From NCBI GenBank assembly GCA_963992225.1, contig CAXDTK010000001.1, positions 38,164 through 102,163 on the forward strand: a DNA stretch of 64,000 nt. Reading direction: 5' to 3'. Shown in pieces: positions 1 through 64,000 of the stretch. The DNA is from an uncultured Comamonadaceae bacterium. GTDB taxonomy: Bacteria > Pseudomonadota > Gammaproteobacteria > Burkholderiales > Burkholderiaceae_C. Within the stretch, counting starts at the first letter, position 1, and every line of letters starts with the position of its first letter. The notes beneath the pieces were generated by a model, which was not told where the DNA came from, did not search any database, and was given only the letters and a program-made list of their open reading frames with translations. The translations under genes and the position numbers were made by a program.

Positions 1-778
1 TGGCGTGGTTTTTCGCGCCCATCATGCACTGCACACGCTTGCCGGCCAGGCTGGCGCGCTCGTAGACGTGCGTGCCCACACGGGTGGAGCCGACGAAGGA
101 GATCGCTTTCACGTCCGGGTGGTCGCACAGCGCGTTGACGACGTGCTCGCCACCGTGCACCACGTTCAGTACGCCGGGCGGGACGCCGGCTTCCAGCGCC
201 AGTTCCACAAGGCGCATCGTCACCAGCGGGTCCTGCTCCGAGGGCTTGAGCACGAAGGTGTTGCCGGTGGCGATGGCCATCGGAAACATCCACAGCGGGA
301 TCATGGCTGGAAAGTTGAATGGTGTGATGCCGGCGCACACACCCAGGGGCTGCAGCAGCGTGTAGGTGTCTACCCCGCCGGCCACGTTGTGGGCGCGCTC
401 GCCCATCTGCAAGCTGCCGATGTTGGCGGCGTGCTCCACCACTTCGAGGCCGCGGAACACGTCGCCCTCGGCATCAGCCAGCGTCTTGCCCTGCTCGGCG
501 GTCAGCGTTGCGGCGAGGGATTTGATGTTGTCGCGGATGAGTTGCTGCAGCTTCAGGAAGATGCGCGCGCGCTGGCCGATGGGCGTCTTACGCCAGGTCT
601 TGAAAGCGGCCTGGGCCGACGCGATGGCCGCTGCGACCTCATCGGCCGTGGCCATGGGCACGCGCGCCAGGCGTTCCTGGGTGGCCGGGTTGACCACCTC
701 GCGCCATTCGGTGCTCTTGGATTGCACGAATTCGCCGTTGATTAGCAACGGAACATGGGGCAGGTTATCGCGGCTCAT
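1..778 (-). CDS. mmsA: CoA-acylating methylmalonate-semialdehyde dehydrogenase (runs off the left edge)
   Basis: Hand translation of minus strand from ATG at 778: MSRDNLPHVPLLINGEFVQS...GITPFNFPAMIPLWMFPMAIATGNTFVLKPSEQDP...ISFVGST...VQCMMGAKNH, the MMSDH-type ALDH signatures. Confidence 0.9.
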   Translation of the reverse strand, partial: MSRDNLPHVPLLINGEFVQSKSTEWREVVNPATQERLARVPMATADEVAAAIASAQAAFKTWRKTPIGQRARIFLKLQQLIRDNIKSLAATLTAEQGKTLADAEGDVFRGLEVVEHAANIGSLQMGERAHNVAGGVDTYTLLQPLGVCAGITPFNFPAMIPLWMFPMAIATGNTFVLKPSEQDPLVTMRLVELALEAGVPPGVLNVVHGGEHVVNALCDHPDVKAISFVGSTRVGTHVYERASLAGKRVQCMMGAKNHA

Positions 779-845
779 GAAGTCTCCTAGACAGGTCAAT
801 TGATTTCACACAGAATCTATCCACACGCTTCACATCGATCAACAA

Positions 846-2381
846 GTGGTTGATGTGAAAAGGAAAAACTGCAAATCACTTCGCAATCAATCCGTGAAAG
901 CTGCGAACTTTGCAAAGTCGGATGCACCCGGCCGAAAGCTCTTCGTCGGCCCGCGCCTGCGCCGGCTGCGCGAACAACTGGGCTGGAACCAGAGCCAACT
1001 CGCGGCCCGGCTGGAGCTGTCGCTGAGCTACATCTCCCAGATCGAGACCAACCAACGACCCGTCACGGCCGGCGTGCTGCTCAAGCTGGCCGAGGTCTTC
1101 GGCGGCGACGTCGCGCAGTTCTCTGAGGAGCAGGACAAGCGGCTGCTCACCGAGCTGGATGCCGCGCTGAACGACCGCACGCTCGGCCACGACCCTCCTC
1201 ATGCCGCTCAGCTTGCCCGCCTCGTTGAGCAGGCGCCCGAACTGGCCGAGGCTTATGTGGCGCTGTACCAGCGCCATCAGCGCCTGCAGGATGAGCACGC
1301 CCAACTCATCGACCGCTTCTACGGCGAGCAGGGACAGGATCTCGGTACCGGCCAGCCTCCCGCGTGGACGGCGCCGCTGCCGCACGAAGAAGTGCGCGAC
1401 TTCTTCAACCGGCGCAACAACTACATTGACGGGTTGGATCGCTTGGCCGAAGCGCTCGCGCAGGATCTGGTGCTACAGCCAGCCGAGCGTGCCGCGTCGC
1501 TACGCGAGGCCCTGCTGCAACGCTGCGGCGTGACCGTCGAGCCGCTAACTGACCCAGGCGACGCTGGCCTGCTGCGTCACTACGATGCCCGCCGCCGACG
1601 CCTAAGCCTGCCGTCGCATCTGACTGATGCACAACAAGCCTTCCAGATGGCCACGCAGTACGCGCTGCTGGCTGCGGCCGACGCCTTCGCCGCCGAAGTT
1701 CGCGAAGCTGGCTTCTCCGATGATGCAACGCGCGCGCTGGCCCGCCAGGGCCTGGCCCACTACTTCGCTGGTGCGGTGCTGCTGCCCTACGGGGCCTTCC
1801 TCGACGCCGCGCGCGGCTGCCGCTATGACGTGGAGTTGCTGCAGCAGCGCTTCCACGTCAGCTTCGAGACCATCTGCCACCGACTGTCCACGCTGCAGCG
1901 CAATGGGGCTCGCGGCGTACCGTTCTACTTCGTGCGAGTCGACCAGGCGGGCAATATCTCCAAGCGCCAGAGTGCCACGAGCTTCCATTTCGCCCGCCAC
2001 GGTGGCGCCTGCCCGCTGTGGAACGTACATGAGGCCTTCGCCCAGCCCGGCCGCATCCTGACCCAGATCGCCGAGATGCCCGATGGCAGCCGCTTCTTCG
2101 GCATCGCCCGCACCATCGAGCGGCACGGCAGCGGTGGCTTTCGGGCTCAGCGCAAGCTCTTTGCCATTGGCCTGGGCTGCGATCTCGCGCATGCGCGTGA
2201 GCTTGTCTATGCGGACGGACTGGACTTCGGCCGCTCAGCACAGGCTGTACTCATTGGGCCCGGTTGTCGCGTGTGTCCGCGGGAGCACTGCGTACAGCGA
2301 GCGTTCCCTCCGGCGGGCAAGCTGCTGGTAGCAGACAGCGACAGGGAGTCGCTGGTGTCGTACAGGTTCAGTCCTGGCTAA
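846..2381 (+). CDS. XRE-family short-chain acyl-CoA regulator (RamB/PrpR type); true start probably downstream, e.g. GTG 894
   Basis: N-terminal XRE HTH (GPRLRRLREQLGWNQSQLA...SYISQIE), conserved RVDQAGNISKRQSA and GGACPLW, C-terminal IGPGCRVCPREHCVQRAFP Cys cluster. Confidence 0.9.
   Translation: MVDVKRKNCKSLRNQSVKAANFAKSDAPGRKLFVGPRLRRLREQLGWNQSQLAARLELSLSYISQIETNQRPVTAGVLLKLAEVFGGDVAQFSEEQDKRLLTELDAALNDRTLGHDPPHAAQLARLVEQAPELAEAYVALYQRHQRLQDEHAQLIDRFYGEQGQDLGTGQPPAWTAPLPHEEVRDFFNRRNNYIDGLDRLAEALAQDLVLQPAERAASLREALLQRCGVTVEPLTDPGDAGLLRHYDARRRRLSLPSHLTDAQQAFQMATQYALLAAADAFAAEVREAGFSDDATRALARQGLAHYFAGAVLLPYGAFLDAARGCRYDVELLQQRFHVSFETICHRLSTLQRNGARGVPFYFVRVDQAGNISKRQSATSFHFARHGGACPLWNVHEAFAQPGRILTQIAEMPDGSRFFGIARTIERHGSGGFRAQRKLFAIGLGCDLAHARELVYADGLDFGRSAQAVLIGPGCRVCPREHCVQRAFPPAGKLLVADSDRESLVSYRFSPG
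905..918. promoter_or_regulatory. RamB/PrpR-type operator, 12-bp palindrome ACTTTGCAAAGT (907-918)
   Basis: Perfect palindrome containing TTTGCAAA; GAACTTTGCAAA matches the known RamB box; sits at the 5' end of the cognate regulator, divergent from mmsA. Confidence 0.65.
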
Positions 2382-2652
2382 CGACATGACAGAGCATTTG
2401 GCCGAAGCAGCATGGCGTGCGACTGTCAGAAATCGTATGCGGCCTGTCGGGATTGGTGTGGTGTAGCACTAGCCTCTTGTCTCCTCAGTGCCCGCAGGTT
2501 GATTCGGCCGCCAGCATTCGGGTTCAGTGCTGCTGGCCAGCGCGCGCGTCCGTCGCACTGGCACTGGGGCGCACGCCTGGCAACCGGCGCCACCCTCCCA
2601 GCGCGCTGCGCGTGTTGGACGTGTATGGCCTGATAGATGGGAGAAAACAAAT

Positions 2653-3567
2653 ATGAACATGCGTCATATCGAGGCGTTCATCGCGGTGGCCGGTGAACTG
2701 CACTTCGGCCGGGCCGCGAAGCGCCTGCACATCGAGCAGTCGCCACTATCGCGCCGGATCGGTCGCCTGGAAGCCGACCTTGGCGTGACCTTGCTCCACC
2801 GCAACGGACGCGGCGTGCGTCTGACCACAGCCGGGCAGGTATTCCTGGAAGATGCCCGGCGTGTGATGCTGGCCTGCGAGCAGGCGCAGGCCCGCGCGCG
2901 GGCCGTCGCGGCGGGCTATCACGGCACGCTGCGCATCGGGCTGGCGGGCGACATCGGGCGCACGCGTCTGGCGGCGCTGCTTGCGCTGTGCCGCCAGGAG
3001 GCGCCGGAGGTCTGCATCCGGCTGTCCGAAGTGCCGTTGGCGCAACTCCTGGACGGGCTCGCTGCGAGCTTCTTCGACGCCGGCCTTGCGTCGGTCGGAC
3101 ACGTGGAAGGCGAGATCGTGGCGGTGCCGCTGTGGCGCGACCCGTTCCTGGTGGCCTTGCCGGCGCGGCACCCACTGCTGGCATACAAGGAAGTTCCGCT
3201 GCAGGAAGTGGTGAAGTATTCGCTGGTGCTGTGCGACCCGCAGGTGTGCGACGGTTGCCACGAGCAGCGGGAACATCTGTTCCGCTCCGCAGGCGTGCGG
3301 CCGACGATCACCGAGTGCGTCAGCACCCATTCGCTGATGCTGGCCCTGGTGGCCGCGGGCTATGGCGTGGGCTTTTCCAGCGCGGCGCATCTCGAAGGCT
3401 GCACGCAAGCCGATGTGGTGGCACGACCGCTTGCAGAACGGGACGCCTCGTTGACGACGCATCTGCTGCGGCCGCATGGCGTCATACCGGAACCCTTGCG
3501 TCAATTCATCGACCGCGCGGAACGGGTTGCTGGCACACAAGATGCTGGCGATCAACGTCCGGTATGA
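2653..3567 (+). CDS. LysR-family regulator, TciR-like
   Basis: MRHIEAFIAVAGELHFGRAAKRLHIEQSPLSRRI HTH; LLALCRQEAPEV and LVLCDPQVC segments typical of ICE-borne LysR; directly upstream of the bisR-like gene. Confidence 0.85.
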   Translation: MNMRHIEAFIAVAGELHFGRAAKRLHIEQSPLSRRIGRLEADLGVTLLHRNGRGVRLTTAGQVFLEDARRVMLACEQAQARARAVAAGYHGTLRIGLAGDIGRTRLAALLALCRQEAPEVCIRLSEVPLAQLLDGLAASFFDAGLASVGHVEGEIVAVPLWRDPFLVALPARHPLLAYKEVPLQEVVKYSLVLCDPQVCDGCHEQREHLFRSAGVRPTITECVSTHSLMLALVAAGYGVGFSSAAHLEGCTQADVVARPLAERDASLTTHLLRPHGVIPEPLRQFIDRAERVAGTQDAGDQRPV

Positions 3568-4095
3568 CATAGGGGCTTTAGATCGGATGATGCAATTTCG
3601 GTCTGACGCGAGACCCGACCTGCATCGTTATCCGACACTCATGCGTCACTGCGGTAGACGGCTAAGGACTAGGGCGATCCGCATGGCACCAGAGGCTGAT
3701 GCCTGTGAACTGGCGAGGTCAGCGCGCTGACGCAGAACGCATGAGCTTTGCATGGATGCAAACCAGCTCATCCGGCAGACGCATTGACGCTTTACCTTCC
3801 CCCATTTCCTACGAAAGATTTGCCCTGGTTTTCCGGTTGAGCGCGGCACCGTCGATGGACGCGCGACATTTCAAATCGTTGCGCCGGTAACAAGATTTTT
3901 CGCAGGCGCATTATGGTGGGGCGTATCGGGCATCGCAAGAAGTGTTTGCCCCTTGTGCGACGCTCGGCTTCAGCGCCGAACCCAACGCTCACCATGTGCC
4001 GGCCGGCCCGCGCTCGATCGGGTTCAGGGCAATCGCCGCGCCCACGTGGGCCGTGCGCGCTTGCCAGTTGTCGATCCGACGATGGGAAGAGCGCG

Positions 4096-4854
4096 ATGAC
4101 GAAATCGAGTAGCCTTGCCTTTGGTGCTAAGACCTACTACCGCCCGATGGAAGCGGCGATCCGCTGGTGCGGGCTGCTGCGATTCGAGCAACGCATTCTG
4201 CAAACGCTGAGGCAGCGCGCGATGCCGGAGCCCGGCGAGTTTCCGCGCTGGCCACTGCTGCGCCTATATGCCGACCGCATCTTCGACGCGCTGACGCATG
4301 GCGAGCTGGCCGGCGGCAGGGACGGTATCGTAATGGACGGTCAACGGCCGGCGCTGGATGATCCGCAACTGACCGTGCGCCATGTGGACCTCAAAGCGTG
4401 GATGACCCACTACTACCCCGGCGAGCGGCCGGGGTTTTTGTTTGACGAGATTGAACGCGCGGTGCATCCGTTGGTGAGCGTGGACACGCTCAACATCCTG
4501 CTGGCCGACCGCGAAGCGGCGAAGGTGCAACTCGCCGAACTCTTGCAGGTGCACGAGGCGCTGCGCGCCGCGCATGAAGCCCTGGCGAAGGAGCAGGCGG
4601 CGCGCGGCGATGCCAACGGCACCTCGCGCGGGCCGGGACTGCGCAGCGAAACGACCTATCTCAACATCATCGGCGGGCTGCTGACGCTGCTGCTGGGCAA
4701 GTCGCCCTCGGGCGCGGCCTATTCGTCGTTCCACAGCCTGGATGCCGTGGTGAGCGCACTGCTTGCACACCACGAGGGCCGGCCGGGCCTGAGCGAACGC
4801 ACCTTGTGGAGCAAGCTCGCGCAGGCGCGCCGCCACCTCGAAGCGTCGCGCTGA
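4096..4854 (+). CDS. BisR-like ICE transcriptional activator
   Basis: KTYYRPMEAAIRW N-terminus, central coiled coil, C-terminal GLSERTLWSKLAQA helix; position immediately before alpA as in ICEclc. Confidence 0.65.
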   Translation: MTKSSSLAFGAKTYYRPMEAAIRWCGLLRFEQRILQTLRQRAMPEPGEFPRWPLLRLYADRIFDALTHGELAGGRDGIVMDGQRPALDDPQLTVRHVDLKAWMTHYYPGERPGFLFDEIERAVHPLVSVDTLNILLADREAAKVQLAELLQVHEALRAAHEALAKEQAARGDANGTSRGPGLRSETTYLNIIGGLLTLLLGKSPSGAAYSSFHSLDAVVSALLAHHEGRPGLSERTLWSKLAQARRHLEASR

Positions 4855-4873
4855 CCTGCGTCCTCGGGCCCGC

Positions 4874-4908
4874 TCTGCAATTGCAGTCGCGCCTTCTGCA
4901 ATTGCAGT
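4874..4908. promoter_or_regulatory. Tandem palindromes TCTGCAATTGCAGT (4874-4887, 4895-4908) in the alpA promoter
   Basis: Two identical 14-mers, each with perfect CTGCAATTGCAG palindrome, 21 bp apart. Confidence 0.7.
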
Positions 4909-4983
4909 GATTCCGACGGCGGCCGTCTATTCAATGCGAGGCACTTTCCGAACAGCGCCAGTGAGCGTCAAGGAGTGTCTCTC

Positions 4984-5202
4984 ATGTCTTCGCAGACCAC
5001 AGCAACGGCGGCGCCGGCCGAGCACCGCATCCTGCGCCGCGCCGAAGTCGAGGCCAAGACCGGCTTCAAGCGCGCCCACATCTACAGCCTCATGAAGGAA
5101 GGCAAGTTCCCCAAGGCGCTGCGCCTGGGCGTGCGCGCCGTGGGCTGGGACTCGGTGGAGATCGAGCAGTGGATCGCCGAACGCCTCAACGAGCGCGCCT
5201 GA
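4984..5202 (+). CDS. alpA: AlpA-family phage regulatory protein
   Basis: RILRRAEVEAKTGFKRAHIYSLMKEGKFPKALRLGVRAVGWDSVEIEQWI; AAGGAG RBS. Confidence 0.92.
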   Translation: MSSQTTATAAPAEHRILRRAEVEAKTGFKRAHIYSLMKEGKFPKALRLGVRAVGWDSVEIEQWIAERLNERA

Positions 5203-5241
5203 CGCTTCTTCCGGCACATGCCAATCAACCGGGAGAAGCCC

Positions 5242-6108
5242 ATGCAGGTGGTTTCGATCATTTCGACCAAGGGCGGCGTGGGCAAGACCACGACGGCGGC
5301 CAACCTGGGCGGCTTCGCGGCCGACTCCGGGCTGCGCGTGCTGCTGCTGGACCTGGACGTGCAGCCCACGCTGTCGAGCTACTTCACGCTGACCGAACGT
5401 GCGCCGGCCGGCATCTACGAGATGCTGGCCTACAACGAGCAGCGCGCCGAGCAACTGGTGTCGCACACCGCCATCGCCGGGCTGGACCTGGTGCTGTCGA
5501 ACGACGACCGCGGCGAATTGAACACGCTGCTGCTGCATGCGCCGGACGGCAGACTGCGACTGCGTCACCTGGTGCCCACGCTCGCGCCGCGCTACGACCT
5601 GCTGCTGATCGACACCCAGGGCGCGCGCAGCGTGTTGCTCGAAATGGCGGTACTGGCCTCGGATCTGGCACTGTCGCCGGTGACGCCGGAAATCCTCGCG
5701 GCACGCGAGCTGCGCCGCGGCACCTTGCAGCTCATCGAGGACATCGCGCCGTACCGGCACCTCGGCATTGAGCCACCGCCGCTGCATCTGCTCATCAACC
5801 GCGTGCATTCGGTGTCATCCAACGCGCGGCTGATCCAGCAGGCGCTGCGGCAGGTGTTCCAGGGACAGTCCGGCGTGCGTGTGCTCGACACCGACGTGCC
5901 GGCTATCGAGGCCTATCCGCGCGCTGCCACGCAGGGCCTGCCGGTGCATCGGGTGGAGTACCGCCAGCCGGCGGGCCGCTCCGCCCCCGCGGCGCTGGAC
6001 ACCATGCGCGCGCTGGCCGGCGAGCTGTTTCCGGCGTGGCATGAGCGCTTCGCGCTCGTCACCGGCCGAGGCAGCACAGGAGGCGTCGGCCGTGGCCAGC
6101 GAGCATGA
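5242..6108 (+). CDS. parA: ParA-family ATPase
   Basis: STKGGVGKTT deviant Walker A, LLDLDVQPTLS, LLIDTQG. Confidence 0.93.
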   Translation: MQVVSIISTKGGVGKTTTAANLGGFAADSGLRVLLLDLDVQPTLSSYFTLTERAPAGIYEMLAYNEQRAEQLVSHTAIAGLDLVLSNDDRGELNTLLLHAPDGRLRLRHLVPTLAPRYDLLLIDTQGARSVLLEMAVLASDLALSPVTPEILAARELRRGTLQLIEDIAPYRHLGIEPPPLHLLINRVHSVSSNARLIQQALRQVFQGQSGVRVLDTDVPAIEAYPRAATQGLPVHRVEYRQPAGRSAPAALDTMRALAGELFPAWHERFALVTGRGSTGGVGRGQRA

Positions 6109-6349
6109 ACTGGCCCGCGGCCACAAGCGGCTGCGAGTGCTGATCGAGTTTGCCCTGAGCGAAGGATGGAAGGTGGTGCGCACCCGTGGCGGGCACCTGT
6201 TGTTCACGAAGCCGGGCTGCGCGCCGATCTACACCAGCTCGATGGCGAGCGACCACCGCGCCGAGCGCAATGCCCGTGCGCAGCTTCGCCGCGCCGACCG
6301 CCAGGCGCAGGCTGCCGAGGCATCGCCGCAGGAGAACGGCCATGGCTGA
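6092..6349 (+). CDS. Shi-like small protein with HicA-like motif
   Basis: GTG start after AGGAGG; ALSEGWKVVRTRGGHLLFTKPG; lies between parA and parB as shi does in ICEclc. Confidence 0.65.
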   Translation: MASEHELARGHKRLRVLIEFALSEGWKVVRTRGGHLLFTKPGCAPIYTSSMASDHRAERNARAQLRRADRQAQAAEASPQENGHG

Positions 6350-8021
6350 CATGACGCCGGACGACATGGCCGCCAAGCTGCTGGCCTCGGGCTTCGAGCG
6401 CAGCGGCCCTTCTGCCGCGGCCCTGACCGACCCCATCGCCGACACGCCGATGGTCGTAACGCTGGACCAGTTACGCTCCTATGACCATGACCCGCGCGTG
6501 ACGCGCAACCCAGCCTACGAGGACATCAAGGCGTCGATCCGCGAGCGCGGGCTGGACGCGCCGCCTGCCATCACGCGCCGGCCCGGCGAGCCGCACTACA
6601 TCATCCGCAACGGCGGCAACACGCGCCTGGCTATCCTGCGCGAGCTGTGGAGCGAGACGAAGGACGAACGCTTCTTCCGCATCTCCTGCCTGTTCCGCCC
6701 TTGGCCGCAGCGCGGCGAGGTGGTGATGCTCACCGGCCACCTGGCCGAGAACGAGCTGCGCGGGGGCTTGAGTTTCATCGAGCGGGCCTTGGGCGTGGAG
6801 AAGGCACGCGAGTTCTACGAGCAGGAGATGGGGCGGGACAGCGGCCAGCCACTGTCGCAGAGCGAGCTGGCGCGGCGGCTCACGGCCGATGGCTTCCCGC
6901 TGCCGCAGTCGCACATCAGCCGCATGCAGGACGCGGTGCACTACCTGCTGCCGGCGATCCCGAACCTGTTGTACGGCGGGCTGGGGCGGCACCAGGTCGA
7001 GCGGCTCGCGGTGCTGCGCAAGGCCTGCGAGCGCACCTGGGAGCGGCGTGCGCTGGGCCGCAGCCTGTCGATGGACTTCGCCGCGCTGTTCCAGGACGTG
7101 CTCGCGCAGTTCGACACGCAGCCGGACGACTTCTCACCCCAGCGCGTGCAGGACGAGCTGGTAGGCCAGATGGCCGAGCTGCTGGAAGCGGACTACGACA
7201 CGCTGGCCCTGGAGATCGACGACACGGAGAGCCGGCAACGTGCGCTGACCAGCGATCCGGCGCCGCCAGCGGCAGCACGACCTGCGGCGCCGACCGCACC
7301 TGCCCCCGAGCTGCGGCAACCTTCATCGGCTTCGTCGCCGGCTGGTCCTTCAGTGCAGTCGTCGGAGCCTCGTGCGTCCGTGCCGGCAGGTACTGGCAAG
7401 GCAGCACTGGCCGTTGGCGCCGAAGGCACGCAGCAGAACGAGCAGCACGACGAGCGCCTGCAGGGCCACATCGTGTCGCCGGCGCCGACCACCGAACGCC
7501 TGCAATCCATCCAGCGCATGGTCGCCGACCAGATGGGCGACAAGCTGCCCGACTTCGAGGCTGACGCGTTGCGCGCGATTCCCGTCCAGGCGGGCGGGCT
7601 CTACCCCATCTCGGACGTCTGGTACATCGAGCCGGGCCTGGACGTACCGGATCGGCTGCGCGTGCACATCGCGCAGTTCGCGCGCGAGATCGCCGAGGAA
7701 GCCAGCGTGGCCGAACAGGTCGAGCCTAGCGACGCCGGCATCGGCTTCGCCTGCGTGACGCCGCCAGCTGCGCGCGCGATGCCGCCGTTTGCGCGGGCGG
7801 TGCTGACGCTGCTGCAGGCGCTGTGCGCCGCACGTGCCGCAGCCGGACTCGATCGCGCCCGGCTCGCCGATGATCTGGCGCCCTTGCTGTATGGCGGCGG
7901 CGCCTACCCTCGCCTGAGCGATGCCGGGCTGGTCAAACTGTTCCGGCTGCTGCGCCTGGCGCGTCGGCTTCTGGATCTGGAAGCCGGCGCGGGCGCCAGC
8001 GCTTCCGGCCACGGCGCCTGA
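6342..8021 (+). CDS. parB: PFGI-1-class ParB-family protein (BisD-like)
   Basis: HDPRVTRNPAYEDIKASIRERGLDAPP, NGGNTRL, HLAENELRG ParB-N motifs; HTH SQSELARRL. Confidence 0.88.
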   Translation: MADMTPDDMAAKLLASGFERSGPSAAALTDPIADTPMVVTLDQLRSYDHDPRVTRNPAYEDIKASIRERGLDAPPAITRRPGEPHYIIRNGGNTRLAILRELWSETKDERFFRISCLFRPWPQRGEVVMLTGHLAENELRGGLSFIERALGVEKAREFYEQEMGRDSGQPLSQSELARRLTADGFPLPQSHISRMQDAVHYLLPAIPNLLYGGLGRHQVERLAVLRKACERTWERRALGRSLSMDFAALFQDVLAQFDTQPDDFSPQRVQDELVGQMAELLEADYDTLALEIDDTESRQRALTSDPAPPAAARPAAPTAPAPELRQPSSASSPAGPSVQSSEPRASVPAGTGKAALAVGAEGTQQNEQHDERLQGHIVSPAPTTERLQSIQRMVADQMGDKLPDFEADALRAIPVQAGGLYPISDVWYIEPGLDVPDRLRVHIAQFAREIAEEASVAEQVEPSDAGIGFACVTPPAARAMPPFARAVLTLLQALCAARAAAGLDRARLADDLAPLLYGGGAYPRLSDAGLVKLFRLLRLARRLLDLEAGAGASASGHGA

Positions 8022-8034
8022 GCGGAGATCGGCC

Positions 8035-8595
8035 ATGTCGGCACCGCACCCGCTCAACCAGGCCGTAATCGCGCAGGCGCTGCACGACCTGCGCAACGGG
8101 CAACTACGACGCTGCAAAGCGATGGGCTTCGGCGAGGAAGAACTCGATGCGCTGAAGCATCCCGAACTCGTGAGCATGCTGGTCAACGCCACTGTCTCGT
8201 GGTGCTCGGTGTCGGTCAATCGCGAAGTGCTCAAGCGATTGCTGAGCCAGGTGCATGATGTGGAGCGCGAGATCGCGACGGTCGACCGCATGCTGCGCCT
8301 GGGAGCCAGCACGGAGATGGTCAGCCGCTTCTACGGCCTGACGCATCAGGAGGTGGCCCTGCGCCGCGACATCCTCGGCCTGCCCAAGCGCAAGGGGCGC
8401 CATCCGGTGCTGGACGAGGCGCAGGACACGGCGCTATGGAAGCAGTGGAAGGCTGGCGTCACGGAGCGCGGCATCGCGCTGGACGACGAGATGGCGATGC
8501 TGGCGCTGACCATGGACCTGGCCGAGACCCTGAGCCTGCCGATGTCGGTGATCTGGTCGGCGATACGCAACTGGATCGACCAGGGGCTGGTATAG
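8035..8595 (+). CDS. DUF2857 protein (BisC-like)
   Basis: MSAPHPLNQAVIAQALHDLRNGQLRRCKAMGF, LRLGAS-EM; follows parB. Confidence 0.8.
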   Translation: MSAPHPLNQAVIAQALHDLRNGQLRRCKAMGFGEEELDALKHPELVSMLVNATVSWCSVSVNREVLKRLLSQVHDVEREIATVDRMLRLGASTEMVSRFYGLTHQEVALRRDILGLPKRKGRHPVLDEAQDTALWKQWKAGVTERGIALDDEMAMLALTMDLAETLSLPMSVIWSAIRNWIDQGLV

Positions 8596-8598
8596 GCC

Positions 8599-9825
8599 AT
8601 GGCGACCGGCGGCGCACCCCGGCGCGATGGCCCTGTGGCGCTGTCGGCGCTGTTCGACGATGCGCTGCGGGAACTGGTGCCACCCGCACCGCCGGCTGCA
8701 CGCGGCAACGCCCCTACGTCGCCGGCCGCGCCGGTCAGCGACGGCTTTCTCTACAGCGGCAACCGGCATGAGAGCGTGCCGCGCGCGCTGTTCCTCGACC
8801 GGCGCCTGACGCCACTGGAGCGCAATGCCTGGCAGGTGTTCCGCCTGCAGCTCCAGAGCGACGGTGTGACGGCGTTCCCGACCTACGACCAGCTCCGGCC
8901 CTATCTCGCGTCGATGCCTTGTGCGGCGCAGGCCTCGCACGAGACCGTGGCTCGCGCCCTGACGCTGCTGCGGCTGACGCGCTGGCTGAGCCTGGTGCGA
9001 CGACGCCGCGACCCGAAGACCGGGCGCATCCTGGGAAATCTCTACGTGCTGCACGACGAACCGCTGACGCCCTTCGAGGCGATGCAGCTCGACCCCGACT
9101 ACCTCGGCCTGGTCAGCCAAGCGCTGACCCATGCCGCGAAGGCGGTGCAGATCGTCGGCGCGAACACCCTGCGCGAGATCGCCGAAGACCCGATGCTCAA
9201 TGGCCGCACGCTGCCCACGCGCTTGCAGGTGCTGGCACAGCGCATGGCACGCAACGAATGGGCCGATGCGAGTTGTCCACAAGAGCCTGTGGATCACGAT
9301 TCCGAAGAAGGCCAGGGCGGCCTACTTCGGAATCTCGATGGCCCGTCTTCGGATTCCGAAGCAGGGCCGAAGCCCGCGCCAGACGGCTCACTTCGGAATC
9401 CGAAGGAGGACCGTACTGTACGTATGGATCGTATAAATCAAGTACGTACAGTACCGCGCGCGAAAGCGCTGCAGCACTTGCGCCTGCCCGAGCGTCTGCT
9501 GCGATTGAAGGACGAGCAGCAGAGCGGCGCGCTCGTGGCTTTGCAGCAGGTGGACGAGCCCCTTCGGCAGGCGGTGCTGGACGAATGGGATGCGCGTTGC
9601 CGCAACAGCGCGGTGCGCAACCCGGCCGGCTATCTGTTCGGCATCATCCAGAAGGCGATCCGCGGGGAGTTCAAGGCCTGGGCAGGTGACAACGGCGCAG
9701 CGCCACAAGTCGCTCGAACACCTGCGCCGGCACACGCCACACCTGCTGCCGAGTCCCGTCCCGCCGATCCCGAGGTGGCGCGCGCCTACCTGGCACAGAT
9801 TCGATCCAACCTCCGCCGCCCTTGA
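8599..9825 (+). CDS. STY4528-family ICE replication/HTH protein
   Basis: GFLYSGNRHESVPRALFLDRRLTPLERNAW, FPTYDQLRPYL, RNPAGYLFGIIQKA. Confidence 0.82.
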   Translation: MATGGAPRRDGPVALSALFDDALRELVPPAPPAARGNAPTSPAAPVSDGFLYSGNRHESVPRALFLDRRLTPLERNAWQVFRLQLQSDGVTAFPTYDQLRPYLASMPCAAQASHETVARALTLLRLTRWLSLVRRRRDPKTGRILGNLYVLHDEPLTPFEAMQLDPDYLGLVSQALTHAAKAVQIVGANTLREIAEDPMLNGRTLPTRLQVLAQRMARNEWADASCPQEPVDHDSEEGQGGLLRNLDGPSSDSEAGPKPAPDGSLRNPKEDRTVRMDRINQVRTVPRAKALQHLRLPERLLRLKDEQQSGALVALQQVDEPLRQAVLDEWDARCRNSAVRNPAGYLFGIIQKAIRGEFKAWAGDNGAAPQVARTPAPAHATPAAESRPADPEVARAYLAQIRSNLRRP

Positions 9826-9834
9826 CCGTCTGGG

Positions 9835-9851
9835 CTATCCCCAGGGGATAG
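9835..9851. repeat. 17-bp palindrome CTATCCCCAGGGGATAG, copy 1
   Basis: 8-bp arms around a central A; identical copies at 11199 and 13158. Confidence 0.95.
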
Positions 9852-9884
9852 TTGGGACAGCCCCTCTTCCGCAAGTCCGTCCCG

Positions 9885-11099
9885 TCAATCTGCTTCCACC
9901 TCTCCCGAGGATTCACCCCAATAGGCGTAGTTGAACAGTGCATCCAATTCCGTGAAGTCGGCCAGGCCCAGCGCCTGTCGCACCTCCTCGGCATGCTGGC
10001 AATACCTTGCGTAGTCGTCGGGACCGACGTTTTGCTTGTTTGGATGTAGGGGATATGCCCTGATCCCGGCCAATGCCAGCCCCGACACCGCGTTTTGGTT
10101 CATCACCGCGAACCGCTTGTTGTCAAGTGCGTGCAGCACCTCGGTCAGTAGGTTGATGCCTGCTCGCGGGATGTGCTCGAAGTGCGCATGAAGAACTGCG
10201 AAGGCGTCTCCAGGTGGGAGAGTGCCTTGGCCCACGATGTCTCTTACCGCTGCGACGAACTGACCTGGATGCTCCGCGATTCGGTTCTTGCCGCGATGCA
10301 AGCCACCCGAATGGAGCAGGCCGATCAACGTTTCAAATCGGGCCAGGAACCCTTGACTCGTATTCCCACGCGCGACGGCCCATTCCTCCAACATCCGCCT
10401 TGCCTGGCGAAGGTTGCCCTTTCGTAGGGCTTTCTGTTCCGTGAAGCCATGTTCTGAATCGTCGCTTTTCATCAACTCCAGAATGCCGGCCAACGTCGTG
10501 AAGTTCGGGCCAATCGCGCTGCTTGCCTTCTGCGCACGCTTCTTGGCCACCTTTCGGAAGATGTCGTGGATGACGTACTCCCGTTCATAGGCGTCAATGC
10601 GGTCCCTGGTCGCCGGGACGATGATTTCGTCATCGATCAGAGCGTCGAAATGCTGAGTGACCGAGGCCATCAGCGTGTCGCTCGTGCCCTCGACCAAGGC
10701 TGATGCCTCATAGTTGGCGTAGAGGCCTCCTTGTGTGAAATTGGCCGATCCGACGATCACCGAGCATCCCTTGCTGTGCTGAAAGGCGTAGATCTTCGGA
10801 TGGAATGTCTCGCTGGAATCACTGAGGTACAGCTTGAGCGCGTGTTCTTTGGTCAGCTCCAGCAGCTTTCGGAGCACGACGGGCTCGGTCAGATAGAAGT
10901 CGAGGCCGATTGCAAATCGGGCTTCCAGTCCGCGCTCAAGCGCCTTGCGCAGTGACTTCAGCAGCCCGTTCAGGGCCGATGCCTTCGCAAAGGCCACCAA
11001 GCATTCCAGGCGCTCCGCCTGCTTCAGCAGTTTCACGAGCTTGTCGCCGTGCCCGCGTTCCTCGTTCACCAGCAGTTGAACGGCGGTCTCATCCTTCAT
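9885..11099 (-). CDS. Stand-alone phospholipase D-family (HKD) nuclease with helical C-terminal domain; candidate defence gene
   Basis: Start ATG 11099 with GAAGGGGG RBS; FHPKIYAF...VIVGSANFTQGGLYANYEAS is the PLD-nuclease motif; antisense to neighbours and visibly less GC-rich. Confidence 0.8.
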   Translation of the reverse strand: MKDETAVQLLVNEERGHGDKLVKLLKQAERLECLVAFAKASALNGLLKSLRKALERGLEARFAIGLDFYLTEPVVLRKLLELTKEHALKLYLSDSSETFHPKIYAFQHSKGCSVIVGSANFTQGGLYANYEASALVEGTSDTLMASVTQHFDALIDDEIIVPATRDRIDAYEREYVIHDIFRKVAKKRAQKASSAIGPNFTTLAGILELMKSDDSEHGFTEQKALRKGNLRQARRMLEEWAVARGNTSQGFLARFETLIGLLHSGGLHRGKNRIAEHPGQFVAAVRDIVGQGTLPPGDAFAVLHAHFEHIPRAGINLLTEVLHALDNKRFAVMNQNAVSGLALAGIRAYPLHPNKQNVGPDDYARYCQHAEEVRQALGLADFTELDALFNYAYWGESSGEVEAD

Positions 11100-11198
11100 C
11101 GTTTGACCCCCTTCTTGCGTGCGGCAGCCCCAAACCAGGGGCAACCAATGGCCATTGTCCAGGTCTGCCTGCAGGCTCGGTCCTCTCCTGCCAGGCAT

Positions 11199-11215
11199 CT
11201 ATCCCCAGGGGATAG
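11199..11215. repeat. 17-bp palindrome CTATCCCCAGGGGATAG, copy 2
   Basis: Identical to 9835-9851. Confidence 0.95.
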
Positions 11216-11337
11216 CAGACACAGATCACCTTCCAGCGACTGGAAAACCAGGAGCGGCGCGGTTGCGGTTTGTTGACTGACGCCCTTCCGGGCGATGCCG
11301 ATGCTGGCGACTCGTTCCCTTACCGCGAGTCGTCACC

Positions 11338-12111
11338 ATGTCCAACGAATCCCAGCAGCCCCTGCAATTGAATCTCGGATCGCTGCGCAGCGCGATGTCA
11401 CTGACGCTGCACACCCACCACGCTTCACGCATCTGGCATGGCCGAGCGCCCGCTGAGGGCCGGCCCGGGATCATCGGCCTCAACGGCTACATCAGCGTGA
11501 TGAACAAGATGAAGCGCGGGGCCGAACAGGACGATCCTTACTCGGACTGGTGGATGCTGCGCATCGAGGACAAGCTGACGCAGACCAAGGCGAGCTTGCA
11601 GGCGCTGCGCGAGCAGGTGGACCAGGCGCTGGCCGACGTGCCACCCGCACTGTCGCTGGGCGAAAACATGAACGTGCAGCCCGTGAAGCTGCCGCTGTTC
11701 GTCAATGCGCAGCTCGGCTTCATGGCGGTGTACCTGCTGGCCGACTACGACGACCTGGCACGCAAGCTGATCCTCGCCCACCACACTGCGCTAATCGACC
11801 GCGGCACGTTGGAACGCTGGCTCAACGACGGCGCGCACGCGCTGCGCAGCCTGTTCTCCCTGGCACAGCAGTACCGCTACGCCGGCGCGACTCGCGACGA
11901 CTTCGCCTCGAAGAACGCGGTGGCGCGGGCAGCGCTGGAGAAGTTCGGCGAGCTGCCGCAGGACGTGCTCGAAGGCACGCGCCGCTCGCGCTTTGCGCCA
12001 CCGATCGCGCGGCGGGCGGGCAAGCCTGGTGCAACCGCTGAGGCCGCGCCCGTCGCTGGCGCAGCCGACGTGGCGGACGACGATCTGGACGGCGAAGGCG
12101 CCAAGGCATGA
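11338..12111 (+). CDS. PFL_4669/TIGR03761-family ICE protein (InrR-like)
   Basis: LGSLRSAMSLTLHTHHASRIWHGR, DDPYSDWWMLRIE, GTRRSRFAPPI. Confidence 0.8.
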   Translation: MSNESQQPLQLNLGSLRSAMSLTLHTHHASRIWHGRAPAEGRPGIIGLNGYISVMNKMKRGAEQDDPYSDWWMLRIEDKLTQTKASLQALREQVDQALADVPPALSLGENMNVQPVKLPLFVNAQLGFMAVYLLADYDDLARKLILAHHTALIDRGTLERWLNDGAHALRSLFSLAQQYRYAGATRDDFASKNAVARAALEKFGELPQDVLEGTRRSRFAPPIARRAGKPGATAEAAPVAGAADVADDDLDGEGAKA

Positions 12112-12659
12112 CGGCATCGCCTTCGACCGGCCAACCGGCGCGCTTCCTGCCGCTGGAACAGGCGGACTTCCAGCGCCTGGAACACGCGGGCTACCTAAAA
12201 GGCCTTTTACAGCCTTTTAAGGGTAAGGGGAGTCTGGAGGCCTGGGCCAGCCAGTGCACGGCGCTGCGCGATGACGTGATCGGCTTGGCGCAGCGGCGTG
12301 TGCTGCAACAGGCGCGGGCCTATCCCTTCTCGCTGCTCGATGTGCAACTGGCCCAGCAGACCACTGGCGCAGGCACGACCTTCCTGCGCTGGCGCAACCA
12401 CGATCGTTCCTCGATGGGCGTGGCGCTGTGGGAGTCGCTGCTCGACCGCCCGGCAACGCCGGCCTCGCTGATCGATGACCTGTACGCGATGGAGTTGCAG
12501 CGCATCGCGCTGAACATGCAGATCAGCCTCCTTCACACGCTGGGCCGCCAGGCCCAGGAGTGCGCCAGCAAGGCCGCGCAGGCCGAAGCGGCTTACCTGC
12601 GGCGTGTCCACGGGCATGCCGCGTCCGTTCCATCCACCACCCCCAAGGAGTCACCATGA
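12108..12659 (+). CDS. DUF3158-family ICE protein
   Basis: LKGLLQPFKGKG, GTTFLRWRN, LNMQISLLH; between inrR-like and ssb. Confidence 0.75.
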   Translation: MTASPSTGQPARFLPLEQADFQRLEHAGYLKGLLQPFKGKGSLEAWASQCTALRDDVIGLAQRRVLQQARAYPFSLLDVQLAQQTTGAGTTFLRWRNHDRSSMGVALWESLLDRPATPASLIDDLYAMELQRIALNMQISLLHTLGRQAQECASKAAQAEAAYLRRVHGHAASVPSTTPKESP

Positions 12660-13105
12660 GCACGCACTTCGTCGGCGAGGGCAACATCGGTTCCGCGCCG
12701 GACTATCGCGAATTCCCCAACGGCAACGACGAGCCGCGCCGGCTACTGCGCCTGAACGTCTACTTCGACAACCCGATCCCGAAGAAGGACGGCGAGTACG
12801 AGGACCGCGGCGGGTTCTGGGCACCCGTGGAGCTGTGGCACCGCGACGCCGACCACTGGCAGACGCTGTACCAGAAGGGCATGCGGGTGCTGGTGGAAGG
12901 CCGCACCGTGAAGGACGAGTGGGAAGACGCCGACGACAACGAGCGCACCACCTTCAAGATCGAGGCCCGGCGCATTGGCATTCTGCCGTACCGCCTCCAG
13001 GCTGTGACCCTCAGCGCCAGGACGCTGGAACCCGAGGCGGCAGTACCGCCGCCGAAGGAAACCAAGGGGACGAAGGCGCCGAAGGAAACCAAGGCCAAGG
13101 GCTGA
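12656..13105 (+). CDS. ssb: Single-stranded DNA-binding protein (ICE type)
   Basis: MSTHFVGEGNIGSAPDYREF, LYQKGMRVLVEGR OB-fold; GGAG RBS. Confidence 0.88.
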   Translation: MSTHFVGEGNIGSAPDYREFPNGNDEPRRLLRLNVYFDNPIPKKDGEYEDRGGFWAPVELWHRDADHWQTLYQKGMRVLVEGRTVKDEWEDADDNERTTFKIEARRIGILPYRLQAVTLSARTLEPEAAVPPPKETKGTKAPKETKAKG

Positions 13106-13157
13106 TTCCCCCGCAGGGGGCGGCTGTAGCAACCGTCAGACGCCCGCCATGCACCAG

Positions 13158-13174
13158 CTATCCCCAGGGGATAG
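13158..13174. repeat. 17-bp palindrome CTATCCCCAGGGGATAG, copy 3 (extends to 19 bp, 13157-13175)
   Basis: Identical core in the ssb-topB spacer. Confidence 0.95.
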
Positions 13175-13385
13175 CGCCAGGGTGTTCCACCGAGTTCCAG
13201 CCGCCCTCCCGAAACGACGCTCCCGCTGCGCCAGCCTTTGCGGTCAGGTCGTACCTGCTGCGGCAACGCATCGCCCGCCGTTCACAAAGCGGTGTCTATG
13301 CCGATCGGCTTCCTTGCTGCCGTCATCCGCTGGCCCGGCCAAGCTGGGGGCCATCCGATGAACCGCACACTTCCAAGGAGGCTTC

Positions 13386-15404
13386 ATGCGCGTGTTCCTG
13401 TGCGAGAAGCCGTCCCAGGGCAAGGACATCGCCCGTGTACTGGGCGCGGGCCAACGCGGCAACGGCTGCTACAGCGGTGCGGGTGTCGTCGTGACCTGGT
13501 GCATCGGTCATCTGGTCGAAGCGGTTGCGCCCGAAGGCTATGGCGAGCAGTACAAGCGCTGGGCCATCGAGCAACTGCCCATTCTTCCCGAGCGCTGGCG
13601 TGTCGAACCCAAGGCGGCGACCGCGGCGCAGTTCAAGGTCGTGCAGCAGCTCGTCGCCAAGGCGGGCGAGCTGGTGATCGCGACTGACGCCGACCGCGAA
13701 GGCGAGATGATCGCCCGCGAAATCATCGAGCTGTGCGGCTACCGCGGCCCAATCCAGCGGTTGTGGCTGTCCGCGCTCAACGATGCGTCGATCCGCAAGG
13801 CCCTGGCGGCGCTCAAGCCGTCCGTCGAGACGCTGCCGCTGTACTTCTCCGCGCTCGCCCGATCGCGTGCCGACTGGCTGATCGGGATGAACCTAAGCCG
13901 CCTGTTCACGTTGCTCGGGCGCCAGGCCGGCTACAACGGCGTGCTGTCGGTCGGGCGTGTGCAGACGCCCACGCTCAAGCTGGTCGTGGACCGTGATCGC
14001 GAGATCGCACGCTTCGTCTCGGTGCCGTTCTGGGCCATCGAGGTCGCGCTTTCGCATGCGGGCCAGTCCTTCGTCGCAAGCTGGATGCCGCCGCAGGGCA
14101 GCGCCGACGACGCCGGCCGCTGCCTGCAGCAGCCGGTGGCGCAGCAGGCAACCGCACAACTGCGCGCGGCCGGCGCCGCCCAGGTGCTGTCGGTGGAGAC
14201 CGAGCGCGTGCGCGAAGGCCCGCCGCTGCCGTTCGACCTCGGCACCTTGCAGGAGGTGTGCTCCAAGCAGTTGGGCCTCGACGTGCAGGAAACGCTGGAC
14301 ATTGCCCAGGCGCTGTACGAGACGCACAAGGCGACCACGTATCCGCGCTCGGATTCAGGCTACCTGCCCGAGAGCATGCTGGCAGATGTGCCGGCCGTCC
14401 TCGACAGCCTGGTCAAGACCGATCCCAGCCTGCGACCGCTGATCGACCGCCTGGATCGCCAACAGCGTTCGCGGGCCTGGAACGACGGCAAGATCACGGC
14501 GCACCACGGCATCATTCCGACGCTGGAACCGGCCAACCTCTCGGCGATGAGCGACAAGGAGCTGGCCGTCTACCGATTGGTCCGCGCGCACTACCTCGCG
14601 CAGTTCCTGCCGCATCACGAGTTCGACCGGACGGTGGCGCAGCTTACGTGCGGCGGGCAGTCGCTGGTCGCGGTCGGCAAGCAGATCGCGGTGGCCGGAT
14701 GGCGCCAGGTGCTGGCGGCGCCGGAGCCCGACGACACGGACGGCGAGGACGCGCAGCGCGGCCAGGTGCTGCCGGCGTTGCGCGCCGGGGCCTCCTGCCA
14801 GGTCGGCCAGGTCGAACTGAAGGCGTTGAAGACGCTGCCGCCCAAGCCCTACACGCAAGGCGAACTGGTCAAAGCCATGAAAGGCGTCGCCAAGCTAGTG
14901 ACCGACCCGCGCCTGAAGCAGAAGCTCAAGGACACCACGGGCATCGGCACCGAGGCCACACGTGCCAACATCATCAGCGGGTTGCTGGCCCGCGGTTATC
15001 TCTTGAAGAAGGGCCGTGCCATCCGCGCGTCGGATGCGGCATTCACGCTGATCGACGCGGTGCCGGCGGCCATCGCCGATCCGGGCACGACGGCGGTGTG
15101 GGAGCAGGCGCTGGACATGATCGAGGCCGGTCAGATGACGCTGGACACCTTCATCGCCAAGCAATCGAGCTGGGTCGCCCAGCTCGTGCAGCAGTACCGC
15201 AGCGCCACACTCGATCTCAAGCTGCCGCCTGCACCGAGCTGCCCGCAATGCGGCGCCCCGATGCGCCAGCGCAGCGGCAAGAGCGGCGCGTTTTGGTCTT
15301 GCAGCCGCTATCCGGACTGCAAGGGCACGCAGCCGATCGAAGACGCCGCGGCAGGCAAGCGCGGCGCGTCCAGCCCGCGGCATCGGCGTCCCAAGGCGAG
15401 CTGA
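13386..15404 (+). CDS. topB: DNA topoisomerase III
   Basis: LCEKPSQ, ATDADREGE Toprim, SVGRVQTPTL, TYPRSD active-site Tyr, GIGTEATRA, C-terminal zinc ribbon. Confidence 0.95.
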   Translation: MRVFLCEKPSQGKDIARVLGAGQRGNGCYSGAGVVVTWCIGHLVEAVAPEGYGEQYKRWAIEQLPILPERWRVEPKAATAAQFKVVQQLVAKAGELVIATDADREGEMIAREIIELCGYRGPIQRLWLSALNDASIRKALAALKPSVETLPLYFSALARSRADWLIGMNLSRLFTLLGRQAGYNGVLSVGRVQTPTLKLVVDRDREIARFVSVPFWAIEVALSHAGQSFVASWMPPQGSADDAGRCLQQPVAQQATAQLRAAGAAQVLSVETERVREGPPLPFDLGTLQEVCSKQLGLDVQETLDIAQALYETHKATTYPRSDSGYLPESMLADVPAVLDSLVKTDPSLRPLIDRLDRQQRSRAWNDGKITAHHGIIPTLEPANLSAMSDKELAVYRLVRAHYLAQFLPHHEFDRTVAQLTCGGQSLVAVGKQIAVAGWRQVLAAPEPDDTDGEDAQRGQVLPALRAGASCQVGQVELKALKTLPPKPYTQGELVKAMKGVAKLVTDPRLKQKLKDTTGIGTEATRANIISGLLARGYLLKKGRAIRASDAAFTLIDAVPAAIADPGTTAVWEQALDMIEAGQMTLDTFIAKQSSWVAQLVQQYRSATLDLKLPPAPSCPQCGAPMRQRSGKSGAFWSCSRYPDCKGTQPIEDAAAGKRGASSPRHRRPKAS

Positions 15405-15608
15405 CGCCCACGTCTCCCTCTGCCACGCCGGCTGCTGCCGACGGCGGGGCAAACCTCCCGCGCCCCGCGGGACTCCCCAGCGCGCGTTCCCTTCTGCAAC
15501 GGTGTGCGCGTCCTGCACGGACCGATCACGGCTTGCAGGGCGAGAAGGTCATTGCTCCATCGAATCGCGCTCGTCGCGGTTCCGTTGATCGAGGTGCTTC
15601 CGCCATCC

Positions 15609-15667
15609 GTGAGCGGTCTCCTGACGCCTTGGCTTGCAATGCTGCGAGGTGTCAGGAGACCGCTCGC
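15609..15667. repeat. Long inverted repeat in a ~600-bp ORF-poor spacer
   Basis: GAGCGGTCTCCTGAC (15611-15625) is the exact reverse complement of 15651-15665; extends with G-T pairs. Confidence 0.85.
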
Positions 15668-15992
15668 GGTCGACGGTATTCGGTGCCGGTGCCCGCCGGC
15701 GGAACAACGGGTTCCCTTTGTGTGTGGATACACGCCAGAGGATGCCGGCCCCAGCCACGAAACGGGCCGGGTGAGATTGCTGACGCAGCGAATGGCTTTG
15801 ACGACGGCCTGGCCTGCTTGCAGCCCACAGGTGGATTGATTCCTCTCCAGCCGAAGTCCCTCGGGGCTTCGGCGCCTTTGTCGTGGGCGGACGGATCGTG
15901 CACCGCTCCTGCCGGCAGTGCTCGGGCCAAATCGGACGACGCGCAGTTCCGTTTGATCGGCGACGGTGCGCTTCGGGGCTTCCATCCTTCCT

Positions 15993-16070
15993 GCATGTGT
16001 CGCTGACGGTCGTCAGCAGCATGCCCTGGCAGCCCAGGTCTTCAAGGCTGCAACGCGGTTCGCCACGTTG
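15993..16070 (+). repeat. Three-hairpin element, copy 1
   Basis: GCTGAC/GTCAGC, CATGCCC, GCAGCC-N11-GGCTGC, TTCG loop. Confidence 0.75.
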
Positions 16071-16210
16071 ACCGATCCAGTCCGCTTCGCACCGACCACC
16101 GCGGACGCGTGTCATCACGACGCGGGTGCTTTTCATGTTCAACCCTTCGGGAAGTGTCCCGCTCCCGAAAGGGCGTGGTGCTCCCGGTCTTCAACTACCA
16201 GGAGAAACCC

Positions 16211-16462
16211 ATGTCCCTTGCGTTCGCATCGGCACCTTTGAGTGCTGAACAGGCCCGCGCCGAATCCATCGGCTACCAGGCTCTGGCCTACGTCGGCAAG
16301 CGCCTGCCCCTGCAGGTGCTGTGCAGCGCGGCCGGCCACTACATCGGCACCGCCGATGTGGACGGCCCGGTCTCGCGCGAGTCGGTCAGCTACTTCCGCT
16401 CGCACCACGCCGCCGAGCACGCCCTGCAAACGGGCCGCTGGCAGCAGCGACTCAACCCGTGA
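16211..16462 (+). CDS. Conserved ICE hypothetical protein
   Basis: GGAG RBS, GC-typical codons; LQVLCSAAGHYIGT...PVSRESVSYF. Confidence 0.7.
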   Translation: MSLAFASAPLSAEQARAESIGYQALAYVGKRLPLQVLCSAAGHYIGTADVDGPVSRESVSYFRSHHAAEHALQTGRWQQRLNP

Positions 16463-16486
16463 TGTCCAACCACCAGGAGCCAAGTC

Positions 16487-16879
16487 ATGAACCGTGCCCT
16501 GCCTCAAGAGGTACTTGATCAGATTGAGCTGGAACACCAGCACTTCGCTGCCGCACCCCAAGCCTTCTTCGAGGCATGGAAGCGCGGCGTCCACATCGCC
16601 GGAGCCGAATGGTTCGGCGACGGAACCCGCGAAGGCCTGCGGCGTGCCACCACCAAGTGGGATCTGCGGCCAAAGCTGATGATGCTCAACGACGCCCTCG
16701 GCGTCCTGAGCAGCGGCCAGCGGATGTTCCTGTCCGCGATGGTGAGCTTCTACAACGCCCGTGAGGGCGGTGCGATGCTCAAGCGTTGCGGCTTCGAGGG
16801 TCTGTCCGACCTGGGCGGCCTCGACCTGGAACGGCGCAAGGTCATCGCCGACCTGACGCTGAACTACAACGGCTGGTGA
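16487..16879 (+). CDS. Conserved ICE hypothetical protein
   Basis: AGGAG RBS; FFEAWKRGVHIAG, SSGQRMFLSAMVSFYN. Confidence 0.7.
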   Translation: MNRALPQEVLDQIELEHQHFAAAPQAFFEAWKRGVHIAGAEWFGDGTREGLRRATTKWDLRPKLMMLNDALGVLSSGQRMFLSAMVSFYNAREGGAMLKRCGFEGLSDLGGLDLERRKVIADLTLNYNGW

Positions 16880-16979
16880 GCTGCTTCGGCCCGCCAACGT
16901 TCTTCCTTTTCTCCCACCCCACGAGGGACATGCGTCCCTATGCGGGGCCATGTCCCTCCTTTCTTCATAGGAGTGAATC

Positions 16980-17434
16980 ATGTCCCCTGACTTTTCCATC
17001 GGTCTGCTCGTGACCGACGACGACATCGATGCGGTCATCCTGGAAGGTTGGCCGGCCGACGTGCGCAAGCCGCGCATGGTGGTATTCGACTACGCCGGCA
17101 ACGATGTGCAAGACGAGTATGTGCTGCATGTCAGCAGCGGAACTCCGAACACCGGATTGACCGGGCGCGAGGTTTTTCCGGTCGAGTACGGCCCTAACTG
17201 CCGTTACCCATCGCCCGCTGAAGTCCTTTCGGTGCTCGATGCACGCAAGCCGGCCGAAAAACCTTCCGCGCTGAGCATCGCCCGCAACGTACACCAAAGC
17301 ATCCTTGACTTGGATGCGCGGCTTGATCGCCTGGAGCAGGCGACGACTACAACAGCCTGTACCAGCTTGCGAATGGCGGCCTGATCGACCTGTTGAAGGT
17401 GCTGGGCGACCCGTCCTCTACCGCTGCCGGCTGA
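16980..17434 (+). pseudogene. Hypothetical protein with apparent frameshift near 17340
   Basis: GGAG RBS at start; after LEQ the protein-like tail DDYNSLYQLANGGLIDLLKVLG continues in another frame to TGA 17434. Confidence 0.5.
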
Positions 17435-17514
17435 CCGGCTGCCACTTCATCCACCCGCTGGGGTTCAATCCCCAGCAGGGGATTGCCTCGGCCATCCTCT
17501 GCTGGAGAAATCCC

Positions 17515-18231
17515 ATGTCCTACTCGAACAACAATCCCTTTGTCCGCGGCTACGACGGCCTGTCCGTCCAGCGGCTGCTTGCCATCTCCTACGACGACGA
17601 CTGCCCGCTGACCTACCTGCCCCTGCATCCCTCGCAGTCGAATCTGCCGGACAGCCAGGTCGAACGGCGGGCCTGCATCTTCTCGGACGACTTCGTGCTG
17701 ATCACCGAGGACCAAGCGGTCCCCGATGAACTGCAAGCGCAATGCCGCAGCCACGGGCTCGCCCGCAACGTTGTCTATGCCGTGATGGCCGAGGAAGACG
17801 GCAAGCCGCTGCACGTGGGCGACACCTACTCCGAAGAAGCGGCGCGGGAAGTCGTGCGGCGCCTGCGCTATGAAACGGGCTACTACAGCCGGTGCTGGGA
17901 GATCAGCAGCGCGCACCTCGACGCCGACGCGCATCGCTTCCTCTCCGAGCTGGCGGACATCGCCACGCCGACGCTGTTCCTGTTCGTCGCCTTCCGCATC
18001 CCGTACAGCCCGGCCATCGGGTTGAAGCTGATCGCCACGCCCTGGACCGACGAGAACCTGCGCGCGGTCGAAGGCACCACGGCCAAGCGGCTGATGCAGG
18101 AGCACCGCAAGAAGGGCATGCCGGAATCCCTGGTGCAGGTGCTGCACCTGGCCGCGCTCGCCGACGTGCGCATGCTGGTCTTCGATGCCGATGCGCAGGT
18201 GCTGGACGGCCTGCCGATCTACGACGACTGA
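17515..18231 (+). CDS. Conserved ICE hypothetical protein
   Basis: GGAG RBS; CWEISSAHL, LHLAALADVRMLVFDADA. Confidence 0.72.
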   Translation: MSYSNNNPFVRGYDGLSVQRLLAISYDDDCPLTYLPLHPSQSNLPDSQVERRACIFSDDFVLITEDQAVPDELQAQCRSHGLARNVVYAVMAEEDGKPLHVGDTYSEEAAREVVRRLRYETGYYSRCWEISSAHLDADAHRFLSELADIATPTLFLFVAFRIPYSPAIGLKLIATPWTDENLRAVEGTTAKRLMQEHRKKGMPESLVQVLHLAALADVRMLVFDADAQVLDGLPIYDD

Positions 18232-18341
18232 CACCACCTTTCGAGCCCCCACGCGGGGCTCGTTTCATTTCTGGACGAAGCCGGTGGCGGCGCAGTGCCG
18301 ATTCCCCCACGACGCTGGCCCACACCCGACGCACGCTGCTC

Positions 18342-18416
18342 GCATGTTCGCTGGCGTTGCCGGCAAGCATGCCCAGGCAGTCGAGACCTTCGAGGCTGCG
18401 GCACGGTTCGCCGCGC
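18342..18416 (+). repeat. Three-hairpin element, copy 2
   Basis: GCTGGC/GCCGGC, CATGCCCAG, GCAGTC-N11-GGCTGC, CGG-TTCG-CCG. Confidence 0.75.
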
Positions 18417-18524
18417 TGGTTGCTTTTCCTTCCACGGGCGCATGCGCGTCCATCCACCTCACCCCCAAGGGACATGCCTCCCTTGCGGGCGGAAGTTCCT
18501 TGGATTGCCACAAGGAGCCTCCTA

Positions 18525-19322
18525 ATGGATACCCAAGCCATCCGCGCACAGATGCCGACGCTGGTTCGCGGCCACGTGCCTTCCAACGTCCGCAGCTTCA
18601 AGTTCAACATCTTCGACGGCCAGCCCAAGGTTTCGACGCTGGGCTTCCACGTTGATCCCAAGCCTTTCGAGGGCAAGGTTATCGCCACCACCGACGAGGC
18701 CATCGTCGTCAAGACGGGCCGGGCCGAGTTCGCGGTGCTCGACAAGGCGCTCGTCACCGATGTGCCCGACGAAGGCGCCAAGGTGCAGGTCGAACCGTAT
18801 GCGCGGCGCCGCTTCGACGGCATGCGCGCGGACACGCCCGAGGAGAGCACCGAGTTCACCGCCGACGGCCAGCCGTACACGGTGAAGCGGCTCATCCTGG
18901 GTTCCGCGCCGGCCAAGTTGCCGATCCCCGAGCCGCAGTGCCCCGAGCTGCAGGAGCTGATCCACCAACTGGAGCAGTTGCCCGCGCCCGATGGCTTTCG
19001 CCGCATCACGCACCTGCTGGTGGATGCCGGCGCGCGGGACTTCACGGTGGTCGATCCGAGCCCCCGCAACATCATCGCCACGCCGCCGGCCATCGGCTTC
19101 ACCGTCGCCTCAGCGAAGTTCCAGGGGCGCGTCACCGTGCTCTACGAGCGCGGCCTCGACCTCTACGCGGTGGAGCTGCACCGCAACAGCAATCTGGTCG
19201 AGCGGGTCGATGAAGTGTCGTTCGACGAGCTGGGCCAGGCCCTGGAGCGGCTGATCGACGACGGGAGCTGGCGCCTCATCCGCGTGCAGCGCCTGTCCGG
19301 CCGCAAGCTGGTCCAGCACTGA
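18525..19322 (+). CDS. Conserved ICE hypothetical protein
   Basis: AAGGAG RBS; RSFKFNIFDG, GFRRITHLLVDAGA, YERGLDLYAVEL. Confidence 0.72.
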   Translation: MDTQAIRAQMPTLVRGHVPSNVRSFKFNIFDGQPKVSTLGFHVDPKPFEGKVIATTDEAIVVKTGRAEFAVLDKALVTDVPDEGAKVQVEPYARRRFDGMRADTPEESTEFTADGQPYTVKRLILGSAPAKLPIPEPQCPELQELIHQLEQLPAPDGFRRITHLLVDAGARDFTVVDPSPRNIIATPPAIGFTVASAKFQGRVTVLYERGLDLYAVELHRNSNLVERVDEVSFDELGQALERLIDDGSWRLIRVQRLSGRKLVQH

Positions 19323-19400
19323 GCCCCTGCGTTCCTAAGCGGCTTCCCGTCCCCGCGGCGGGAAGCCTTTCCTCCCATACCTCGATTGGAGACCACTTCC

Positions 19401-19766
19401 ATGACTGTTCGATTCAAAGGCACCGAGCTTCGGCCCGTGCTTGCCGAGGCGGCGGCCAACCAGTGCCGCGTCGTCCTGGTCAAGGACCAGGGCGTGTATT
19501 TCATGGCCGAGCGCGGCGAGAGCCGGCCCGATGGGCGGCGCAAGACCATCGCCTATGCCGTGGGCTGCAACCCTGATGTCGATGTGTTCGACGACTGGTG
19601 GGAACTGGCGCGCGCCGAATTCGGCGGCGACGACTTCGGCGAGTTCTTCGACCTGCGGGAACGGGTGTTCAGCCGCATCCTGCACAGCGAGGACGACCTC
19701 GAAGTGTCGGCCACGGCCACGCACCTGTCGATGCAGCCCATGCCCGCTGCGCCGGCCGGCCACTGA
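19401..19766 (+). CDS. DUF3085 protein
   Basis: LVKDQGVYFMAERG, AYAVGCNPD, GGDDFGEF. Confidence 0.8.
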   Translation: MTVRFKGTELRPVLAEAAANQCRVVLVKDQGVYFMAERGESRPDGRRKTIAYAVGCNPDVDVFDDWWELARAEFGGDDFGEFFDLRERVFSRILHSEDDLEVSATATHLSMQPMPAAPAGH

Positions 19767-19889
19767 CCGTCCTGCTTCCCAGCCCCTCATGAAGGGGCTT
19801 CACTTTTTCCCGAGGACGCCGTCAATGCGGGGCGTCTCGGATACCGATTGCCGCTCGCGCGGGCGCGTGCCAGGCGCCACGCTTATCAC

Positions 19890-19968
19890 CATGTTCCGCT
19901 GACACCCGTCAGCAGCATGCCCAGGCAGTCTCGATCTTCAAGACTGCGATGCGGTTCCGACCGCGTTG
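19890..19968 (+). repeat. Three-hairpin element, copy 3
   Basis: GCTGAC/GTCAGC, CATGCCCAG, GCAGTC-N11-GACTGC, GCGGT-TCCG-ACCGC. Confidence 0.75.
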
Positions 19969-20124
19969 ATCACCCAGTTCGCTCCGGCATCCCAGCGCGA
20001 ACGGCCATCGGTTCTCCCGATGGTGATGCCACCCAAGCTGTTCCTTCAACCCACGCGGGGGTTCCACACCTTCCCCGCCTTGGGTCGGGTGTGTCTCCGC
20101 CTCTTTGTTCTCAGGAGATTCACC

Positions 20125-20688
20125 ATGACCACTTCCACCGAAAGGTCCTTCTTCGACCTGCACATCACCGGACTCGGGTATCTCAATCGCATCCGCGAAG
20201 TGAAGCCCAAGAAAGGCGATGCGTTCCTGGCCTGCGACATCGCGGCGCTCAACGGCCCCAGCGATGATGTGGCCTACGTGCGTTTCGACACGCGCGTCTC
20301 GGGCTCCGAAGCGCAGCACCTGGTGCGCCGCTGCATCCAAGCGGTTGATGCCGAGAAGAAGGTGATGATCGGCTTCCGCCTGGGCGACCTGTGGACCGAC
20401 ACCTTTACCTACTCCAAGGGCAAGCGTGCCGGCGAGCAGGGGGTGAGCCTCAAGGCCCGCCTGCTGTTCGTCAGTTGGATCAAGGTCGACGGCAAGCTCG
20501 TCTACAAGGCCGAGCCCAAGCCGACCGACGCCGACGACCGCGACGAACGCGACGTGCGCGCCACGGATGTCCCCGCGACGTCCGCCGAGCCGCAAGCCGC
20601 TGCGTCCGAGCCCGCCAGGCCCGCCGCTGAAGCTGCCGATGAAGCCACTGCCGATGCGCCCGCATTGGAAGTTGCCGAGTCGTTCTGA
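20125..20688 (+). CDS. DUF3577 / STY4534-family ICE protein
   Basis: FFDLHITGLGYLNRIREV, FLACDIAALNG, KARLLFVSWIKVDG. Confidence 0.8.
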   Translation: MTTSTERSFFDLHITGLGYLNRIREVKPKKGDAFLACDIAALNGPSDDVAYVRFDTRVSGSEAQHLVRRCIQAVDAEKKVMIGFRLGDLWTDTFTYSKGKRAGEQGVSLKARLLFVSWIKVDGKLVYKAEPKPTDADDRDERDVRATDVPATSAEPQAAASEPARPAAEAADEATADAPALEVAESF

Positions 20689-20808
20689 TCCGCAAGGCCC
20701 TGACTCTGAATTGAGCCCAGGGCCTTGTCTTCTCCCACTCGCGTGCGCATGCGACCGTCACCATGACAGCCGTGTGCGTGATCGCAGCTTCGTCCGCAGG
20801 AGTTCTTC

Positions 20809-21438
20809 ATGATCACCATTCCCGGCCAATTGGCCATCAAGACCATCCACGGCCGCAACGGCGACTTCAACGTCGGGCGCCTTGCGACCTCCATCGGCGA
20901 GTTCGTCGTGAAGAACGCCGAACTCGACCAGTACGCCGAAGGCAAGTACGAGGGCGATTTCGCCATCGCGGAGATTCGCCCGTCCACGTACACCGCCAAC
21001 GGTCGCATGGTCATCGAGATCCGCGCCCTCCTGGGCGGGATGACCTTGTCCAACATCGACGCCCTGAGCCGTGACGACGCCCGCCGGCTGAGTCCGCAGG
21101 AAGTCGATCCGATCGACGAGGAAGCGCAGACCGCCACGCCGACGCCGACGACCGCCCCCAAGGCGGCCGGCCGGAAGAAGGCGCGCAGCTCGCGCGACCC
21201 GCTGGTCGATACCACGCCGTTCGGCAGCGAACCGGCTGCTGCGTCTGCCGAGGCTCCGGTCCAGGCGGACGAAGACGGCGACGCGGCACTGTTCGGTGTG
21301 CTCTGGCCGCTGGGCGATGTCGTCAAGCTCGATGCCACCGTGGATCGGCGCGTGCTGCGTCAACAGCGCGACCGTCTCGGCGACCTGGGCTACGAGTTCG
21401 CTCCGCTGTCCCAGGACTGGCACCTCGCCAGGGTCTGA
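20809..21438 (+). CDS. DUF3275-family protein
   Basis: MITIPGQLAIKTIHGRNGDFNVGRLATSIGEF, VKLDATVDRRVLRQQ. Confidence 0.78.
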   Translation: MITIPGQLAIKTIHGRNGDFNVGRLATSIGEFVVKNAELDQYAEGKYEGDFAIAEIRPSTYTANGRMVIEIRALLGGMTLSNIDALSRDDARRLSPQEVDPIDEEAQTATPTPTTAPKAAGRKKARSSRDPLVDTTPFGSEPAAASAEAPVQADEDGDAALFGVLWPLGDVVKLDATVDRRVLRQQRDRLGDLGYEFAPLSQDWHLARV

Positions 21439-21540
21439 TCCCATCGCCACTTCACGCCGCGTGCCTGCGGCTTTCCACCAACCCGCCGGGGTTCCTTCCC
21501 CGGCGGGAGGACTCCGGCCCTTTCTCACAGGAGTCATTCC

Positions 21541-21936
21541 ATGGGCTGGACATTCGTTCGATTGACGCGCGATCAATTGATCCGCGAGCTGACCGCAACT
21601 GAGGAAACCGAGCGGTCGCGCAATGAGGTCATCGATCACACGCTGGTCGGCAACGTGCTGTGGACGGTGGTGCGCGTCACCGCCAAGCAGGCCGGTGTCC
21701 TGGGTCTCGCACCCGGAGAGTCGGCCACCTTGATTGGCTGCCATCTGCTGGAAAGCGAGGGCCGCGAATGGGGCTACAAGTCCCTGGTCGAGGCCGAGCA
21801 CCCGTACTACTACTCGTGCCCGCTGCGCTATCTCGACATGGCGCCGCAGCGCTGCGCCACTTGGCGCGCAAGGGTGCATGCCTTCCATCAGCAGCATCCG
21901 GCGAGCAGTGTGGCCGGCGATGCAGCCACTGAGTGA
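21541..21936 (+). CDS. Conserved ICE hypothetical protein
   Basis: AGGAG RBS; WGYKSLVEAEHPYYYSCPLRYL. Confidence 0.7.
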   Translation: MGWTFVRLTRDQLIRELTATEETERSRNEVIDHTLVGNVLWTVVRVTAKQAGVLGLAPGESATLIGCHLLESEGREWGYKSLVEAEHPYYYSCPLRYLDMAPQRCATWRARVHAFHQQHPASSVAGDAATE

Positions 21937-21943
21937 GGCGCAC

Positions 21944-22213
21944 ATGGACACCATCCTGTCGTCCATGCGGCCCGAGCTGCTTCGCTTCGTCGAAGAACAG
22001 TTGGCCAACAACGAGGTTTCCGACGACGACGAGCTGCGCGAGCACTTCATCGCCAACGGCCTGAGCGAAGAACAGGCGTGGCAGGCACTGACCTACCGCG
22101 CCCTGTACTTGCGCTACATCTTCCTCGAAGGCTTCACGCCGATCCTTAAAGGCCAGGAAGCGCTTTGCTTCAACCCGCATAGCCGAGGCTGGGAGCCGGT
22201 TCAGAACCCATAG
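21944..22213 (+). CDS. Hypothetical protein (89 aa)
   Basis: GAGG RBS, coupled to upstream gene, typical codon usage. Confidence 0.6.
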   Translation: MDTILSSMRPELLRFVEEQLANNEVSDDDELREHFIANGLSEEQAWQALTYRALYLRYIFLEGFTPILKGQEALCFNPHSRGWEPVQNP

Positions 22214-22348
22214 GCCGCTTCCCAGCGACGCGCTTCTTCATCCCTTCCATCAGGCCCTGTTCAGCAGGGCTTTTCTTCGTCCCACGCAATCCGCGCATCC
22301 GGCCTCGGCCGCTGGATGCCGATTGCTTCATTCCGCAAGGAGATCATC

Positions 22349-23176
22349 ATGCAACTCGCTTCCCGCTTCGCTTCTCGCTCCCCGGTGCTGCGCGCCGACT
22401 ATCCGCTGTCGGATGATCAGATTCGCACCGTGGCCCCGTCCATCTTCGCGGACACCCCGCACGAAAGCCGCTCCGAACGGTACAGCTACATCCCCACGGC
22501 GGCTGTGCTGACTGAACTGCGCAAGGAAGGCTTCCAGCCGTTCATGGTGTGCCAGACCCGCGTGCGGCACGAGGACCGCCGCGACTACACCAAGCACATG
22601 CTGCGCCTTCGCCACGCCAGCCAGATCAACGGCGCCGAGGCGAACGAGATCATCCTGCTCAACTCGCACGACGGCAGCAGCAGCTACCAGATGCTCGCGG
22701 GCCTGTTCAGATTCGTCTGCCACAACGGCCTGGTGTGCGGCGACACCTTCGCCGACGTGCGGGTGCCCCACAAGGGCAACGTCACCGATCACGTGATCGA
22801 AGGCGCCTACGAGGTGCTGCACGGCTTCGAGCGCGTGCAGGACTCGCGCGACGCCATGCAGGGCATCACGCTGGACAACGGCGAGGCCGAGGTCTTCGCC
22901 AAGTCGGCGCTGACCTTGAAGTACGACGATTCGGGCAAGGCCTTGCCCATCACGGAGACCCAGATCCTGCGGCCCCGTCGTTACGACGACAACCGCGCCG
23001 ACCTGTGGACTGTCTTCAACAGAGTCCAGGAGAACCTGGTCAAGGGCGGCCTGAGCGGCCGTGCTGCCAACGGGCGCCGGCAGCGCACGCGAGCCGTCCA
23101 GGGCATCGACCAGAACGTCCGGCTCAACCGGGCGCTGTGGCTGCTGGCGGACGGCCTACGCCAGCTCAAAGCCTGA
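22349..23176 (+). CDS. DUF932/DUF945 domain protein
   Basis: LSDDQIRTVAPSIFA, SERYSYIPT, EIILLNSHDGSSSYQMLAGLFRFVCHNGLV. Confidence 0.88.
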   Translation: MQLASRFASRSPVLRADYPLSDDQIRTVAPSIFADTPHESRSERYSYIPTAAVLTELRKEGFQPFMVCQTRVRHEDRRDYTKHMLRLRHASQINGAEANEIILLNSHDGSSSYQMLAGLFRFVCHNGLVCGDTFADVRVPHKGNVTDHVIEGAYEVLHGFERVQDSRDAMQGITLDNGEAEVFAKSALTLKYDDSGKALPITETQILRPRRYDDNRADLWTVFNRVQENLVKGGLSGRAANGRRQRTRAVQGIDQNVRLNRALWLLADGLRQLKA

Positions 23177-23183
23177 CCCACAA

Positions 23184-23220
23184 GCGGATCGTGCCTCACG
23201 GCATGGTCCGCTTTTTTTTT
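23184..23220 (+). terminator. Rho-independent terminator after DUF932 gene
   Basis: GCGGATCGTGCC-TCAC-GGCATGGTCCGC followed by T9. Confidence 0.8.
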
Positions 23221-23392
23221 GGCTGGTGCCGTGCTGCCAGCGCACCGCGTTCCATTTGGTTCGGTGTAACCCTAATGCGCCAATTCGCCGCTGCCTCGAA
23301 AATCGAGATTCGACTGCATACCTCCTTGGCTTTTCCTCCCTGAGCCAAGCAGTCATCTTTGCCGCCTCGGTGTCCCCGGGGCGGTTTTCTTT

Positions 23393-24478
23393 GGCTCAGT
23401 TCGCGTTGAGTGCGGATGGCCCGGGGCCGATGGCCAGTGCGAGCAGGGAAACCGCATCGACCCTGAGTCGCGCGTTGCGGTCGAGCGCCCGGAACCAGCC
23501 GAGGTAGTTCGGCAGGTAGTGCGTGGAAATGCCGTTGAAGCGCCGCAGCCAGGTCTTCAGGCGACTGTGATACGCGTTGACGTTCTGGACATGCCACGGC
23601 CCGCGGATGCGCTCGCCGGCAGACATGTTGATGGCTTGGTGCTCAATCGCCAGTTCCACGGCGGCCTGGTGAAGGTGATTGCTGCCGTCCGAGCACAGCA
23701 CAGAGTCGTCGGCCAGTGCCTGTGGCAGCACCGCCTTGAGCGCAGCCTTGCCGGTGTTGGGCAGCACGAAGTCGCTGGTTTCGCCGGAGCGGTTGCGCAT
23801 CACCAGTATGGGCACTTGTTCGGACGACACCCCGCGCTTGGCAGCTTTGCCGCCGCGCCGGCGAGGTGCCCGTTGCGTTTGTCGGGCCAGCCGTGCTGGC
23901 TGGCCCTTGTACGAGAGCAGTTGGTACGTCTCGTCAGCCTCGACAACACCGGCCATGTGCACTGCCTTGGCCTCGCGAGGGCAGGCCAGCCAGCGATGGC
24001 GCCAACGAAAGGCGGTCGTGCTGTGCACGCCGAGTCGGGTGGCCGCTTTGCGAACGCTCAGTCCTTCGTCGAGCACCTTGGCTTGGTCGAGCCACTTGTC
24101 GCGGTAGCGCAACCGCGCCAGCGGTGTGCCGGTCAGCGCATTGAAGGTGATACGGCAGTCGCGGCACTTGTATCGCTGCAACCCATTGGCAAAGCCATTG
24201 CGCACCACGTGCTCGCCGTTGCAAGCCGGGCACATCGGTCGCGCGGCCAACCGCTTCTCGATGCAGTCGGCAACTTCGTCGATGGCCTGGGCGTGTGCAA
24301 GCTCATGGAGCACCAGCTTGCGCTGGTTGGCTGTCAGCCGCCCCAGCGCATCGCGCAGCCGCTTCAATTCGTCCGCCTTCATTTGCGTCTCCCGGTGACT
24401 CTTCTGTCACCACCGACGCAGTCTCGAACTCAACAGGCTCACTGGGCGAGCCTGTCACCATTCAACGCGAACTGAGCC
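23393..24478 (-). mobile_element. IS1595-family insertion sequence
   Basis: 17-bp perfect terminal IRs GGCTCAGTTCGCGTTGA (23393-23409 / 24462-24478); 8-bp TSD TTTTCTTT (23385-23392 / 24479-24486). Confidence 0.93.
23396..24382 (-). CDS. IS1595-family transposase
   Basis: Zn ribbon CPAC...RYKCRDC, HTH, VVEADETY, LCSDG, HVQNVNAYHSRLKTWL. Confidence 0.9.
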   Translation of the reverse strand: MKADELKRLRDALGRLTANQRKLVLHELAHAQAIDEVADCIEKRLAARPMCPACNGEHVVRNGFANGLQRYKCRDCRITFNALTGTPLARLRYRDKWLDQAKVLDEGLSVRKAATRLGVHSTTAFRWRHRWLACPREAKAVHMAGVVEADETYQLLSYKGQPARLARQTQRAPRRRGGKAAKRGVSSEQVPILVMRNRSGETSDFVLPNTGKAALKAVLPQALADDSVLCSDGSNHLHQAAVELAIEHQAINMSAGERIRGPWHVQNVNAYHSRLKTWLRRFNGISTHYLPNYLGWFRALDRNARLRVDAVSLLALAIGPGPSALNAN

Positions 24479-24594
24479 TTTTCTTTTGCGGCCGTCCTTC
24501 CGGCGCCGCGGGCGATGCGCCAGCGCAAACAGGGTTGGGCGCCGGGTCGGTTTTTCGCTCACGCGGTGTACGCAGCTTGGCGCAGGCTATGACT

Positions 24595-24669
24595 CGTGTC
24601 CGTCGGCGTAGCCGACAACATGCCCAGGTAGCCCAGACCTTCAAGGCTACGGTGCGTTGCGACGCACGG
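24595..24669 (+). repeat. Three-hairpin element, copy 4
   Basis: GTCGGC/GCCGAC, CATGCCCAG, GTAGCC-N11-GGCTAC, GTGCGT-TGCG-ACGCAC. Confidence 0.75.
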
Positions 24670-24772
24670 TCTGATTCTTCACAACGACGTTCACCGCGTC
24701 TTCTTCCATCCCCCTGGGGCAGTGACTGCCCTCGCGGGTGGTGCTGTCTCCGCTCACTTCGAGGACATCACC

Positions 24773-25429
24773 ATGCCTGCACATTCTTCCCCCAAGACGC
24801 TCTATCGCATCGACGAATGCCCCGACCTGATGGCCGATGGCGTCGTCGGTGACGAGAACGGCAACCTGGTCTTCATCTCCCTCTGGGCGCGCGACACCGC
24901 CGTCCAGGAATTCCTGGCCCGTCTCACCCTGGGCCGGGACGAGCAGGGACTGGATCAGTTCCACATCATCACCGAGCAAGGCGCGAGCATCCCGGTCTTC
25001 GTCGGCAACGTCGAGAACCTGGAGAAGCGCAGCGCACGCGCCTACCGGCGCACGCTGTTCGGCTCGCTGACCAACATCTGGCTGTTCGATCGGCGCTGCG
25101 TCAAACCCGACAAGGCCAACGCCAGCGCACTGGCGCTCTTGCCTCGCGATTCCAAGTACCGGCTCGACCGGCTGTGGACGCTGGTGCGGGACACCTGCCC
25201 GCTGCCGCTTCTCGATCCCTGGCGCGACAGCGTGCTGGAACTGCTGCAGGCGAAGTCGATGCTGACGCGCCTGCCGTTCGCCCTCGGGCCTCTGGAAGGC
25301 CATCGGCTCGCCATCGACGTGCCGGCGCTGACCCAGGTGCTGGGCGGCCTGATCCGCAGCGGCGCGCTCGTCGCCGGCACGCCGGCCAGCCGCATCCCCT
25401 CGGCACGACCGCTCGAAGCGGTGGCTTGA
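24773..25429 (+). CDS. Conserved ICE hypothetical protein
   Basis: GAGG RBS; LVFISLWARDTAVQEFLARL, TCPLPLLDPWRD; precedes MTase. Confidence 0.7.
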   Translation: MPAHSSPKTLYRIDECPDLMADGVVGDENGNLVFISLWARDTAVQEFLARLTLGRDEQGLDQFHIITEQGASIPVFVGNVENLEKRSARAYRRTLFGSLTNIWLFDRRCVKPDKANASALALLPRDSKYRLDRLWTLVRDTCPLPLLDPWRDSVLELLQAKSMLTRLPFALGPLEGHRLAIDVPALTQVLGGLIRSGALVAGTPASRIPSARPLEAVA

Positions 25430-25496
25430 GGTTCCTTCACCGGACATGCACGCGCGCATGTCCGCATCCTTTCATCTTCAATGCCAGGAGATTCCC

Positions 25497-26612
25497 ATGG
25501 CCCTCATGTTCCCGCGGCTCGCCCGCAACTTCGTCAAGAACGGGTACTTCCCCACGGATGAACCCACGCTCGAAAGAGCACTCGCCGCGCTGGCGCCCGC
25601 TGCTCCCTCGGCCGGTCCGCTGTGCATCCTCGATCCCTGCGCCGGCGAAGGCGTGGCGATCGCCGAAGCCGCGCACGCCCTCGGGCGCGAACGGGTCCAG
25701 GCCTTCGCCGTCGAGTACGAGGCGGAGCGCGCACGCCACGCCCGGCAACTGGTCGATCGCTGCATCCACGGCGACCTGATGGACACGCTGATCAGCCGGC
25801 AGAGCTTTGGCCTGCTGTGGCTCAACCCGCCGTATGGCGACCTGTCCAAGGACACCAACGGCAACGTCGGCTACCAGGGCCAGGGCCGCGCGCGGCTGGA
25901 AAAGCTGTTCTACCAGAAGGCGCTGCCGCTGCTGCAGTACGGCGGCGTGCTGATCTACATCGTGCCGCACTACGTGCTCGACGCCGAACTGGTCGGATGG
26001 CTGACCCGGCACTTCGCCGAGCTGCGCATCTACCGCGCGGTGGACACGCAGTTCAGGCAGGTCGTGATCTTCGGTCGCAAGGTTCGCCAGCGCGACCAGG
26101 TGTCGGATTCGGTCAAGGCCACGCGCGCACTGCTGCTGCAGATAGGTCTCGGCGACGCCGAAGCGGAAGAGCTGCCGGTCGAATGGCCGTTCCTGCCGTA
26201 CACGGTGCCTGCCACGGCCGAGCCGGAGCACTTCTACCGCGTGACGATGGAGCCCGAGCAGTTCGCCGATGAAGTCGGCCGGCTGCAAGGACTCTGGCCG
26301 ACGCTCGACACGCACCTTGGCGCCGCGCAGCAGTCGCTGCGGCCCCCGGCGCGAGGGTTATCGCATTGGCATCTCGCCTTAGCGCTCGCCGCGGGTGCGA
26401 TTTCCGGCGTGGTGAAGTCCAAGACGGGCCGCGTGCTCGTCGTCAAGGGCGACACCCACAAGGAGAAGACCTTGCAGACGGAGTACACCGAGCGCGACGA
26501 CGGCACCGTGGCCGAGACGCGCATCCTGACCGACAAGTTCGTGCCGGTCATCCGCGCCTGGGACATGACGCCGGGCTCGTCGACGTGTGGCGAGGTGCTG
26601 ACCATCCGCTGA
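25497..26612 (+). CDS. Orphan SAM-dependent DNA methyltransferase (N6-adenine type)
   Basis: Motif I LDPCAGEG, motif IV LNPPYG; NGYFPTD N-terminus; no cognate REase adjacent. Confidence 0.85.
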   Translation: MALMFPRLARNFVKNGYFPTDEPTLERALAALAPAAPSAGPLCILDPCAGEGVAIAEAAHALGRERVQAFAVEYEAERARHARQLVDRCIHGDLMDTLISRQSFGLLWLNPPYGDLSKDTNGNVGYQGQGRARLEKLFYQKALPLLQYGGVLIYIVPHYVLDAELVGWLTRHFAELRIYRAVDTQFRQVVIFGRKVRQRDQVSDSVKATRALLLQIGLGDAEAEELPVEWPFLPYTVPATAEPEHFYRVTMEPEQFADEVGRLQGLWPTLDTHLGAAQQSLRPPARGLSHWHLALALAAGAISGVVKSKTGRVLVVKGDTHKEKTLQTEYTERDDGTVAETRILTDKFVPVIRAWDMTPGSSTCGEVLTIR

Positions 26613-26724
26613 TCGCTGTTCCCTGACGATTCGCCGTCGCTTCATCCACCAACTCATCCACCCAACGGGGCCATGTCACCCCGCCGGGTGCCGTGGCCCC
26701 TCTTTCATCCGAAGGAGAAACACC

Positions 26725-27030
26725 ATGGCACTCGCAGTTCTCAACCTGGCGTCGCAAGCACGCTTTGCCCCCGGACACCTGGTCATGACCCGCGGCATCG
26801 ATGCGCTGGTCCAGCAAGGCCGGCTCAACCCGGCACCGTATCTGTCCCGCCATCTCAGCGGCGATTGGGGCGACCTCGACGACAGCGACCGGCGTCAGAA
26901 CGACGCCGCGTTGCGCTCCGGCGAGGATCGGCTTTTCTCGTCCTACCAGGTCGCGCCTGACCTGAAGCTCTGGATCATCACCGAGTGGGATCGCAGCGTG
27001 ACCACGCTGCTGTTGCCCAGCGAATACTGA
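26725..27030 (+). CDS. Conserved plasmid/ICE small protein
   Basis: AAGGAG RBS; RHLSGDWGDL, RLFSSY, LWIITEWDRSVTTLLLPSEY. Confidence 0.75.
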   Translation: MALAVLNLASQARFAPGHLVMTRGIDALVQQGRLNPAPYLSRHLSGDWGDLDDSDRRQNDAALRSGEDRLFSSYQVAPDLKLWIITEWDRSVTTLLLPSEY

Positions 27031-27131
27031 TCTTCATCCACCGCGGCCGCGCGCCGCTCTTCTCTTCCCAACCCGGGGCATGCCATCGCCCCGCAGGGGA
27101 GGTGCATGCCTCATTCCTATGGAGCATCACC

Positions 27132-29414
27132 ATGTCCCTCGATACCAACATTGTTCCCGCCGCCGATGGCACTCCCGTCCAGGGCGACCTGCTCGAAGCG
27201 GCTGCTTCTCCCCTGGCGATGAGCCTTCAGGATTTCGTTGCCGAATTCGGCGACGAACTGCTGGACTCGCTCAACCGCGCCAACCCTCCCGTCTACACCA
27301 GCCAGGCCCGGCCGCATCGCCAGCTCGTGCTGGCCAGTCTCAAGCGCAAGCTGTTCGGCGCGCAGGCCGAGGTGGTGCATGCCGTCACCGAGCTGCTGGC
27401 CGACCGCGGCGAACGCGCCGCGATCGTCAATGGCGAAATGGGCTGCGGCAAGACCACCGTTGGCATTGCCACGGCGGCCGTGCTGCACGCCGAAGGCTAC
27501 CGCCGCACGCTGGTCCTCTCACCGCCTCACCTGGTCTACAAGTGGCGCCGGGAAATCCAGGAAACCGTGGCCGGCGCGAAGGTCTGGGTGCTCAACGGCC
27601 CAGACACGCTGGTCAAGCTCATCAAGCTGCGCGAGCAGTTGGGCGTGCCGGTGCGCGGCCAGGAGTTCTACGTGCTCGGGCGCGTGCGGATGCGCATGGG
27701 TTTCCACTGGAAGCCCGTCTTCAACGTGCGGCACACGAAGCACGGCGAAGTCGGCGCATGCCCGGATTGCGGCCAGGTCATCACCAACCTCGACGGCGAG
27801 CCAATCAACCCGGTCGAACTCGAAGCTGAGGACTACCGCCGCCGGTGCAGCCATTGCGCCGCACCGCTGTGGACGCTGATGCGACCGCGCAGCCTGTCCG
27901 CCAGCGACCAGTCCACGGCCGTCTTCAAAGCCTTGCAGCGCATCCCGACCATCGGGGAAGTCACCGCGCAGAAGCTGATGAAGAAGTTCGGCGACGGCTT
28001 CCTGGCCTCGATGCTGGGCGACAACATCCACGAGTTCATCAACCTCATGGATGCCAACGGCGAGCTGGTCTTCTCGGACGCCCAAGCGCACCGCATGGAG
28101 CGGGCGATGGCGAACATGGAGTTCGGCTTCGGTGAGGGTGGCTACCAGCCGTCCGAGTTCATCAAGAGGTATTTGCCGCAAGGCACGTTCGACCTGCTCA
28201 TCGCCGACGAGGCGCACGAGTACAAGAACGGCGGTAGCGCCCAGGGCCAGGCCATGGGCGTGCTCGCTGCGAAGGCGCGCAAGACCTTGCTGCTTACCGG
28301 CACGCTGATGGGTGGCTACGGCGACGACCTGTTCCACCTGCTGTTCCGAGCCCTGCCGGGGCGAATGATCGAAGACGGCTACCGCCCGACCAAGAGCGGC
28401 AGCATGACCTCGGCCGCGATGGCGTTCATGCGCGATCACGGGATTCTCAAGGACATCTATTCCGAGAGCACGGGCACGGCGCACAAGACGGCCAAGGGCA
28501 CCAAGGTATCGGTGCGCACGGTCAAGGCGCCGGGCTTCGGCCCGAAGGGCGTGCTACGTTGCGTCCTGCCGTTCACGGTATTTCTCAAGCTCAAGGACAT
28601 CGGCGGCAATGTGCTGCCGTCCTACGACGAGGAGTTCCGCGAGGTGGCGATGGACACGGCGCAAGCCGCGGCCTATCGCGATCTGTCGTTTCGTCTGACC
28701 TCGGCGCTGAAACAGGCGCTGGCCAAGCGCGACACGACGCTGCTCGGCGTGGTCCTCAACGTGCTGCTGGCCTGGCCGGATTGCTGCTTCCGGTCGGAGA
28801 CGGTGGTGCACCCTCGCACGCGCCAGACCTTGGCCTTCGTTCCGGCTCAGTTCAACGAGCTGGAGGTGATGCCCAAGGAGCGCGAGCTGATCGAGATCTG
28901 CAAGCAGGAGAAGGCTGCGGGTCGCAAGACGCTGGTCTACTCGGTCTACACCGGAACGCGCGACACCACGTCGCGTTTGAAGGTGCTGCTGGAGCAGGAG
29001 GGCTTCAAGGTGGCGGTGTTGCGCGCGAGCGTAGACGCCAGCCGTCGCGAAGACTGGATCGCCGAGCAGTTGGACCGTGGCATCGACGTGCTCGTCACGA
29101 ACCCGGAGCTGGTCAAGACGGGTCTCGACCTGTTGGAGTTTCCGACGATCGTGTTCATGCAGTCGGGCTACAACGTCTACAGCCTGCAGCAGGCGGCCCG
29201 GCGCTCATGGCGCATCGGCCAGAAGCTGCCGGTTCGCGTGATCTACCTCGGCTATGCGGCTTCCTCGCAGATGACCTGCCTGGGGCTGATGGCGCGAAAG
29301 ATCATGGTCTCGCAGAGCACGTCGGGAGACGTGCCCGAGTCGGGACTGGATGTGCTGAACCAGGACGGTGATTCCGTCGAGGTGGCACTGGCCCGGCAAC
29401 TCGTCGCGGCCTGA
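27132..29414 (+). CDS. SF2 (DEAD/SNF2-like) helicase of ICE core
   Basis: GEMGCGKTT Walker A, LIADEAHE, LLTGTL, QAARRSWRIGQ. Confidence 0.9.
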   Translation: MSLDTNIVPAADGTPVQGDLLEAAASPLAMSLQDFVAEFGDELLDSLNRANPPVYTSQARPHRQLVLASLKRKLFGAQAEVVHAVTELLADRGERAAIVNGEMGCGKTTVGIATAAVLHAEGYRRTLVLSPPHLVYKWRREIQETVAGAKVWVLNGPDTLVKLIKLREQLGVPVRGQEFYVLGRVRMRMGFHWKPVFNVRHTKHGEVGACPDCGQVITNLDGEPINPVELEAEDYRRRCSHCAAPLWTLMRPRSLSASDQSTAVFKALQRIPTIGEVTAQKLMKKFGDGFLASMLGDNIHEFINLMDANGELVFSDAQAHRMERAMANMEFGFGEGGYQPSEFIKRYLPQGTFDLLIADEAHEYKNGGSAQGQAMGVLAAKARKTLLLTGTLMGGYGDDLFHLLFRALPGRMIEDGYRPTKSGSMTSAAMAFMRDHGILKDIYSESTGTAHKTAKGTKVSVRTVKAPGFGPKGVLRCVLPFTVFLKLKDIGGNVLPSYDEEFREVAMDTAQAAAYRDLSFRLTSALKQALAKRDTTLLGVVLNVLLAWPDCCFRSETVVHPRTRQTLAFVPAQFNELEVMPKERELIEICKQEKAAGRKTLVYSVYTGTRDTTSRLKVLLEQEGFKVAVLRASVDASRREDWIAEQLDRGIDVLVTNPELVKTGLDLLEFPTIVFMQSGYNVYSLQQAARRSWRIGQKLPVRVIYLGYAASSQMTCLGLMARKIMVSQSTSGDVPESGLDVLNQDGDSVEVALARQLVAA

Positions 29415-29428
29415 TCCCACCCACCCAC

Positions 29429-29462
29429 GCCGGCTGCCCTTCGGGGCGCCGGCTTCTTTTTT
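29429..29462 (+). terminator. Rho-independent terminator after helicase
   Basis: GCCGGC..GCCC-TTCG-GGGC-GCCGGC then T-run. Confidence 0.75.
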
Positions 29463-29577
29463 GTTCTGCGCATCGACGGCAGGCCATGAAGTCGGGCGCA
29501 TGCCAGTTCCCTTTGTTTGCTGCCCCAACGCCCTGCGGCGGCGATGGTGAGGGCTCCGTGTTCCAGGGAACTGCCCC

Positions 29578-30180
29578 ATGCAACCACTCACCTGCGTCGT
29601 TCATCGCCTGACTGCGCCTGCCTTGCTGGTTGGCTGCGTGCTCATCACCGGCTGCGCCGCCACGGGCACGGCGAGCACCCCGACTGCCCCTGACTCGATT
29701 CCCGAGCCTGCGGTGTTGGTCAGGACCATCGCCCCGGAGCCCGAGCCGAGCCTGATCCCGGTGGCCCGTTATGGGCGCTACACGCTGGTTGAGATGGTGC
29801 CGGAACCGGCGCAGCGCGACCTGCTGCGGCAGGTGATCGAGATTTCGATTCCGCCGACCTTGGACGCGAGCGTCGGCGATGCCCTGCGGCACGTGCTGCT
29901 GCGCACCGGCTACCGCCTTTGCGATGCGCCGGACGCCGCTTCGCTGTTCACGCTGCCGCTGCCGGCGGCGCACCTGCGGCTCGGGCCACTGCCGCTGCGC
30001 GATGCCTTGCTGGCGCTGGCCGGTCCGGCCTGGGATCTGTCAGTCGATGACGCGGCGCGCGCGGTGTGCTTCGCGCGCCTGACGACTGCGCGTGCGCCGA
30101 GCGCCAGCCCCATTCCTGCGGCTGCCGCATCGAGCGCGCCCGCCGCCGAACCCCACGTGCCCCAGGAGGCCCAGCCATGA
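29578..30180 (+). CDS. pilL: PilL-like lipoprotein (PFGI-1 class)
   Basis: Lipobox LITGC; RYGRYTLV, LPLPAAHLRLGPLPLRDALLALAGPAW. Confidence 0.8.
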   Translation: MQPLTCVVHRLTAPALLVGCVLITGCAATGTASTPTAPDSIPEPAVLVRTIAPEPEPSLIPVARYGRYTLVEMVPEPAQRDLLRQVIEISIPPTLDASVGDALRHVLLRTGYRLCDAPDAASLFTLPLPAAHLRLGPLPLRDALLALAGPAWDLSVDDAARAVCFARLTTARAPSASPIPAAAASSAPAAEPHVPQEAQP

Positions 30181-30821
30181 CCATCCCGCAGCTTCCCGAC
30201 GAGAACGCCGGCCGCGCGCGCTGGTTGAACATCGCAGCGGCCGCGTGGCTGCTGCTCGTGAGCATCCTCGCGGTGGTCAACAGCGTGGGCCTGTCGCGCC
30301 TGAGCGAGCAGAGCCAGGCCAGCGCCCAGGATGCGCACGTGCAGGCGCTCAACACGCGCGTCGCCGAACTCGAACAGCAGGCGGCGGCCTCGAAGAACCA
30401 GCCCAAGCCTGTCACCCAGCCCGACTTCGAGGCCGCGCGCAAGGCGCTGGACGAGCGCCTGACGCAGGTCGAGCAGGCCCAGGCCGCAGACGCCCATACC
30501 GGCGACTTGCAGGCGCTGCAGGCGCGCATGGGCGACCTCGAAGCGCGCATGAAGCGAACCGCCGCGCCTGCCGCGGCACCCCGGCGCACCGCCGAGCCGG
30601 CCAATCCCAAGGTGCCCGAACCGCCGTTCAACGTCGTGGGCGTGGAACTGCGCGGCGGCGAGCGCTTCCTGTCGGTGGCGGCGCCCAAGGCCTCGTCGGT
30701 GCTGGACGTGTGGCTGCTGCGCGAAGGCGATGCCGTAGGCGCGTGGCATCTGCTGGCGATCGAGGCGCGCGCCGCCGTGTTCCGCGTGGACGGCCAGACC
30801 CAGCGCCTTGCGCTGCCATAG
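30177..30821 (+). CDS. ICE T4SS-associated coiled-coil membrane protein
   Basis: N-terminal TM, coiled coil, PPFNVVGVELRGGERFLSV. Confidence 0.7.
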   Translation: MTIPQLPDENAGRARWLNIAAAAWLLLVSILAVVNSVGLSRLSEQSQASAQDAHVQALNTRVAELEQQAAASKNQPKPVTQPDFEAARKALDERLTQVEQAQAADAHTGDLQALQARMGDLEARMKRTAAPAAAPRRTAEPANPKVPEPPFNVVGVELRGGERFLSVAAPKASSVLDVWLLREGDAVGAWHLLAIEARAAVFRVDGQTQRLALP

Positions 30822-30830
30822 GAGCCGGCC

Positions 30831-31553
30831 ATGAAGCACGCCGCGATCTGCTTCGCCGCCATCCTCGCCGCTGTCGCAGGCACGGCCTCGGCGCAGTCGG
30901 CGCCGGTCGCGTCCTCGCGCACCGTTCCCGCCCAGGTGCAGAACAGCAGCGACGCTGCGCTGGACGAGCGCCTGGCACGCGATTGGGGGCTGCGCCCCGA
31001 GGAGTGGGCGCGCTACCGCCAACTGATGCAGGGGCCGCTGGGCATCTATTCCCCGAACCTCGATCCGCTGACGGCGCTGGGCATCGAGGCGCGCAGCGAC
31101 GAGGAACGCAACCGCTATGCAGAGCTGCAGGTGCAGGCGGAATCGAAGCGCGTGGGCAAGACGCTGGCGTACCAGCGGGCCTACGACGCGGCGTGGAAGC
31201 GGCTCTATCCGGGACAGCAGCGCGTGAACATGCCCGGTGCGAAGGTGCCGGGCGCCGGCAACCGGGGCTCGGGCCGGCTGGCGGTTTTCGTGAAGGCCGA
31301 GTGCCCGCCGTGCGAGCAGCGCGTGCGCCAGTTGCAGGCGGCCGGCACCGCCTTCGACCTCTACATGGTCGGCAGCCGCCAGGAGGACGCCCGCATCCGC
31401 CAGTGGGCGACGCAGGCCGGCATCGACGCCGGCCGCGTGCGCTCGCGCACCATCACGCTCAACCATGACGCCGGGCGCTGGCTGTCGCTCGGCCTGCCCG
31501 GCGATCTGCCCGCTGTGGTGCGCGAGGTCAACGGCCAATGGCAGCGGCAGTAA
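30831..31553 (+). CDS. TIGR03759-family ICE protein
   Basis: WGLRPEEWARY, LDPLTALGIEA, CPPC, PAVVREVNGQWQ. Confidence 0.78.
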   Translation: MKHAAICFAAILAAVAGTASAQSAPVASSRTVPAQVQNSSDAALDERLARDWGLRPEEWARYRQLMQGPLGIYSPNLDPLTALGIEARSDEERNRYAELQVQAESKRVGKTLAYQRAYDAAWKRLYPGQQRVNMPGAKVPGAGNRGSGRLAVFVKAECPPCEQRVRQLQAAGTAFDLYMVGSRQEDARIRQWATQAGIDAGRVRSRTITLNHDAGRWLSLGLPGDLPAVVREVNGQWQRQ

Positions 31554-32122
31554 CCCGCCGTGCAGGCTGCGCGGCCTTGGTCCTCGGCCTTTGCGCCCAT
31601 GCCGCCATCGTCTTCGGCCAGGAGGTGCCGCCACCTGCCTACCAGCTCGCCGCTCAGCAGGCGGGCGTGCCGTCGCCGGTGCTGTATGCGGTGGCGCTGC
31701 AGGAGAGCGGCGCCCGGCTGCGCGGCCGGCTGATCCCGTGGCCGTGGACGCTCAACGTCGCCGGCCGCGCCGAACGCTACGCCACGCGGGCCGAGGCCTG
31801 CGCAGGCATCCGCCGGGCGCTCGCCAGCACGCCGGCCAACCGCATCGACGCCGGCCTCGGCCAGGTCAACCTCGGCTACCACGCGCACCGCTACGCGCAT
31901 CCCTGCGAGCTGCTGGACCCGTACCGCAACCTCGCCATCGCCGCGGAAATCCTGCAGGAGCAGCACACGCCGGGCGAGGACTGGCTGGTCGCCATCGGCC
32001 GCTACCACCGCCCCGCGGGCGGCGAGCCGGCCGCCCGCTACCGCCGCAGCGTCCACCAGCACCTGACCCGCGTGCTCGGGCCAGGCGCCTCACTTCCCTC
32101 TGCCCGGAGTCCCATGCCATGA
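31538..32122 (+). CDS. Lytic transglycosylase (SLT)
   Basis: LYAVALQESG, PWPWTLNVAG, IDAGLGQVN, AIGRYH. Confidence 0.88.
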   Translation: MAAAVTRRAGCAALVLGLCAHAAIVFGQEVPPPAYQLAAQQAGVPSPVLYAVALQESGARLRGRLIPWPWTLNVAGRAERYATRAEACAGIRRALASTPANRIDAGLGQVNLGYHAHRYAHPCELLDPYRNLAIAAEILQEQHTPGEDWLVAIGRYHRPAGGEPAARYRRSVHQHLTRVLGPGASLPSARSPMP

Positions 32123-32673
32123 ACCGCATCCTCGTTGCCGCGACTGCGGCGCTGCTGGCCACCACCGCCGACGCGCAGGACCGCAGCCCCTATACCAAGC
32201 CGGCGTCACCGCCGCTGATCGTGGTCGAGGACAAGGGCGGCACCTCGGCGCTGCCGTACTACCGCGCCTTGAACCCGCAAGATGCGCAGCCAGGCCAACC
32301 GGCCATGCCGCAACCAGTACCCCGCATCGGCAATCCTGCCGATGCCGAGGCGGCCATGCTGCCGGTGCGCTCGGCGCGGCTCACCCCGGGCGACGAGCCG
32401 CGTCGCGTGATCCGCGCGCCAGGCCTCACGCCATTGTTCCTGGTCGGCGACGATGACGCCTCGCGCGCATGGCTCAAACAGCGGGGCAAGGATTTGCAGG
32501 CGCTGCGCGCCGTGGGCCTGGTGGTCAACGTGGCGACGCCCGAAGCACTGGCCGCGCTGCGCCGCCTGGCACCTGGTTTGATGCTCTCGCCGGTCTCGGG
32601 AGACGAGCTGGCGCAGCGCTTGGGGCTCAAGCACTACCCGGTGCTGATCACCGCCACGGGCATCGAGCCCTGA
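32119..32673 (+). CDS. PFL_4695/TIGR03765-family ICE protein
   Basis: LIVVEDKGG, PLFLVGDDDASRAWL, LGLKHYPVLIT. Confidence 0.78.
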   Translation: MNRILVAATAALLATTADAQDRSPYTKPASPPLIVVEDKGGTSALPYYRALNPQDAQPGQPAMPQPVPRIGNPADAEAAMLPVRSARLTPGDEPRRVIRAPGLTPLFLVGDDDASRAWLKQRGKDLQALRAVGLVVNVATPEALAALRRLAPGLMLSPVSGDELAQRLGLKHYPVLITATGIEP

Positions 32674-32693
32674 TGTGACGTGAAGCGCCCGCC

Positions 32694-34853
32694 ATGGACC
32701 AGTCCCAAGCCGTCGAAGTCTTGCTGCGGCCAGCGGTGGAGCTATACACCGTCGCGGTCTGTGCGGGCGCCGCGTTTCTATGCCTGGTGGCCCCGTGGTC
32801 GCTCGCGCTGAGCCCTCTACTCGGCCTGGGCAGCGCGCTCGCCTTCATCGCCTTCGGCGCGCTGCGCTTTCACGACGCCTGGGCCATCCTGCGCTACCGG
32901 CGCAACATCCGGCGCCTGCCGCGCTACGTGATGACCAGCCGCGACGTGCCGGTCAGCCAGCAGCGGCTGTTCGTCGGCCGGGGCTTCCGCTGGGACCAGC
33001 GGCACACGCACCGGCTGATGCAGACCTACCGGCCGGAGTTCAGGCGCTACGTCGAACCGGCGGCGATCTACCGAATGGCGCGGCGCATGGAAGAGCGCCT
33101 GGAGTTCGCGCCGTATCCGCTGTCCAAGATGGCAAAGGCCCTGGCCTGGGACAGTCCGCTGAACCCGGCGCGGCCGCTGCCGCCGGTGGGGGGCCTGCCG
33201 CGGCTGCACGGCATTGAGCCGCACGAGGTCGACGTCACCCTGCCGTTGGCCGAGCGCGTCGGCCACAGCCTGGTGTTAGGCACCACGCGCGTCGGCAAGA
33301 CCCGCCTGGCCGAGCTGTTCATCACGCAGGACATCCGGCGCAAGGTCAATGGGCAGCACGAGGTCGTGATCGTCTTCGACCCCAAGGGCGACGCGGACCT
33401 GTTGAAGCGCATGTACGTGGAGGCCAAGCGCGCCGGACGCGAAGGCGAGTTCTATGTCTTCCACCTAGGCTGGCCGGACATCTCCGCACGCTACAACGCG
33501 GTGGGACGCTTCGGCCGCATCAGCGAAGTCGCCACGCGCATCGCGGGCCAGCTCTCCGGTGAAGGCAACAGCGCGGCTTTCCGCGAGTTCGCCTGGCGCT
33601 TCGTCAACATCATCGCGCGGGCTTTGGTGGAGTTGGGACAGCGGCCCGACTACCTGCTGATCCAGCGCCACGTCATCAACATCGATGCGCTGTTCATCGA
33701 GTATGCCCAGCACTACTTCGCACGGGAAGAGCCGAAAGCCTGGGAGGTCATCGTCCAGCTCGAAGCCAAGCTGAACGACAAGAACATCCCGCGCAACATG
33801 ATCGGCCGCGAGAAGCGCGTCGTCGCGCTGGAGCAGTACCTCTCGCAGGTACGCATCTACGACCCGGTGCTCGACGGCCTGCGCAGCGCTGTGCGCTACG
33901 ACCGAACCTACTTCGACAAGATCGTCGCGTCGCTGCTGCCGCTGCTGGAAAAGCTCACCACCGGCAAGATCGCGCAGTTGCTCGCGCCGAACTATTCGGA
34001 CCTCTCCGACCCGCGACCGATCTTCGACTGGATGCAGATCATCCGAAAGCGGGCCGTGGTCTACGTCGGGCTGGATGCGCTGTCGGACGCGGAAGTCGCG
34101 GCGGCGGTCGGCAACTCGATGTTCAGCGATCTCGTCTCGGTCGCCGGGCACATCTACAAGTTCGGCATCGACGACGGCCTGCCGGGCGCTGCGACCGGCG
34201 TGAAAGTGCCGATCAACGTGCACGCCGACGAGTTCAACGAACTCATGGGCGACGAGTTCATCCCGATGGTCAACAAGGGCGGCGGCGCAGGCGTGCAGGT
34301 CACGGCATACACGCAGACCCTCTCGGACATCGAGGCGCGCATCGGCAACCGTGCGAAGGCGGGTCAGGTGGTGGGCAACTTCAACAACCTGTTCATGCTG
34401 CGCGTGCGCGAGACCGCCACGGCCGAGCTGCTGACGCGGCAACTGCCCAAGGTCGAGGTCTACACGACGACGGTGATGAGCGGTGCCACCGACAGCTCCG
34501 ATCCGACCGGCAACACCGCTTTCACGTCCAACACGCAGGACCGCATCAGCAGCAACAGCGTGCCGCTGATCGAGCCCGCGCACGTCGTCAGCCTGCCCAA
34601 GGGCCAAGCCTTCGCGCTGATCGAAGGCGGTCACCTGTGGAAGGTGCGTATGCCTTTGCCGGCACCGGACCCCGACGAGGCCATGCCCAAGGATCTGCAG
34701 GAGCTGGCCGGCTACATGCGCCAGCACTACGTCGAGGCCGGCGACTGGTGGGACAACAAGGGGCTTCCCGGCCTGCAGGACCAGGCGCTGCCCGACGATC
34801 TGCTCGCCGACTTCAAGCAGATGGCGAGCGCGGATGAAGGGGCCACGGCATGA
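32694..34853 (+). CDS. traD: Type IV coupling protein, PFGI-1 class
   Basis: N-terminal TMs, LGTTRVGKT Walker A, FDPKGD, HADEFNEL. Confidence 0.9.
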   Translation: MDQSQAVEVLLRPAVELYTVAVCAGAAFLCLVAPWSLALSPLLGLGSALAFIAFGALRFHDAWAILRYRRNIRRLPRYVMTSRDVPVSQQRLFVGRGFRWDQRHTHRLMQTYRPEFRRYVEPAAIYRMARRMEERLEFAPYPLSKMAKALAWDSPLNPARPLPPVGGLPRLHGIEPHEVDVTLPLAERVGHSLVLGTTRVGKTRLAELFITQDIRRKVNGQHEVVIVFDPKGDADLLKRMYVEAKRAGREGEFYVFHLGWPDISARYNAVGRFGRISEVATRIAGQLSGEGNSAAFREFAWRFVNIIARALVELGQRPDYLLIQRHVINIDALFIEYAQHYFAREEPKAWEVIVQLEAKLNDKNIPRNMIGREKRVVALEQYLSQVRIYDPVLDGLRSAVRYDRTYFDKIVASLLPLLEKLTTGKIAQLLAPNYSDLSDPRPIFDWMQIIRKRAVVYVGLDALSDAEVAAAVGNSMFSDLVSVAGHIYKFGIDDGLPGAATGVKVPINVHADEFNELMGDEFIPMVNKGGGAGVQVTAYTQTLSDIEARIGNRAKAGQVVGNFNNLFMLRVRETATAELLTRQLPKVEVYTTTVMSGATDSSDPTGNTAFTSNTQDRISSNSVPLIEPAHVVSLPKGQAFALIEGGHLWKVRMPLPAPDPDEAMPKDLQELAGYMRQHYVEAGDWWDNKGLPGLQDQALPDDLLADFKQMASADEGATA

Positions 34854-35599
34854 GCGACCCCGCCGTCGCCGTCCAGCGCCAGCAGGTTCGCCAGCAGGGC
34901 CTGATCGCGGGCCTCATCACGCTGCCGTTCCGGCTGTTCGGGGTGTTGGCCGGTTCGCTGGTGCTGTGCATCGCGATCGAGTGCATCGGCATGCACTTCT
35001 TCTGGCCCGAGCAGGGCTGGCGCCACGCGCAGGGCATGCTGGACTACGAGTTGTCGCAGGTCTCGGAGCATTTCACGCAAAGCGTGCTGGTGCAGGAACC
35101 GGGGCGCAGTGCACGCCAGCTCGTCGAGTGGGCCTACCAAGGGCTGTTCGTGAAGACGGGCCTGCTGGACTGGATACGCGACGCGGCGGCGCAATCACGC
35201 GCCGGTGCGCACAGCCAGGTACAGGACTTCCGCCACTACATCAGTCAGCTCTACGTGCACGTGGAGAGCTACCTGATCGCCTCGGCCTACACGGTGCTGG
35301 TGTTCCTCGTGCGGCTGCTGGTGCTGGTCCTGACCCTGCCGCTGTTCCTGATGGCGGCCTTCACCGGCCTGGTGGATGGCCTTGTGCGCCGCGACGTGCG
35401 CGGCTTCGGCGCCGGGCGCGAATCGGGCTTCGTCTACCACCGGGCGAGAGCCAGCCTGATGCCGCTGGCGGTGCTGCCCTGGGTCACTTACCTGGCGTTG
35501 CCGGTCAGCGTGCATCCGCTGCTGATTCTGCTGCCCAGCGCGGCGCTGCTGGGCGTAGCGGTGTGCATCGCGTCGGCGACGTTCAAGAAGTACCTGTAG
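34850..35599 (+). CDS. TIGR03747-family ICE membrane protein
   Basis: Multiple TMs; DGLVRRDVRGFGAGRESGFVYH. Confidence 0.8.
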   Translation: MSDPAVAVQRQQVRQQGLIAGLITLPFRLFGVLAGSLVLCIAIECIGMHFFWPEQGWRHAQGMLDYELSQVSEHFTQSVLVQEPGRSARQLVEWAYQGLFVKTGLLDWIRDAAAQSRAGAHSQVQDFRHYISQLYVHVESYLIASAYTVLVFLVRLLVLVLTLPLFLMAAFTGLVDGLVRRDVRGFGAGRESGFVYHRARASLMPLAVLPWVTYLALPVSVHPLLILLPSAALLGVAVCIASATFKKYL

Positions 35600-35712
35600 C
35601 CGCATCGGCCGCCGCCGCGGAAAGCGGTGGCGGGCCGGTTCCGATTGATTGCGGCGCTGGAAGACCGGCCGTTTGAGCATCGAGCCATCCGCATCCCTCG
35701 GAGAACGGCTCG

Positions 35713-36120
35713 ATGGAAACCACTCGCAATCCCGCGCAGGTTCGGCGTTTCGCCGTCGCGGCACCCTGGGCCGTGCGTCTTGCCGCGCTGCTGCTTGCCG
35801 CTGCCGGATTGCAGCCCGCCATCGCGGCCGATGCCTCCGACAACGCCGCGGAGCGCGAGATGCTCGCCGCGGTGACGCACCAGCTCGACCTGCTGGACCG
35901 TCTCGCCGAGCGTGCCGCAGCCACCGCGCCGCAGGAGCGCGCCCGCTACCACTTCGACTACGTGCGGCTGCGCGCCGACCTGGAGCGTGTGCGCACCGGC
36001 GTGCGCGACTACCTCGTTCCGCAACGCGCCCAGCCGCGTGATCCCGTGCCGCTGGCCGGCGGCTACACGCGCAGCAACGCGGCGCCTGCGACGCCGGCCA
36101 AGGAGGCGCCGTCGCCATGA
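35713..36120 (+). CDS. RAQPRD-family ICE protein
   Basis: Literal RAQPRD motif; RYHFDYVRL. Confidence 0.85.
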   Translation: METTRNPAQVRRFAVAAPWAVRLAALLLAAAGLQPAIAADASDNAAEREMLAAVTHQLDLLDRLAERAAATAPQERARYHFDYVRLRADLERVRTGVRDYLVPQRAQPRDPVPLAGGYTRSNAAPATPAKEAPSP

Positions 36121-36356
36121 CGCCTTCCGCCGATCAGGTCGCCGCCTTCACGGCCAACAGCGGCTTCGCGCCCGGGGCCGTCTCCACCGTCGTGCTCGGT
36201 TTCGTCTTCGCCGTCCTGCTGCTGTGGGGCGTGTGGGCGATGCGCACCGCCTATGTCGGCTGGGCCGAGCACCACCTGACCCAACGCCAGTTCCTCGGCG
36301 TCATCGTGCGCTTCATCGCGATGTACCTGGTGCTGGGCTTTTTCCTCCTGTCCTGA
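36117..36356 (+). CDS. TIGR03758-family small membrane protein
   Basis: QVAAFTANSGF then two TMs; synteny. Confidence 0.72.
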   Translation: MTPSADQVAAFTANSGFAPGAVSTVVLGFVFAVLLLWGVWAMRTAYVGWAEHHLTQRQFLGVIVRFIAMYLVLGFFLLS

Positions 36357-36377
36357 CCCCATGAAAGGTACTTCGCC

Positions 36378-36761
36378 ATGAACGCTCCCGCTACTTCTCC
36401 CCGTCTCACTTCGCTGCCTTTGCGGCCTTCGCGCATCGCCGCGCTGCTGATTCCGCTGGGCATCGCCGCCACGCCGCTGCCGTCGTTCGCCGACCTTCCC
36501 ACGCTGGAAGACCCGTCGCGCGGCACCGGCAGCGGCATCATGCAGACGCTGCAAAACTACGGCTACGACATCGTGCTGCTGATCGCGCTGCTCGTCGTCG
36601 CCTCGATGTTCGTCGGTGTCTGCTACCACGCCTACACCCGCTACGCCGAGATCCACACCGGCCGCGCGACCTGGGGCCAGTTCGGCCTGACGGTGGCGGT
36701 GGGCGCGATCCTGCTGGTCGTCGGCATCTGGCTGCTGACCAAGGCCACCGGCGTCCTGTAA
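36378..36761 (+). CDS. TIGR03745-family membrane protein (pilin-like)
   Basis: Signal peptide, ADLPTLEDPSRG, two TMs. Confidence 0.75.
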   Translation: MNAPATSPRLTSLPLRPSRIAALLIPLGIAATPLPSFADLPTLEDPSRGTGSGIMQTLQNYGYDIVLLIALLVVASMFVGVCYHAYTRYAEIHTGRATWGQFGLTVAVGAILLVVGIWLLTKATGVL

Positions 36762-36773
36762 GGCCCGGCAACG

Positions 36774-37202
36774 ATGGCCGGCGCCCTGGAGAGTCCGTCA
36801 CGCGACGGGCTCGTGACCTTCCTGCCGCACCGCCTCAACCGCCACCCGGTGGTCGTGCGCGGGCTCACGGCCGACGAGCTGTGGGTCTGCGCCGGCCTGT
36901 CCGGCGCGGCCGGTCTCGTGGCCGGCGTGCCGCTGGCCTGGCTGACGCGCAGCATCGCGATGGTGCCCACGCTGATCGTCGCCGGCATCGGCATCGGTGT
37001 CTTCGTGGGCGGCGGCCTGCTGCGGCGGTGGAAGCGTGGCCGGCCCGACACCTGGCTGTACCGCCAGCTCCAGTGGCGCCTCGCGCTGCGCTACCCCGCG
37101 CTGGCTGCGCATGCGGGTGGGGGCCAGCTCATCACCCGGTCGGGCTGGTGGTCCACGCGGCGCCTGCGGCCCGATCCGTCCCTGCGTCGAGGTAGACCAT
37201 GA
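36774..37202 (+). CDS. TIGR03750-family conjugal transfer protein
   Basis: FLPHRLNRHPVVVRGLTADE, KRGRPDTWLYR. Confidence 0.78.
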   Translation: MAGALESPSRDGLVTFLPHRLNRHPVVVRGLTADELWVCAGLSGAAGLVAGVPLAWLTRSIAMVPTLIVAGIGIGVFVGGGLLRRWKRGRPDTWLYRQLQWRLALRYPALAAHAGGGQLITRSGWWSTRRLRPDPSLRRGRP

Positions 37203-37891
37203 GCCGATTCAAGAACGAGGTCGCGCACCTGCAGGCGCACGTGAAGACCTTGCGCCTGGCCGGCGCCGCGCTGTTCATCGTGGCGCTGCTGCTTGGCTTC
37301 GGCTGGTGGAGCGCGCCCAAGAGCCTGACCATCCACGTGCCGCCCGACCTGCGCTCGGGCAGCACGCGCAAGTGGTGGGACGTTCCGCCCGAGAGCGTCT
37401 ACGCCTTCACCTTCTACATTTGGCAGCAAGCCCAGCGCTGGCCGACCAACGGCGAGCAGGACTATCCGCGCAACCTGCATGCGCTGTCTGCGTACTTCAC
37501 GCCGAGCTGCCGCGCCTTTCTGCAACAGGACTTCGAGTTTCGGCGCAGCAACGGCGAGCTGCGGCAGCGCGTGCGCGGCATCTACGAGATTCCCGGCCGC
37601 GGCTACGGCGACGACCCGGCCGCGCGCGTGCGCACCGTGTCGGCCAACAACTGGATCGTCACGCTGGACGTGAGCGCCGACGAGTACCTGGGCGCCGAGC
37701 AGGTCAAGCGCGCGCTCGTGCGCTACGCGCTCAAGGTCGTGCGTATGGACGTGGACCCCGAGCGCAACCCCTTCGGCCTGGCGCTGGACTGCCATGCACG
37801 CGCGCCGGAGCGCATCGAAACCCCTCCGCCTGCGGCGCCACCCGGCCGGGCCACGAGCGCCGGCTCCAACCTGCAGGGAGACACCCCATGA
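37199..37891 (+). CDS. PFL_4703/TIGR03746-family ICE protein
   Basis: LTIHVPPDLRSGSTR, NPFGLALDC. Confidence 0.8.
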   Translation: MSRFKNEVAHLQAHVKTLRLAGAALFIVALLLGFGWWSAPKSLTIHVPPDLRSGSTRKWWDVPPESVYAFTFYIWQQAQRWPTNGEQDYPRNLHALSAYFTPSCRAFLQQDFEFRRSNGELRQRVRGIYEIPGRGYGDDPAARVRTVSANNWIVTLDVSADEYLGAEQVKRALVRYALKVVRMDVDPERNPFGLALDCHARAPERIETPPPAAPPGRATSAGSNLQGDTP

Positions 37892-38817
37892 AGTCCCTCG
37901 TGAAGCGTTCATCTGCGGCGGCCCTGGCCGGCCTGCTGCTGTGCCTGGCTTTCGTGCCTGCGGTCCATGCCGTCGAAATCCTACGCTGGGAGCGCCTGCC
38001 GCTGGCGGTGCCGCTGGTGGTCGGCCAGGAGCGTGTGGTGTTCATCGAACGCAACGTGCGCATCGGTGTGCCGCCCACGGTCGGCGAGCAGTTGCGCGTG
38101 CAGAGCGCCGGAGGCGCGATCTACCTGCGCGCCAATGCGCCAATCCTGCCCACGCGGCTGCAATTGCAGGACGTGGAATCGGGCGCGCTGATCCTGCTCG
38201 ACATTGCGGCCGAGCCGGCCAAGGCAGGTCAGCCGGCGCTCGAACCCGTGCGCATCGTGGAAGGTGACGTGCCGGCGACCCGCTACGGCGAGCCCGCAAA
38301 ACCTGCAGCGACTGCGGACGACGATGCGGAACGCACGGCACCTGCTGCAAAGCAGGCCACGCCGGTGGCGGTCGTGCTCACGCGCTATGCAGCGCAGAAC
38401 CTCTACGCGCCGCTGCGCACCGTAGAGCCCGTTCCCGGCATCGGCCGCGTCAACCTGCGGCGCGGCCTGGAGCTTTCCACCTTGCTGCCGACGCTGCCGG
38501 TGCATGCGCAGGCACTGGCCGCGTGGCGGCTCGAAGACCAGTGGGTGACGGCGGTGAAGCTCACCAACATCTCCGCCCGCGGGCTCGACCTGGACCCGCG
38601 CGCGTTGCAGGGCGACTTCCTCGCCGCGACCTTCCAGCACCCGAACCTAGCGCCGGCCGGCCGCGCCGCCGACACCACGGTCGTCTACCTCGTTACCCGT
38701 GGCCACGGCCTGGCCGAGTCGCTGCTGCCCAAGCTCTCACCGATCGACGCGACGGTGAACCTGCCGCCGGCCGCGGCGGCCGGCCAGGCCGAAGGAGGTG
38801 CCCGCCATGAAAAGTAA
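37888..38817 (+). CDS. TIGR03749-family ICE protein
   Basis: EILRWERLPLAVPLVVGQERVV, LTRYAAQNLYAPLR. Confidence 0.8.
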   Translation: MKSLVKRSSAAALAGLLLCLAFVPAVHAVEILRWERLPLAVPLVVGQERVVFIERNVRIGVPPTVGEQLRVQSAGGAIYLRANAPILPTRLQLQDVESGALILLDIAAEPAKAGQPALEPVRIVEGDVPATRYGEPAKPAATADDDAERTAPAAKQATPVAVVLTRYAAQNLYAPLRTVEPVPGIGRVNLRRGLELSTLLPTLPVHAQALAAWRLEDQWVTAVKLTNISARGLDLDPRALQGDFLAATFQHPNLAPAGRAADTTVVYLVTRGHGLAESLLPKLSPIDATVNLPPAAAAGQAEGGARHEK

Positions 38818-40279
38818 CCCCCTCCTGAAGTGGCTGCTGATCCCGATGGCGCTGGTGCTGCTGTTCGTCGGCATCAAGATGCTCTCCGGGGATCGCGGCG
38901 CCAGGCCGGCGCCGGCCGGCAGCGCCAACCCGCTCACGCCCGAGGAGATGAAGGCGTTAGGCATCGAGGGCGACACGCCGCGCGATACCGTCGCGACGCT
39001 GGTGGCCCAGGTCAAGCAGTTGCGCAACGAGCTGCAGACGGCGCTCAACGACAACAAGAACCAGAAGAGCGAGAACGAACGCATGCGCGCGCGGGAAAGC
39101 GCGATCGACCAACGCATCCAGTCTGCGCTCGACGGCGAGCGCGGCCGCCTGCAGCAGGACCGCGAGCAACTCTCCAGCGACCGCCAGCAGACCCAGGGCC
39201 TGCTGCAAGACCTGCAGCGGCGCCTGGACGGTCTCTCCGGCAAGGGCGGCCAGGCCGACCTGCCGGTGGGCCTCGGCCTGGAGGAAGGCGATGGCAAGGG
39301 TTTCGGCGGCACCCAGGGCGGCGCCGCGCGCAGCACCAGCGGCACGCGCTGGGTTGAGCCTGACGATGCGAAGCCTTCGGCGAAGAGCGGCAGCGGCGGC
39401 GGGCTGAACTTCCCGACCAGCTTCGGGCCGGCGCAGAAGACGCTTTCCGACACGGCCGACAACGTGGCCAGCACGGTGGCGGATGCGGGCAGCCGCGCGG
39501 TGGGCGCGTCGGCCAAGCCGGTCTACACGGTGCCGTCGAACTCGACGCTGATGGGCTCCATCGCGATGACCGCGTTGATCGGGCGCGTGCCCATCGACGG
39601 CACGGTCAACGACCCGTACCCCTTCAAGGTGCTGATCGGCCCGGACAACCTGACCGCCAACGGCATCGACATTCCCGACGTGGCCGGCGCGGTGGTCAGC
39701 GGCACGGCCTCGGGCGACTGGACGCTCTCCTGCGTGCGCGGCCAGATTCGCTCGGTGACGTTCGTTTTTAACGACGGCACGGTGCGCACGATGCCGGAGG
39801 ACGGCAACCGCAACCAGAACGGCGGCGGGGGCTCGGGCGGCAACGCAAACAGCACCACGCACGGCGGCCTGGGCTGGATCAGCGATCCCTATGGCATCCC
39901 CTGCGTCAGCGGCGAGCGGCGCAGCAACGCGCAGCAGTACCTGGGCTCGCAGGCCCTCATCACCGCGGCGGGCGCCGGCGCGGCGTCCCTGATCAAGTCG
40001 GACAACGGCAGCGTGGCCGTCGTCGCCAACAGCAACGGCTCGCTCGGCACGGTGGGCATCAGCGGCAACGAGGCCATGGGCCGCATCCTCGCCGGCGGCG
40101 TGCGCGACATGGCCGATTGGGTCAACAAGCTCTACGGGCAGGCCTTCGCCGCGGTGTACGTGCGCCCCGGCGCCAAAGTCGCCGTGCACCTGGAGCAGCC
40201 GCTCAACATCGACTACGACGCCAAGGGGCGCCGGGTCAATCACCGCATCGGAGGCAAGCATGCGTCGGATTTGGATTGA
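38807..40279 (+). CDS. TIGR03752-family VirB10/TrbI-like protein
   Basis: DTPRDTVATLV, coiled coil, NSTLMGSIAMTALIGRVP, SGDWTLSCVRG. Confidence 0.82.
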   Translation: MKSNPLLKWLLIPMALVLLFVGIKMLSGDRGARPAPAGSANPLTPEEMKALGIEGDTPRDTVATLVAQVKQLRNELQTALNDNKNQKSENERMRARESAIDQRIQSALDGERGRLQQDREQLSSDRQQTQGLLQDLQRRLDGLSGKGGQADLPVGLGLEEGDGKGFGGTQGGAARSTSGTRWVEPDDAKPSAKSGSGGGLNFPTSFGPAQKTLSDTADNVASTVADAGSRAVGASAKPVYTVPSNSTLMGSIAMTALIGRVPIDGTVNDPYPFKVLIGPDNLTANGIDIPDVAGAVVSGTASGDWTLSCVRGQIRSVTFVFNDGTVRTMPEDGNRNQNGGGGSGGNANSTTHGGLGWISDPYGIPCVSGERRSNAQQYLGSQALITAAGAGAASLIKSDNGSVAVVANSNGSLGTVGISGNEAMGRILAGGVRDMADWVNKLYGQAFAAVYVRPGAKVAVHLEQPLNIDYDAKGRRVNHRIGGKHASDLD

Positions 40280-40694
40280 ATCGGCCGCGATCCTGTGCGC
40301 GGTCGTGTTGCTGGGCGGCTGCGCCACCAGCAAAGACAAGCTGCTGCCGCACGGCGATCACACCATGCTCGATGTGTGGAACCAGGAGACGGGCGGCAGC
40401 GCCGGTGGCGGGCAAGCGGCGCGGCAACTGCTCGATGCGCGTCAGGGCCTGCGCCGGCCGCTGACCGAGGCCGACGTGCAGGCGGCGCCTGCCACCGCTG
40501 CTGCCTACACGCGCACCGCGGCCAACGAGATCTACCGCCAGTTCCACCGGCTCCCCAACCCCGATCTGGTCATGTACGTGTTCCCACACCTGGCCGGCAC
40601 CGATCCGGTGCCGGTGCCCGGCTACACCACCGTCTTTCCCCTGTATCAGAGGGTGCAGTACGCCATGCCCGGCGAACGCCTGGAGGACTACTGA
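40260..40694 (+). CDS. TIGR03751-family conjugal transfer lipoprotein
   Basis: Lipobox LGGC; RLPNPDLVMYVFPHL. Confidence 0.8.
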   Translation: MRRIWIESAAILCAVVLLGGCATSKDKLLPHGDHTMLDVWNQETGGSAGGGQAARQLLDARQGLRRPLTEADVQAAPATAAAYTRTAANEIYRQFHRLPNPDLVMYVFPHLAGTDPVPVPGYTTVFPLYQRVQYAMPGERLEDY

Positions 40695-43588
40695 TGGCCT
40701 GGACCTTGCCTTGGCCGCGCGAGGGCCTCGCATCGGTTGGCCCTGAGCCGCATGGCGAGGACGCCTGGTCGCAGCATCTGACGTCGCTGGCGACGCACGG
40801 CATTCCCGAGCCGGGAACCGCAACCGATGACCGGCCGCGCCGTCCGGCCGCCGAGGCGGACCTGCAGGCCCTCTACGGCGTGTCGCCGTCCTTCGCCGAT
40901 CTGCTCCCCTGGGTGGAGTACCTGCCCGGCTCCAAGAGCATGCTTCTGGAAGACAGTCAGTCGGTCGCGGGCTTCTTCGAGCTGGCGCCGGTGGGCACCG
41001 AAGGCCGCGAGATGGCCTGGCTGTGGCAGGCGCGCGATGCATTGGAAAACGCGCTGCAGGACTCCTTCGATGAACTCGACGAGAACCCCTGGGTCGTGCA
41101 GCTCTACGCCCAGGATGAATCGACCTGGGACAACTACCTGCGCGGCCTGTCCGACTACGTGCGGCCGCGAGCGCAGGGCAGCACCTTCACAGAGTTTTAC
41201 GTGAGGTTCTTCGCGCACCACCTTCGCGCCATCGCCAAGCCCGGGGGCCTGTTCGAGGACACGACCGTGACGCGCCTGCCGTGGCGCGGCCAGGTCCGGC
41301 GCGTGCGCATGGTGGTCTACCGGCGCGCGAATGCGGTGACAGCATCGCGGCGCGGCCAGTCCCCCGAGCAGGCGTTGACGACGATCTGCGATCGGCTCGT
41401 GGGCGGCCTCGCCAACGCTGGCGTGAAATCCCGCCGCATGGAGGCGGCCGACATCCACGACTGGCTGCTGCGCTGGTTCAACCCACACCCGACGCTGCTC
41501 GGCCCCAGCGCCGACGACCGCGAGCGCTTCTATGCGCTCACGCGCTACCCCGAGGCAGCCGAAGACGGCGAGATCGAGCTGGCCAGCGGAGACTTCGCTC
41601 AACGCCTGTTCTTCGGCCAGCCCCGCTCGGATGTGGCGAACGGCACCTGGGTGTTCGACGGCATGCCGCACCGGGTCATCGTGATGGATCGCCTGCGCAT
41701 GCCACCCGCCACAGGCCACGTCACTGGCGAGACGCGCAAGGGCGGCGATGCGGTCAATGCGCTGTTCGACCAGATGCCCGAGGACACGGTGATGTGCCTG
41801 ACGATCGTGGCAACGCCGCAGGACGTGCTCGAAGCGCACCTGAACCACCTGAGCAAGAAGTCGGTCGGCGAGACATTGGCCTCGGAGCAGACTCGCCGCG
41901 ACGTGCAGGAAGCGCGTGGGCTGATCGGCAGTGCGCACAAGCTCTACCGCGGTGCGCTGGCCTTCTACCTGCGCGGGCACGACCTGGCGCAGCTCGACAG
42001 CCGCGGCCTGCAACTGGTGAACGTCATGCTCAACGCCGGCCTACAGCCGGTGCGCGAGGAAGACGAAGTGGCGCCGCTGAACAGCTACCTGCGCTGGCTC
42101 CCGTGCGTGTTCGATCCGGCGCTGGACAAGCGCCAGTGGTATACGCAACTGATGTTCGCGCAGCATGCCGCAAACCTCGCGCCGGTATGGGGCCGCAGTC
42201 AGGGCACGGGACATCCGGGCATTACGTTCTTCAACCGCGGCGGCGGGCCGATCACCTTCGACCCGCTGAACCGGCTCGACCGGCAGATGAACGCCCACCT
42301 GTTTCTGTTCGGCCCCACTGGCTCGGGCAAGAGCGCCACGCTCAACAACATCCTGAACCAGGTGACTGCCATCTACCGGCCGCGCCTGTTCATCGTGGAG
42401 GCCGGCAACAGCTTCGGCCTGTTCGGCGACTTCGCCATGCGGTTGGGCCTCAAGGTGCATCGCGTGAAGCTCGCGCCCGGCGCCGGGGTCAGCCTCGCGC
42501 CGTTCGCGGATGCGCACCGGCTGGTCGATACGCCCAGCCAGGTGCAGACGCTGGACGCCGATGCGCTGGACGAGGACGAGGAGCCCGCGGCGCAGGCAGC
42601 GAATCGCAGCGAGGAAGCGGAAGAGCAGCGCGACGTGCTCGGCGAGCTGGAGATCACCGCGCGGTTGATGATCACCGGCGGCGAAGACAAGGAAGAAGCG
42701 CGCATGACGCGCGCCGATCGCAGCCTGATCCGGCAGTGCATCCTCGATGCGGCCCAGCGCTGCGTGACCGAGCTGCGCACCGTACTCACGCGCGACGTGC
42801 GCGACGCGCTGCGCGAGCGCGCCCGGGACTCATCGCTGCCCGAGATGCGCCGCGCGCGCCTGCTGGAGATGGCGGACGCGATGGATATGTTTTGCCAGGG
42901 CGTCGACGGCGAGATGTTCGATCGGCCCGGCACGCCCTGGCCCGAGGCCGACATCACCATCGTGGACCTCGCCACGTTCGCGCGCGAGGGCTACAACGCG
43001 CAGCTCTCGATCGCGTACATCAGTCTCATCAACACGGTGAACAACATCGCCGAGCGCGACCAGTTCCTGGGTCGGCCGATCATCAACGTGACGGACGAAG
43101 GCCACATCATCACCAAGAACCCGCTGCTCGCGCCCTACGTCGTGAAGATCACGAAGATGTGGCGCAAGCTCGGCGCTTGGTACTGGCTGGCAACGCAGAA
43201 CATCGACGACCTGCCCAAAGCGGCCGAGCCCATGCTCAACATGATCGAGTGGTGGATCTGCCTCTCGATGCCACCGGACGAGGTGGAGAAGATCGCGCGC
43301 TTCCGCGAGCTGAACCCGGCGCAGAAGGCCCTGATGCTGTCGGCCCGCAAGGAGGCGGGCAAGTTCACCGAGGGCGTCATCCTCTCCAAGAGCATGGAAG
43401 TGCTGTTCCGTGCGGTTCCGCCCAGCCTGTACCTGGCGCTGGCTCAGACCGAGCCGGAAGAGAAGGCGGAACGCTTTCAGTTGATGCAGCAGTACGGCAT
43501 CGGCGAGCTGGATGCGGCCTTCAAGATCGCCGAGAAGATCGACCGCGCTCGCGGCATCGAATCGCTGGCGCTTGATGCGCTGGCGTAA
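40694..43588 (+). CDS. Conjugative transfer ATPase (VirB4-like), PFL_4706 family
   Basis: GPTGSGKS Walker A, VTDEGH Walker B, KMWRKLGAWYWLATQN. Confidence 0.92.
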   Translation: MAWTLPWPREGLASVGPEPHGEDAWSQHLTSLATHGIPEPGTATDDRPRRPAAEADLQALYGVSPSFADLLPWVEYLPGSKSMLLEDSQSVAGFFELAPVGTEGREMAWLWQARDALENALQDSFDELDENPWVVQLYAQDESTWDNYLRGLSDYVRPRAQGSTFTEFYVRFFAHHLRAIAKPGGLFEDTTVTRLPWRGQVRRVRMVVYRRANAVTASRRGQSPEQALTTICDRLVGGLANAGVKSRRMEAADIHDWLLRWFNPHPTLLGPSADDRERFYALTRYPEAAEDGEIELASGDFAQRLFFGQPRSDVANGTWVFDGMPHRVIVMDRLRMPPATGHVTGETRKGGDAVNALFDQMPEDTVMCLTIVATPQDVLEAHLNHLSKKSVGETLASEQTRRDVQEARGLIGSAHKLYRGALAFYLRGHDLAQLDSRGLQLVNVMLNAGLQPVREEDEVAPLNSYLRWLPCVFDPALDKRQWYTQLMFAQHAANLAPVWGRSQGTGHPGITFFNRGGGPITFDPLNRLDRQMNAHLFLFGPTGSGKSATLNNILNQVTAIYRPRLFIVEAGNSFGLFGDFAMRLGLKVHRVKLAPGAGVSLAPFADAHRLVDTPSQVQTLDADALDEDEEPAAQAANRSEEAEEQRDVLGELEITARLMITGGEDKEEARMTRADRSLIRQCILDAAQRCVTELRTVLTRDVRDALRERARDSSLPEMRRARLLEMADAMDMFCQGVDGEMFDRPGTPWPEADITIVDLATFAREGYNAQLSIAYISLINTVNNIAERDQFLGRPIINVTDEGHIITKNPLLAPYVVKITKMWRKLGAWYWLATQNIDDLPKAAEPMLNMIEWWICLSMPPDEVEKIARFRELNPAQKALMLSARKEAGKFTEGVILSKSMEVLFRAVPPSLYLALAQTEPEEKAERFQLMQQYGIGELDAAFKIAEKIDRARGIESLALDALA

Positions 43589-43598
43589 GGAAAACACC

Positions 43599-44354
43599 AT
43601 GCAGGTCGCTCGCTTCATTCCATCCCGCTCAGTCGCATTGGTCTCTGTGCTGCTCATCGTTGCGCTGATCGCGGCGGCCTGGCTGGGCTTACAGCCACAA
43701 ACGCCGATCGCCGAAGACGCTTCAGCGTCGGCCGAGTTCAGCCAGGCGCCCAAGCTGGCACTCGCCGCCGCGAGCGGCCCGCCTTGGCGCTATGGTCGCG
43801 ACGATGCGCGCTTCACGGTAGTGGAGTACGCCGACCTCGAATGTCCGTTCTGCCGCGCGTACTTCCCGGCGCTGAAGCAGTGGATCGACGCGCACCCCGA
43901 GGTGAACTGGCAGTGGCACCACCTGCCGCTGGCGCCGCACGAGCCTGCGGCGACTGCCAATGCGCGCCTGGTCGAGTGCGTTGGTGAGGCCGGCGGCTCG
44001 GCCGCGTTCTGGCGGGCGGTCGAATGGGTCTATGCGCACACCCGCGGCGACGGCCAGGGCCTGCCCGAGGGCCTGGGCTATCCAGGCATCACGCCGGCCG
44101 CCCAGCAGTGCCTCGACAGTGATCGCCCTGACACGCTGATCCGCGCGCAGTCGGCGAGCGCCGCGCAGGAGGGCGTCAAGGTCACGCCCACGCTGCGGTT
44201 GCAGGATCGCCAGTCCGGCAAGACGCTGCTGCTGCATGGCCCGGTGGAAGGCGATGCGCTGCTGTCGGCCATCGACCTGCTGGCGGCCGGCGGCACCACC
44301 GACACTGCATCGAAGGAAATGCCTGCCGAGTCCCTCGGCGACATGCCCAGGTAG
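43599..44354 (+). CDS. DsbA/DsbC-like thioredoxin-fold protein
   Basis: EYADLECPFCRAY CxxC, HLPL, VTPT cis-Pro loop; N-terminal anchor. Confidence 0.85.
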   Translation: MQVARFIPSRSVALVSVLLIVALIAAAWLGLQPQTPIAEDASASAEFSQAPKLALAAASGPPWRYGRDDARFTVVEYADLECPFCRAYFPALKQWIDAHPEVNWQWHHLPLAPHEPAATANARLVECVGEAGGSAAFWRAVEWVYAHTRGDGQGLPEGLGYPGITPAAQQCLDSDRPDTLIRAQSASAAQEGVKVTPTLRLQDRQSGKTLLLHGPVEGDALLSAIDLLAAGGTTDTASKEMPAESLGDMPR

Positions 44355-44392
44355 CCCCCGATCTTCAAGGCTACGCCGCGGCCTTGGCCGCG
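44325..44392 (+). repeat. Three-hairpin element, copy 5 (overlaps dsb stop codon)
   Basis: GCCGAG/CTCGGC, CATGCCCAG, GTAGCC-N12-GGCTAC, CGCGGCC/GGCCGCG. Confidence 0.7.
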
Positions 44393-44547
44393 CTGATCGA
44401 CCCCGTTCGCCTCGCATCCTTCGACGCGAACAGCCGCCGCGCTGCGGTGGCGGATGCCCGCTCTTCCATCGCTTGTTGTTCATCCCACGCGGGTCGCCCA
44501 CGCCCGCAGGGGCGGCATGGCGTTCCGCACCTTCTATGGAGACTGCC

Positions 44548-45126
44548 ATGCAACCCAAGACTCATGTTGTTGATGGTGTGACCTTCGTGGCCACGCCTTA
44601 CCGCGCCGGAACCTTCGTCCGCGAGGATGTGTTCTGGCGCCAGTTCACGATCACCTGCCAAGGCTATATCGAGTACCCCGAGGACGATCGCGTTTTCGGG
44701 ACCTGGTGGACACCTCACATCCTTGAGCTGGGCCAACACGGCCTGATCGAGGATGCCCTGGCCCTCGCAGCGGACGAGCTGTCAAAAGACGAGTTCGATC
44801 TGAGGTCGGAGATCGAGGCGCTGGACTTTCGGCCGGAACTGGTCCTGATCCGCGATTCGCTCGATCGGCTGGTTGTCACTGGCGAGGTGCAGTGCGGCGG
44901 CCGCATCCGCTGGTGCGAACCCACCGCCTCAGATGCGGAAGCCGCCGACGTCGCGAAGCAGGTCGATGACCTGCGCGGCGAGGCGTCCTACGAAGCTGGC
45001 TGGGACAACCACAGCACGGCCGAGCGCCTGCGCCTGCGCGCCCGCGTACTGGCCGGCCGGTTGGTCGATCCGTTCTGGCAAGTCCATGCCCGCCGCGCCA
45101 TTCAGGCCTCGGCTGCGGGCGCCTGA
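44548..45126 (+). CDS. Unknown 192-aa acidic protein
   Basis: GGAG RBS, structured leader, own terminator at 45133-45155; no motif recognised. Confidence 0.65.
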   Translation: MQPKTHVVDGVTFVATPYRAGTFVREDVFWRQFTITCQGYIEYPEDDRVFGTWWTPHILELGQHGLIEDALALAADELSKDEFDLRSEIEALDFRPELVLIRDSLDRLVVTGEVQCGGRIRWCEPTASDAEAADVAKQVDDLRGEASYEAGWDNHSTAERLRLRARVLAGRLVDPFWQVHARRAIQASAAGA

Positions 45127-45268
45127 TTCCCACGGGAGCTTCGGCTCCCGTTTTTCCTCCTTGTGCCGCTTGCGAAAGCGGGGTGTGCGCGGTGCGCATT
45201 CCTTGTCGCAGCAGACATGCCTTCGGCGTTCGACTAGGGGCCTTGCTCTCATTTCCAGGACACCCGCC

Positions 45269-45715
45269 ATGACGGCTCCCTTGTTCTATTCCATTCCGCG
45301 GCTGGGGGTCACGCGCATCGCGTGCGCGGGAGGACTTCTGCTGTGCCTGCTCTGCCAGACCGCATCGGCCGCCGACGTGCTCGTCGTGACCGACAGCCAC
45401 CATCCCGTGCAGCCCGCTGCCGGCGCCCGCGTGGTCGAGCTGGACCTGCCCGAGCGCATCGAGGCCGAGCTGGCGGCCAGTCTGCCCAACGACCCCAACC
45501 GCGCAACCGCAATCGTGCAGCAGCGACTGCGTGATGGCGGCCAGGCTTTGCAACGACGCATCGGCAGCGCCTACCAGGGTGTGGCCGATGCCTGGGGGCT
45601 GGGCATCGCCAAGGTGCCCGCCGTAGTGGTCGATCGCCGCTACGTGGTCTACGGCGAGCCCGACGTGGCGCGTGCCGTGGCCCGCGTCGAAGCCCATCGG
45701 AGGACACAGCCATGA
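45269..45715 (+). CDS. TIGR03757-family ICE protein
   Basis: ADVLVVTDSHHPV, AWGLGIAKVPAVVVDRRYVVYG. Confidence 0.8.
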   Translation: MTAPLFYSIPRLGVTRIACAGGLLLCLLCQTASAADVLVVTDSHHPVQPAAGARVVELDLPERIEAELAASLPNDPNRATAIVQQRLRDGGQALQRRIGSAYQGVADAWGLGIAKVPAVVVDRRYVVYGEPDVARAVARVEAHRRTQP

Positions 45716-46662
45716 AGCGCCTGCTGTCGGCATCGTCGCGCCGCGCTCGCCTCGCCATCGCCTCGGTGCTGCTGGGCGGTGCGGCATCGAGCTTCGCGCT
45801 GAACACGGCCACCATCGTGTCGTCGGCCCTGTCGCCGGACTGCATCGAGTACCGCGTCGTCGGCATCTGCTACTGGCTGTTCTGCACCTGGACGGGCTGC
45901 ACCGTGCGCACGTCGGTGAAGGTGCGGCACTACGTGCCGGACGCGGTGGTATCGAGCTACAGCAACACCGGCGAGAACCCCTGGGTCGAGGTGCGCGCGA
46001 TGAGCACGCCGAACCCGACTGCGCAGGCTGGCGACGACGGCACGACGAACCACGACAACGAGAACAACCTCGCCAAGTTCAAGAACGCCGACGTCATCGG
46101 CCACCCCGGCGGCTACGTGTTCAGCCAATTCGCGAGTTCGTTCGGCTACTCGTGCGAGGGCGCAGGCACGGCCTTCATGCCGTACCTACTCAGCACGCTG
46201 GACACCATCGCCTGGCGCTACAACATCCCCGAAGCCTTCTACCCTGAAGCGCTCATTCCCGGCCGGCGCGAGATCGGCACGCGCACCGGCCTGAATCTGT
46301 GGGGCAATGTGTATGCGCGCGGGGGTTTCCTGCACCAGACCGATGACCACAAGAGCGGAGCCGTCGTCGCGCAACGCGCCGGCGACGTCGTAACGCGCCG
46401 CAACCAGATCCACGTGTATCAGCCGCTGCTCGCCAGCGCCCGCGACGGCTACTGGCCGGCCGGCGCGCTGATGGAGACCGATGCCTCGACGGGCAAGTGG
46501 CAACCGCTGACGCCCACGCTCTCGAACAGTTGCGTCGTCTTCCCGCACAGCGGAAGCCTCACGCAGGCGCAACAGGGCGATTACGCCTGGGCGCTGTGGC
46601 GGCCCTATGCCTGCTGCCAGCGCCGCGGCCAGGTCTTCCTCGGCAGCGTCGATTTCAACTGA
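45712..46662 (+). CDS. TIGR03756-family ICE protein (TraU-like)
   Basis: CIEYRVVGICYWLFC, PYLLSTLD, YAWALWRPYACC. Confidence 0.85.
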   Translation: MKRLLSASSRRARLAIASVLLGGAASSFALNTATIVSSALSPDCIEYRVVGICYWLFCTWTGCTVRTSVKVRHYVPDAVVSSYSNTGENPWVEVRAMSTPNPTAQAGDDGTTNHDNENNLAKFKNADVIGHPGGYVFSQFASSFGYSCEGAGTAFMPYLLSTLDTIAWRYNIPEAFYPEALIPGRREIGTRTGLNLWGNVYARGGFLHQTDDHKSGAVVAQRAGDVVTRRNQIHVYQPLLASARDGYWPAGALMETDASTGKWQPLTPTLSNSCVVFPHSGSLTQAQQGDYAWALWRPYACCQRRGQVFLGSVDFN

Positions 46663-46671
46663 GGTGTGCCC

Positions 46672-48072
46672 ATGAAAACGTCTCTCTCCCGTCTCGTACA
46701 ACGTGCCAAGCCCTACACGCTCAGCATCGCGCTCGCCTGCGCCGTCACCGCCGCGGCCGGCGTCGCGTGGGCGCAGACCCGCATCAACCCCACCGGCGTC
46801 GGCGTGAGCGGCAGCGTGATCGGCGACGACGTGCTCTACAGCATCGGCGGCGGCCGCGCCGTGTCCATGGGCGGCGCTGGGAACATGCAGAGCATCGGTG
46901 TGGGCATCGGCTGGAACAGCAACCTCATCTGCGGCGACATGAGCATCACGACGACGCTGCAGAACCAGTTGAACGGCATCACCAACGGCTTCCAGCAGAT
47001 CATGAGCAACGTGATCCAGAGCGCGACCAGCGCCGTCGCCTCGTTGCCGGCGCTGATCATCCAGCGTGCCGATCCGGGCCTCTACAACCTGCTGACCAAC
47101 GGCGTGCTGCAGGCCCGGCTCGACTTCGACCGCAGCAAGCTGACGTGCAAGGCGATGGCCAACCGGATGGCGGACATGGCGGGCGGCCAGGCGGGCTGGG
47201 ACCAGCTCGCCGAAGGTTTCGCGCTGCGCGATGCGGTGAGCAGCACCGATGCGGTCTCCGCCGTGGAGCAAGCCGAATCCAACAAGGGCAACAACGGCGT
47301 GCCCTGGGTCGGCGGCAGCAACGCGGGCGGTTCGGGACAGGGCTCGATCAAGGTGGTTGGCGACGTGACCCGCGCGGGCTACAACCTGCTGAACAGCCGC
47401 GGCGTCACGGACACCTCGTCCATCCCGCGCGCATCCTGCGGCAACCGGCTGACGTGCCAAACCTGGTCCTCGCCGCAGGCCGCCGCGGACTTCGCAACCC
47501 GTGTGCTCGGCGAGCGCGAGCAACGCACTTGCGAGACCTGCACCAAGACGCAGACCACACCCGGCGTCGGCCTGACGCCGGTGATCCAGGAAGAGTACGA
47601 GACCAAGCTGCAGGCCCTGCAGGGCCTCGTGACGGGCTCGACGCCGATGACGGTGGCGAACCTCGAAGCCGCCGGCAGCAACTCGCTGCCGATCACCCGC
47701 GGCGTGATCGAGGCGCTGCGCGACGAGCCCGATCAAGACCTGCTCGGCAAGCGCCTGGCGTCCGAGGCCGCGCTGTCGAGCGTGCTGGAGAAGGCCTTGC
47801 TGTTGCAGCGCACGCTGCTGACCGGCAAGAAGGAGCCGAACGTCGCCGCCAACGAGCTGGCAGTGAAGGCGGTCGATCAGGAGAACAACGCGCTGGACCA
47901 GGAGATCAACAACCTCAAGACCGAGCTGGAGCTGCGGCGCACGCTGGCCGGCAATTCGGCGATGGCGATCGTGCAGCGGCACGGAACGCGCGCCGCCGGT
48001 TCACGCGGGATCTTCGAGGGCGATACCACGCGCGACCGGCTCAAGGAAGTGCAGAAGCCGAGGAACAACTGA
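46672..48072 (+). CDS. PFL_4711/TIGR03755-family ICE protein
   Basis: DDVLYSIGGGRA, WNSNLICG, LIIQRADPGLYNLLTNG. Confidence 0.83.
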   Translation: MKTSLSRLVQRAKPYTLSIALACAVTAAAGVAWAQTRINPTGVGVSGSVIGDDVLYSIGGGRAVSMGGAGNMQSIGVGIGWNSNLICGDMSITTTLQNQLNGITNGFQQIMSNVIQSATSAVASLPALIIQRADPGLYNLLTNGVLQARLDFDRSKLTCKAMANRMADMAGGQAGWDQLAEGFALRDAVSSTDAVSAVEQAESNKGNNGVPWVGGSNAGGSGQGSIKVVGDVTRAGYNLLNSRGVTDTSSIPRASCGNRLTCQTWSSPQAAADFATRVLGEREQRTCETCTKTQTTPGVGLTPVIQEEYETKLQALQGLVTGSTPMTVANLEAAGSNSLPITRGVIEALRDEPDQDLLGKRLASEAALSSVLEKALLLQRTLLTGKKEPNVAANELAVKAVDQENNALDQEINNLKTELELRRTLAGNSAMAIVQRHGTRAAGSRGIFEGDTTRDRLKEVQKPRNN

Positions 48073-48431
48073 TGGTCACGCGCGCATGGACCTGGCTGCG
48101 GCCCGCCTGGTTGTTCAACCGGCGCGTGGCCGTCGCGCTGCTGTGGGTGCTGGCGGTTGCCGGCATTGCCGCGGGCGTGAACGTCGTCGGCCTGCGCGTC
48201 GTCGGCAGCATCGATGGCTGGGAGCGGTGGCTGCGCGAGCACTCGGCCCACTTCCTGATGTGGCGGCTGCTGGTCTACGCGGCCACGGCCTACGGCTGGT
48301 GGTGGATGCGTCGGCGCCTGCGCGAGCGCGAGCCTTCGCCCGAGGTGCACCAGCGCCTGCTGCGCGTCGAGATCGCGGCCGTCGTCACCCTCGTGCTGCT
48401 CGAAGGCAGCCAACTGCTGCGCAGCGGCTGA
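48072..48431 (+). CDS. Small ICE membrane protein
   Basis: Overlaps the upstream stop; hydrophobic segments; syntenic before traG. Confidence 0.7.
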   Translation: MVTRAWTWLRPAWLFNRRVAVALLWVLAVAGIAAGVNVVGLRVVGSIDGWERWLREHSAHFLMWRLLVYAATAYGWWWMRRRLREREPSPEVHQRLLRVEIAAVVTLVLLEGSQLLRSG

Positions 48432-48455
48432 ACCGCCGAAGGCGAGGAGCACGCC

Positions 48456-49976
48456 ATGACCCTCTACACGACCGACTACCTGGAGTATTACCTGACGCTC
48501 GTCGGGTGGATCGTCAACAACGGCATCTGGAACATTCTCGTGGCCAGCGGCGTGTTTGCGCTGCCCTTCGTAGTGATCGTCGTGCAGGAGTGGCTGCGCG
48601 CACGCGCCGAAGGCGCCGACGAGGGCAACAAGGGCGTGCTGTCCTCGATGCGCATTGAGAACCGCGTGTGGGTGGCGATCGTCGTCATCCTGTTCGCCGG
48701 CATCCCCTTCATCCCGGTCGATCTCAGCACGATCAAGTTCGACACAACGCGCTCGGCGCAGTGCCAGGTCAGCGTCCCGCAGCCCAACGACACGGGCTGG
48801 TCGAACGCTTACACCACGCTGAACAACCAGAGCGCATTGGTGCCGGTGTGGTGGTTCTTTATGCACTCGATCTCGAAGGCGGTGACGGGCGGCGCGGTAG
48901 CGGCGATCCCCTGCGGCACGGACCTGCGGCAGATGCGCATGGACGTGGACGCCACGCGCATCGATGACCCGGTGCTGGCCCAGGAGGTCGGCGACTTCGT
49001 GCACGACTGCTACGGGCCGTCGCGGGCCAAGCTGTTCATGAGCCGGCCCACGCTTTCCGACGAGCAGATGAACGACGTCACCTGGATCGGGTCGAGCTAC
49101 TTCTTGGGCAACACGGGCTTCTACGACACGTACCACTCCAACACGCCCCGCACGGCCTGGCCCTACGACGCGACACGCGATGCGGGGCTGGCCCAGGTGG
49201 ACAGCGGCGGGGGCTACCCCACATGCCGGCAGTGGTGGTCAGACGGCAACAGCGGCCTGCGCGCGCGCCTGCTGGCCCAGGTCGATCCGGACCTGTTGAC
49301 GCGCATCGGCCGCTGGGCGGGCTTCCTGTCACAGGCGGAGATGAACGACTCGGTGATCCGGGCCGTGGTGTCGCCGCGGCAGCAGAAGATGAACCAGGGT
49401 TCGGTCTACACCGACTACGGCGGGCAGATCGAGAAGACGCTGCCCAACATCGTGACGCGCGGCGCCGGCGACCTCGGGATGACGATGGGCTCGCTCGGCT
49501 TCTTCCCGGCGATGGACGTAGTGCGCCAGGCGCTGCCGATGGTGCTGTCACTGCTCAAGATGGCGCTGGTCGTCTGCATCCCGCTGGTGCTGGTCTTCGG
49601 CACCTACGAGCTGAAGGCGCTGGTCGCGGTGAGCTGTGTGCAATTCGCGCTGTTCTTCGTGGACTTCTGGTTCCAGCTCGCGCGCTGGCTCGACTCCACC
49701 ATCCTCGATGCGCTCTACGGCTGGGGGTTCGGCGCAAACCGGCCACACAGCAACTTCGATCCGCTGATCGGGCTGAACAACGCCTTCGGAGACATGCTGC
49801 TGAACTTCGTGATGGCGACGATGTTTCTTGTGCTTCCCAGCTTGTGGGTCACTGCACTCGGTTGGGTGGGCGTTCGCGTGGGCGGCGCGCTTCAGGGCTT
49901 GGCCAACGGGACCAGGGAAGCCGGTCAAGCAGGCAGCAGGGGTTCAAACATGCTGATCAGCGCCGCCAAGAAGTAG
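48456..49976 (+). CDS. traG: TraG N-terminal-domain conjugation protein
   Basis: DYLEYYLTLVGW, LVPVWW, FWFQLARWLDS. Confidence 0.85.
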   Translation: MTLYTTDYLEYYLTLVGWIVNNGIWNILVASGVFALPFVVIVVQEWLRARAEGADEGNKGVLSSMRIENRVWVAIVVILFAGIPFIPVDLSTIKFDTTRSAQCQVSVPQPNDTGWSNAYTTLNNQSALVPVWWFFMHSISKAVTGGAVAAIPCGTDLRQMRMDVDATRIDDPVLAQEVGDFVHDCYGPSRAKLFMSRPTLSDEQMNDVTWIGSSYFLGNTGFYDTYHSNTPRTAWPYDATRDAGLAQVDSGGGYPTCRQWWSDGNSGLRARLLAQVDPDLLTRIGRWAGFLSQAEMNDSVIRAVVSPRQQKMNQGSVYTDYGGQIEKTLPNIVTRGAGDLGMTMGSLGFFPAMDVVRQALPMVLSLLKMALVVCIPLVLVFGTYELKALVAVSCVQFALFFVDFWFQLARWLDSTILDALYGWGFGANRPHSNFDPLIGLNNAFGDMLLNFVMATMFLVLPSLWVTALGWVGVRVGGALQGLANGTREAGQAGSRGSNMLISAAKK

Positions 49977-49995
49977 CTCGGGCCACGGATCTGCA

Positions 49996-50370
49996 TCAGT
50001 CGTCTTTGAATCGAGGGTCTGGATCATCGTCGTAAGACGCCGGGTGATAGAACAGGCCCTGACGGTGATCGACTTCCTCCGCTTTACGACCGAGAAAGTC
50101 AGAATCATCTTCGTCGTGGTCTGGTCGCGCCATCCACGCTACGGCCGCCAGACCAAGGATTAGCAGGGCCAGCCAGAACGCGCTGTAGAGCAACACAGCA
50201 AGGACAGCGAGCTTGACGACCAGCAACACGGTCTTGGCAGCGCCAGGCGCCCATCCGCGAGAGAGCAGCCAACCATTGGCCCGCCGATCTAGACGCGCAC
50301 AGCCTCGCCAGGCCCGACCCAGCGTGTGGCCGAGGCGTTCTGCGAAGGTGGTCTGTGCGGCGGTCTTCAC
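49996..50370 (-). CDS. DUF3742-family membrane protein
   Basis: GTG start after GAGG; TFAERLGHTLGRAWR, TM VVKLAVLAVLLYSAFWLALL, acidic tail; convergent on traG. Confidence 0.75.
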   Translation of the reverse strand: MKTAAQTTFAERLGHTLGRAWRGCARLDRRANGWLLSRGWAPGAAKTVLLVVKLAVLAVLLYSAFWLALLILGLAAVAWMARPDHDEDDSDFLGRKAEEVDHRQGLFYHPASYDDDPDPRFKDD

Positions 50371-50443
50371 GGTGGCTACCTCATGGTCGTCCTGTGCGCT
50401 GCTCGTTTGATTGAATCCTGCATGGGTTTTCAAATCATGGTGG

Positions 50444-50472
50444 AAATTATGTGCAATATCTAATCATGCCAA
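50444..50472 (-). promoter_or_regulatory. sigma70-like promoter for DUF3742 gene
   Basis: Minus strand TTGGCA-N17-TAATTT in an AT-rich patch. Confidence 0.55.
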
Positions 50473-50479
50473 ACGCCAA

Positions 50480-52195
50480 CCTGAATCCGTGGCCCCACCT
50501 CGTAGAACAGCACACCCTGCGGGTGAGCTGCGCAGGAGTTGAGTCCGGGATTGAGGTTGGGATTGCCGGGGTCGCCCGACAATTGGGCGATGCGCCGAAT
50601 CGAAGTCAAGCAACTGGATTACGACCTGACGCCCGTTGGCGGGCTGGCCTTGGTGGGCCACTACCTGAAGGCGCTGGGGCCGCAGTGGACGGCGCTGGAG
50701 CGGGCGCTGCCGGTGCGCGCCGGCGTGAGCAACAGCGACGTGTTGCGCAGCTACCTGGGGCTGCTGGCGCAGGGCAAGAGCGACTTCGACGCGGTGGAGA
50801 ACTACCGGGGTGACAAGTTTTTCAAGGAATCGCTGGGCATAGGGCTGCTGCCGTCGAGCCCAACGCTGCGCCAGCGCCTGGACGGGCAAGCCCAGGCCTT
50901 GTTCGAGCATGTGCCCGGGATGATTGAGCGGCTGCTGGGCAGCCAGCGGCCCGACTACGGCGTGCTGCCCTGCGGCTGGTTGCCGCTGGACGTGGACACC
51001 TTCGCGATGGACAACGGCGGCACGCGCAAGGAAGGCGTGGGGCGCACCTACGCCGGGGTGGACGGCTACTGCCCGCTGGCGGCCTATCTGGGCGCACACG
51101 GCTTCTGCCTGGAATTGGCGCTGCGCCCTGGCGTGCAGCACTCGGCGCGTGAGACCGACTTCAACCTCGAACGAGTGATCCCGATGGCCCAGCGCCTGAG
51201 CGCGGGCGGACCGAAGGCGCCGATCCTGGCGCGGCTGGACGCCGGCTTCGACTCGGTCGCGCTGATGCGCAGCATCGAGGCCTGCAACCAGGCCGGGCAG
51301 CCGCAGGTGGACTGGCTGATCAAGTGGAACCCACGCAGCGTGGACCGCGCCGCGCTGCTGGCGCGGCTGGACGTCGACGCCAACACCCAGTGGCACCAGC
51401 CGCGCGAAGGCAAGCGCGTGACGGTGTGGGAAGAGGCCCTGCAGATCGAAGACATCAGCCGACCACTGCGTCGCGTGCTCAGGCTGGTCGAGCGCACCAT
51501 TGACCGACACGGCCAACAGTTGATCGTTCCCGAGATCGACCTCGAAGGCTGGAGCACCAGCCTGAGTGCAGAGCCGTTCAACGCCGAGAAGATCATCGCG
51601 CTGTACGCCGACCACGGCACACACGAGCAGTTCCACGCCGAGTTCAAGACCGACCTGGACCTGGAGCGGCTGCCTTCGGGCAAGTTCGACACCAACTACC
51701 TTGTGTGCCAGCTCGCGGCGCTGGCGATGGACATCCTGCGCCTGATGGGCCAGCGCGGCCTGCTGGGGCCGGATGCACCGGTGCGCCACGCGGCCAAACG
51801 CAGGCGCATCAAGACGGTGATACAGGAGTTGATCTACCGCGCAGGCCGGATCATCGAGAGCGGGCGCAGACTGATCCTGGGACTGGGCGCCAACGACCGG
51901 GCGGCCCAGGCATTCGAGCGGCTCAACGGCGAGCTGTTTGCTGCAGCCTGCGGCTGAAGCGAAGAGGCCTGGTGCCAGGCGAGCCCACTCACGGATCCCG
52001 AAATACGCGCACCGCGCACGTTGCGGCGTGGTCGATGCAGCGGGAACAGCGGCCAGACCCGCATCCGACGCGCCGCGCACGCAACTAAACGCCACGAGGC
52101 GACCGAATTGAGCACCGTCGGCGTGGAAAACAACGCTGTTCATGGCCGGCGTACGACGAACTCGCTCAGGCGGGTATCGGGGTCACGGATTCAGG
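50480..52195 (+). mobile_element. IS1380-family insertion sequence
   Basis: IRs CCTGAATCCGTGGCCCC (50480-50496) and GGGGTCACGGATTCAGG (52179-52195), 16/17 match; 5-bp TSD GCCAA (50475-50479 / 52196-52200). Confidence 0.92.
50590..51957 (+). CDS. IS1380-family transposase
   Basis: PLDVDTF, GYCPL, ARLDAGFDS, YADHGTHEQFHAEFK, FDTNYL. Confidence 0.9.
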   Translation: MRRIEVKQLDYDLTPVGGLALVGHYLKALGPQWTALERALPVRAGVSNSDVLRSYLGLLAQGKSDFDAVENYRGDKFFKESLGIGLLPSSPTLRQRLDGQAQALFEHVPGMIERLLGSQRPDYGVLPCGWLPLDVDTFAMDNGGTRKEGVGRTYAGVDGYCPLAAYLGAHGFCLELALRPGVQHSARETDFNLERVIPMAQRLSAGGPKAPILARLDAGFDSVALMRSIEACNQAGQPQVDWLIKWNPRSVDRAALLARLDVDANTQWHQPREGKRVTVWEEALQIEDISRPLRRVLRLVERTIDRHGQQLIVPEIDLEGWSTSLSAEPFNAEKIIALYADHGTHEQFHAEFKTDLDLERLPSGKFDTNYLVCQLAALAMDILRLMGQRGLLGPDAPVRHAAKRRRIKTVIQELIYRAGRIIESGRRLILGLGANDRAAQAFERLNGELFAAACG

Positions 52196-52213
52196 GCCAA
52201 GGCAAGCGGCGTG

Positions 52214-52678
52214 TCAGCCTTTGTGCTGGCCCAGCCAATCGGCTTTGCTCGCTGCCACCAGCGCCGCCCAATCGTCCGGCGGGTTGCCGCGTCCCAGCAT
52301 CTTCTCGAACACGGCGTAGGGGTCGGACTTGCTGCCCGCCGACCGCAAGGTCTGCTCGTCGTTGACCCAGGCGTACACGATGACCTTCGCCTTCGAGTCG
52401 TAGCGGAAGAACAGCCGATACCGTCGTCCGAGCTTGGCTCGCCGCCAGTGGCGATAGTCCGGTCCCATGGTGTTGCCCTGACGATACTCGTCGCGTGCCG
52501 GATCGCTCGGCACCACGTCTTGCATCAATTGCACCAAGGCCCGGAAGAACTTGACGTTGGCGTTGGACGCAAAGCCTTCCGAGTCGTTCTCTTGCGCACG
52601 CAGCACGGCTGCGCGCAGCTTCATCAACTGCTCGATCAGGTTATCGTGAAACAGCAGCGTCCAGCCATGCTGCTGCAT
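52214..52678 (-). CDS. yhaV: YhaV-family type II toxin
   Basis: HGWTLLFH, YRQGNTMGPDYRHWRRAK, RLFFRYDS, AWVNDEQTLR, DPYAVF. Confidence 0.88.
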   Translation of the reverse strand: MQQHGWTLLFHDNLIEQLMKLRAAVLRAQENDSEGFASNANVKFFRALVQLMQDVVPSDPARDEYRQGNTMGPDYRHWRRAKLGRRYRLFFRYDSKAKVIVYAWVNDEQTLRSAGSKSDPYAVFEKMLGRGNPPDDWAALVAASKADWLGQHKG

Positions 52679-52995
52679 CAGATTTCCACGTCCTCATCGA
52701 AGTCATCGCCCAAGACAACCTTGTGGCCTGCATGCTCCAGCATCGTGCGAGCCAAATCCTCGGGCAGGCCGCGGATGTTCCGGCCAGCCTCGATGTCGTG
52801 AGCCAGCAGGGTCAGGAACGCGGCGATGGCAGGGTCTTCATGCTCGGCATCGGCACGGGTCACGACCACTTCGCCGCCGCGAAGGTCGAACGCCACCTTG
52901 CCGCCGGTGTCCACGCCCAGCACCTGCCGGATGGACTTGGGCAGCGTGATCTGACCCTTGGAGGTCAGCGTCGCGACTTCGTGGATTTCGGGCAT
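52678..52995 (-). CDS. prlF: PrlF/AbrB-family antitoxin
   Basis: ATLTSKGQITLPKSIRQVLG AbrB fold, EDPAIAAFLTLLAHDI; overlaps toxin start. Confidence 0.88.
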   Translation of the reverse strand: MPEIHEVATLTSKGQITLPKSIRQVLGVDTGGKVAFDLRGGEVVVTRADAEHEDPAIAAFLTLLAHDIEAGRNIRGLPEDLARTMLEHAGHKVVLGDDFDEDVEI

Positions 52996-53025
52996 GGCGG
53001 CACTCCTGATGGCAATGCCTGGATG

Positions 53026-53043
53026 GTAAGGAAGTTTCCTTAC
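53026..53043. promoter_or_regulatory. Inverted-repeat operator of the TA operon
   Basis: GTAAGGAA-GT-TTCCTTAC about 30 bp upstream of prlF. Confidence 0.7.
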
Positions 53044-53309
53044 GCTGTCAATGTGAGGGCGCATAGTGCTGTTTCCGGGTGTATGAATCCAGCTCCATCG
53101 TAGGGACGGCACAGCCAGCCTTCCCGCATCAATCCGCCTTGGGCCAGGCCCGCATTGGTTGTGGCTGGCTCGCCTCGGTTGCCCTATATCCAAAGGCTTC
53201 CAAAAGGCCAAAGGGCTGGGGAAGGGGCAAGGGAATGGGGCCAAGGGGAATGGCCCTACCCGAAAAGGCCAAAAGGCTCTCCCGACCCGCCCGCCGTCCG
53301 GGGTTCGCC

Positions 53310-55166
53310 ATGCTCTCGCTGTTCCAACGCAAACGGCCGCCGTCTACCTCTGGCGCCGCGCCGACACCCACACCTCCCGCCAATCCCGGCAAAGGGCTGA
53401 TGCGGCCGGAGCCGGCCGCATCGCTGCTGGCGACACCACGCCGGCAGCGGCTGCTGGAACACATCTGGCAGCGCACCTCGCTATCGCGCCGCCAGTTCGC
53501 CACGCTGTATCTCGGCCCGCTGGAGCGCTACGCCGAACTGGTCCAGCAGTTCCCGGCGTCCGAATCGCATCACCATGCCTATCCGGGTGGCATGCTGGAC
53601 CATGGCCTAGAGATCGTCGCCTACGCCCTGAAGCTGCGGCAGTCGCACCTGCTGCCCGCCGGCACCACGCCGGAGGCACAAGCGGCCCAGGCCGAAGCCT
53701 GGACGGCCGGCACCGCCTATGCGGCGCTGTTGCACGACGTTGGCAAGGTCGCCGTCGATCTGCACGTGGAGTATGCGGACGGCACGGTCTGGCATCCCTG
53801 GCACGGCCCGCTGCGGCGGCCGTACCGCTTCCGCTATCGCAAGGAGCGCGAGTACCGGCTGCACAGCGCCGCCACCGGACTGCTCTACGCCCGGCTGCTC
53901 GATCCAGGCATCTTCGACTGGCTCGCCGACTACCCCGACCTGTGGGCCGCGCTCCTGTACGTGCTGGCCGGCCAGTACGAGCACGCTGGCACGCTCGGCG
54001 AGTTGGTCGTGCAGGCCGACCAGGCCTCGGTAGCCCAGGAACTCGGCGGCGATCCCAGCAAGGCACTGGCGGCACCCAAGCACGCCCTGCAGCGCAAGCT
54101 GCTCGATGGCCTGCGCTTCCTGCTGCGCGAGGAATTCAAGCTGAACCAGCCCCAGGCTTCGGACGGCTGGCTGACCCAGGATGCATTGTGGCTGGTGAGC
54201 AAGACCGTCTCGGACAAGCTGCGCGCTCATCTGCTGCAGCAAGGCATCGACGGCATCCCGGTCAGCAACACGGCGGTGTTCAACGTGTTGCAGGACCACG
54301 GCATCGCTTTGCCCACGCCGGACGGCAAGGCGATCTGGAAGGCCACGGTCGCGAGTGATGCCGGCTGGTCGCACAGCTTCACGTTCCTGAAGCTCTCGCC
54401 CGCGCTGATTTGGGAGGCGACCGAGCGTCCCGAGCCCTTCGCAGGACAGGTGCGGGTCGAACAAGAACAGGGCGAACCGGCGCAGCAGAGTCCCGCGCCC
54501 GGTACGCCCTACGTTGCGCAAGGACCGGCGCTGGCAAGCACGGCGCCGCTTGCGCCCGCGGACAACGGCGTCGGTGCGCTGCTCGATCTGCTGGACGCGA
54601 TACCCGCCGCCTCGGTGCTACCGAGCGTGCCCGAGTTGGCGGCCGACACCGAGGACGAAGCTGTCGTTGCTGCGGTAGCCCCCACAGCTTCGGTCGCGCC
54701 CGTCGCGCAGCCCCAGCGCCGGGCCGAGCCTCCCAGCGAGGACTTCATGGCCTGGCTGACTCAGGGCGTGCAGACCCACAAGCTCATCATCAACGATGCC
54801 AAGGCCCTGGTGCATACCGTCGTCGGCACGGCCTACTTGGTCAGCCCCGGCGTCTTCCAGCGCTACGCGCAGGAACATCCGCACGTTGCGACCGTCGCCC
54901 GGCAGGAGAAGCTGGAGGCATGGCAGTGGGTGCAGAAGCGCTTCGAGAAGCTGGGGCAGCACCGCAAGCAGGCTAGCGGACTCAACATCTGGGCTTGCGA
55001 GGTCACGGGGCCGCGCAAGACTCGGCGGCTACACGGCTACCTGCTGGCCAACCCCGGCGCACTGTTCGGGGAAATACCGCCTGACAACCCATATCTAAGC
55101 CTCGCCAGCGAAGCCCCGAAGCGCAAAAATTCCCCAGGTAAGCGCGATACCGATAGCGAGCAGTAG
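53310..55166 (+). CDS. traI: MobH-family relaxase (TraI_2)
   Basis: PASESHHHAYPGGMLDHGLE, ALLHDVGK HD motif, C-terminal YLVSPGVFQRY domain. Confidence 0.92.
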   Translation: MLSLFQRKRPPSTSGAAPTPTPPANPGKGLMRPEPAASLLATPRRQRLLEHIWQRTSLSRRQFATLYLGPLERYAELVQQFPASESHHHAYPGGMLDHGLEIVAYALKLRQSHLLPAGTTPEAQAAQAEAWTAGTAYAALLHDVGKVAVDLHVEYADGTVWHPWHGPLRRPYRFRYRKEREYRLHSAATGLLYARLLDPGIFDWLADYPDLWAALLYVLAGQYEHAGTLGELVVQADQASVAQELGGDPSKALAAPKHALQRKLLDGLRFLLREEFKLNQPQASDGWLTQDALWLVSKTVSDKLRAHLLQQGIDGIPVSNTAVFNVLQDHGIALPTPDGKAIWKATVASDAGWSHSFTFLKLSPALIWEATERPEPFAGQVRVEQEQGEPAQQSPAPGTPYVAQGPALASTAPLAPADNGVGALLDLLDAIPAASVLPSVPELAADTEDEAVVAAVAPTASVAPVAQPQRRAEPPSEDFMAWLTQGVQTHKLIINDAKALVHTVVGTAYLVSPGVFQRYAQEHPHVATVARQEKLEAWQWVQKRFEKLGQHRKQASGLNIWACEVTGPRKTRRLHGYLLANPGALFGEIPPDNPYLSLASEAPKRKNSPGKRDTDSEQ

Positions 55167-55197
55167 GGATAGGGCACGGCCGCGCGTCGGGCCGACT

Positions 55198-55500
55198 TCA
55201 ATCCTCGGACTTGGAAGCCGGTTCGGCCAGCTTGGCCTCGGTCAAGGCCATCAAGTGGGCAGAACTGCACTTCAGCGCGCGGGCGATCTTGAGGATCAGG
55301 GGGAGTGTGGGGACATGCTCGCCGCGCTCGATCTTTCCCATGTGCGAGCGTTCGATGCCGGCCATGTGAGCCAGCGTTTCCTGGGCGATGCCCTGGCTGG
55401 TTCTCTCATGGCGAACGGCGGCCCCAAACGCGATGGCAGGTTCTGCTTCGTAGGTGGTCGTGCCGCTCGGTCGGCCTCTCTGAATCGGACGCTTCTGCAT
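55198..55500 (-). CDS. XRE-family HTH regulator
   Basis: FGAAVRHERTSQGIAQETLAHMAGIERSHMGKIERGEHVPTL. Confidence 0.85.
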   Translation of the reverse strand: MQKRPIQRGRPSGTTTYEAEPAIAFGAAVRHERTSQGIAQETLAHMAGIERSHMGKIERGEHVPTLPLILKIARALKCSSAHLMALTEAKLAEPASKSED

Positions 55501-55618
55501 TAGCAAAAGCGTCGGGCATGGCTCCGATATAAACCACGTTAAACTTAACTCAGATGGACGGCTGCACGGTTCATGCTTTCGTCGCCACCAGCTTTCTACC
55601 CTGGGAGGATGCAGCTCC

Positions 55619-56302
55619 GTGACATCAAGCGACGCCGCCACCATCCGGGTGGCCGTAGTGGGCGACTGGGTGCCCTCACAACTCGCCGACGTGCTGGCGC
55701 TTCAGCGCTCCCAGGAGCCCGAAACAACCGCCGCTCTGGTTGCATGTTCCGCTGCGGAGCCGGCCCGAGCGCCGTCACCAGGCAGTCGCATCGACTTCGC
55801 AGTGTCCATGATTGAGTTGGACTGGCCAGGCTGGGTGTGCGAGCCGCTGTGGACCGACAGGCTCGCGGTCGCCGTTGCCAAACGCTCCCACCTCTTGGCC
55901 TACCGCGAAGTGCCTCGCAATGAGTTGCCGAAGCAGCCAGTGATCTGCGCCCAGTCAACTGCCCGTGAACCCTGGGATGCCGTGGTGCACTGCATGCTCG
56001 TCGACACGCCACAGGACCAGGGATCGCGAGTCAGCACCTTCGACATGGCGATGACACTCGTCGCCGCTGGATACGGCATCGCCATCGCGCCCGTTGCTCG
56101 GCTGGCGGGCTACCAGTGCAGAGGCATTGCAATGCGGCCGCTTGCGAACGCACCAACGATCGTGATGGCTTACCTGCTTCACCCCTGTGCGTCATTGGCG
56201 GGCCACCAGCAGAGATTCGCACGTCGCGCCCGCTTGATGTCAGGCGCAAAGAACCAAAGCGCAGAGCAACCAAGGATGAACAAGGCCGGCAGGTCGGAAT
56301 GA
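55619..56302 (+). CDS. LysR substrate-binding domain only (no HTH); possibly a remnant
   Basis: TIRVAV, PLWTDRLAVAV, LLAYREVP, MTLVAAGYGIA; GGAGG 10 nt before GTG. Confidence 0.6.
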   Translation: MTSSDAATIRVAVVGDWVPSQLADVLALQRSQEPETTAALVACSAAEPARAPSPGSRIDFAVSMIELDWPGWVCEPLWTDRLAVAVAKRSHLLAYREVPRNELPKQPVICAQSTAREPWDAVVHCMLVDTPQDQGSRVSTFDMAMTLVAAGYGIAIAPVARLAGYQCRGIAMRPLANAPTIVMAYLLHPCASLAGHQQRFARRARLMSGAKNQSAEQPRMNKAGRSE

Positions 56303-56305
56303 GCA

Positions 56306-57706
56306 CTACCGAGCAGCATACGGCTCAGCTACCCGCTCGTTCTCGTCGATGCGCAACTGCTTGCCCAAGGCGGGAAATGCGCGTTGAGCACAGCCTTCAC
56401 GATCACAGAGCTTGCAGCCGGGGCCAATGGGTGTTGCGCTGCCAGGTTCGCCCAAATCCAGTCCCTTGGCATAGACGAGTTGGCTGGCATGCCGAAGGTC
56501 GCAACCCAGGCCAATCGCAAACTCTCTACTCGGTGAGCCATAGCCGCCCGTGGGTCGAGATTCGCAATGGGCAATCCATAAGTAGCTTCGCCCATCCGGC
56601 ATGCCAGCGATCTGCGTGAGTACGCGGCCTGGTCGGGCGAAGGCCTCATAGACGTTCCACAGCGGGCAGGTGCCGCCGCTGCGAGAGAAGTGAAAGTCCG
56701 TGGCCGACTGGCGCTTGGAGATGTTGCCGGCGCGGTCCACGCGAACGAAGAAGAACGGCACGCCACGGGCCTCGCGGCGCTGCAGCGTGGACAGGCGGTG
56801 GCACACCGTCTCGAAGCTCACGCCGAAGCGGCGGGCCAGCAGCGCGATGTCGTACCGCAATTCCTGGGTGGCGGCGAGGAACCGGCCGTAGGGCAGCACT
56901 AGCGCCCCAGCGAAGTAGCTGGCTAAGCCAATGCGGGCCAATGCCACCGCCTCGGTGCTAAAGGCGTTGGAGGCAACAAGCCGGTCAATCTCCGCGCCGG
57001 CCTCCAGGTAAGCGAGTTGGGTCGCGAGTTGGAACGCGCGCTGACCGGCGGAAAGCGTGTCGGACAGCAGTAGCAGGCGCTGGGCGGGCTCGAAGCGTCG
57101 CAGTCGCTCCTCCGGCAGGCTTTGCACCTGGATGCGGTGTGCGGCGAGCAAGTGGGCTTCCAACTTGGGTGCCAGGTCCTGCGTGCTGTCGGCAACGCCG
57201 AGTTGGGAGGACAGCGCCTCGGCAGCGCGATCCAATTCGTCCATGTGGTTGTGGTGGGCGTAGAAGAAGTCGCGCACCTCCTCGTGCGGCCCTTGGCTGG
57301 CCGCCAAGCCGCTGTCGCGGTCGCCTAGCCCCAAGCTCGCAAGACGTTGCTCGGCCCCACGGGCGCGACTTTGAAGACGCAGCAGCAACTGGGCCATTGC
57401 TGGCATCTGCTGCGCGAGCGTGCGCAGTTCGGCATCCGGCACGCCGCCCGGCACGGCGACCTCGGTCACGATCTCATGAAGTTGTGCGAACAGCCGGGCC
57501 TCATCGTCCTCGGAGAAGAACTGTAGGTCGATGCCCAGCGACGACTGCAGGCGCAGCAGCACGGCAACGCTCAGGGGGCGCTCGTTGTTTTCAAGCTGAT
57601 TCACGTAGCTCGGCGAGAGCTTGAGCACTTGTGCCAGGGCTACCTGGGTCAGGCCACGCTGCTCTCGCAGCGTCTTGAGCTTCACGCCCAGAAAGGTCTT
57701 GCGCAT
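56306..57706 (-). CDS. RamB/PrpR-type XRE regulator of the prp cluster
   Basis: MRKTFLGVKLKTLREQRGLTQ, RVDRAGNISKRQSA, GGTCPLW, IGPGCKLCDREGCAQRAFP. Confidence 0.9.
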   Translation of the reverse strand: MRKTFLGVKLKTLREQRGLTQVALAQVLKLSPSYVNQLENNERPLSVAVLLRLQSSLGIDLQFFSEDDEARLFAQLHEIVTEVAVPGGVPDAELRTLAQQMPAMAQLLLRLQSRARGAEQRLASLGLGDRDSGLAASQGPHEEVRDFFYAHHNHMDELDRAAEALSSQLGVADSTQDLAPKLEAHLLAAHRIQVQSLPEERLRRFEPAQRLLLLSDTLSAGQRAFQLATQLAYLEAGAEIDRLVASNAFSTEAVALARIGLASYFAGALVLPYGRFLAATQELRYDIALLARRFGVSFETVCHRLSTLQRREARGVPFFFVRVDRAGNISKRQSATDFHFSRSGGTCPLWNVYEAFARPGRVLTQIAGMPDGRSYLWIAHCESRPTGGYGSPSREFAIGLGCDLRHASQLVYAKGLDLGEPGSATPIGPGCKLCDREGCAQRAFPALGKQLRIDENERVAEPYAAR

Positions 57707-57725
57707 AAGAATGGGGCTCTGAATA

Positions 57726-57817
57726 TTCGCAAATATCGCAAACTGCATCAAAAACCTTCGCATTCATTGGCAATTTTAGTCATTGAGTACCAAAGAAGTG
57801 GATGCGAAGATTGCGAA
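57726..57817. promoter_or_regulatory. Cluster of (T/A)TCGCAAA-like boxes in the divergent prp promoter
   Basis: TTCGCAAA 57726, ATCGCAAA 57735, CTTCGCA, inverted ATGCGAA 57802 and TTGCGAA 57811; resembles 869-918. Confidence 0.55.
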
Positions 57818-57840
57818 TAATACGACTTTCCCTCCCCACC

Positions 57841-58281
57841 ATGGACTGGATCAAGACTTTGGCTTCCACACCGCTGAACGAGTTGAACCGCACTGAGCTG
57901 GTGCTGCCTCAGCAATCCAACCACTACGGCACGCTCTTCGGTCCTGAGGCCTTGTCGATGCTCGGCAAGACCGCGTATCTAGCCGCTGCACGCTTCAGTC
58001 GTCAGTCAGTCGTGATGGCCGCATCGCGTGGCATCGAGTTCCTGGCCCCGATCGCCATCGGCTCGCTGTTGCACCTGCATGCGCGCGTCACGCGGCTGGG
58101 CCGCAGCTCAATGACGGTGGACGTGCGCGCCGCGCTGGATGCGGCGCCCGGCACCAAGCCGCAAGAAGTGCTGCGCGCCAGCTTCGAGATGGTGTCTGTC
58201 AACGCCAATGGCCGTCCGGTGCCGCTGGAGCCCCGCGATGACGGCCTGATGCCCGCAGCTCTGAACGATCAAGCCCACTGA
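57841..58281 (+). CDS. HotDog-fold acyl-CoA thioesterase
   Basis: [44 protein letters not shown]. Confidence 0.85.
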
Positions 58282-58301
58282 ATTTCCTGGAGAACATGCC
58301 C

Positions 58302-59456
58302 ATGAGCGAAACCCCGACCACCGGCTTCAAGCCGAAGAAATCTGTGGCGCTGTCCGGCGTGACGGCCGGCAATACCGCGCTGTGCACCGTCGGCCGCAGC
58401 GGCAACGACCTGCATTACCGCGGCTACGACATCCTGGACATCGCCGAGGTCTGCGAGTTCGAGGAGATCGCCCACCTGCTGGTGCACGGCAAGCTGCCCA
58501 CGCGCGCCGAGTTGCGCGCCTACAAGGCCAAGCTCAGGGCCATGCGCGGCTTGCCTGCCAGTGTGAAAGAGTCGCTGGAACGCTTGCCCGCTGGCGCCCA
58601 CCCGATGGACGTGATGCGCACCGGCGTGTCGGCGCTGGGCTGCATCCTGCCCGAGAAGGACGACCACAGCCTGCCCGGCGCCCGCGACATCGCCGACCGG
58701 CTCATGGCCAGCCTGGGCTCCATGCTGCTGTACTGGTATCACTGGAGCACGCAGGGCCGCCGCATCGAGGTGGAGACGGACGACGACTCCATCGGCGGCC
58801 ACTTCCTGCGTCTGCTGCACGGCACGACGCCGCCTGAGAGCTGGGTGCGCGCCATGCACACGTCGCTCAACCTCTATGCCGAGCATGAGTTCAACGCTAG
58901 CACCTTCACCGCGCGCGTCATCGCCGGCACGGGCAGCGACATGTACTCGTCCATTGCCGGCGCCATCGGCGCGCTGCGCGGCCCCAAGCATGGTGGCGCC
59001 AACGAGGTGGCCTTCGAGATTCAGAAGCGCTATGACAACCCGAACGAGGCTGAGGCGGACATCCGCCGCCGCGTGGAGGCCAAGGAGGTGGTCATCGGCT
59101 TCGGCCACCCGGTCTACACCGTCAGCGACCCGCGCAACGTCGTCATCAAGGGCGTGGCCAGGAGCCTATCGGACGAGGCGGGCTCCACCAAGATGTTTGA
59201 CATCGCAGAACGGCTGGAGTCAGTCATGTGGGACGTCAAGAAAATGTTCCCCAACCTCGACTGGTTCAGCGCCGTCAGCTATCACATGATGGGCGTGCCC
59301 ACGGCGATGTTCACGCCTCTGTTCGTCATCTCCCGCACCAGCGGTTGGGCCGCGCACGTCATCGAGCAGCGCGTGGACAACAAGATCATTCGCCCCAGCG
59401 CGAATTACACCGGCCCTGAAGACCAGCGCTTCGTGCCCATTGACGAACGCGCATGA
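58302..59456 (+). CDS. prpC: 2-methylcitrate synthase
   Basis: [56 protein letters not shown]. Confidence 0.95.
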
Positions 59457-62077
59457 GTTCCCAGTTCCGCAAGCCCCTGCCCGGCACGGCGCTGGACTGG
59501 TTCGACGCCCGCGAAGCTGTTGACGCGATCCGCCCGGGCGCGTGGGCGATGCTGCCCTACACAGCGCGTGTCCATGCCGAGAACCTGGTCCGATGCGCGG
59601 ACCCCGAACATCTGAACAGCTACCTGCTGCAACTCATAGAGCGCCGACGTGACCTGGACTTCCCATGGTTCCCGGTTCGCGTGGTCTGTCACGACATCCT
59701 AGGTCAGACTGCGTTAGTGGACCTGGCCGGTTTGCGTGACGCGATCGCGGCCCAAGGCGGCGACCCGGCCGCGGTGAACCCCGTCGTGCCTGTGCAGCTC
59801 ATTGTGGACCATTCGCTGGCCGTGGAGTGCGGCGGCTTCGACCCCGATGCCTTCCGCAAGAACCGTGAAATCGAGGACCGCCGCAATGAGGACCGTTTCC
59901 ACTTCATCGAGTGGACCAAGTCGGCCTTCGACAACGTGGACGTCATCCCGGCGGGCAACGGCATCATGCACCAGATCAACCTGGAGAAGATGTCGCCGGT
60001 GGTTTATGTCCGCGAGGGCGTGGCCTTCCCGGATACCTGCGTTGGTACCGACAGCCACACACCGCACGTCGACGCCTTGGGCGTCATCGCCGTGGGCGTG
60101 GGCGGGCTGGAGGCGGAGAACGTCATGCTGGGCCGCGCATCGTGGATGCGGTTGCCGGACATCGCTGGCGTCGAGCTGACCGGCTGCCGCCAACCAGGCA
60201 TCACGGCGACCGACATCGTGCTGGCGCTGACTGAGTTCCTGCGCCAGCAGAAGGTCGTGGGTGCCTACCTGGAGTTCTTCGGTGAAGGCGCCGAGAGCCT
60301 GTCCATCGGAGACCGCGCGACCATCGCCAACATGTGCCCTGAGTACGGCGCGACCGCCGCTCTGTTCTATATCGACTCGCAGACCATCGACTACCTGAAG
60401 CTCACCGGCCGAGACGACGCGCAGGTGCGCCTCGTAGAGCACTACGCTCGCACGGCAGGTTTCTGGGCCAGCGAACTGAAAGCGGCCCAGTATGAGCGCA
60501 CGTTGCGCTTTGACCTCGGCAGTGTGGTACGCAACATGGCCGGTCCGTCCAATCCACACCGCCGGCTGCCGACCTCGGCGCTCCGCGAGCGAGGCATCGC
60601 GGTGGATTTGGACAAGGCTCACGCCCAGGAGGCGCGGGGCCAGATGCCCGATGGCGCTGTCATCATCGCGGCGATCACGAGCTGCACGAACACCAGCAAC
60701 CCGCGCAACGTCATCGCCGCCGGCTTGCTGGCGATGAAAGCCAACCGCCTGGGCCTCGTGCGTAAGCCATGGGTCAAGACCTCGCTGGCGCCGGGCTCAA
60801 AGGCCGTGGAGCTGTACCTGAAGGAGGCCGGGCTGCTGCACGAACTGGAAAAGCTCGGCTTCGGCATCGTCGCCTTCGCCTGCACAACCTGCAATGGCAT
60901 GAGCGGCGCGCTGGACCCGAAGATCCAGCAGGAGATCATCGACCGCGATCTGTACGCCACTGCCGTGCTGTCCGGCAACCGCAACTTCGACGGCCGCATC
61001 CATCCCTACGCGAAGCAGGCTTTCCTCGCGTCTCCGCCGTTGGTCGTCGCATACGCGTTGGCTGGCACGGTGCGTTTCGACATCGAAAACGATGTACTGG
61101 GCACCGTGGACGGACGAGAAGTACGCCTGAAGGATCTCTGGCCCGCTGACGAGGAGATCGACGCAGTGGTGCGTACCGCCGTGAAGCCGGAGCAATACCG
61201 CGCGGTCTACGACCCAATGTTTGCCATCCGCCCCGTGGAGGCCGAGCGCGCCGCGCCGCAATACAACTGGCGCCCGCAGTCCACCTACATCCGCCGCCCC
61301 CCGTACTGGGACACTGAAGGCGTCGGCGCGCTGGCCGCCAACCCGCGCACGCTCACCGGCATGCGGCCACTAGCCATCCTGCCCGACAACATCACGACCG
61401 ACCATTTGTCACCGTCCAACGCCATCCTGCTCGACTCGGCGGCCGGCGAATACTTGGCAAAGATGGGTCTGCCCGAGAAGGACTTCAACTCTTACGCTAC
61501 CCACCGCGGCGACCACCTCACCGCGATGCGCGCCACTTTCGCCAACCCGACGCTGAAGAACGAGATGGTACGCAACGACGATGGCAGCGTGCGCGCGGGC
61601 TCGCTGGCGCGCGTGGAACCCGAAGGTCGCGTCATGCGCATGTGGGAGGCTATCGAGAGCTACCTGACCCGCCGCCAGCCGCTCATCGTCATCGCCGGCG
61701 CCGACTATGGCCAGGGTTCGTCGCGCGACTGGGCGGCCAAAGGAGTGCGCCTGGCCGGCGTCGAGGTCGTGGTGGCCGAGGGCTTCGAGCGCATCCACCG
61801 CACCAACCTGATCGGCATGGGCGTGCTGCCGCTGGAGTTCCAGTCCGGTACCAATCGGCTGACGCTGGGTCTCGACGGCAGCGAGACCTTCGACGTCATC
61901 GGCGAGCGCACGCCGCGGGCCGTCCTGACGCTGCGCATTCGCCACAAGAACGGCGAGACCGCCTCCGTGCCGGTGAAGTGCCGGCTGGACACCGCCGAGG
62001 AAGTCTCGGTCTACGAAGCCGGCGGCGTGCTGCAGCGCTTCGCGCAAGACTTCCTGGCCGCACGGAAGACCCCCTGA
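59453..62077 (+). CDS. acnD: Fe/S-dependent 2-methylisocitrate dehydratase
   Basis: [57 protein letters not shown]. Confidence 0.95.
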
Positions 62078-62084
62078 GGACGAC

Positions 62085-63278
62085 ATGACGCATCCCGCAC
62101 AGATTCGCATTCCCGCCACCTATATGCGCGGCGGCACCAGCAAGGGTGTGTTCTTCCGCCTGCAGGACTTGCCCGAGCCCTGCCAGCAGCCAGGTCCTGC
62201 GCGAGACCAACTGCTGCTGCGCGTGATCGGCAGCCCGGACCCCTACGGCAAGCAGATCGACGGCATGGGCGGCGCCACGTCGTCCACGTCCAAGACCGTC
62301 ATCGTGGCGCCGCCGACAAAACCCGGCCATGACGTGGACTACCTGTTCGGCCAGGTTTCCATCGACGGCGCCTTCGTGGACTGGTCTGGCAACTGCGGCA
62401 ACCTGTCCGCCGCGGTCGGTCCGTTCACCATCGCGAGCGGCCTGATGCCGGCCGACCGCGTGCCCGAAAACGGCATCTGCACGGTGCGCATCTGGCAGGC
62501 CAACATCGGCAAGACCATAGTGGCCCATGTGCCCATCACAAACGGCCAAGTGCAGGAGACTGGCGACTTCGAGTTAGACGGCGTCACCTTCCCGGCCGCC
62601 GAGGTGCAACTCGAATTTCTCGACCCCGCTGACGAAGGCGATGACGACAGTGGCGGTGCGATGTTCCCCACGGGCCGACTTGTCGATGACCTGGAAGTGC
62701 CGGGCATCGGTACGTTCAAGGCCACGCTCATCAATGCCGGCATTCCCACCATCTTCCTGAACGCGCAGGACATCGGCTACACCGGCACCGAGTCGCAGGA
62801 TGCGATCAACGGCGACGCCCTGGCGTTGTCCCGTTTCGAGACCATCCGGGCCCGGGGCGCTGTGAAGATGGGCCTCATCCGCGATGTGGCCGAGGCAGCC
62901 CAGCGCCAGCACACACCCAAGGTCGCTTTCGTGGCACCGCCGGCCAGCTACACGGCCTCCAGTGGCAAAGCCATTGAGGCCGGTGATGTGGACTTGCTCG
63001 TGCGCGCGATGTCCATGGGCAAACTGCACCACGCCATGATGGGCACGGCAGCCGTGGCCATCGGCACGGCGGCCGCCATCCCCGGCACACTGGTCAATCT
63101 CGCAGCCGGCGGCGGCGAGCGTCATGCCGTGCGCTTCGGCCATCCATCCGGCACGCTGCGGGTTGGTGCCGAGGCCCGGCAGGTCGATGGCCAGTGGACC
63201 GTCACCAAGGCCGTTATGAGCCGCAGCGCTCGCATCCTGATGGAAGGCTGGGTGCGTGTACCCAGCGACAGTTTCTAA
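62085..63278 (+). CDS. prpF: 2-methylaconitate cis-trans isomerase
   Basis: PATYMRGGTSKGVFF, GSPDPYGKQIDGMGG, SGNCGNL, MGKLHHAMMGT. Confidence 0.95.
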   Translation: MTHPAQIRIPATYMRGGTSKGVFFRLQDLPEPCQQPGPARDQLLLRVIGSPDPYGKQIDGMGGATSSTSKTVIVAPPTKPGHDVDYLFGQVSIDGAFVDWSGNCGNLSAAVGPFTIASGLMPADRVPENGICTVRIWQANIGKTIVAHVPITNGQVQETGDFELDGVTFPAAEVQLEFLDPADEGDDDSGGAMFPTGRLVDDLEVPGIGTFKATLINAGIPTIFLNAQDIGYTGTESQDAINGDALALSRFETIRARGAVKMGLIRDVAEAAQRQHTPKVAFVAPPASYTASSGKAIEAGDVDLLVRAMSMGKLHHAMMGTAAVAIGTAAAIPGTLVNLAAGGGERHAVRFGHPSGTLRVGAEARQVDGQWTVTKAVMSRSARILMEGWVRVPSDSF

Positions 63279-63292
63279 ACACGGAATTCCAG

Positions 63293-64000
63293 ATGTCTAC
63301 CCGCAAGCAACTCAAGTCCCTCGTCGGCGCGCGCCGTGGCGTGCTCGTGCCGGGCGCTTTCAACGCCTTGTCCGCTAAGGTCATAGAAGACCTCGGTTTC
63401 GAGGCTCTGTATGTCACCGGCGCCGGCGTCACCAACATGTGGTTTGGCATGCCTGACCAGGGCTTCATGGGCTTAGCCGAGATCGCCAACCACACGGCTC
63501 GCATCCGCGATGCCGTGAGCCTGCCGCTCATCGTTGATGCCGATACCGGCTTCGGCAATGCGCTGAACGTGTATCACTCCGTGCGCACGCTAGAGCGTGC
63601 CGGTGCCGACTGCATCCAACTCGAAGACCAGGTTGCCCCTAAGCGCTGCGGCCATTTCTCGGGTAAGGAGGTTATCTCCACCGAGGAGGCCGTCAGCAAG
63701 ATCCAAGCTGCCGTAGATGCGCGTCGTGATGCCGACTTCATGGTCATGGCCCGCACCGATGCTGCCGCCACGCTGGGCTTCGAGGCTGCCATCGAGCGCG
63801 CACAGAAGTTCGCCGAGGCGGGTGCGGACATTCTGTTCGTCGAAGCCGTCACGAAGGAGGACGAAGTGCGAGCGTTGCCCCAGCGGCTGTCCACGCCTCA
63901 GCTCATGAACATGGTCATCGGCGGCAAGACGCCCATCTTCAGGGCCGAGGAACTAGGACGTTTGGGCTACGGCATCGTGCTGTACGCCAACGCGGCTCTC
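63293..64000 (+). CDS. Isocitrate lyase/PEP mutase-family enzyme, probable methylisocitrate lyase role (runs off the right edge)
   Basis: Hand translation: PGAFNALSAK, IVDADTGFGN, QLEDQVAPKRCGH, ARTDA. Confidence 0.85.
   Translation, partial: MSTRKQLKSLVGARRGVLVPGAFNALSAKVIEDLGFEALYVTGAGVTNMWFGMPDQGFMGLAEIANHTARIRDAVSLPLIVDADTGFGNALNVYHSVRTLERAGADCIQLEDQVAPKRCGHFSGKEVISTEEAVSKIQAAVDARRDADFMVMARTDAAATLGFEAAIERAQKFAEAGADILFVEAVTKEDEVRALPQRLSTPQLMNMVIGGKTPIFRAEELGRLGYGIVLYANAAL

Follow-up and report, generated by a model that had tools for sequence, protein, structure and literature searches.

Genes and palindromes at the locus

We analyzed a 64,000-nt stretch of DNA from an uncultured Comamonadaceae bacterium (the window), which contains an ICE core. 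A plus-strand gene at 6186 to 8021 encodes a homologue of BisD, a ParB-like CTP clamp and activator subunit (NCBIfam TIGR03764, ICE_PFGI_1_parB, E = 5.7e-118). Translation probably begins at ATG 6342 (MADMTPDD...), which gives a protein of about 559 amino acids, and its GxxR motif reads GGNTR. Next on the same strand are a BisC homologue (7921 to 8595; Pfam DUF2857, E = 1.9e-63; start codon uncertain) and a STY4528-family gene in the position of orf96323 (8599 to 9825; NCBIfam NF040582, E = 4.9e-121). The final 45 to 60 or so codons of the latter, from about 9690, are hypervariable among relatives, and identity to the related loci L081 and L027 is lost from about this point. Further along the plus strand lie an inrR-like gene of the AcaB/PFL_4669 family (11338 to 12111; Pfam AcaB, 4.5e-82; TIGR03761, 8.8e-89), a DUF3158 gene (12108 to 12659; Pfam, 4.4e-89), ssb (12656 to 13105; Pfam SSB, 1.7e-13), and topB, which is topoisomerase III-like (13386 to 15404; Pfam Topoisom_bac, 6.2e-112, with Toprim and Zn ribbon). 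No recombinase was found among the genes called from parA (5218) to topB.

The 17-mer palindrome CTATCCCCAGGGGATAG occurs exactly at 9835 to 9851 (copy A), 11199 to 11215 (copy B), and 13158 to 13174 (copy C), and on the plus strand each copy has an A at its center between two arms of 8 bp. Copy A starts 9 nt past the stop codon of the STY4528-family gene (9823 to 9825), and copy B ends 122 nt before the inrR-like start. Copy C, spaced 1,959 bp from copy B, sits in the ssb-topB spacer, 52 nt past the ssb stop and 211 nt ahead of the topB start. Beyond these three copies the sequence does not recur in the 5.7-Mb genome (5.75-Mb assembly), even with up to 2 mismatches. By chance about 0.05 matches are expected even at 3 mismatches, and in 100 shuffles there was never a count as high as the observed one. 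A literature search with the palindrome as a literal string returned nothing.

Copies A and B resemble each other over more than 17 bp. A module of the pattern NNGRACAS-N4-YCTTCC follows each of them, as TTGGGACAGCCCCTCTTCC (9852 to 9870, plus strand) after copy A; among the matches listed, it is conserved to the right of both copies in relatives with and without cargo. A pattern scan of the window did not find GRACAS-N4-YCTTCC to be a window-wide motif. In the inrR promoter region lies a further conserved element, GGTTTGTTGACTGAC (11267 to 11281, plus strand), which occurs once in the window and at which identity with the closest relatives restarts.

Between copies A and B there is one gene, which encodes a PLD nuclease of 404 amino acids on the minus strand (9885 to 11099), with a 33-bp tail and a 99-bp leader (11100 to 11198, minus strand) that extends to copy B. 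GC content is about 57 to 60% within the interval versus 65 to 72% outside. Exact matching, open reading frames, and GC content thus bear out the preliminary description, which had reported three identical palindromes, two of them bracketing a single antisense gene of lower GC content with no transposase or integrase inside. The start at ATG 11099 has a good ribosome-binding site and agrees with the starts of homologues; a longer reading frame up to 11198 has no support. A promoter scan found no sigma-70 or consensus promoter for the gene.

The protein consists of an N-terminal nuclease-type PLD domain, with the HxK motif FHPKIY and the motif GSANFT, and a C-terminal all-helical domain. Pfam PLDc_2 (1.2e-11, over its cut-off) and RE_NgoFVII (1.1e-6) match it, and there is a weak OGG-like match (3.3e-4) under the cut-off. 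FHPKIY and GSANFT are unchanged across 7 homologues. A PDB search returned SauUSI (7clg, 2.4e-8) and also BfiI; the best Foldseek matches of an AF2 model (pLDDT 80) were SauUSI, NgoAVII, BfiI, Nuc, and NucT, mostly from the N-terminal PLD domain. With one HxK(x)4D...GSxN motif and, in the model, the PLD fold, the cargo falls within the nuclease-type PLD superfamily (Nuc/BfiI/SauUSI N-domain). PADLOC matched the protein at the domain level only (DrmC, type IV REase, MkoB, ZacB; residues ~4 to 195); with no full-length match and no partner genes, assignment to a defined PADLOC defence system was rejected. The cargo here is a restriction-type PLD nuclease with a presumed maintenance or defence role.

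Identity of the palindrome

The site bisS has been defined as GAGCTATCCCCnGGGGATAGCTC, the parS-like loading site of the BisD-CTP clamp of ICEclc (NAR 2025, PMC12409273). The same report describes two bisS in ICEclc, one at inrR (bisS-1) and one at ssb (bisS-2), 2 kb apart. Both are the highest BisD ChIP peaks, either copy is enough for BisD foci, BisD alone suffices on cloned bisS, and bisS-1 DNA stimulates CTP hydrolysis by BisD (PMC12409273). BisD of ICEclc is a 550-aa ParB-like protein, and BisC carries DUF2857 (PMC12409273, PMC7423338).

Indeed, copies A, B, and C all match the 17-bp bisS core exactly. Copy B lies at the inrR-like gene and copy C at ssb, about 2 kb apart, and homologues of BisD (GxxR) and BisC (DUF2857) are encoded directly upstream on the same element. 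By sequence, position, and cognate genes, the palindromes are predicted to be the known bisS ParB-loading sites; the nuclease gene would be accessory cargo in a dispensable gap and not a palindrome-captured cassette. Copies B and C would be the counterparts of bisS-1 and bisS-2, and copy A an added BisD loading site, just past the STY4528-family stop, that many family members retain. The outer GAG/CTC arms of bisS are kept in part, copy C reading AGCTATCCCCAGGGGATAGCG and copies A and B having 8-bp arms. BisD binding was demonstrated with the 23-bp ICEclc sites (PMC12409273), and the homologue presumably also binds the window copies with their 8- to 9-bp arms.

Conservation of the site points in the same direction. 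Among the matches listed, 184 distinct sites from many genera have 16 arm positions that are 97 to 100% invariant, and the flanks lean toward GAG...CTC (52 to 72%), like the published bisS consensus. The center base is A in 54%, T in 41%, and G or C in 5%; it varies freely, G and C included, and a copy "orientation" based on central A versus T was dismissed. Proteins flanking the sites are just 52 to 97% identical between relatives. Conserved arms, a free center, and diverged flanking proteins are in keeping with binding by a dimeric protein. Variant copies change symmetrically in their arms, as in GGTCCCCnGGGGACC.

Such symmetric changes would also be found if the palindromes acted as RNA or single-stranded DNA, as hairpin terminators, stabilizers, or REP/MITE-like repeats, and the sequence could fold into a GC-rich stem of 7 bp closed by a 3-nt loop. 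They are equally expected of a dimer-bound site, however. No T-tract follows any copy, none of the palindromes was called as a terminator in a scan for promoters and terminators, and Rfam, at a permissive threshold, gave no match over 9500 to 13500. Within 5.7 Mb there are just the three copies, every one of them on the ICE, and neither a terminator nor a stabilizer would have an obvious role at copy B, which precedes the inrR promoter. We give this explanation scarcely any credence.

If the palindromes are bisS, BisD (6186/6342 to 8021) would load at them as a CTP-dependent clamp, slide along the ICE, and, together with BisC (7921 to 8595), turn on the transfer-competence promoters.

bisS copies and cargo across the family

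The survey took one genome per species and retrieved loci by exact matching of the palindrome; 71 STY4528-inrR spacers were among the matches listed, so that the counts describe a biased sample. Among the 42 gene-free spacers in these matches, 27 have two copies, 5 have three (together 32 with two or three), and 6 have one; the remaining 4 contain no canonical copy but three variant palindromes. Two further loci among the matches listed, L049 and L063, carry five-copy clusters with unique spacers. Tandem Repeats Finder detected no repeat in the L063 cluster, which indicates that its spacers are unique. Three-copy arrays arose as a duplicated 132-bp bisS-to-bisS unit (L055, L074, and L109 versus L041, L052, and L065). 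The number of bisS copies does not depend on cargo.

Position is more constant. Among the matches listed, a bisS copy lies 2 to 52 nt after the STY4528-family stop in most relatives, and the last copy is at a near-constant 120 to 137 nt or so ahead of the inrR-like (AcaB-family) start. The ssb-topB spacer of the listed relatives holds one bisS in 66 of 68, two adjacent copies in 1, and none in 1; the distance to topB is 197 to 214 bp in most, typically 207 to 212.

Because the STY4528-family gene, whose NCBIfam name is pathogenicity-island replication protein, is directly followed by copy A and by the multicopy clusters, we considered that the palindromes might be origin iterons or sites for this protein, instead of or besides ParB sites. 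Three observations argue against this: BisD alone gives foci on cloned bisS (PMC12409273), one conserved copy lies 3.3 kb off, beyond ssb, and the spacings, 69 to 168 bp with unique sequence in between, do not resemble those of iteron arrays. This reading is very improbable.

The preliminary description had recognized the STY4528-inrR spacer as a slot for accessory genes, and this holds in the family. At least seven kinds of content occur, comprising three toxin-antitoxin types, PLD nuclease, helicase, an OST-HTH gene, and IS. All 29 occupied spacers among the matches listed hold their cargo inside the outermost bisS copies, and of 62 close OST-HTH loci 59 do the same. Among the same matches, no insert-bearing relative has only one copy.

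That description had gone further and taken the palindrome for a recombination or capture site serving single-gene (defence) cassettes, with copy C as an empty site; on this model, insertion duplicates the palindrome. Bracketing of every listed occupied slot by two copies, with diverse contents, agrees with capture, and removal of the insert and one repeat would leave a spacer like those of the single-copy loci L072 and L031. However, most gene-free relatives among the matches listed have two, three, or five copies, against 6 with one, so that a duplicated palindrome does not mark an insertion; empty relatives with two copies were among the observations that the preliminary description itself had named as refuting its model. 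L195 holds two elements (IS plus a gene) and L035 a 3.4-kb gene, and each has just the two flanking copies and no internal one, which excludes a rule of one site per cassette. Copy C is better matched to bisS-2, present as one copy at a near-fixed distance from topB in most listed relatives. Among the 68 listed relatives, none has a palindrome-flanked insert in the ssb-topB spacer, and the only insert there, in L056, is in a spacer with no palindrome. There is no recombinase within or beside the slot, and the site has another demonstrated function, BisD loading in ICEclc (PMC12409273). We regard capture by the palindrome as highly unlikely. An IS or transposon target-site duplication was likewise rejected, as only the PLD gene lies inside and both copies are already present in gene-free relatives.

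Exchange of cargo and comparison with known systems

Where homology between relatives ends bears on how the cargo arrived. Compared with its closest listed gene-free relatives, L081 and L027, divergence of the window begins about 140 to 190 bp left of copy A and ends about 47 to 60 bp right of copy B. These bounds fall outside both copies, so the junctions of the window are not at the palindromes. Similarly, metagenome unitigs break at about 9650 to 9690 and about 11370 to 11400, away from the palindromes. A joint skipping from 9851 to 11199 was absent from the contigs of eight public runs, though rare variants tend to be lost from contigs. Among 60 relatives of the host genome we did not find a near-identical ICE without the insert; one ICE about 80% identical apparently has cargo of about 1 kb.

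Other pairs of loci behave differently. L073, which carries a PLD gene, differs from an OST-HTH class of 14 loci with junctions at both bisS, within 9 and 0 bp, and with 400-bp flanks that are 95 to 100% identical on each side. In L083 versus L020, the right junction is at bisS-B and the left about 160 bp out. Near-identical AcaB backbones bear three different cargos. The exact ends in L073 favor capture, and a palindrome with a part in recombination would agree with them as well. Junctions outside the palindromes in the window and several other pairs speak against capture. Taken together, the varying junctions do not look like site-specific capture and agree with homologous recombination at conserved islands. 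With junctions ranging from bisS to 47 to 190 bp outside, no rule of one site per cassette, and no recombinase, an integron-like or other site-specific cassette system was rejected.

The account we favor combines these elements. bisS-A and bisS-B would be kept by selection, and the DNA between them would be functionless; such DNA between two selected sites would make it the sole insertion-tolerant spot in a compact core. The gap would have been filled in separate lineages with small maintenance or defence-type cargo. Cargo blocks would then pass between related ICEs by homologous recombination, with crossovers at whichever short island is common, be it bisS, the inrR promoter element, or the conserved STY4528 part. 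The block exchanged in the window (about 9690 to 11262) would take in copies A and B. The closest donor found for it was L073, at 73.6% DNA identity, and as none closer than about 74% was found, we infer rather than trace the recombination route of this block. As a whole, the account that the palindromes are bisS, that the A-B gap takes cargo, and that blocks are swapped by homologous recombination is very probably correct.

A possible extension is that bisS, besides loading BisD, is a preferred crossover point, so that the pair would provide portable homology arms for cargo exchange and array expansion. One possible reason is that diverged ICEs share no longer island of perfect conservation than bisS; another is that forks stall at a palindrome that is bound by BisD or prone to form cruciforms, which would favor template switching. 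The both-bisS junctions of L073 versus the 14 OST-HTH loci would be one footprint, an exact bisS-to-bisS replacement of OST-HTH by PLD. Consistent with this, the mismatch in bisS-A of L073 is confined to the inner arm, and bisS-B junctions recur in the L073, L083, and L020 comparisons. Expansion to three to five copies, with the 132-bp unit of the three-copy arrays, would be another, and the three cargos on near-identical AcaB backbones also agree. However, other junctions lie at other conserved islands, and bisS is not special in most pairs. An identity of 17 to 23 bp does not exceed the shortest length that RecA-dependent exchange usually needs, and a strongly constrained site always resembles a homology boundary between diverged sequences. 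The evidence favors ordinary recombination over bisS-guided exchange. It is a doubtful idea that paired bisS do double duty as loading sites and portable recombination arms in a modular, family-wide addiction and defence exchange slot, where cargo within the BisD loading zone might be turned on or off specifically in transfer-competent cells. If bisS did guide cargo exchange or tie cargo expression to transfer competence, ParB-clamp biology would be linked to accessory-gene flux.

The main gain is correct annotation: the palindromes mark predicted BisD loading sites on an ICEclc-family element, which circulates almost unchanged across many hosts. A term search of the bisS report (PMC12409273) returned no mention of the common third bisS position past the orf96323 homologue, the copy number of 1 to 5, the variant GGTCCCCnGGGGACC, or an inter-bisS slot that gathers toxin-antitoxin and nuclease genes. 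Nor did the same kind of search in three ICEclc-family papers (PMC12409273, PMC7423338, PMC10732049) return a slot between duplicated bisS.

Among known systems, the closest is bisS/BisD-BisC of ICEclc from Pseudomonas knackmussii/putida (PMC12409273, PMC7423338). It shares with the window the 17-bp core CTATCCCCnGGGGATAG, a pair of sites about 2 kb from each other, the first upstream of inrR and the second downstream of ssb, and the order parA, BisD, BisC, STY4528/orf96323, slot, inrR, DUF3158, ssb, topB. ICEclc differs in having two copies with 11-bp arms, whereas the window has three with 8- to 9-bp arms, the extra one directly past the orf96323 homologue; at the slot position ICEclc has orf95213 and the window an antisense PLD nuclease.

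More distantly, parS/ParB clusters and KorB-OB of plasmid RK2 share a short palindrome, a CTP-dependent ParB-family clamp, and several copies near par genes that act on promoters at a distance, and the five-copy clusters of L049 and L063 recall sopC/parS arrays. BisD, however, activates together with BisC, and partition or repression by BisD is not known; the Pseudomonas parS consensus TGTTCCACGTGGAAC is unrelated to bisS. Integron attC/attI cassettes are similar in that small, promoter-poor, varied genes occupy one position bounded by imperfect-palindrome sites. Unlike them, the window slot has no integrase, the number of sites in the family does not track the number of genes, gene-free bisS arrays are common, junctions are not fixed, and bisS has another proven function. 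The slot itself resembles SXT/R391 hotspots and the core insertions of the ICEclc family (mSphere 2023, PMC10732049), conserved-core intergenic spots that take toxin-antitoxin and defence genes, and its variation resembles the mosaicism of ICE variable regions that results from recombination between co-resident ICEs. We conclude that the palindrome pair with its cargo is a new instance of a known element.

Three palindromes in the ICE core

The region from parA to topB is the regulatory core of an integrative conjugative element (ICE) of the ICEclc/PFGI-1 type. A parA-like gene (5218-6108) is followed by genes for BisD, a ParB-family protein (TIGR03764, 5.7e-118; GGNTR (GxxR) motif; 6186/6342-8021), a DUF2857 protein (7921-8595) and an STY4528-family protein (8599-9825). 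Next come palindrome copy A, a PLD nuclease gene, copy B and an AcaB/PFL_4669 inrR-like gene (11338-12111), and then DUF3158, ssb, copy C and topB in that order. The longest BisD ORF, with a GTG start at 6186, has an Arg/Ala-rich N terminus that is not protein-like; the ATG at 6342 (MADMTPDD) gives a BisD of about 559 aa, agreeing with that of ICEclc (550 aa).

We found exact matches to CTATCCCCAGGGGATAG at 9835-9851 (copy A), 11199-11215 (copy B) and, in the ssb-topB spacer, 13158-13174 (copy C). The chance expectation is about 0.05 matches even with three mismatches permitted, and the entire 5.75-Mb assembly holds no fourth copy at up to two mismatches. Copy A starts 9 nt after the STY4528-family stop. 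Between copies A and B lies one antisense gene (9885-11099), preceded by a 99-bp leader and followed by a 33-bp tail, and GC is about 57-60% there versus 65-72% in the flanks. Rechecking positions, GC and gene content, we found the preliminary description of the palindromes, the enclosed gene and copy C accurate. In the window and in relatives, a conserved module, NNGRACAS-N4-YCTTCC, follows copies A (9852-9870) and B (11216-11234); it does not follow copy C, nor is it a motif of the window at large. It is a possible BisC contact or extended BisD contact.

Judged by sequence, each palindrome is a new instance of bisS, a known element defined by experiment as the loading site of the ParB-like BisD clamp on ICEclc. 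The 17-mer is the core of the published bisS consensus, copies B and C, separated by 1959 bp in the window, match the two published sites in position, and BisD and BisC homologues are encoded directly upstream. A parS-like role, which had been put forward as an alternative reading, is correct. Conservation is concentrated in the arms: in 184 distinct sites their 16 positions are 97-100% invariant, and the center base varies freely. With neighboring proteins only 52-97% identical, this is the hallmark of binding by a protein dimer.

Copy number of bisS in related elements

A scan of 596 Gb for perfect 17-mer matches, with each species represented by a single genome, gave at least 117 loci (numbered with the prefix L). 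About 69 chance hits are expected, and the few loci without nearby ICE genes (e.g., L008 and L047) fit that background. Loci were oriented with the window's proteins, and the spacer between the STY4528 stop and the beginning of the inrR-like (AcaB-family) gene was delimited in at least 71, including the window. Among the loci listed, 42 of 71 spacers are gene-free (135-445 bp). Their commonest state is two bisS, 69-143 bp apart, with no insert (27/42); six have one site, five have three, and four (L045, L061, L029, and L050) lack the canonical site. The three-copy arrays stem from duplication of a 132-bp unit that runs from one bisS to the next. Duplication of the palindrome had been taken as the mark of an insertion; gene-free spacers with two copies are the very state that had been named beforehand as refuting this.

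The L045 spacer carries a symmetric variant, cGGTCCCCnGGGGACCg, three times about 120 bp apart (spacer positions 52, 171, and 294). L061 has three copies by inference, and only two recognizable copies were detected in L029. In the ssb-topB spacer, all four loci keep the canonical CTATCCCCnGGGGATAG; a changed or loosened BisD specificity may underlie the variant spacers. In two Pseudomonas ICEs, five bisS adjoin the 3' end of the STY4528 homologue (L063, 4964-5357; L049, 3609-4002), most with full GAGC...GCTC arms. With unique 70- to 88-bp spacers in between, each looks like a parS-like cluster rather than a tandem repeat.

The ssb-topB spacer has exactly one bisS in 66 of 68 loci listed, in most of them 197-214 nt (typically 207-212) before the topB start. 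L058 has two, 31 bp apart. L056 has none and is the only one of the 68 with genes inserted there. Copy C, proposed earlier to be an empty capture site, is instead the ssb-proximal bisS-2, and the sole insert-bearing relative listed has no palindrome at this place. The L056 inserts (5600-6280) are two small paralogous genes (79-90 aa) encoding a C-terminal hydrophobic helix; L056 itself is a distant Pseudomonas member of the ICE family.

Cargo in the slot and its junctions

In all 29 longer STY4528-inrR spacers among the loci listed, the first and last bisS enclose the extra DNA. This slot holds a RelB/PaaA2-ParE pair (at least five loci), a second ParE pair, whose small putative antitoxin lacks a Pfam match (L038), an Xre-RES pair (at least three), a 287-aa OST-HTH protein (at least 15), the PLD nuclease (the window, L073, and L068; also L015, L084, L122, and L123), a 1,131-aa SF1 helicase (L035), or a helicase remnant with an HTH gene (L033). 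In a protein-based search, two bisS flank the OST-HTH gene in 59 of 62 close relatives (identity of at least 81%). The proposed slot for accessory genes is real and its contents are varied, but the number of sites is independent of the number of genes: L195 holds an insertion sequence and the OST-HTH gene together with no internal bisS. Slot genes also live elsewhere, since distant homologues of OST-HTH (71-77%) and PLD (L121 at 66%, L124, and L125) lie at other places without bisS or ICE genes nearby. The OST-HTH/LOTUS proteins encoded in the slot of L132-L189 are 95-100% identical in dozens of beta- and gammaproteobacterial genera, and their ICEs look like an epidemic lineage.

The PLD protein has a single-HKD domain nearest in sequence and fold to the nuclease domains of SauUSI, NgoAVII, BfiI, Nuc, and NucT. 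Its helical C-terminal domain of about 220 residues gave only a subthreshold OGG-like hit, and PADLOC matched at the domain level only. This all-helical domain (residues ~185-404; 9885-10550) has invariant motifs HSGGxxR and GINLxTExLHxLDNxRxAVMNQN. A DNA-targeting defense or addiction factor is a plausible prediction.

On the AcaB tree, the window clusters (97/87) with four gene-free elements having two or three bisS, PLD presence requires at least two to three changes, and three different cargos sit on near-identical backbones. Compared with L081 and L027, the window loses 85-100% identity about 140-190 bp before copy A, in the STY4528 tail from ~9690, and regains it 47-60 bp past copy B, at TGCGGTTTGTTGACTGAC. 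In two metagenomes the block is a separate 1,745- to 1,751-bp unitig (~9650-11398) between shared high-depth flanks. The PLD-bearing L073 and the OST-HTH class are 95-100% identical over 400 bp on each side up to both bisS, and identity continues inside the pair for merely 9 and 0 bp. Between L083 and L020, the right break is at bisS-B and the left about 160 bp outside. Junctions vary and match whichever conserved island is available, bisS being one of them. These alignments point to exchange among related ICEs by homologous recombination and do not resemble a site-specific reaction. The capture mechanism first proposed for the palindrome is not supported, given breaks at bisS or up to about 190 bp outside and gene-free multicopy spacers; that bisS also guides cargo exchange is a minority possibility. 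The last 45-60 or so codons of the STY4528-family gene (9690-9825) are hypervariable and Pro/Ala-rich among relatives otherwise 90-100% identical, and this tail is a recurrent recombination boundary.

The block 9700-11300, with one SNP (10314 G>C), appears in many public runs labeled with at least seven organisms plus two metagenomes; being nearly unchanged, it indicates a widely disseminated ICE variant. Contigs are continuous across both palindromes and the PLD gene, and in those of eight public runs no joint skips from copy A to copy B, although rare excision could escape contigs. In one metagenome, a contig connects 9686 with 11199 via 34 other letters, which we read as a co-occurring gene-free relative.

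Comparison with ICEclc

The ICEclc study (PMC12409273) describes one bisS at inrR and one at ssb, 2 kb apart. These are the highest BisD ChIP peaks; either one alone suffices for BisD foci in an ICE-free host, and bisS-1 DNA stimulates CTP hydrolysis by BisD, which spreads outward from bisS and coactivates promoters bound by BisC. Our comparative additions are modest: a third common bisS position, copy numbers of one to five, a variant form of the site, and a slot for cargo flanked by bisS, with junctions sometimes at bisS. In ICEclc, DUF2857 lies in BisC and the order is bisD-bisC-orf96323-orf95213-inrR; orf95213 holds the same position as the OST-HTH gene of the slot.

Follow-up and report, generated by a model that had tools for sequence, protein, structure and literature searches.

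The minus-strand gene at positions 9885–11099 of the window (the whole 64,000-nucleotide stretch of DNA that was analysed) probably encodes a stand-alone, type IV-like modification-dependent restriction endonuclease carried as cargo of an integrative conjugative element (ICE), a reading given a probability of roughly 85%. The predicted product joins an N-terminal PLD nuclease to a helical, glycosylase-like C-terminal domain (C-domain) that appears to have lost its catalytic residues, and this architecture, together with the idea of such an enzyme, is already known from the END nucleases (Yee et al. 2025, bioRxiv 10.1101/2025.03.31.646159), of which this copy is probably a new member. What is new here, and of modest interest, is that the END gene occupies a slot of variable content in a PFGI-1-class ICE and has a copy of a 17-bp palindrome on either side. 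The gene and its translation start are defined by two features.

9885–11099, minus strand: gene of the END nuclease, coding for 404 aa plus stop; product predicted to be a modification-dependent restriction endonuclease (open reading frame, translation, homologues and AF2 model)
11107–11114, minus strand: ribosome-binding site GAAGGGGG, 7–8 nt ahead of the start codon at 11099 (visible in the sequence itself)

The mechanical open reading frame reaches 11198; the ATG at 11099 is taken as the real start because of the ribosome-binding site at this spacing and because all homologues start at the same Met. A sigma-70 promoter scan returned no promoter for the END gene. The GC content is 0.58 over the gene as compared with 0.65–0.70 in the flanks, which fits acquired cargo. 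More than 240 full-length homologues of the 404-aa protein were found, and a full HMMER scan with E ≤ 1e-30 yielded 167 clusters at 50% identity, the majority of them full-length (∼400 aa) and some fragmentary. The named members of the family come from Pseudomonas (including P. aeruginosa, 79% identical), Ralstonia, Xanthomonas, Burkholderia, and sphingomonads. Conservation was assessed over 243 full-length relatives with 26–100% identity to the query. The translation contains FHPK (residues 99–102), GSAN (117–120), IPRAGINLLTEVLHALDNKRFAVMN (310–334), and DFTELDALFNYAY (381–393); His100, Lys102, Gly117, Ser118, Asn120, and Glu131 are each present in 243/243 relatives, Asn129, Asn316, Glu320, and Asn334 each in 242/243, and Asp386 in 241/243. 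Since these residues are near-invariant, the motifs are not chance features. The full-length AF2 model has a mean pLDDT of 92.4 and a pTM of 0.79, and the elements of its N-terminal half are as follows.

10620–11099, minus strand: single-HKD PLD nuclease domain, residues 1–160 (Pfam PLDc_2, SauUSI 7clg, Foldseek)
10794–10802, minus strand: HPK catalytic motif, H100-P101-K102 (both H100 and K102 invariant)
10740–10751, minus strand: GSAN motif, G117-S118-A119-N120, second half of the HKD signature (G117, S118, and N120 invariant)
10518–10607, minus strand: long helix joining both domains, residues 165–194 (DSSP on the AF2 model)

The single HxK...GSAN motif had been noticed in the N-terminal part by an earlier sequence-only reading, which assigned the domain to PLD nucleases of the Nuc/BfiI/NgoFVII type, and both points are borne out. 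Pfam matched PLDc_2 (E = 1.2e-11, residues 23–154) and RE_NgoFVII (1.1e-6), and a PDB search with a profile of 61 homologues returned SauUSI (7clg, 8.7e-19, residues 8–195), BfiI (5e-7), and NgoAVII (2e-3). Foldseek with the full-length AF2 model likewise placed SauUSI 7clg at the top (E = 9.5e-12), followed by Zucchini, NucT, BfiI, NgoAVII, and Nuc; only PLD matches were obtained with this model and none for the C-domain. The PADLOC check proposed alongside that reading gave mREase_IV (9.4e-10) and DrmC (8e-13), both limited to the PLD part, and no PADLOC or NCBIfam model covered the whole protein. DISARM DrmC was rejected as an identity, as the match involves the PLD domain only, scores 30.5 bits against a curated NCBIfam cut-off of 133, and has no DISARM genes adjacent. 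One HKD motif amounts to half of an active site, and PLD enzymes such as Nuc and BfiI work as dimers; for this reason the nuclease would be expected to act as a dimer.

The C-terminal half is occupied by a second domain, for which the sequence-only reading had proposed a glycosylase-like helix-hairpin-helix (HhH) fold.

9909–10514, minus strand: all-helical HhH-GPD (Ogg/EndoIII-like, "iEndoIII") domain, residues 196–397, predicted modified-base sensor (PF21790, Foldseek, hhalign)

PF21790 (putative 8-oxoguanine DNA glycosylase, OGG-like) matched query residues 273–379 with an E-value of 3.3e-4 and 20.9 bits, under the 27-bit cut-off, and also matched 49/61 relatives, with a best E-value of 1.4e-6. 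HMMER searches of the PDB with the sequence and with the profile gave nothing real for the C-domain, returning colicin immunity proteins only (E > 0.5). When residues 196–404 were modelled separately, an all-helical AlphaFold model was obtained (pLDDT 94.2, pTM 0.91), for which the top Foldseek hit was Thermotoga maritima Ogg (3n0u) over its full length, with a probability of 1.00 and TM scores of 0.51/0.52. Sulfolobus solfataricus Ogg (3fhg) was second (TM 0.45), followed by MutY (TM 0.38), and the remaining matches listed were below TM 0.3. The Ogg glycosylases were thus the only specific matches, although with poor statistics (E = 0.04 for 3n0u and 0.17 for 3fhg; r.m.s. deviation 8.7 Å). 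Each of these lines is weak alone, but they agree, and they point to an HhH-GPD glycosylase fold for the C-domain, much as had been proposed.

Alignment to EndoIII locates the elements with which such a domain would handle DNA. A 243-sequence C-domain profile was compared by hhalign with three EndoIII sequences, the Escherichia coli EndoIII being 100% identical to 2abk. Profile and EndoIII run colinearly across 168 columns (pairwise P = 0.0088; hhalign probability just 4.6%); with a shallower 61-sequence profile only the wedge-loop block was recovered, and the global mode alignment was meaningless.

10287–10310, minus strand: SGGLHRGK loop, residues 264–271, opposite EndoIII IGLYNSKA (79–86) (hhalign high-posterior block)
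10125–10214, minus strand: helix-hairpin-helix, with helix 296–307, hairpin IPRAG 310–314, and helix 315–325 (AF2 secondary structure, hhalign)
10152–10154, minus strand: Asn316, at the position of the EndoIII catalytic Lys120 (hhalign high posterior; Asn in 242/243)
10098–10100, minus strand: Asn334, at the probable position of EndoIII Asp138 (spacing and AF2 secondary structure; Asn in 242/243)

Leu267 aligns with EndoIII Leu81, the void-filling residue of that enzyme (PMC5924532), and the position is aliphatic in 240/243 relatives, with Ser264 found in 241/243. In the hairpin, IPRAGIN (310–316) lies on EndoIII LPGVGRK (114–120) with high posterior, and Gly314 is present in 235/243 relatives. 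The catalytic residues of EndoIII are Lys120 and Asp138, and K120A and D138A each abolish activity (PMC5924532). Asn334 is 18 residues past Asn316, the same spacing as that of Lys120 and Asp138, and caps helix 335–342 at its N terminus behind a nine-residue loop, such that FAVMNQNAV reads against TIAVDTHIF. The gapped path chosen by hhalign instead sets Asp326 opposite Asp138 with low posterior, and Asp326 occurs in only 169/243 relatives; on either path, the GPD region is without an invariant Asp among the 243 relatives. Asn would thus appear to replace both the catalytic Lys (Asn316) and the catalytic Asp (Asn334) of HhH-GPD glycosylases, the first equivalence being firm in the alignment and the second probable from spacing and predicted structure. 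Because both catalytic positions are Asn, the domain is predicted to read bases without excising them, and it is concluded that it probably retains the DNA-binding and base-flipping hardware of the fold but not its canonical chemistry. The suggestion of the sequence-only reading that the domain could read modified bases is retained, with the correction that excision most likely does not follow. Lys-to-Gln and Asp-to-Asn substitutions are the classic substrate-trapping mutants of glycosylases. The resemblance of Asn316 and Asn334 to such mutants would suggest, rather speculatively, that selection may have favored long-lived, base-flipped complexes.

An active enzyme is nevertheless conceivable, in which non-canonical residues carry out excision and the PLD domain cuts at or near the resulting abasic sites. 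Active Ogg glycosylases have this same fold, the near-invariant acidic residues Glu320 and Asp386 could in principle support some chemistry, and some HhH glycosylases, for example TAG, function without the canonical Asp, providing a precedent. This possibility is nonetheless considered improbable given the almost total conservation of Asn at the Lys120 position and at the probable Asp138 position (242/243 each), the inactivity of EndoIII K120A and D138A (PMC5924532), and the findings of Yee et al., who judged the END domain inactive and for whom the HPK mutant alone abolished defence.

The reading of the protein as a modification sensor fused to a nuclease agrees with what has been reported for the END nucleases, a group comprising END-PaCF1, END-PAK, END-Pa3, END-Pa4, END-Ec1, END-Se, and END-Vc (Yee et al. 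2025). END-PaCF1 and its homologues have an N-terminal HxK PLD nuclease, with 7CLG_A as the best HHpred match, and a C-domain that matches PF21790 and EndoIII/Ogg yet is missing the catalytic residues ("iEndoIII"); they have no associated methyltransferase and are missed by PADLOC and DefenseFinder (Yee et al. 2025). Their restriction is directed at phages whose T, C, or G is hypermodified, with unmodified ones left alone; it sets in early and is non-abortive, its specificity tracks the C-domain, and the nucleases are inhibited by gp88 of Pbunavirus 14-1 (Yee et al. 2025). An HPK-to-APA mutant of END-PaCF1 lost defence, and overexpressed END homologues were not toxic and acted against phages (PMC12191111). 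At the sequence level the present protein displays the same attributes, namely an HxK PLD N-domain, an EndoIII/Ogg-like C-domain, the absence of the catalytic residues, and a stand-alone gene, and it very probably belongs to the END family, the likeness to the tested END proteins being one of architecture and description, not of sequence alignment. Neither the END gene nor a homologue from Enterobacterales had a blastn match in complete E. coli genomes, no named protein of P. aeruginosa, E. coli, Salmonella, or Vibrio came up with a profile built on distant members, and none of the Yee et al. accessions was among the entries shown in homologue cluster look-ups.

The modification-dependent anti-phage role put forward by the sequence-only reading gains credibility from this parallel, as the same architecture has been shown to act in this way (Yee et al. 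2025). That reading left a choice between type IV-like restriction and abortive infection, of which the first is favored and the second is not, END nucleases being reported as non-abortive. As an idea it was not novel, since an enzyme of this kind had already been described (Yee et al. 2025).

The END gene rides in a PFGI-1-class ICE. The markers of the element are ICE_PFGI_1_parB, a STY4528-family replication protein, ICE_PFL4669, and a MobH/PFGI-1 relaxase, and further ICE genes encode ParA, DUF2857, DUF3158, TopB, TraD, and TraC. Between the STY4528-family gene (8599–9825) and the PFL_4669/AcaB-like gene (11338–12111), the END gene is the sole gene on the minus strand, and it is flanked by two copies of a palindrome.

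11199–11215, no strand: 17-bp palindrome CTATCCCC(A/T)GGGGATAG, in the divergent END/PFL_4669 intergenic region (sequence)
9835–9851, no strand: other copy of the palindrome, in the gap between the STY4528-family and END genes, whose 3' ends converge there (sequence)

The content of this slot varies between elements, with a RelE/ParE pair and hypothetical proteins in a Pseudomonas veronii element and a 340-aa hypothetical protein in a Ralstonia element. An END homologue occupies the same slot at 12 distinct loci, 11 from species-representative genomes and one on a metagenomic contig, namely those of Pseudomonas bharatica, Thauera, two species of Stutzerimonas, a Rhodocyclaceae bacterium, Acidovorax, Cupriavidus, Methyloversatilis, Hydrogenophaga, Xanthomonas, Pseudomonas sp. 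nanlin1, and a gammaproteobacterial MAG. The homologues in the slot are 54–72% identical to the query, with 79% over one partial match, and the ICE backbone proteins are 62–93% identical across these loci; in the MAG the match is partial and only the STY4528-side flank is on the contig. Distant homologues (≤52%) and some close ones (Ralstonia, 66–69%) are chromosomal or in other islands, and one homologue adjoins Mrr-like, PIN, and AbiJ genes. The neighbourhoods of five homologue groups differ from one another, with no conserved neighbour and no adjacent methyltransferase, in line with the sequence-only reading, which had remarked on the lack of a linked methyltransferase.

It is possible, if rather doubtful, that the END gene and the palindrome copies form a discrete cassette exchanged upstream of PFL_4669, through which ICEs would spread a modification-dependent restriction that also polices mobile DNA. 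The palindrome ahead of PFL_4669 in PFGI-1-class elements would then be the point of cassette entry or exchange. Were this so, ICEs would be the vehicles of the enzyme across Pseudomonas, Stutzerimonas, Thauera, Acidovorax, Cupriavidus, Xanthomonas, and Hydrogenophaga, and beyond phages it could police incoming mobile DNA with deazaguanine or other modifications.

Residence in the ICE also raises the question of whether the nuclease serves the element itself, as an addiction or exclusion factor that harms cells losing the ICE or degrades competing incoming elements. The toxin-antitoxin pair (RelE/ParE) in the P. veronii slot and the retention of END in the slot at the 12 loci, which span reference genomes of 11 other species and the metagenomic contig, would accord with such a role. 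It is very unlikely, however, as there is no gene for an antidote, close homologues sit on chromosomes outside ICEs, and overexpressed homologues were non-toxic and acted against phages (PMC12191111).

A methyltransferase of the DUF6094/Eco57I-like type is encoded at 25446–26612 in the same ICE, 14 kb from the END gene. A full-length END gene is carried by three plasmid records, two from Burkholderia and one from Novosphingobium, none of which is among the 12 listed of the 26 plasmid/ICE records with this methyltransferase; Ralstonia sp. RRA.1, one of those 12, carries the methyltransferase with other cargo in the END slot. Because it occurs independently of END in the records listed, the DUF6094 methyltransferase is not regarded as the partner of END. 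A type IIS-like enzyme of the BfiI/NgoAVII kind, cutting unmodified DNA while this methyltransferase shields the host, would suit the RE_NgoFVII and BfiI matches of the N-domain and the presence of the methyltransferase in the same ICE, but is scarcely credible given a C-domain that in Foldseek is neither B3-like nor any other sequence-reading domain, the distribution of the methyltransferase, and the chromosomal END homologues without an adjacent one.

For the preferred reading, a modification-dependent restriction endonuclease, the following mechanism is proposed. The C-domain would bind DNA through the HhH hairpin and the wedge loop (Leu267) and probe flipped-out bases in its pocket. With Asn316 and Asn334 in place, no base would be excised, and the domain would instead dwell on bulky hypermodified bases such as those found in many phages. 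Two single-HKD subunits would then dimerise to form one metal-independent center, as in Nuc, BfiI, and SauUSI, and cut the modified DNA. Host and ICE DNA without such modifications would be spared, and in this proposal no methyltransferase is needed because neither DNA carries them. By analogy with its homologues in the literature, this protein is expected to restrict hypermodified phages, to owe its specificity to the C-domain, and to act without abortive infection.

Among the phages that END nucleases restrict are therapeutic ones of Pseudomonas (Pbunavirus) and many hypermodified coliphages, and the presence of END predicts failure of phage therapy unless the phage encodes an anti-END protein. 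With an END gene located in the conserved slot of an ICE of broad host range, this barrier to phages can cross genera by conjugation. Current defence-finder libraries overlook the gene, the PADLOC models matching the PLD domain alone. With Asn in almost every relative where catalytic residues once stood, there are, in turn, concrete residues with which to address how a repair glycosylase became a modification sensor.

Among enzymes of known structure, SauUSI (7CLG) is the closest relative of the nuclease domain (27% identity) and is likewise modification-dependent with no methyltransferase. SauUSI is, however, a 953-aa, ATP-dependent enzyme with helicase domains and an SRA-like reader of 5mC/5hmC, whereas the present protein lacks helicase and SRA-like parts and has an HhH-GPD domain in their place. 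A SauUSI-type type IV enzyme was rejected as an assignment on the grounds that the 7clg and mREase_IV matches cover only residues 8–195 of a 404-aa protein with no helicase Pfam match. BfiI and NgoAVII (2C1L, 4RCT) share the single-HKD nuclease domain that requires dimerisation and the RE_NgoFVII Pfam family, but have a B3-like C-terminal sequence reader, act on unmodified DNA, and are paired with methyltransferases. Their type of type IIS restriction-modification was rejected as well, the C-domain being Ogg-like and helical with no B3-like reader and no methyltransferase lying adjacent.

The C-domain shares with the Ogg2-type TmOgg (3N0U) and SsOgg (3FHG) and with EndoIII (2ABK) a two-lobed helical HhH-GPD fold, the HhH hairpin, and a Gly-Leu wedge loop. 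It differs from them in having Asn at the Lys and Asp positions, no FeS cluster, a fusion to a nuclease, and a predicted role in sensing, not repair. GmrSD and Brig1 resemble the present system in their class of target, glucosyl-hmC or hypermodified phage DNA, and in their single-gene organisation. GmrSD is built from DUF262 and DUF1524 (HNH-like) and Brig1 is an active glycosylase of the uracil-DNA-glycosylase superfamily, and neither fold was found in this protein.

The END nucleases themselves are the nearest match. As in that group, a single gene encodes a SauUSI-related HxK PLD domain and a PF21790-type C-domain, with no methyltransferase and with variable neighbourhoods; the gene is unrecognised as a system by PADLOC, and the family is found in Pseudomonas, Xanthomonas, and other Proteobacteria. 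What sets this copy apart from the END nucleases described so far is that it sits in a palindrome-bracketed cargo slot within the core region of a PFGI-1-class ICE, not in a chromosomal defence island.

PFGI-1-class integrative conjugative elements (ICEs) have a cargo hotspot, bordered by the STY4528-family replication gene on one side and the PFL_4669/AcaB-like gene on the other. Comparison of this slot in the window (8599-12111) with L010 and L011, two loci used as counterparts, revealed that its content differs between elements, with END (the PLD nuclease-glycosylase-like fusion) in the window, a RelE/ParE pair and two hypothetical proteins in a P. veronii element, and a single 340-aa hypothetical protein in Ralstonia sp. 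RRA.1.

A 17-bp palindrome, CTATCCCC(A/T)GGGGATAG, is present in the window in three perfect copies, as compared with 0.06 expected by chance:

9835-9851, palindrome copy, perfect match
11199-11215, palindrome copy, perfect match
13158-13174, palindrome copy, perfect match

Two of the three exactly flank the END gene, and the same bracketing by two copies was observed in all 11 of the other ICE-borne END loci examined. The END-less relatives (P. veronii and Ralstonia) carry a single copy directly upstream of the PFL_4669 gene, as well as a degenerate one between SSB and topB, and the palindrome is absent from chromosomal END loci. It might serve the core operons of the ICE as an operator or, alternatively, mark a site of cassette insertion or exchange.

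The two ends of the window are occupied by genes of propionate metabolism:

846-2381, short-chain fatty acyl-CoA regulator, ScfR-type (HTH, M78 peptidase and ScfRs domains), left end
59453-62077, AcnD (2-methylisocitrate dehydratase), right end

The prp locus, or a position next to it, may therefore be where the ICE inserted. No tRNA gene was found in the 64,000-nt window.

Further cargo of the ICE may be encoded downstream of topB (window 16139-22056), where several ORFs, 300-480 aa in length, gave no Pfam match:

16139-17077 (-), ORF without Pfam match
17892-19322 (+), ORF without Pfam match
20758-22056 (-), ORF without Pfam match

The ICE also contains an IS1595-family (ISXO2-like DDE) transposase, located between a DUF932 gene and a methyltransferase gene:

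23396-24382 (-), IS1595-family transposase
25446-29414, two-gene segment: DUF6094/Eco57I-like SAM methyltransferase, then an 809-aa SNF2/ResIII helicase

The methyltransferase and helicase together look like a transferred orphan methylase-helicase module, perhaps with an anti-restriction role, rather than a restriction-modification system. Plasmid or ICE records that also carry the methyltransferase number 26, and P. aeruginosa elements of 82-104 kb are among them.

Follow-up and report, generated by a model that had tools for sequence, protein, structure and literature searches.

The ICEclc system and the present element

In ICEclc, the closest described system, the bimodal promoters of inrR, orf88400, orf81655, orf67231 and traI depend upon BisDC; BisC ChIP-seq gave 11 narrow peaks at transfer-competence promoters, peaks are named upstream of orf84835 and iceB7, and RNA-seq coverage rises at UR73676 (PMC9286271; PMC12409273). 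BisD is loaded at bisS and spreads over ~50 kb, while the BisC motif is given in the available text as a 15-nt consensus together with a weak inverted repeat, spaced by 12 bp (PMC9286271; PMC12409273). According to the ICEclc literature BisC is FlhC-like by Phyre2, and BisD has no FlhD domain. A 27-bp MEME motif published in 2022 was called “absent” at UR89247, UR84835 and UR73676, though all three gained RNA-seq coverage; P58432 was described as a weak or no independent promoter, and the leader of orf81655 is the most abundant ICE transcript (PMC9286271; PMC12409273).

The stretch of DNA analyzed here (the window, 64,000 nucleotides from an uncultured Comamonadaceae bacterium) carries an ICEclc-type element. 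It shares with ICEclc (PMC9286271; PMC12409273) the gene order, the BisD and BisC orthologs, the bisS palindromes and the boxes discussed below at inrR, topB, orf88400, orf84835, orf81655, UR73676/pilL, orf67231, the TIGR03757/03756 site and traI. It differs in its 66.6% GC content, in proteins which are 50–88% identical, in possessing a PLD-nuclease insert and an IS insert, in having three bisS sites where two are described for ICEclc, and in an extra box and radC RNA module following the IS. The two-part motif noticed by eye in the initial annotation is real and marks promoters which switch on the transfer genes of this element. It is sound, if not new: for ICEclc most of this, both the regulon and a motif that matches, appeared in print in 2022 and 2025, and the present case is a new example.

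Detection and conservation of the motif

All ten box sequences which the initial annotation had listed between 11245 and 53165 are present in the window. The consensus that it proposed, AA(A/G/T)NC(G/A)G-N17-TT(G/C/T)NTTG, fits five of them (11245, 13286, 29489, 35621 and 45175), the others deviating in box 1 or box 2, a degeneracy already partly conceded. The strict pattern occurs five times in the window, always on the + strand (shuffled sequence would be expected to give 0.04), and 11 times in the whole 5.75-Mb genome, five of these within the ICE core; since it was fitted on these very sites such counts are, taken alone, circular. The proposed search of intergenic DNA against a shuffled background was carried out by ZOOPS-EM, seeded at every intergenic position and with 20 dinucleotide shuffles as background. 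It recovered the motif de novo and returned the original register for 8–9 of the ten sites, with a best log-likelihood of 144.1 versus 103.0 ± 5.0 (maximum 119.4) in the shuffles. The same procedure picked position 26816, which we dismissed as an eleventh box, its rank in an independent matrix test being 3214.

With leave-one-out matrices seven sites ranked 1st to 3rd among ~128,000 positions, the weaker ones being 11245 (10th), 53131 (19th) and 19824 (58th), and coding DNA held no matches of comparable score. Equal frequency of the motif in coding or shuffled sequence, named beforehand as the outcome that would count against it, was not observed. A second matrix was trained solely on eight sites of the ICEclc copy in P. 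xenovorans LB400; over 11.45 million host-genome positions it placed eight of the ten sites at ranks 1, 2, 3, 5, 8, 12, 13 and 14, with lower ranks for 24527 (145) and 18278 (352), figures which gauge conservation and not independent origin because orthologous sites share ancestry.

Among relatives the motif is strongly oriented: in 2.87 Mb of related loci, matches of at least 15 bits fell 297 times on the transcribed strand and 4 times on its complement. Boxes were present at the orthologous position in nearly every distinct relative for topB (45/46), pilL (48/50), RAQPRD (28/32), the 16487 gene (35/36) and the TIGR03756 operon (55/58, at a fixed 520–538 nt from TIGR03756), as against 3–11% of control windows, and the inrR box is conserved in the upstream regions of 48 distinct relatives. 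Alignments show that both boxes and the length of the 17-nt spacer are kept while the sequence of the spacer drifts. At traI the right half, box 2 and a CTATAYC sequence are conserved in relatives, and box 1 is not.

The individual sites

Each of the ten boxes lies on the + strand, and nine, all but that at 24527, have a syntenic counterpart bearing the same motif in ICEclc-LB400. The first (11245–11275; ICEclc-only rank 8) precedes inrR (AcaB-family), DUF3158 and ssb; its box 1 is the weak variant AAACCAG, a -10-like GATGCT lies at 11300–11305, and the predicted start is at ~11312. The box before topB (13286–13316; rank 3; -10-like CAAGCT at 13340–13345) has its syntenic site at position 13264 of the concatenated LB400 sequence, and this counterpart is not among the promoters named in the available ICEclc text.

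Four boxes precede radC RNA leaders. That at 15929–15959 (rank 14), upstream of a radC RNA (15984–16129) and the 16487 gene block, is by synteny the ortholog of ICEclc P88400. The box at 18278–18308 (leave-one-out rank 1, ICEclc-only rank 352) lacks the TTG of box 2, precedes a radC RNA (18333–18492) and DUF3085, and is syntenic with LB400 position 21376, the ICEclc site upstream of orf84835. The third (19824–19854; ICEclc-only rank 13, leave-one-out 58) is followed by a radC RNA at 19880–20029 and DUF3577-DUF3275-DUF932, its ortholog in ICEclc being the box that precedes P81655 (LB400 position 26256). The fourth (24527–24557; leave-one-out rank 3, ICEclc-only 145) lies beyond an IS1595-type transposase gene (23396–24382, - strand) and before a radC RNA at 24585–24739. 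It has no counterpart in ICEclc, where a coding gene occupies the equivalent place; this box and its leader may restart transcription after the transposase gene.

Further downstream, the box before pilL...traD-DUF4400 (29489–29519; genome-wide rank 1; -10-like GATGGT at 29543–29548) is the ortholog of ICEclc UR73676 (LB400 position 34752), and that before the mating-pair operon running from RAQPRD to a VirB4-like gene (35621–35651; rank 2; -10-like GAGCAT at 35675–35680) is by synteny the ortholog of ICEclc P67231. P67231 is the published example site for the BisC consensus, and it fits the strict pattern exactly. The box before a TIGR03757-like gene, TIGR03756 and the genes up to traG (45175–45205; rank 5) has its -10-like hexamer 2–3 nt out of register and is syntenic with an ICEclc site at LB400 position 50752, by that synteny probably the site of the ChIP peak “upstream of iceB7”. 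The diverged box before the MobH relaxase gene traI (53131–53161; -10-like TATATC at 53185–53190; counterpart at LB400 position 56857) can be read as the motif on either strand (ICEclc-only ranks 12 on + and 10 on -).

Two smaller remarks of the initial annotation concerned the surroundings of the boxes. A GTTCC just before box 2 is found at 15929, 29489 and 35621, with near variants elsewhere. That several boxes follow a terminator was borne out by terminator-like hairpins at 18242, 19781 and 29443, one more being visible before 45175.

The presumed box-binding protein

Upstream of the boxes, on the + strand and downstream of parA, lie adjacent genes in the same order as in ICEclc-LB400. The product of 6342–8021 is a BisD-like ParB-family activator subunit (TIGR03764 ICE_PFGI_1_parB, 393.6 bits, residues 28–294) with a ParB-type N-terminal half followed by ~265 extra residues, and is 69.5% identical over 476 aa to the protein at the bisD position of ICEclc-LB400. 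The product of 8035–8595, the presumed box-binding subunit, is a BisC-like DUF2857 protein (PF11198, 213.7 bits) with 77.8% identity to BisC of ICEclc-LB400. Three bisS-like palindromes, presumed loading sites for BisD, follow. Copy 1, CTATCCCCAGGGGATAG (9835–9851), differs from the published bisS GAGCTATCCCCnGGGGATAGCTC at 3 flank positions; copy 2 (11199–11215) precedes the inrR box by 30 nt, an order, bisS and then box, kept both in ICEclc and in relatives; and copy 3 (13158–13174) lies between ssb and the topB box. The 17-bp core is thus present at 9835, 11199 and 13158, the flanks showing 2–3 mismatches to the 23-mer, and none would be expected in shuffles.

The initial annotation had interpreted the motif as the signature of a local BisDC pair. 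The BisD and BisC orthologs, the three bisS sites and the syntenic BisDC promoters of ICEclc lend support to that interpretation, and we consider it probable that the boxes are the operator-promoters of the transfer-competence regulon, most likely read by local BisC together with BisD. By analogy with ICEclc we infer binding by the local BisC, dependence upon BisD, and the start sites of the present element. In the ICEclc model BisD, as a ParB-type CTP clamp, would be loaded at the three palindromes and slide down the co-directional 45-kb core, and BisC, the likeliest protein to recognize the box, would sit on the boxes and activate only once BisD arrives.

The sequence does not of itself indicate which protein reads the box, and another regulator of the ICE encoded nearby might bind it instead: either InrR (11338–12111), a member of the Pfam family AcaB (“Transcriptional regulator AcaB”), or the BisR-like product of 3913–4854. 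We regard this as unlikely, since in ICEclc it is BisC that gives the narrow ChIP peaks on the promoters in question, and inrR is itself among the box-controlled genes, so that InrR acts downstream in the cascade. Likewise at the alpA promoter, which BisR targets in ICEclc, there is another repeat (CTGCAATTGCAG twice) and no box. No box was found at alpA either here or in ICEclc, although BisDC activates this promoter in the latter, and the motif therefore leaves part of the BisDC regulon unaccounted for.

Promoter architecture

The description of the motif as two boxes at fixed spacing holds as far as the spacing is concerned; box 1, however, is really one half of a dyad. AAnnCGG, the left arm, pairs as a weak inverted repeat with a right arm, CCGnTT, which takes in the two T that open box 2, so that the element consists of a weak dyad, approximately AAACCG-N14-CGGTTT, with a TTG downstream. 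The dyad is centered at motif position 13.5–14 in two separate sets of sites (position 1 being the first A of box 1) and is clearest in the relatives of 45175, that is, the TIGR03756 operon set. It agrees with the verbal description published for the BisC motif.

A -10-like hexamer, nAnnnT, follows 23 nt past box 2 (motif positions 55–60) in 14 of 20 sites from the window and ICEclc, and among 142 unique sites of relatives an A...T peak stands at positions 56 and 60, outside the scanning matrix. Neither a -35 hexamer at the box sites nor a sigma-70 consensus promoter in 11000–30999 was found, and box 2 was rejected as a -35 hexamer, being too far from the -10-like one. Transcription would be expected to start near position 67. 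The mapped PinR start of ICEclc, 152 bp past the old MEME site (11247/8 in concatenated LB400), coincides with the start predicted from a -10-like GATCCT at 11235–11240 of LB400. Anchored on this mapped start, and with the starts of the present element inferred, the protein-binding element would span about -67 to -37, the position of a class-II-like activator. The layout is that of the class-II type, with an activator site abutting or overlapping the -35 position, no -35 hexamer and a -10 at fixed distance. Six of the boxes would fire into short leaders, in four cases of 23–34 nt, at 45175 of ~65 nt, and before traI longer still.

The strict orientation of the motif with transcription and its fixed distance from the -10-like hexamer might suit direct reading by RNA polymerase, that is, an alternative-sigma promoter (for instance RpoS-type or with an ECF-like -35) together with an A-rich UP-like element; PinR and Pint of ICEclc are moreover reportedly RpoS-dependent. 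Against this, the TTG of box 2 stands 20 nt ahead of the -10-like hexamer, a distance too great for a -35, and is wholly missing at four sites, while the dyad symmetry over ~26 bp is typical of the site of a dimeric protein. A sigma-54 promoter (GG-N10-GC, -24/-12) does not fit: the distance from the GG of CCGGTTCC to the GC of TTGC is 14 nt where 12 would be required, a GG or TTGC is lacking at several sites, and transcription from PinR starts, as mapped, ~36 nt past box 2 in place of the expected 12. Given in addition the BisC ChIP peaks on these promoters in ICEclc, we consider direct reading by the polymerase quite unlikely.

radC RNA leaders

The radC RNA motif (RF01754) is an orphan motif described in 2010 (Weinberg 2010, PMC2864571). 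Its covariance model identified five copies in the window (84.9–118.3 bits versus a gathering threshold of 40 bits) and five as well in ICEclc-LB400. The family is the same as that of the original description, the difference being that here four copies are tied to a box at a fixed distance, starting 55–58 nt after box 1; no tie between radC RNA and a defined type of promoter was found in the literature searched. The fifth copy (44308–44457, + strand), the ortholog of ICEclc “P58432”, has no upstream box. The unpaired 5' end of the radC model contains the -10-like hexamer, placing the predicted start at the foot of hairpin 1, where transcription of these leaders would begin.

That the resemblance is inherited and not functional, a box-plus-radC unit having been duplicated within the element and the remaining sites being due to chance in GC-rich DNA, is suggested by the four of ten sites, perhaps of common descent, which precede paralogous radC copies at the same 55–58 nt but is highly improbable, since six sites share the motif without a radC copy, the copy at 44308 has no box, the boxes and not the box-to-radC sequences are conserved, orthologous sites keep their boxes while the spacers diverge, and neither shuffles nor the whole genome give a comparable signal.

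When ICEclc is re-examined, the P81655 and P58432 instances of the 2022 MEME motif prove to be hairpin 1 of radC RNA, and that at PinR is situated upstream of the conserved box, at a distance of 100 nt. On balance we lean towards the view that the present description improves upon the printed BisC operator and that radC RNA is the leader of BisDC-activated “early” operons, which in ICEclc-family elements would comprise ssb/topB-side genes, DUF3085, DUF3577, DUF932 and the methylase-helicase. If true, this would explain why P58432 “has the motif” without being a real promoter, why RNA-seq coverage rises at UR89247, UR84835 and UR73676 despite an “absent” motif, and why no ICE transcript is more abundant than the orf81655 leader.

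Significance and comparison with other systems

For ICEclc itself the result would be a sharper definition of the operator, with testable positions and spacing, the relocation of three published motif instances, and the placing of radC RNA under BisDC control. Elements of this family are very widespread in the beta- and gammaproteobacteria, with catabolic, resistance or virulence cargo, and two ICE core proteins gave 461 and 414 confirmed matches among GTDB species genomes. Since the box is readable from sequence, the whole transfer regulon is predictable in any family member; such predictions would include cargo or inserted genes which have acquired a box, as for example the 24527 module after the IS.

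The boxes of AcaCD (IncC), SetCD (SXT/R391) and, at class II flagellar promoters, FlhD4C2 likewise combine a single activator with a degenerate box immediately before or over the site of a missing -35, and in AcaCD and SetCD, as here, an element-encoded master activator serves every transfer operon. The sequences of those boxes are unrelated to the present one, and activation here would, by analogy with ICEclc, be coupled to loading at distant bisS sites. KorB of RK2 is a ParB-CTP clamp which is loaded at a palindrome, slides for kilobases and represses together with a clamp-locking partner. The two systems have in common a ParB-family CTPase at a palindrome which gives its output with a second, sequence-specific promoter protein; they differ in that KorB represses whereas BisD with BisC activates, and the promoter-bound partners are unrelated.

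Organization of the conjugative core

The window (66.6% GC) carries the conserved core of an integrative conjugative element (ICE) of the ICEclc/PFGI-1 family, with nearly everything on the + strand. The gene order begins with a LysR regulator, the gene in the BisR position and an alpA-like gene, followed by parA, a BisD-like ParB-family gene (TIGR03764; 6342–8021) and a BisC-like DUF2857 gene (8035–8595). After a STY4528-family gene and an inserted PLD nuclease gene (− strand) come the AcaB-family inrR, DUF3158, ssb and topB, then a block of DUF genes, a methylase and a helicase, pilL to traD plus DUF4400, RAQPRD to a VirB4-like gene, TIGR03756 to traG and, at the end, the MobH relaxase. Three palindromes resembling bisS, the BisD loading site, lie at 9835, 11199 and 13158. 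The first two are separated by the insertion of the PLD-nuclease/OGG-like gene (9885–11198, − strand); relatives without this insert carry either bisS-bisS or a single bisS immediately 5' of the inrR box.

A bipartite motif upstream of core transcription units

The initial annotation described two boxes, AA(A/G/T)NC(G/A)G and TT(G/C/T)NTTG, separated by 17 nt and found upstream of ten transcription units. All ten strings are present where they were placed, at 11245 (inrR), 13286 (topB), 15929, 18278, 19824, 24527, 29489 (pilL), 35621 (RAQPRD), 45175 and 53131 (traI); the consensus holds for five of them, while the other five deviate. As a strict pattern it has five matches in the window, where 0.04 would be expected, and every one is on the + strand; across the 5.75-Mb genome it has 11, five of these within the 42-kb core. 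Such counts are circular, the pattern having been fitted to these same sites. Three alignment-independent tests were therefore used.

A de novo ZOOPS-EM search, seeded at every intergenic position and with 20 dinucleotide-preserving shuffles as background, returned the proposed register at 8–9 of the ten sites, the best log-likelihood being 144.1 versus 103.0 ± 5.0 (maximum 119.4) in the shuffles. With leave-one-out matrices seven sites ranked 1–3 among approximately 128,000 positions, and 11245, 53131 and 19824 ranked 10, 19 and 58, respectively. Finally, all 11.45 million positions of the host genome were scored with a matrix trained solely on eight sites from another element, the LB400 copy of ICEclc (P. 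xenovorans); this placed eight of the window's sites at ranks 1, 2, 3, 5, 8, 12, 13 and 14, with 24527 at 145 and 18278 at 352. No comparable matches were found in coding DNA. The motif is thus not as frequent in coding or shuffled sequence as in the core, and the observation of the initial annotation is confirmed.

An eleventh box proposed by the EM search at 26816 was dropped on its genome-wide rank of 3214 with the independent matrix, and the weak candidates 3760 and 18711 (−0.5 and 9.4 bits) were left uncounted. Elsewhere in the genome, the match at C1:110117 is a chance one within a divergent sigma-70-type promoter and that at C13:30565 sits within a coding gene. On contig C148 (position 4455, − strand) AATCCGGTCGGCTTGACAACCGCATTCATTG matches the strict pattern with a score of 18.8 bits, possibly as a box of another ICEclc-family fragment in this genome.

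Conservation in related elements

We fetched 240 related loci centred on BisC, DUF4400 and TIGR03756, and counted a box as present upstream of a gene at 12 bits or more. Over distinct regions, boxes precede topB in 45/46, pilL in 48/50, RAQPRD in 28/32, the gene at 16487 in 35/36 and the TIGR03756 operon in 55/58, against only 3–11% of equal-size control windows. In the alignments box 1 and the GTTCC..TTGnTTGC block are retained at fixed spacing and the spacer letters vary freely. Matches of at least 15 bits in the 2.87 Mb of related loci number 297 on the transcribed strand versus 4 on the opposite one. At the inrR site box 1 is weaker (CAACCGG), yet the whole site is strongly conserved. The exception is the traI site: relatives keep its right half and box 2, along with a CTATAYC −10, but not box 1. 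This traI-upstream site (53119–53161) scores as the motif on both strands, AATCCGC...GCATTG being nearly palindromic. It adjoins CCAAAGG/G-rich repeats, a proposed oriT, and a divergent gene (52214–52678, − strand) lies upstream.

Anatomy of the box and promoter geometry

Counting from the first A of box 1, the information profile peaks at A1, A2, G6, G7, T19–C21, T25, T26, T29 and G34. The best dyad centre falls at position 13.5–14, both in the window plus ICEclc set and in that of the relatives, which makes box 1 (AAnnCGG) and CCGnTT the left and right arms of a weak inverted repeat; the right arm closes on the two T that open box 2. The dyad is clearest in the orthologues of 45175 (AAACCG-N14-CGGTTT). 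Outside the scanning matrix, the 142 unique sites from relatives have a separate A...T peak, at 56 and 60; a hexamer nAnnnT (consensus CATGCT) occupies 55–60 in 14 of the 20 window and ICEclc sites and lies within 2–3 nt of there in the remainder.

The sites have no −35 hexamer: box 2 might be taken for one, but its TTG lies 20 nt ahead of the −10-like hexamer and is missing at four sites, and a consensus scan of 11000–30999 gave no sigma-70-type promoter. Neither the spacing nor the mapped start position fits a sigma-54 promoter. Under the −10-like geometry a start is predicted near position 67, which for the ten sites would be close to 11312, 13352, 15995, 18344, 19890, 24595, 29555, 35687, 45244 and 53197, and the predicted leaders of inrR, topB, pilL and RAQPRD are 23–34 nt long. 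The sole experimental anchor is the start of PinR, mapped 152 bp past the published motif, that is, 175 bp ahead of the start codon (Sulser et al. 2022, PMC9286271). This start is position 11247/8 in the LB400 copy, where the conserved inrR box with its GATCCT hexamer would put it. Since the mapped start matches the predicted geometry, the box would cover about −67 to −37, the start sites in the window's element being placed by analogy with ICEclc.

Several of the boxes were said to follow a terminator, and hairpins resembling terminators do occur immediately 5' of boxes, at 18242, 19781 and 29443. These would break the core up into units that are activated one by one. BisC, which is probably dimeric, would sit on the dyad directly upstream of the missing −35, and BisD clamps would load at the three bisS-like palindromes and then slide along the co-directional core, each promoter presumably being switched on when BisD contacts BisC.

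radC RNA copies

Rfam identifies five copies of the radC RNA (RF01754) in the window (15984–16129, 18333–18492, 19880–20029, 24585–24739 and 44308–44457) and five in ICEclc-LB400; the literature searched assigns no function to this RNA. Four of the window copies start 55–58 nt after box 1 of 15929, 18278, 19824 and 24527, and therefore the unpaired 5' end of the radC model includes the −10-like hexamer, with the predicted start at the foot of hairpin 1. It is at these four sites that box 2 lacks TTG. The fifth copy (44308) is without a box, at the 3' end of a gene ending at 44354 and ahead of a gene at approximately 44540–45126. Its ICEclc orthologue, P58432, likewise has a radC copy and no box, in agreement with doubts raised in the literature as to whether P58432 is a promoter in its own right.

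An IS1595/ISXO2-type transposase gene (23396–24382, − strand) lies as an insertion between DUF932 and the core gene that follows it, with strong terminators at 23182 and 23361. Directly beyond it lies the box and radC module 24527. Because this box has no ICEclc counterpart and follows the transposase gene, the module looks like a restorer of transcription downstream of the insertion.

The alpA promoter and the integrase region

In ICEclc the alpA promoter is activated by BisDC. At the window's alpA promoter no box was found (best score −10.5 bits). Upstream of the alpA-like gene the palindrome CTGCAATTGCAG occurs twice in direct orientation, at a distance of 21 nt (4880–4910). Both copies are kept in relatives; ICEclc has CTGCGGT...TTACGGT repeats there instead. 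They are a candidate operator of the regulator in the BisR position (3913–4854).

About 17.2 kb upstream of the window, at C1:20948, lies a box-like AACGCGG-N17-TTCTTGC, approximately 90 nt ahead of a gene for a 641-aa tyrosine-integrase-like protein adjoining a tRNA-Gly gene. The site resembles ICEclc Pint. Unlike the convergent layout of ICEclc, this integrase is co-directional with the core, and hence it may be part of this ICE, arranged differently, or of an island next to it.

Relation to ICEclc

A motif common to eight bimodal ICEclc promoters has already been published (S3 Fig of Sulser 2022, PMC9286271). In ICEclc, BisD loads at two bisS palindromes and spreads over approximately 50 kb in the direction of transcription. 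ChIP-seq of BisC gave eleven narrow peaks, located at transfer-competence promoters and having in common a 15-nt consensus with a weak inverted repeat, 12 bp apart (Antar 2025, PMC12409273); the preprint version lacks this consensus.

We took 80 kb of the LB400 copy of ICEclc and mapped the orthologues. The window-derived matrix locates boxes there at inrR, topB, UR89247, orf88400, orf84835, orf81655, UR73676/pilL, orf67231 and traI, and ahead of the operon beginning approximately 600 nt before TIGR03756. In concatenated LB400 coordinates the predicted sites are the inrR box, 13264, 17492, 18389, 21376, 26256, 34752, 41411, 50752 and 56857. These places take in the promoters shown to be bimodal and the extra ChIP peak at orf84835; P67231 satisfies the strict pattern. 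In our reading, the site ahead of the TIGR03757/03756 genes is the ChIP peak named upstream of iceB7. UR73676, UR84835 and UR89247 have boxes where RNA-seq coverage rose and the 2022 motif was reported absent. The counterpart of the topB box is not among the promoters named in the available portions of the ICEclc literature. Synteny pairs P67231 with 35621 and UR73676 with 29489, so 29489 is not the orthologue of P67231. Group II intron domains (RF02001, RF01998) occur inside the LB400 core (L167:3056–3347), between the radC copy of the orf84835 region and that of orf81655, and put the coordinates approximately 1.7 kb out of step with the ICEclc numbering in the literature.

For the 27-bp motif of 2022, three instances appear to be in the wrong place: what was marked at P81655 and P58432 is hairpin 1 of the radC RNA, and at PinR the marked instance precedes the conserved box by 100 nt. 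The printed P81655 27-mer differs from LB400 by one substitution, which is a copying slip or else a difference between B13 and LB400.

The initial reading of the boxes as BisDC-type activator sites of the transfer regulon is supported by this synteny with ICEclc promoters, and it is from ICEclc that we infer the binding protein. For ICEclc this type of system has already been published, together with a motif; to these are added the explicit dyad and geometry, corrected positions for literature sites, and the link to the radC RNA.

Follow-up and report, generated by a model that had tools for sequence, protein, structure and literature searches.

The question raised by this locus is what kind of element recurs five times along a 64,000-nt stretch of DNA from an uncultured Comamonadaceae bacterium (GCA_963992225.1 CAXDTK010000001.1:38164-102163; hereafter the window), which is an integrative conjugative element (ICE) of the ICEclc type. 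A preliminary description had proposed five dispersed copies of a three-hairpin element as a candidate novel structured RNA. All five were indeed present where it had placed them, on the + strand and with the stems and loops described. A scan of the window with Rfam (cmscan) matched every one of them to RF01754 over the full model (positions 1-149 of 149), with scores of 84.9-118.3 bits and E-values of 2e-14 to 6e-22, the scores being 2-3 times higher than the gathering score of this family (40 bits). RF01754 is the radC RNA motif, catalogued in 2010 (Weinberg et al. 2010, Genome Biol 11:R31). Thus, the five elements are ordinary members of the radC RNA family and are not novel, an outcome which the preliminary description had foreseen as one that would remove the novelty while confirming the structure. 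The copies and the genes around them are the following:

15984-16129, + strand: radC copy 1 (116 bits; 88.8 bits with a second model, R1), hairpin 1 from 15994
16211-16462, + strand: small 83-aa ORF led by copy 1 (ATG at 16211, AGGAG Shine-Dalgarno), with further genes after it
18333-18492, + strand: radC copy 2 (87.2 bits), hairpin 1 from 18343
18525-19322: KfrB-like gene led by copy 2 (weak KfrB match of 19.2 bits, below the Pfam cut-off of 25)
19386-19766: DUF3085 gene (E = 3e-29), after the KfrB-like gene
19880-20029, + strand: radC copy 3 (118.3 bits), hairpin 1 from 19890
20125-20688: gene of the DUF3577 / STY4534-family 'ICE replication protein' (DUF3577 8.6e-60, NF040584 1.2e-59), led by copy 3
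24585-24739, + strand: radC copy 4 (84.9 bits), hairpin 1 from 24595
24773-25429: 218-aa ORF with no assigned family, led by copy 4
25446-26612: DUF6094 methyltransferase gene (Pfam), led by copy 4
26985-29414: SNF2/ResIII helicase gene (Pfam), led by copy 4
40295-43588: TraC gene
43512-44354: DsbA-like ORF
44308-44457, + strand: radC copy 5 (118.2 bits), hairpin 1 from 44318
44548-45126: 192-aa ORF with no assigned family (ATG at 44548), after copy 5
45712-46662: TraU gene
53079-55166: relaxase gene (TraI_2)

These five copies were the only ones in the 5.7-Mb genome. Moreover, the 281 nt around copy 4 (24485-24765) had exactly the sequence of JCVI_SCAF_1101668523961, which belongs to the seed of the 2010 radC alignment. 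Compared with the published motif, the hairpins, the pseudoknot and the conserved junction and loop sequences were the same, with no structural difference, as were the taxa (Beta- and Gammaproteobacteria) and the siting before DNA-related genes. Neither a functional study of radC RNA nor a known binding factor was found in the literature. RNA motifs named after DUF3577 and DUF3085, which the preliminary description had mentioned, had no match in the window at E <= 1; genes for the DUF3085 and DUF3577 proteins themselves do occur there. The Pedo-repair motif (Weinberg 2010) is likewise a structured candidate RNA found in the 5′ UTRs of radC and mcrC operons, but it is restricted to Pedobacter, is unrelated to radC RNA in sequence and structure, and had no match here.

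The radC RNA fold comprises four hairpins and a pseudoknot within ~150 nt, with stems of 4-7 bp. Hairpin 1 is a bipartite stem closed by CAUG, from which the CAUGCCCAGG junction leads to hairpin 2, with CUUCAAG at the end of its loop; hairpin 3, with a loop that is usually UNCG, follows directly. The pseudoknot (4 bp) is formed between GRYC in the hairpin 2 loop and the 4 nt just 3′ of hairpin 3, and hairpin 4 is reached through a conserved linker, ~30 nt further downstream. The nucleotides GCCC and CUUCRAGG are unpaired and invariant. Hairpin 4 was seen in all five copies, both in the cmscan alignments and in the minimum-free-energy folds, its covariation being taken from the cov_SS_cons line of the 2010 alignment. 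Therefore, the three-hairpin element of the preliminary description was real as far as hairpins 1-3 are concerned, but it covered only the first half of the structure (~80 of ~150 nt), missing the pseudoknot and hairpin 4. Within that half, the details were borne out: the junction, given as CATGCCC(A/T)G, reads CATGCCC(A/T)GG; the stem 2 variants are GCAGCC/GGCTGC, GCAGTC/GGCTGC (with a G-U pair), GCAGTC/GACTGC and GTAGCC/GGCTAC (twice); the loop of hairpin 2 has TTC(A/G)A as its last nucleotides; and the hairpin 3 loops of copies 1-4 are TTCG, TTCG, (T)TCCG(A) and TGCG, with CTTG in copy 5.

The compensatory base changes pointed out in the five copies proved genuine in an alignment of 98 distinct sequences, drawn from the window and 99 loci in other Beta- and Gammaproteobacteria. 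Across hairpins 1-3, 96.6% of the pair cells were paired and 18 of the 24 pairs showed double-sided compensatory changes, values of pairing and covariation that none of 500 shuffles reached, while controls with slid partners gave a pairing of 21-48%. The pseudoknot, already annotated as SS_cons_1 in the 2010 alignment (Weinberg et al. 2010), was paired in 95.4%, and its two variable pairs covaried (AU in 59 and GC in 30; UA in 62 and CG in 28). Single-sequence folding gave unremarkable z-scores (0.17 to -3.6), which were not better than on the reverse strand, so that it is the comparison of homologues, not the folding energy, that establishes more structure than expected by chance. Furthermore, the sense strand of the alignment held 167 G-U/U-G cells as opposed to 21 A-C/C-A cells, which identifies the gene-sense (non-template) strand as the one that folds. 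This asymmetry favours an RNA and speaks against a single-stranded DNA promoter folding on the template strand.

Upstream of the elements, three boxes were conserved in 65 distinct sequences at fixed positions with respect to hairpin 1: aAA..gGG (-66..-59), tgCcgtTT (-47..-40) and cA..CT (-11..-6). All three were found at copies 1-4, as follows, and were looked for upstream of copy 5, where they were absent:

15927-15989, + strand: promoter of copy 1, AAATCGG, TTCCGTTTG and CATCCT (-10-like), in the geometry common to the 65 distinct homologous upstream regions
18276-18338, + strand: promoter of copy 2, AAGCCGG, GTGCCGATTCC and CACGCT, resembling the ICEclc PinR and P88400 motif rows
19823-19885, + strand: promoter of copy 3, AATGCGGGG, TACCGATTG and CACGCT
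24528-24590, + strand: promoter of copy 4, AACAGGG, GTCGGTTTTT and CAGGCT

The middle box matches the published promoter motif of ICEclc transfer competence (PMC9286271), and copies 1-4 lie directly 3′ of boxes like the ICEclc motif GCCG(G/T)TT... of the BisDC regulon (Sulser 2022 PMC9286271; PMC12409273). The GCCGnTT-type box ends 40-41 nt before hairpin 1, in rough agreement with the 42-45 nt given in the preliminary description. In ICEclc, the PinR start was mapped 23 nt past the promoter motif (PMC9286271 S3 Fig), and the box geometry accordingly predicts transcription to start within ~5 nt of where hairpin 1 begins (-4 to +2) at copies 1-4. The radC element should thus stand at the predicted 5′ end of these transcripts, as had been suggested. 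Moreover, the first 10 columns of the RF01754 model coincide with the conserved -10-like hexamer, and their conservation is therefore probably at the DNA level, not in the RNA. The 5′-terminal position is not universal, as copy 5 and the 39 copies of the RadC group have no such promoter.

Regarding the genes that follow, 142 of the 150 radC instances had a co-oriented ORF with a Shine-Dalgarno sequence downstream, at a distance of 52-536 nt (median 134). The main groups of these ORFs were RadC (39), KfrB-like (33), DUF3577 (29), the small 83-aa protein (18) and the 218-aa protein (9), so that radC copies were found in potential 5′ UTRs of DNA-acting genes in Proteobacteria, as is characteristic of RF01754. 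In minimum-free-energy folds and group consensus folds, the Shine-Dalgarno sequence was paired with an upstream CUCC-type segment. Copy 5 does lie inside the type IV secretion operon, as described, between the TraC, DsbA-like and TraU genes; the 3′ end of the DsbA-like ORF overlaps it, with the stop codon TAG (44352-44354) within the 5′ arm of hairpin 2. Likewise, the RadC-associated class lacks a promoter and shares sequence with the end of a DsbA-like ORF. This class, the fixed-distance ICEclc-type promoter before most copies and the overlap with the -10-like hexamer are new with respect to the 2010 description.

ICEclc itself has radC copies, at P81655 and P58432, and copy 3 is the counterpart of the leader position at ORF81655; ICEclc-like P81655 strings were found in loci belonging to the same DUF3577 group. 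The radC-led ORF81655 transcript is among the most abundant core transcripts of ICEclc, with a 2^7-fold induction in stationary phase (PMC2892462), which agrees with the earlier suggestion that the element marks abundant ICE genes, for a subset of them. The one direct measurement of a 5′ end close to a radC copy, a 'very weak' primer-extension product ~250 bp upstream of ORF81655 (PMC2892462), speaks against a start at hairpin 1, as its end falls ~20 nt upstream of it, and 5′ RACE upstream of this ORF was unsuccessful (PMC9286271). The radC element itself is not the transfer-competence promoter. As a separate observation, what is aligned in the rows P81655 and P58432 of the published 27-bp ICEclc 'promoter motif' is really radC hairpin 1; the true boxes of the P81655-type promoter are found ~40-66 nt further upstream in ICEclc-like loci.

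Overall, the elements, as members of the known radC RNA family, very probably act in cis. Copies 1-4 would be transcribed from the type of promoter that BisDC activates in transfer-competent cells of ICEclc, and the predicted start at hairpin 1 suggests that the motif acts as a 5′ leader. The mRNAs led in this way would encode functions in DNA handling and establishment (the 83-aa protein, the KfrB-like and DUF3577 proteins and the methyltransferase/helicase, or RadC in other elements). Hairpin 1 would give each transcript a paired 5′ end, which could shield it from 5′-end-dependent decay and raise transcript levels. The invariant unpaired nucleotides and the compact pseudoknotted fold might, in turn, dock a putative factor controlling translation through the Shine-Dalgarno-sequestering hairpin ahead of each start codon. 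Stabilising stem-loops at the 5′ terminus exist, for example in the ompA 5′ UTR, and the predicted radC transcripts, which are abundant, would likewise start paired, with few or no unpaired 5′ nucleotides. However, radC RNA is far larger (~150 nt, four helices, a pseudoknot and invariant unpaired bases), and a simple stabiliser appears insufficient because one terminal hairpin would do, leaving 150 nt of conserved structure and the pseudoknot unexplained. This twofold role of 5′-end protection and factor docking is the most likely one, although it takes a little less than half of the confidence placed in the RNA reading. Copy 5, being promoter-less, might act within the mRNA of the type IV secretion operon, for instance after processing.

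Three other RNA functions were considered. A riboswitch or ligand-sensing leader, in which the four-hairpin pseudoknotted fold would be an aptamer controlling the Shine-Dalgarno-sequestering hairpin, would account for the invariant unpaired nucleotides (GCCC, CUUCRAGG), for that hairpin and for a possible anti-anti-Shine-Dalgarno segment also present downstream of the motif, and radC was rated 'switch: ? (complex)' in Weinberg 2010. Yet the downstream genes share no common metabolite logic, hairpin 4 and the Shine-Dalgarno hairpin are 50-100 variable nt apart, mutually exclusive pairing of motif and platform was not seen in the folds, and no terminator follows hairpin 4 except for a weak U-run in the copy 1 group, making this function unlikely. 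Processive antitermination, with RNA polymerase made terminator-resistant along the long conjugative operons by a put- or EAR-like RNA, seems somewhat less likely still. EAR lies inside the eps operon, as copy 5 lies within a long type IV secretion operon, and the radC fold is compact and pseudoknotted. In ICEclc, moreover, ORF81655 belongs to a radC-led polycistron of 14.5 kb, the longest of the element (PMC2892462). Nevertheless, the radC-led units of the window are short, with a terminator-like hairpin at the end of each (18242-18262, just 5′ of the copy 2 promoter, and those at 19781 and 23182, also ahead of the next promoter), the opposite of what read-through would need, and radC has neither likeness in sequence or structure nor an Rfam match to put or EAR. 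A stable small RNA released from the leader and acting in trans, for example as a sponge of an RNA-binding protein whose dosage the five copies would set, is just as improbable as antitermination. Several copies per element with identical exposed motifs fit such a product, as does RNA-seq coverage 5′ of ORF81655 that is the highest on ICEclc, disproportionate to and not correlated with reporter output (PMC9286271). Against it stand the consistent siting before a co-oriented ORF, the absence, in all but one of the five copies, of a 3′ end signal after hairpin 4 and the lack of a known target or partner.

The least probable reading places the function in single-stranded DNA, either as an Frpo-like promoter on the transferred strand, serving early genes in the recipient, or as an ssi G4-type three-hairpin signal priming complementary-strand synthesis. 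Both Frpo and ssi are, like the radC copies, strand-specific hairpins near establishment-type genes of conjugative elements. Every copy in the window is on one strand, the downstream genes (RadC, SSB-like DUF3577, methyltransferase, helicase and KfrB-like) resemble those of plasmid leading regions, and comparative analysis cannot tell folds of single-stranded DNA from those of RNA, a point also made in Weinberg 2017. However, such a promoter must fold on the template strand, which would bear 167 A-C mismatches versus 21 G-T cells, and the loops of hairpin 3 are mostly UNCG. The radC elements also lack the long hairpin with -35/-10 hexamers of Frpo: their stems span only 6-7 bp and carry no such hexamer pair, and no sigma-70 hexamer pair was found in a scan of 13000-31000. 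The promoter option of the preliminary description is thus not supported, in view of stem length, hexamers and strand. A priming (ssi) signal on the sense strand is improbable rather than strictly rejected. Furthermore, hairpin 1 stands at a fixed distance from a conventional activator-type promoter in the 65 distinct upstream sequences, for which a priming site gives no reason, and, as opposed to Frpo, radC is immediately preceded by this conventional double-stranded promoter.

The five three-hairpin elements of the window belong to an already known family, radC RNA (RF01754), present in Rfam since 2010. When the whole window was compared with Rfam 15 at gathering thresholds, exactly five matches to this model were found, all on the + strand and extending over model positions 1-149 of 149, with cmscan scores of 84.9 to 118.3 bits (E-values of 2e-14 to 6e-22) against a gathering cut-off of 40 bits. 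Moreover, the seed alignment of Weinberg et al. 2010, who described the motif from 167 Proteobacteria sequences, includes the metagenomic scaffold JCVI_SCAF_1101668523961/281-1, which matches window positions 24485-24765 (the region of copy 4) without a single difference along its 281 nt. Thus, the element was already known, the novelty proposed in the preliminary description is refuted, and the motif has no importance as a discovery. The motifs named after DUF3577 and DUF3085 that were mentioned there had no Rfam match in the window at E ≤ 1, and a permissive scan at that threshold returned nothing relevant beyond RF01754. No functional study of the radC RNA motif or RF01754 was found in the literature.

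On direct reading of the sequence, the five copies lay at the places first reported and shared one succession of parts: hairpin 1, which is bipartite and closed by CATG...CATG; a CATGCCC(A/T)GG junction; hairpin 2, of 6 bp, with TTC(A/G)A at the end of its loop in each copy; and, directly abutting, the 7-bp hairpin 3. The stem 2 variants listed previously were correct, and the UNCG-type loops of four copies were confirmed. As to the extent of the element, hairpins 1-3 stood as described, while the 3′ half had been overlooked, since a pseudoknot and a fourth hairpin appear in the cmscan alignments and in the 2010 annotation lines. The window represents an ICEclc / PFGI-1-type integrative conjugative element, in which the copies are arranged as follows.

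[quoted passage not shown]
Upstream of copy 1, in order: ParA, DUF2857, AcaB/InrR-like regulator, DUF3158, SSB, topoisomerase III
15984-16129, + strand: copy 1; stretch 16130-16210; then small 83-aa ORF
18333-18492, + strand: copy 2; stretch 18493-18524; then KfrB-like gene, DUF3085 gene
19880-20029, + strand: copy 3; stretch 20030-20124; then DUF3577 (STY4534-family 'ICE replication protein'), DUF3275, DUF932
23396-24382, - strand: IS1595-type transposase gene, between DUF932 and copy 4
24585-24739, + strand: copy 4; stretch 24740-24772; then unknown 218-aa ORF, DUF6094 methyltransferase, SNF2-type helicase
Between copies 4 and 5: type IV secretion genes (coupling protein, DUF4400, TraC, DsbA-like gene)
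44308-44457, + strand: copy 5; stretch 44458-44547; then unknown 192-aa ORF, TraU, TraG_N
End of this order: MOBH relaxase (TraI_2)

With one genome taken for each species, a pattern scan found 117 homologous loci in Beta- and Gammaproteobacteria, with hosts such as Achromobacter, Thauera, Zoogloea, Pseudomonas, Stutzerimonas and Ralstonia. A covariance model was built from the window's five copies and limited to hairpins 1-3, because MAFFT placed hairpins 1 and 4 wrongly when the whole 150 nt were aligned or the 5′ flank was included. A search of 99 of the 117 loci and the window with this model gave 152 instances, the best 150 of which were aligned (98 distinct); the covariation counts cover hairpins 1-3 and the pseudoknot. 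Among the 98 distinct sequences, standard pairs occupied 96.6% of the pair cells, both sides had changed in 18 of the 24 pairs, and none of 500 shuffles reached the observed values, so the covariation noticed within the window also held across homologues. Sliding the 3′ partners by 1-3 columns lowered the pairing to 21-48%. As the scan pattern constrained hairpin 2 only, hairpins 1 and 3 are unbiased tests. Furthermore, four nucleotides after hairpin 3 covary with four of the hairpin 2 loop (GGUC/GACC, GACC/GGUU, GAUC/GAUC), this pseudoknot being 95.4% paired with two variable pairs (AU:59/GC:30 and UA:62/CG:28); it was spotted independently here and was already SS_cons_1 in the 2010 alignment. 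Overall, the comparative evidence for the structure is strong and indicates that it is real. The folding energy of single copies gives no evidence in this 67% G+C context, as the z-scores were unremarkable (0.17 to -3.6 on the + strand) and similar on the - strand.

Regarding the distribution of the motif, none was found in the 5.7-Mb genome outside the five window copies, and it appeared in 3 of the 24 genomes searched from the genus (this genome counted) and in none of the 16 from other families of the order; therefore, the motif travels with the element. Among Pseudomonas, Achromobacter and related bacteria, ICEclc-type elements are vehicles for the spread of catabolic and resistance genes. 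A same-strand ORF with a Shine-Dalgarno sequence lay downstream in 142 of the best 150 of the 152 instances, at 52-536 nt from hairpin 3 (median of 134 nt), most often of the RadC (39), KfrB-like (33), DUF3577 (29), small protein (18) and 218-aa protein (9) families. The window's five copies occupy standard positions, except for the slot after the DsbA-like gene, where a different ORF replaces radC.

The non-Watson-Crick cells of the hairpins 1-3 alignment comprised 167 G-U/U-G against 21 A-C/C-A. Since the opposite strand would turn the G-U pairs into A-C mismatches, this argues for selection on the sense strand of the downstream genes, an assignment that narrows the possible mechanisms to RNA-level ones. 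A single-stranded DNA promoter, one of the options in the preliminary description, is not supported on these grounds. Promoters of the Frpo type must fold on the template strand and carry their -35/-10 hexamers in a long stem, whereas the radC fold is on the sense strand, with stems of 4-7 bp and no hexamer pair. Indeed, a sigma-70 consensus scan of window positions 13000-31000 found neither a promoter nor a hexamer pair, which fits activator-dependent promoters.

The upstream regions of four promoter-led groups (65 distinct sequences, anchored on the first base of hairpin 1) presented three conserved boxes: aAA..gGG at -66..-59, tgCcgtTT at -47..-40 and cA..CT at -11..-6. All three were found at copies 1-4 and none at copy 5. 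The middle box matches the 27-bp motif reported in promoters of ICEclc transfer competence by Sulser et al. 2022 (PMC9286271), e.g. PinR (GCGCCGGTTTC...) and P88400 (GATGCCGTTTTCC...); the outer two are weakly repeated in inverted orientation, in keeping with the BisC ChIP-seq consensus, compared by description only (PMC12409273). The third box, with A at position 2 and T at position 6, has the signature of a -10 hexamer and ends 5 nt before hairpin 1; its position as a -10 would place the start on the A of CAUG. The mapped PinR start lies 23 nt after the motif 3′ end (PMC9286271), from which the tabulated 'distance to start' runs (227 - 30 = 197 vs. 195 in the table). Relative to this start, the GCCGnTT box falls at -43..-36; the same spacing at the radC promoters would set their start about 4 nt before hairpin 1. 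The two lines agree, and we infer that hairpin 1 lies practically at the 5′ end of the radC RNA. Accordingly, columns 1-10 of the Rfam model (augcUucccc) overlie the -10 hexamer and discriminator, so their conservation is probably at the DNA level and not of the RNA. The same geometry (AAnnnGG / GCCGnTT-like / -10-like) was also found without a radC leader at 11245-11337, before the AcaB/InrR-like gene, and at 35621-35712, before the gene at 35713, both with short leaders; the motif therefore does not belong to the promoters themselves but supplements some of them. An orphan RNA family is thereby linked to a defined promoter class and a predicted transcript 5′ end.

The same comparison bears on the published promoter table. 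In S3 Fig of PMC9286271, the rows for promoters P81655 (CAT / GCCTGCTGACGTTGT.AGCGACATGCC / AGGCAACC) and P58432 (AAT / GCCTGCCGACGTTGT..GCGACATGCC / CAGGTAGTCC) read, unlike the other rows, as radC hairpin 1 and junction. The P81655 strings recur as radC matches in six of the homologous loci (L017, L032, L060, L072, L078 and L117), in which the true boxes lie 40-66 nt further upstream, and those of P58432 recur in L111. Thus, two of the eight published instances of the transfer-competence motif are in fact radC hairpin 1. P58432 corresponds to the promoter-less class of copy 5, and this identity may explain its weak or non-independent promoter behaviour. Between the machine-read table and the loci, 1-2 letters disagree (GTGAGC vs. 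GTCAGC), perhaps because the table was misread. [quoted passage not shown] If the 5′ terminus were base-paired, both the high transcript level and the unsuccessful RACE would be accounted for, and the weak product upstream of ORF81655 could be read-through. For those working on ICEclc-type elements, these results, the correction of the table included, have some practical value.

Taken together, the motif is very probably an RNA leader, predicted to be transcribed from promoters of the type controlled by BisDC, the ICEclc transfer-competence activator, and to act in cis. Among the other explanations, a coding one was rejected, as the compensatory substitutions in the stems keep no reading frame and the DsbA-like ORF merely runs into copy 5, and so was a mobile repeat (REP or MITE), as many elements carry the motif at orthologous sites ahead of the same gene families and the genome has no copy elsewhere. 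The sense-strand fold would also suit a single-stranded DNA signal, a reading we consider improbable, as nothing calls for such a role. A general attenuator was rejected since a U-run after hairpin 4 was found only in the copy 1 group. In the 2010 annotation, the motif is entered as RNA ('Y'), cis-regulatory ('y') and switch ('?'); ligand sensing by the leader appears improbable, and we give similarly little credence to processive antitermination by the radC RNA and to a trans-acting RNA derived from the leader.

For the RNA leader itself, a plausible function, held with slightly less than even confidence, is that it would both protect the 5′ end and dock a factor setting translation or stability, the docking being proposed because some 150 nt of architecture are conserved with invariant unpaired bases. 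A broader and rather doubtful proposal is that the radC RNA would serve the ICEclc-type transfer-competence regulon as its post-transcriptional arm, that is, a pseudoknotted leader made from +1 of BisDC-type promoters whose recognition by a dedicated factor of the element or host, or whose action on RNA polymerase, would govern establishment and DNA-processing genes at the level of stability, translation or read-through. In that case, a 16-year-old orphan motif would gain a defined regulator and, in conjugation, a role open to testing. The residual value lies in linking the motif to a class of promoters and to the transcript 5′ end, in assigning the strand and in correcting the table, with function as a modest question.

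Between hairpin 4 and the start codon, minimum free energy folds of the five leaders presented a G+C-rich hairpin followed by another in which the Shine-Dalgarno sequence pairs with a segment of the CUCC type lying about 15 nt upstream; for the RadC, KfrB-like and DUF3577 leaders, the group consensus folds contained this pairing as well. A CCACACC loop in copy 3 might be a competitor of the anti-Shine-Dalgarno strand. Each radC-led unit is closed, shortly before the promoter that follows, by a terminator-like hairpin (at 18242, 19781 and 23182); the last is a strong terminator (23182-23213) after the DUF932 gene, with the IS1595-family transposase gene between it and the copy 4 promoter. A sub-threshold anti-hemB match at 23323-23392 (39.1 bits vs. 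a cut-off of 49.5) overlaps a terminator-like hairpin at 23361-23385 and is probably just that hairpin. At copy 5, the DsbA-like ORF (43512-44354) reads through hairpin 1 as far as a TAG that lies in the hairpin 2 5′ arm. The hairpin arms encode the C-terminal tail of its product, (D/E)MPA..(G)DMPR*, and ribosomes completing this ORF would unfold hairpin 1. The same overlap was found in RadC-group loci, e.g. L027, L005 and L012.

Further along the window, a second transposase gene (DDE_Tnp_1_4) lies between TraG_N and the relaxase (within 50539-51957), and past the relaxase (58296-63278) there are citrate synthase, aconitase and PrpF genes of the methylcitrate cycle, representing either cargo or chromosomal flank. 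In the 6 kb at 15500-21500, all sampled 31-mers fell in runs with at least 10 different organism codes and were also present in metagenomes of activated carbon and drinking water; the element appears to have spread widely and in recent times, human-associated samples included.
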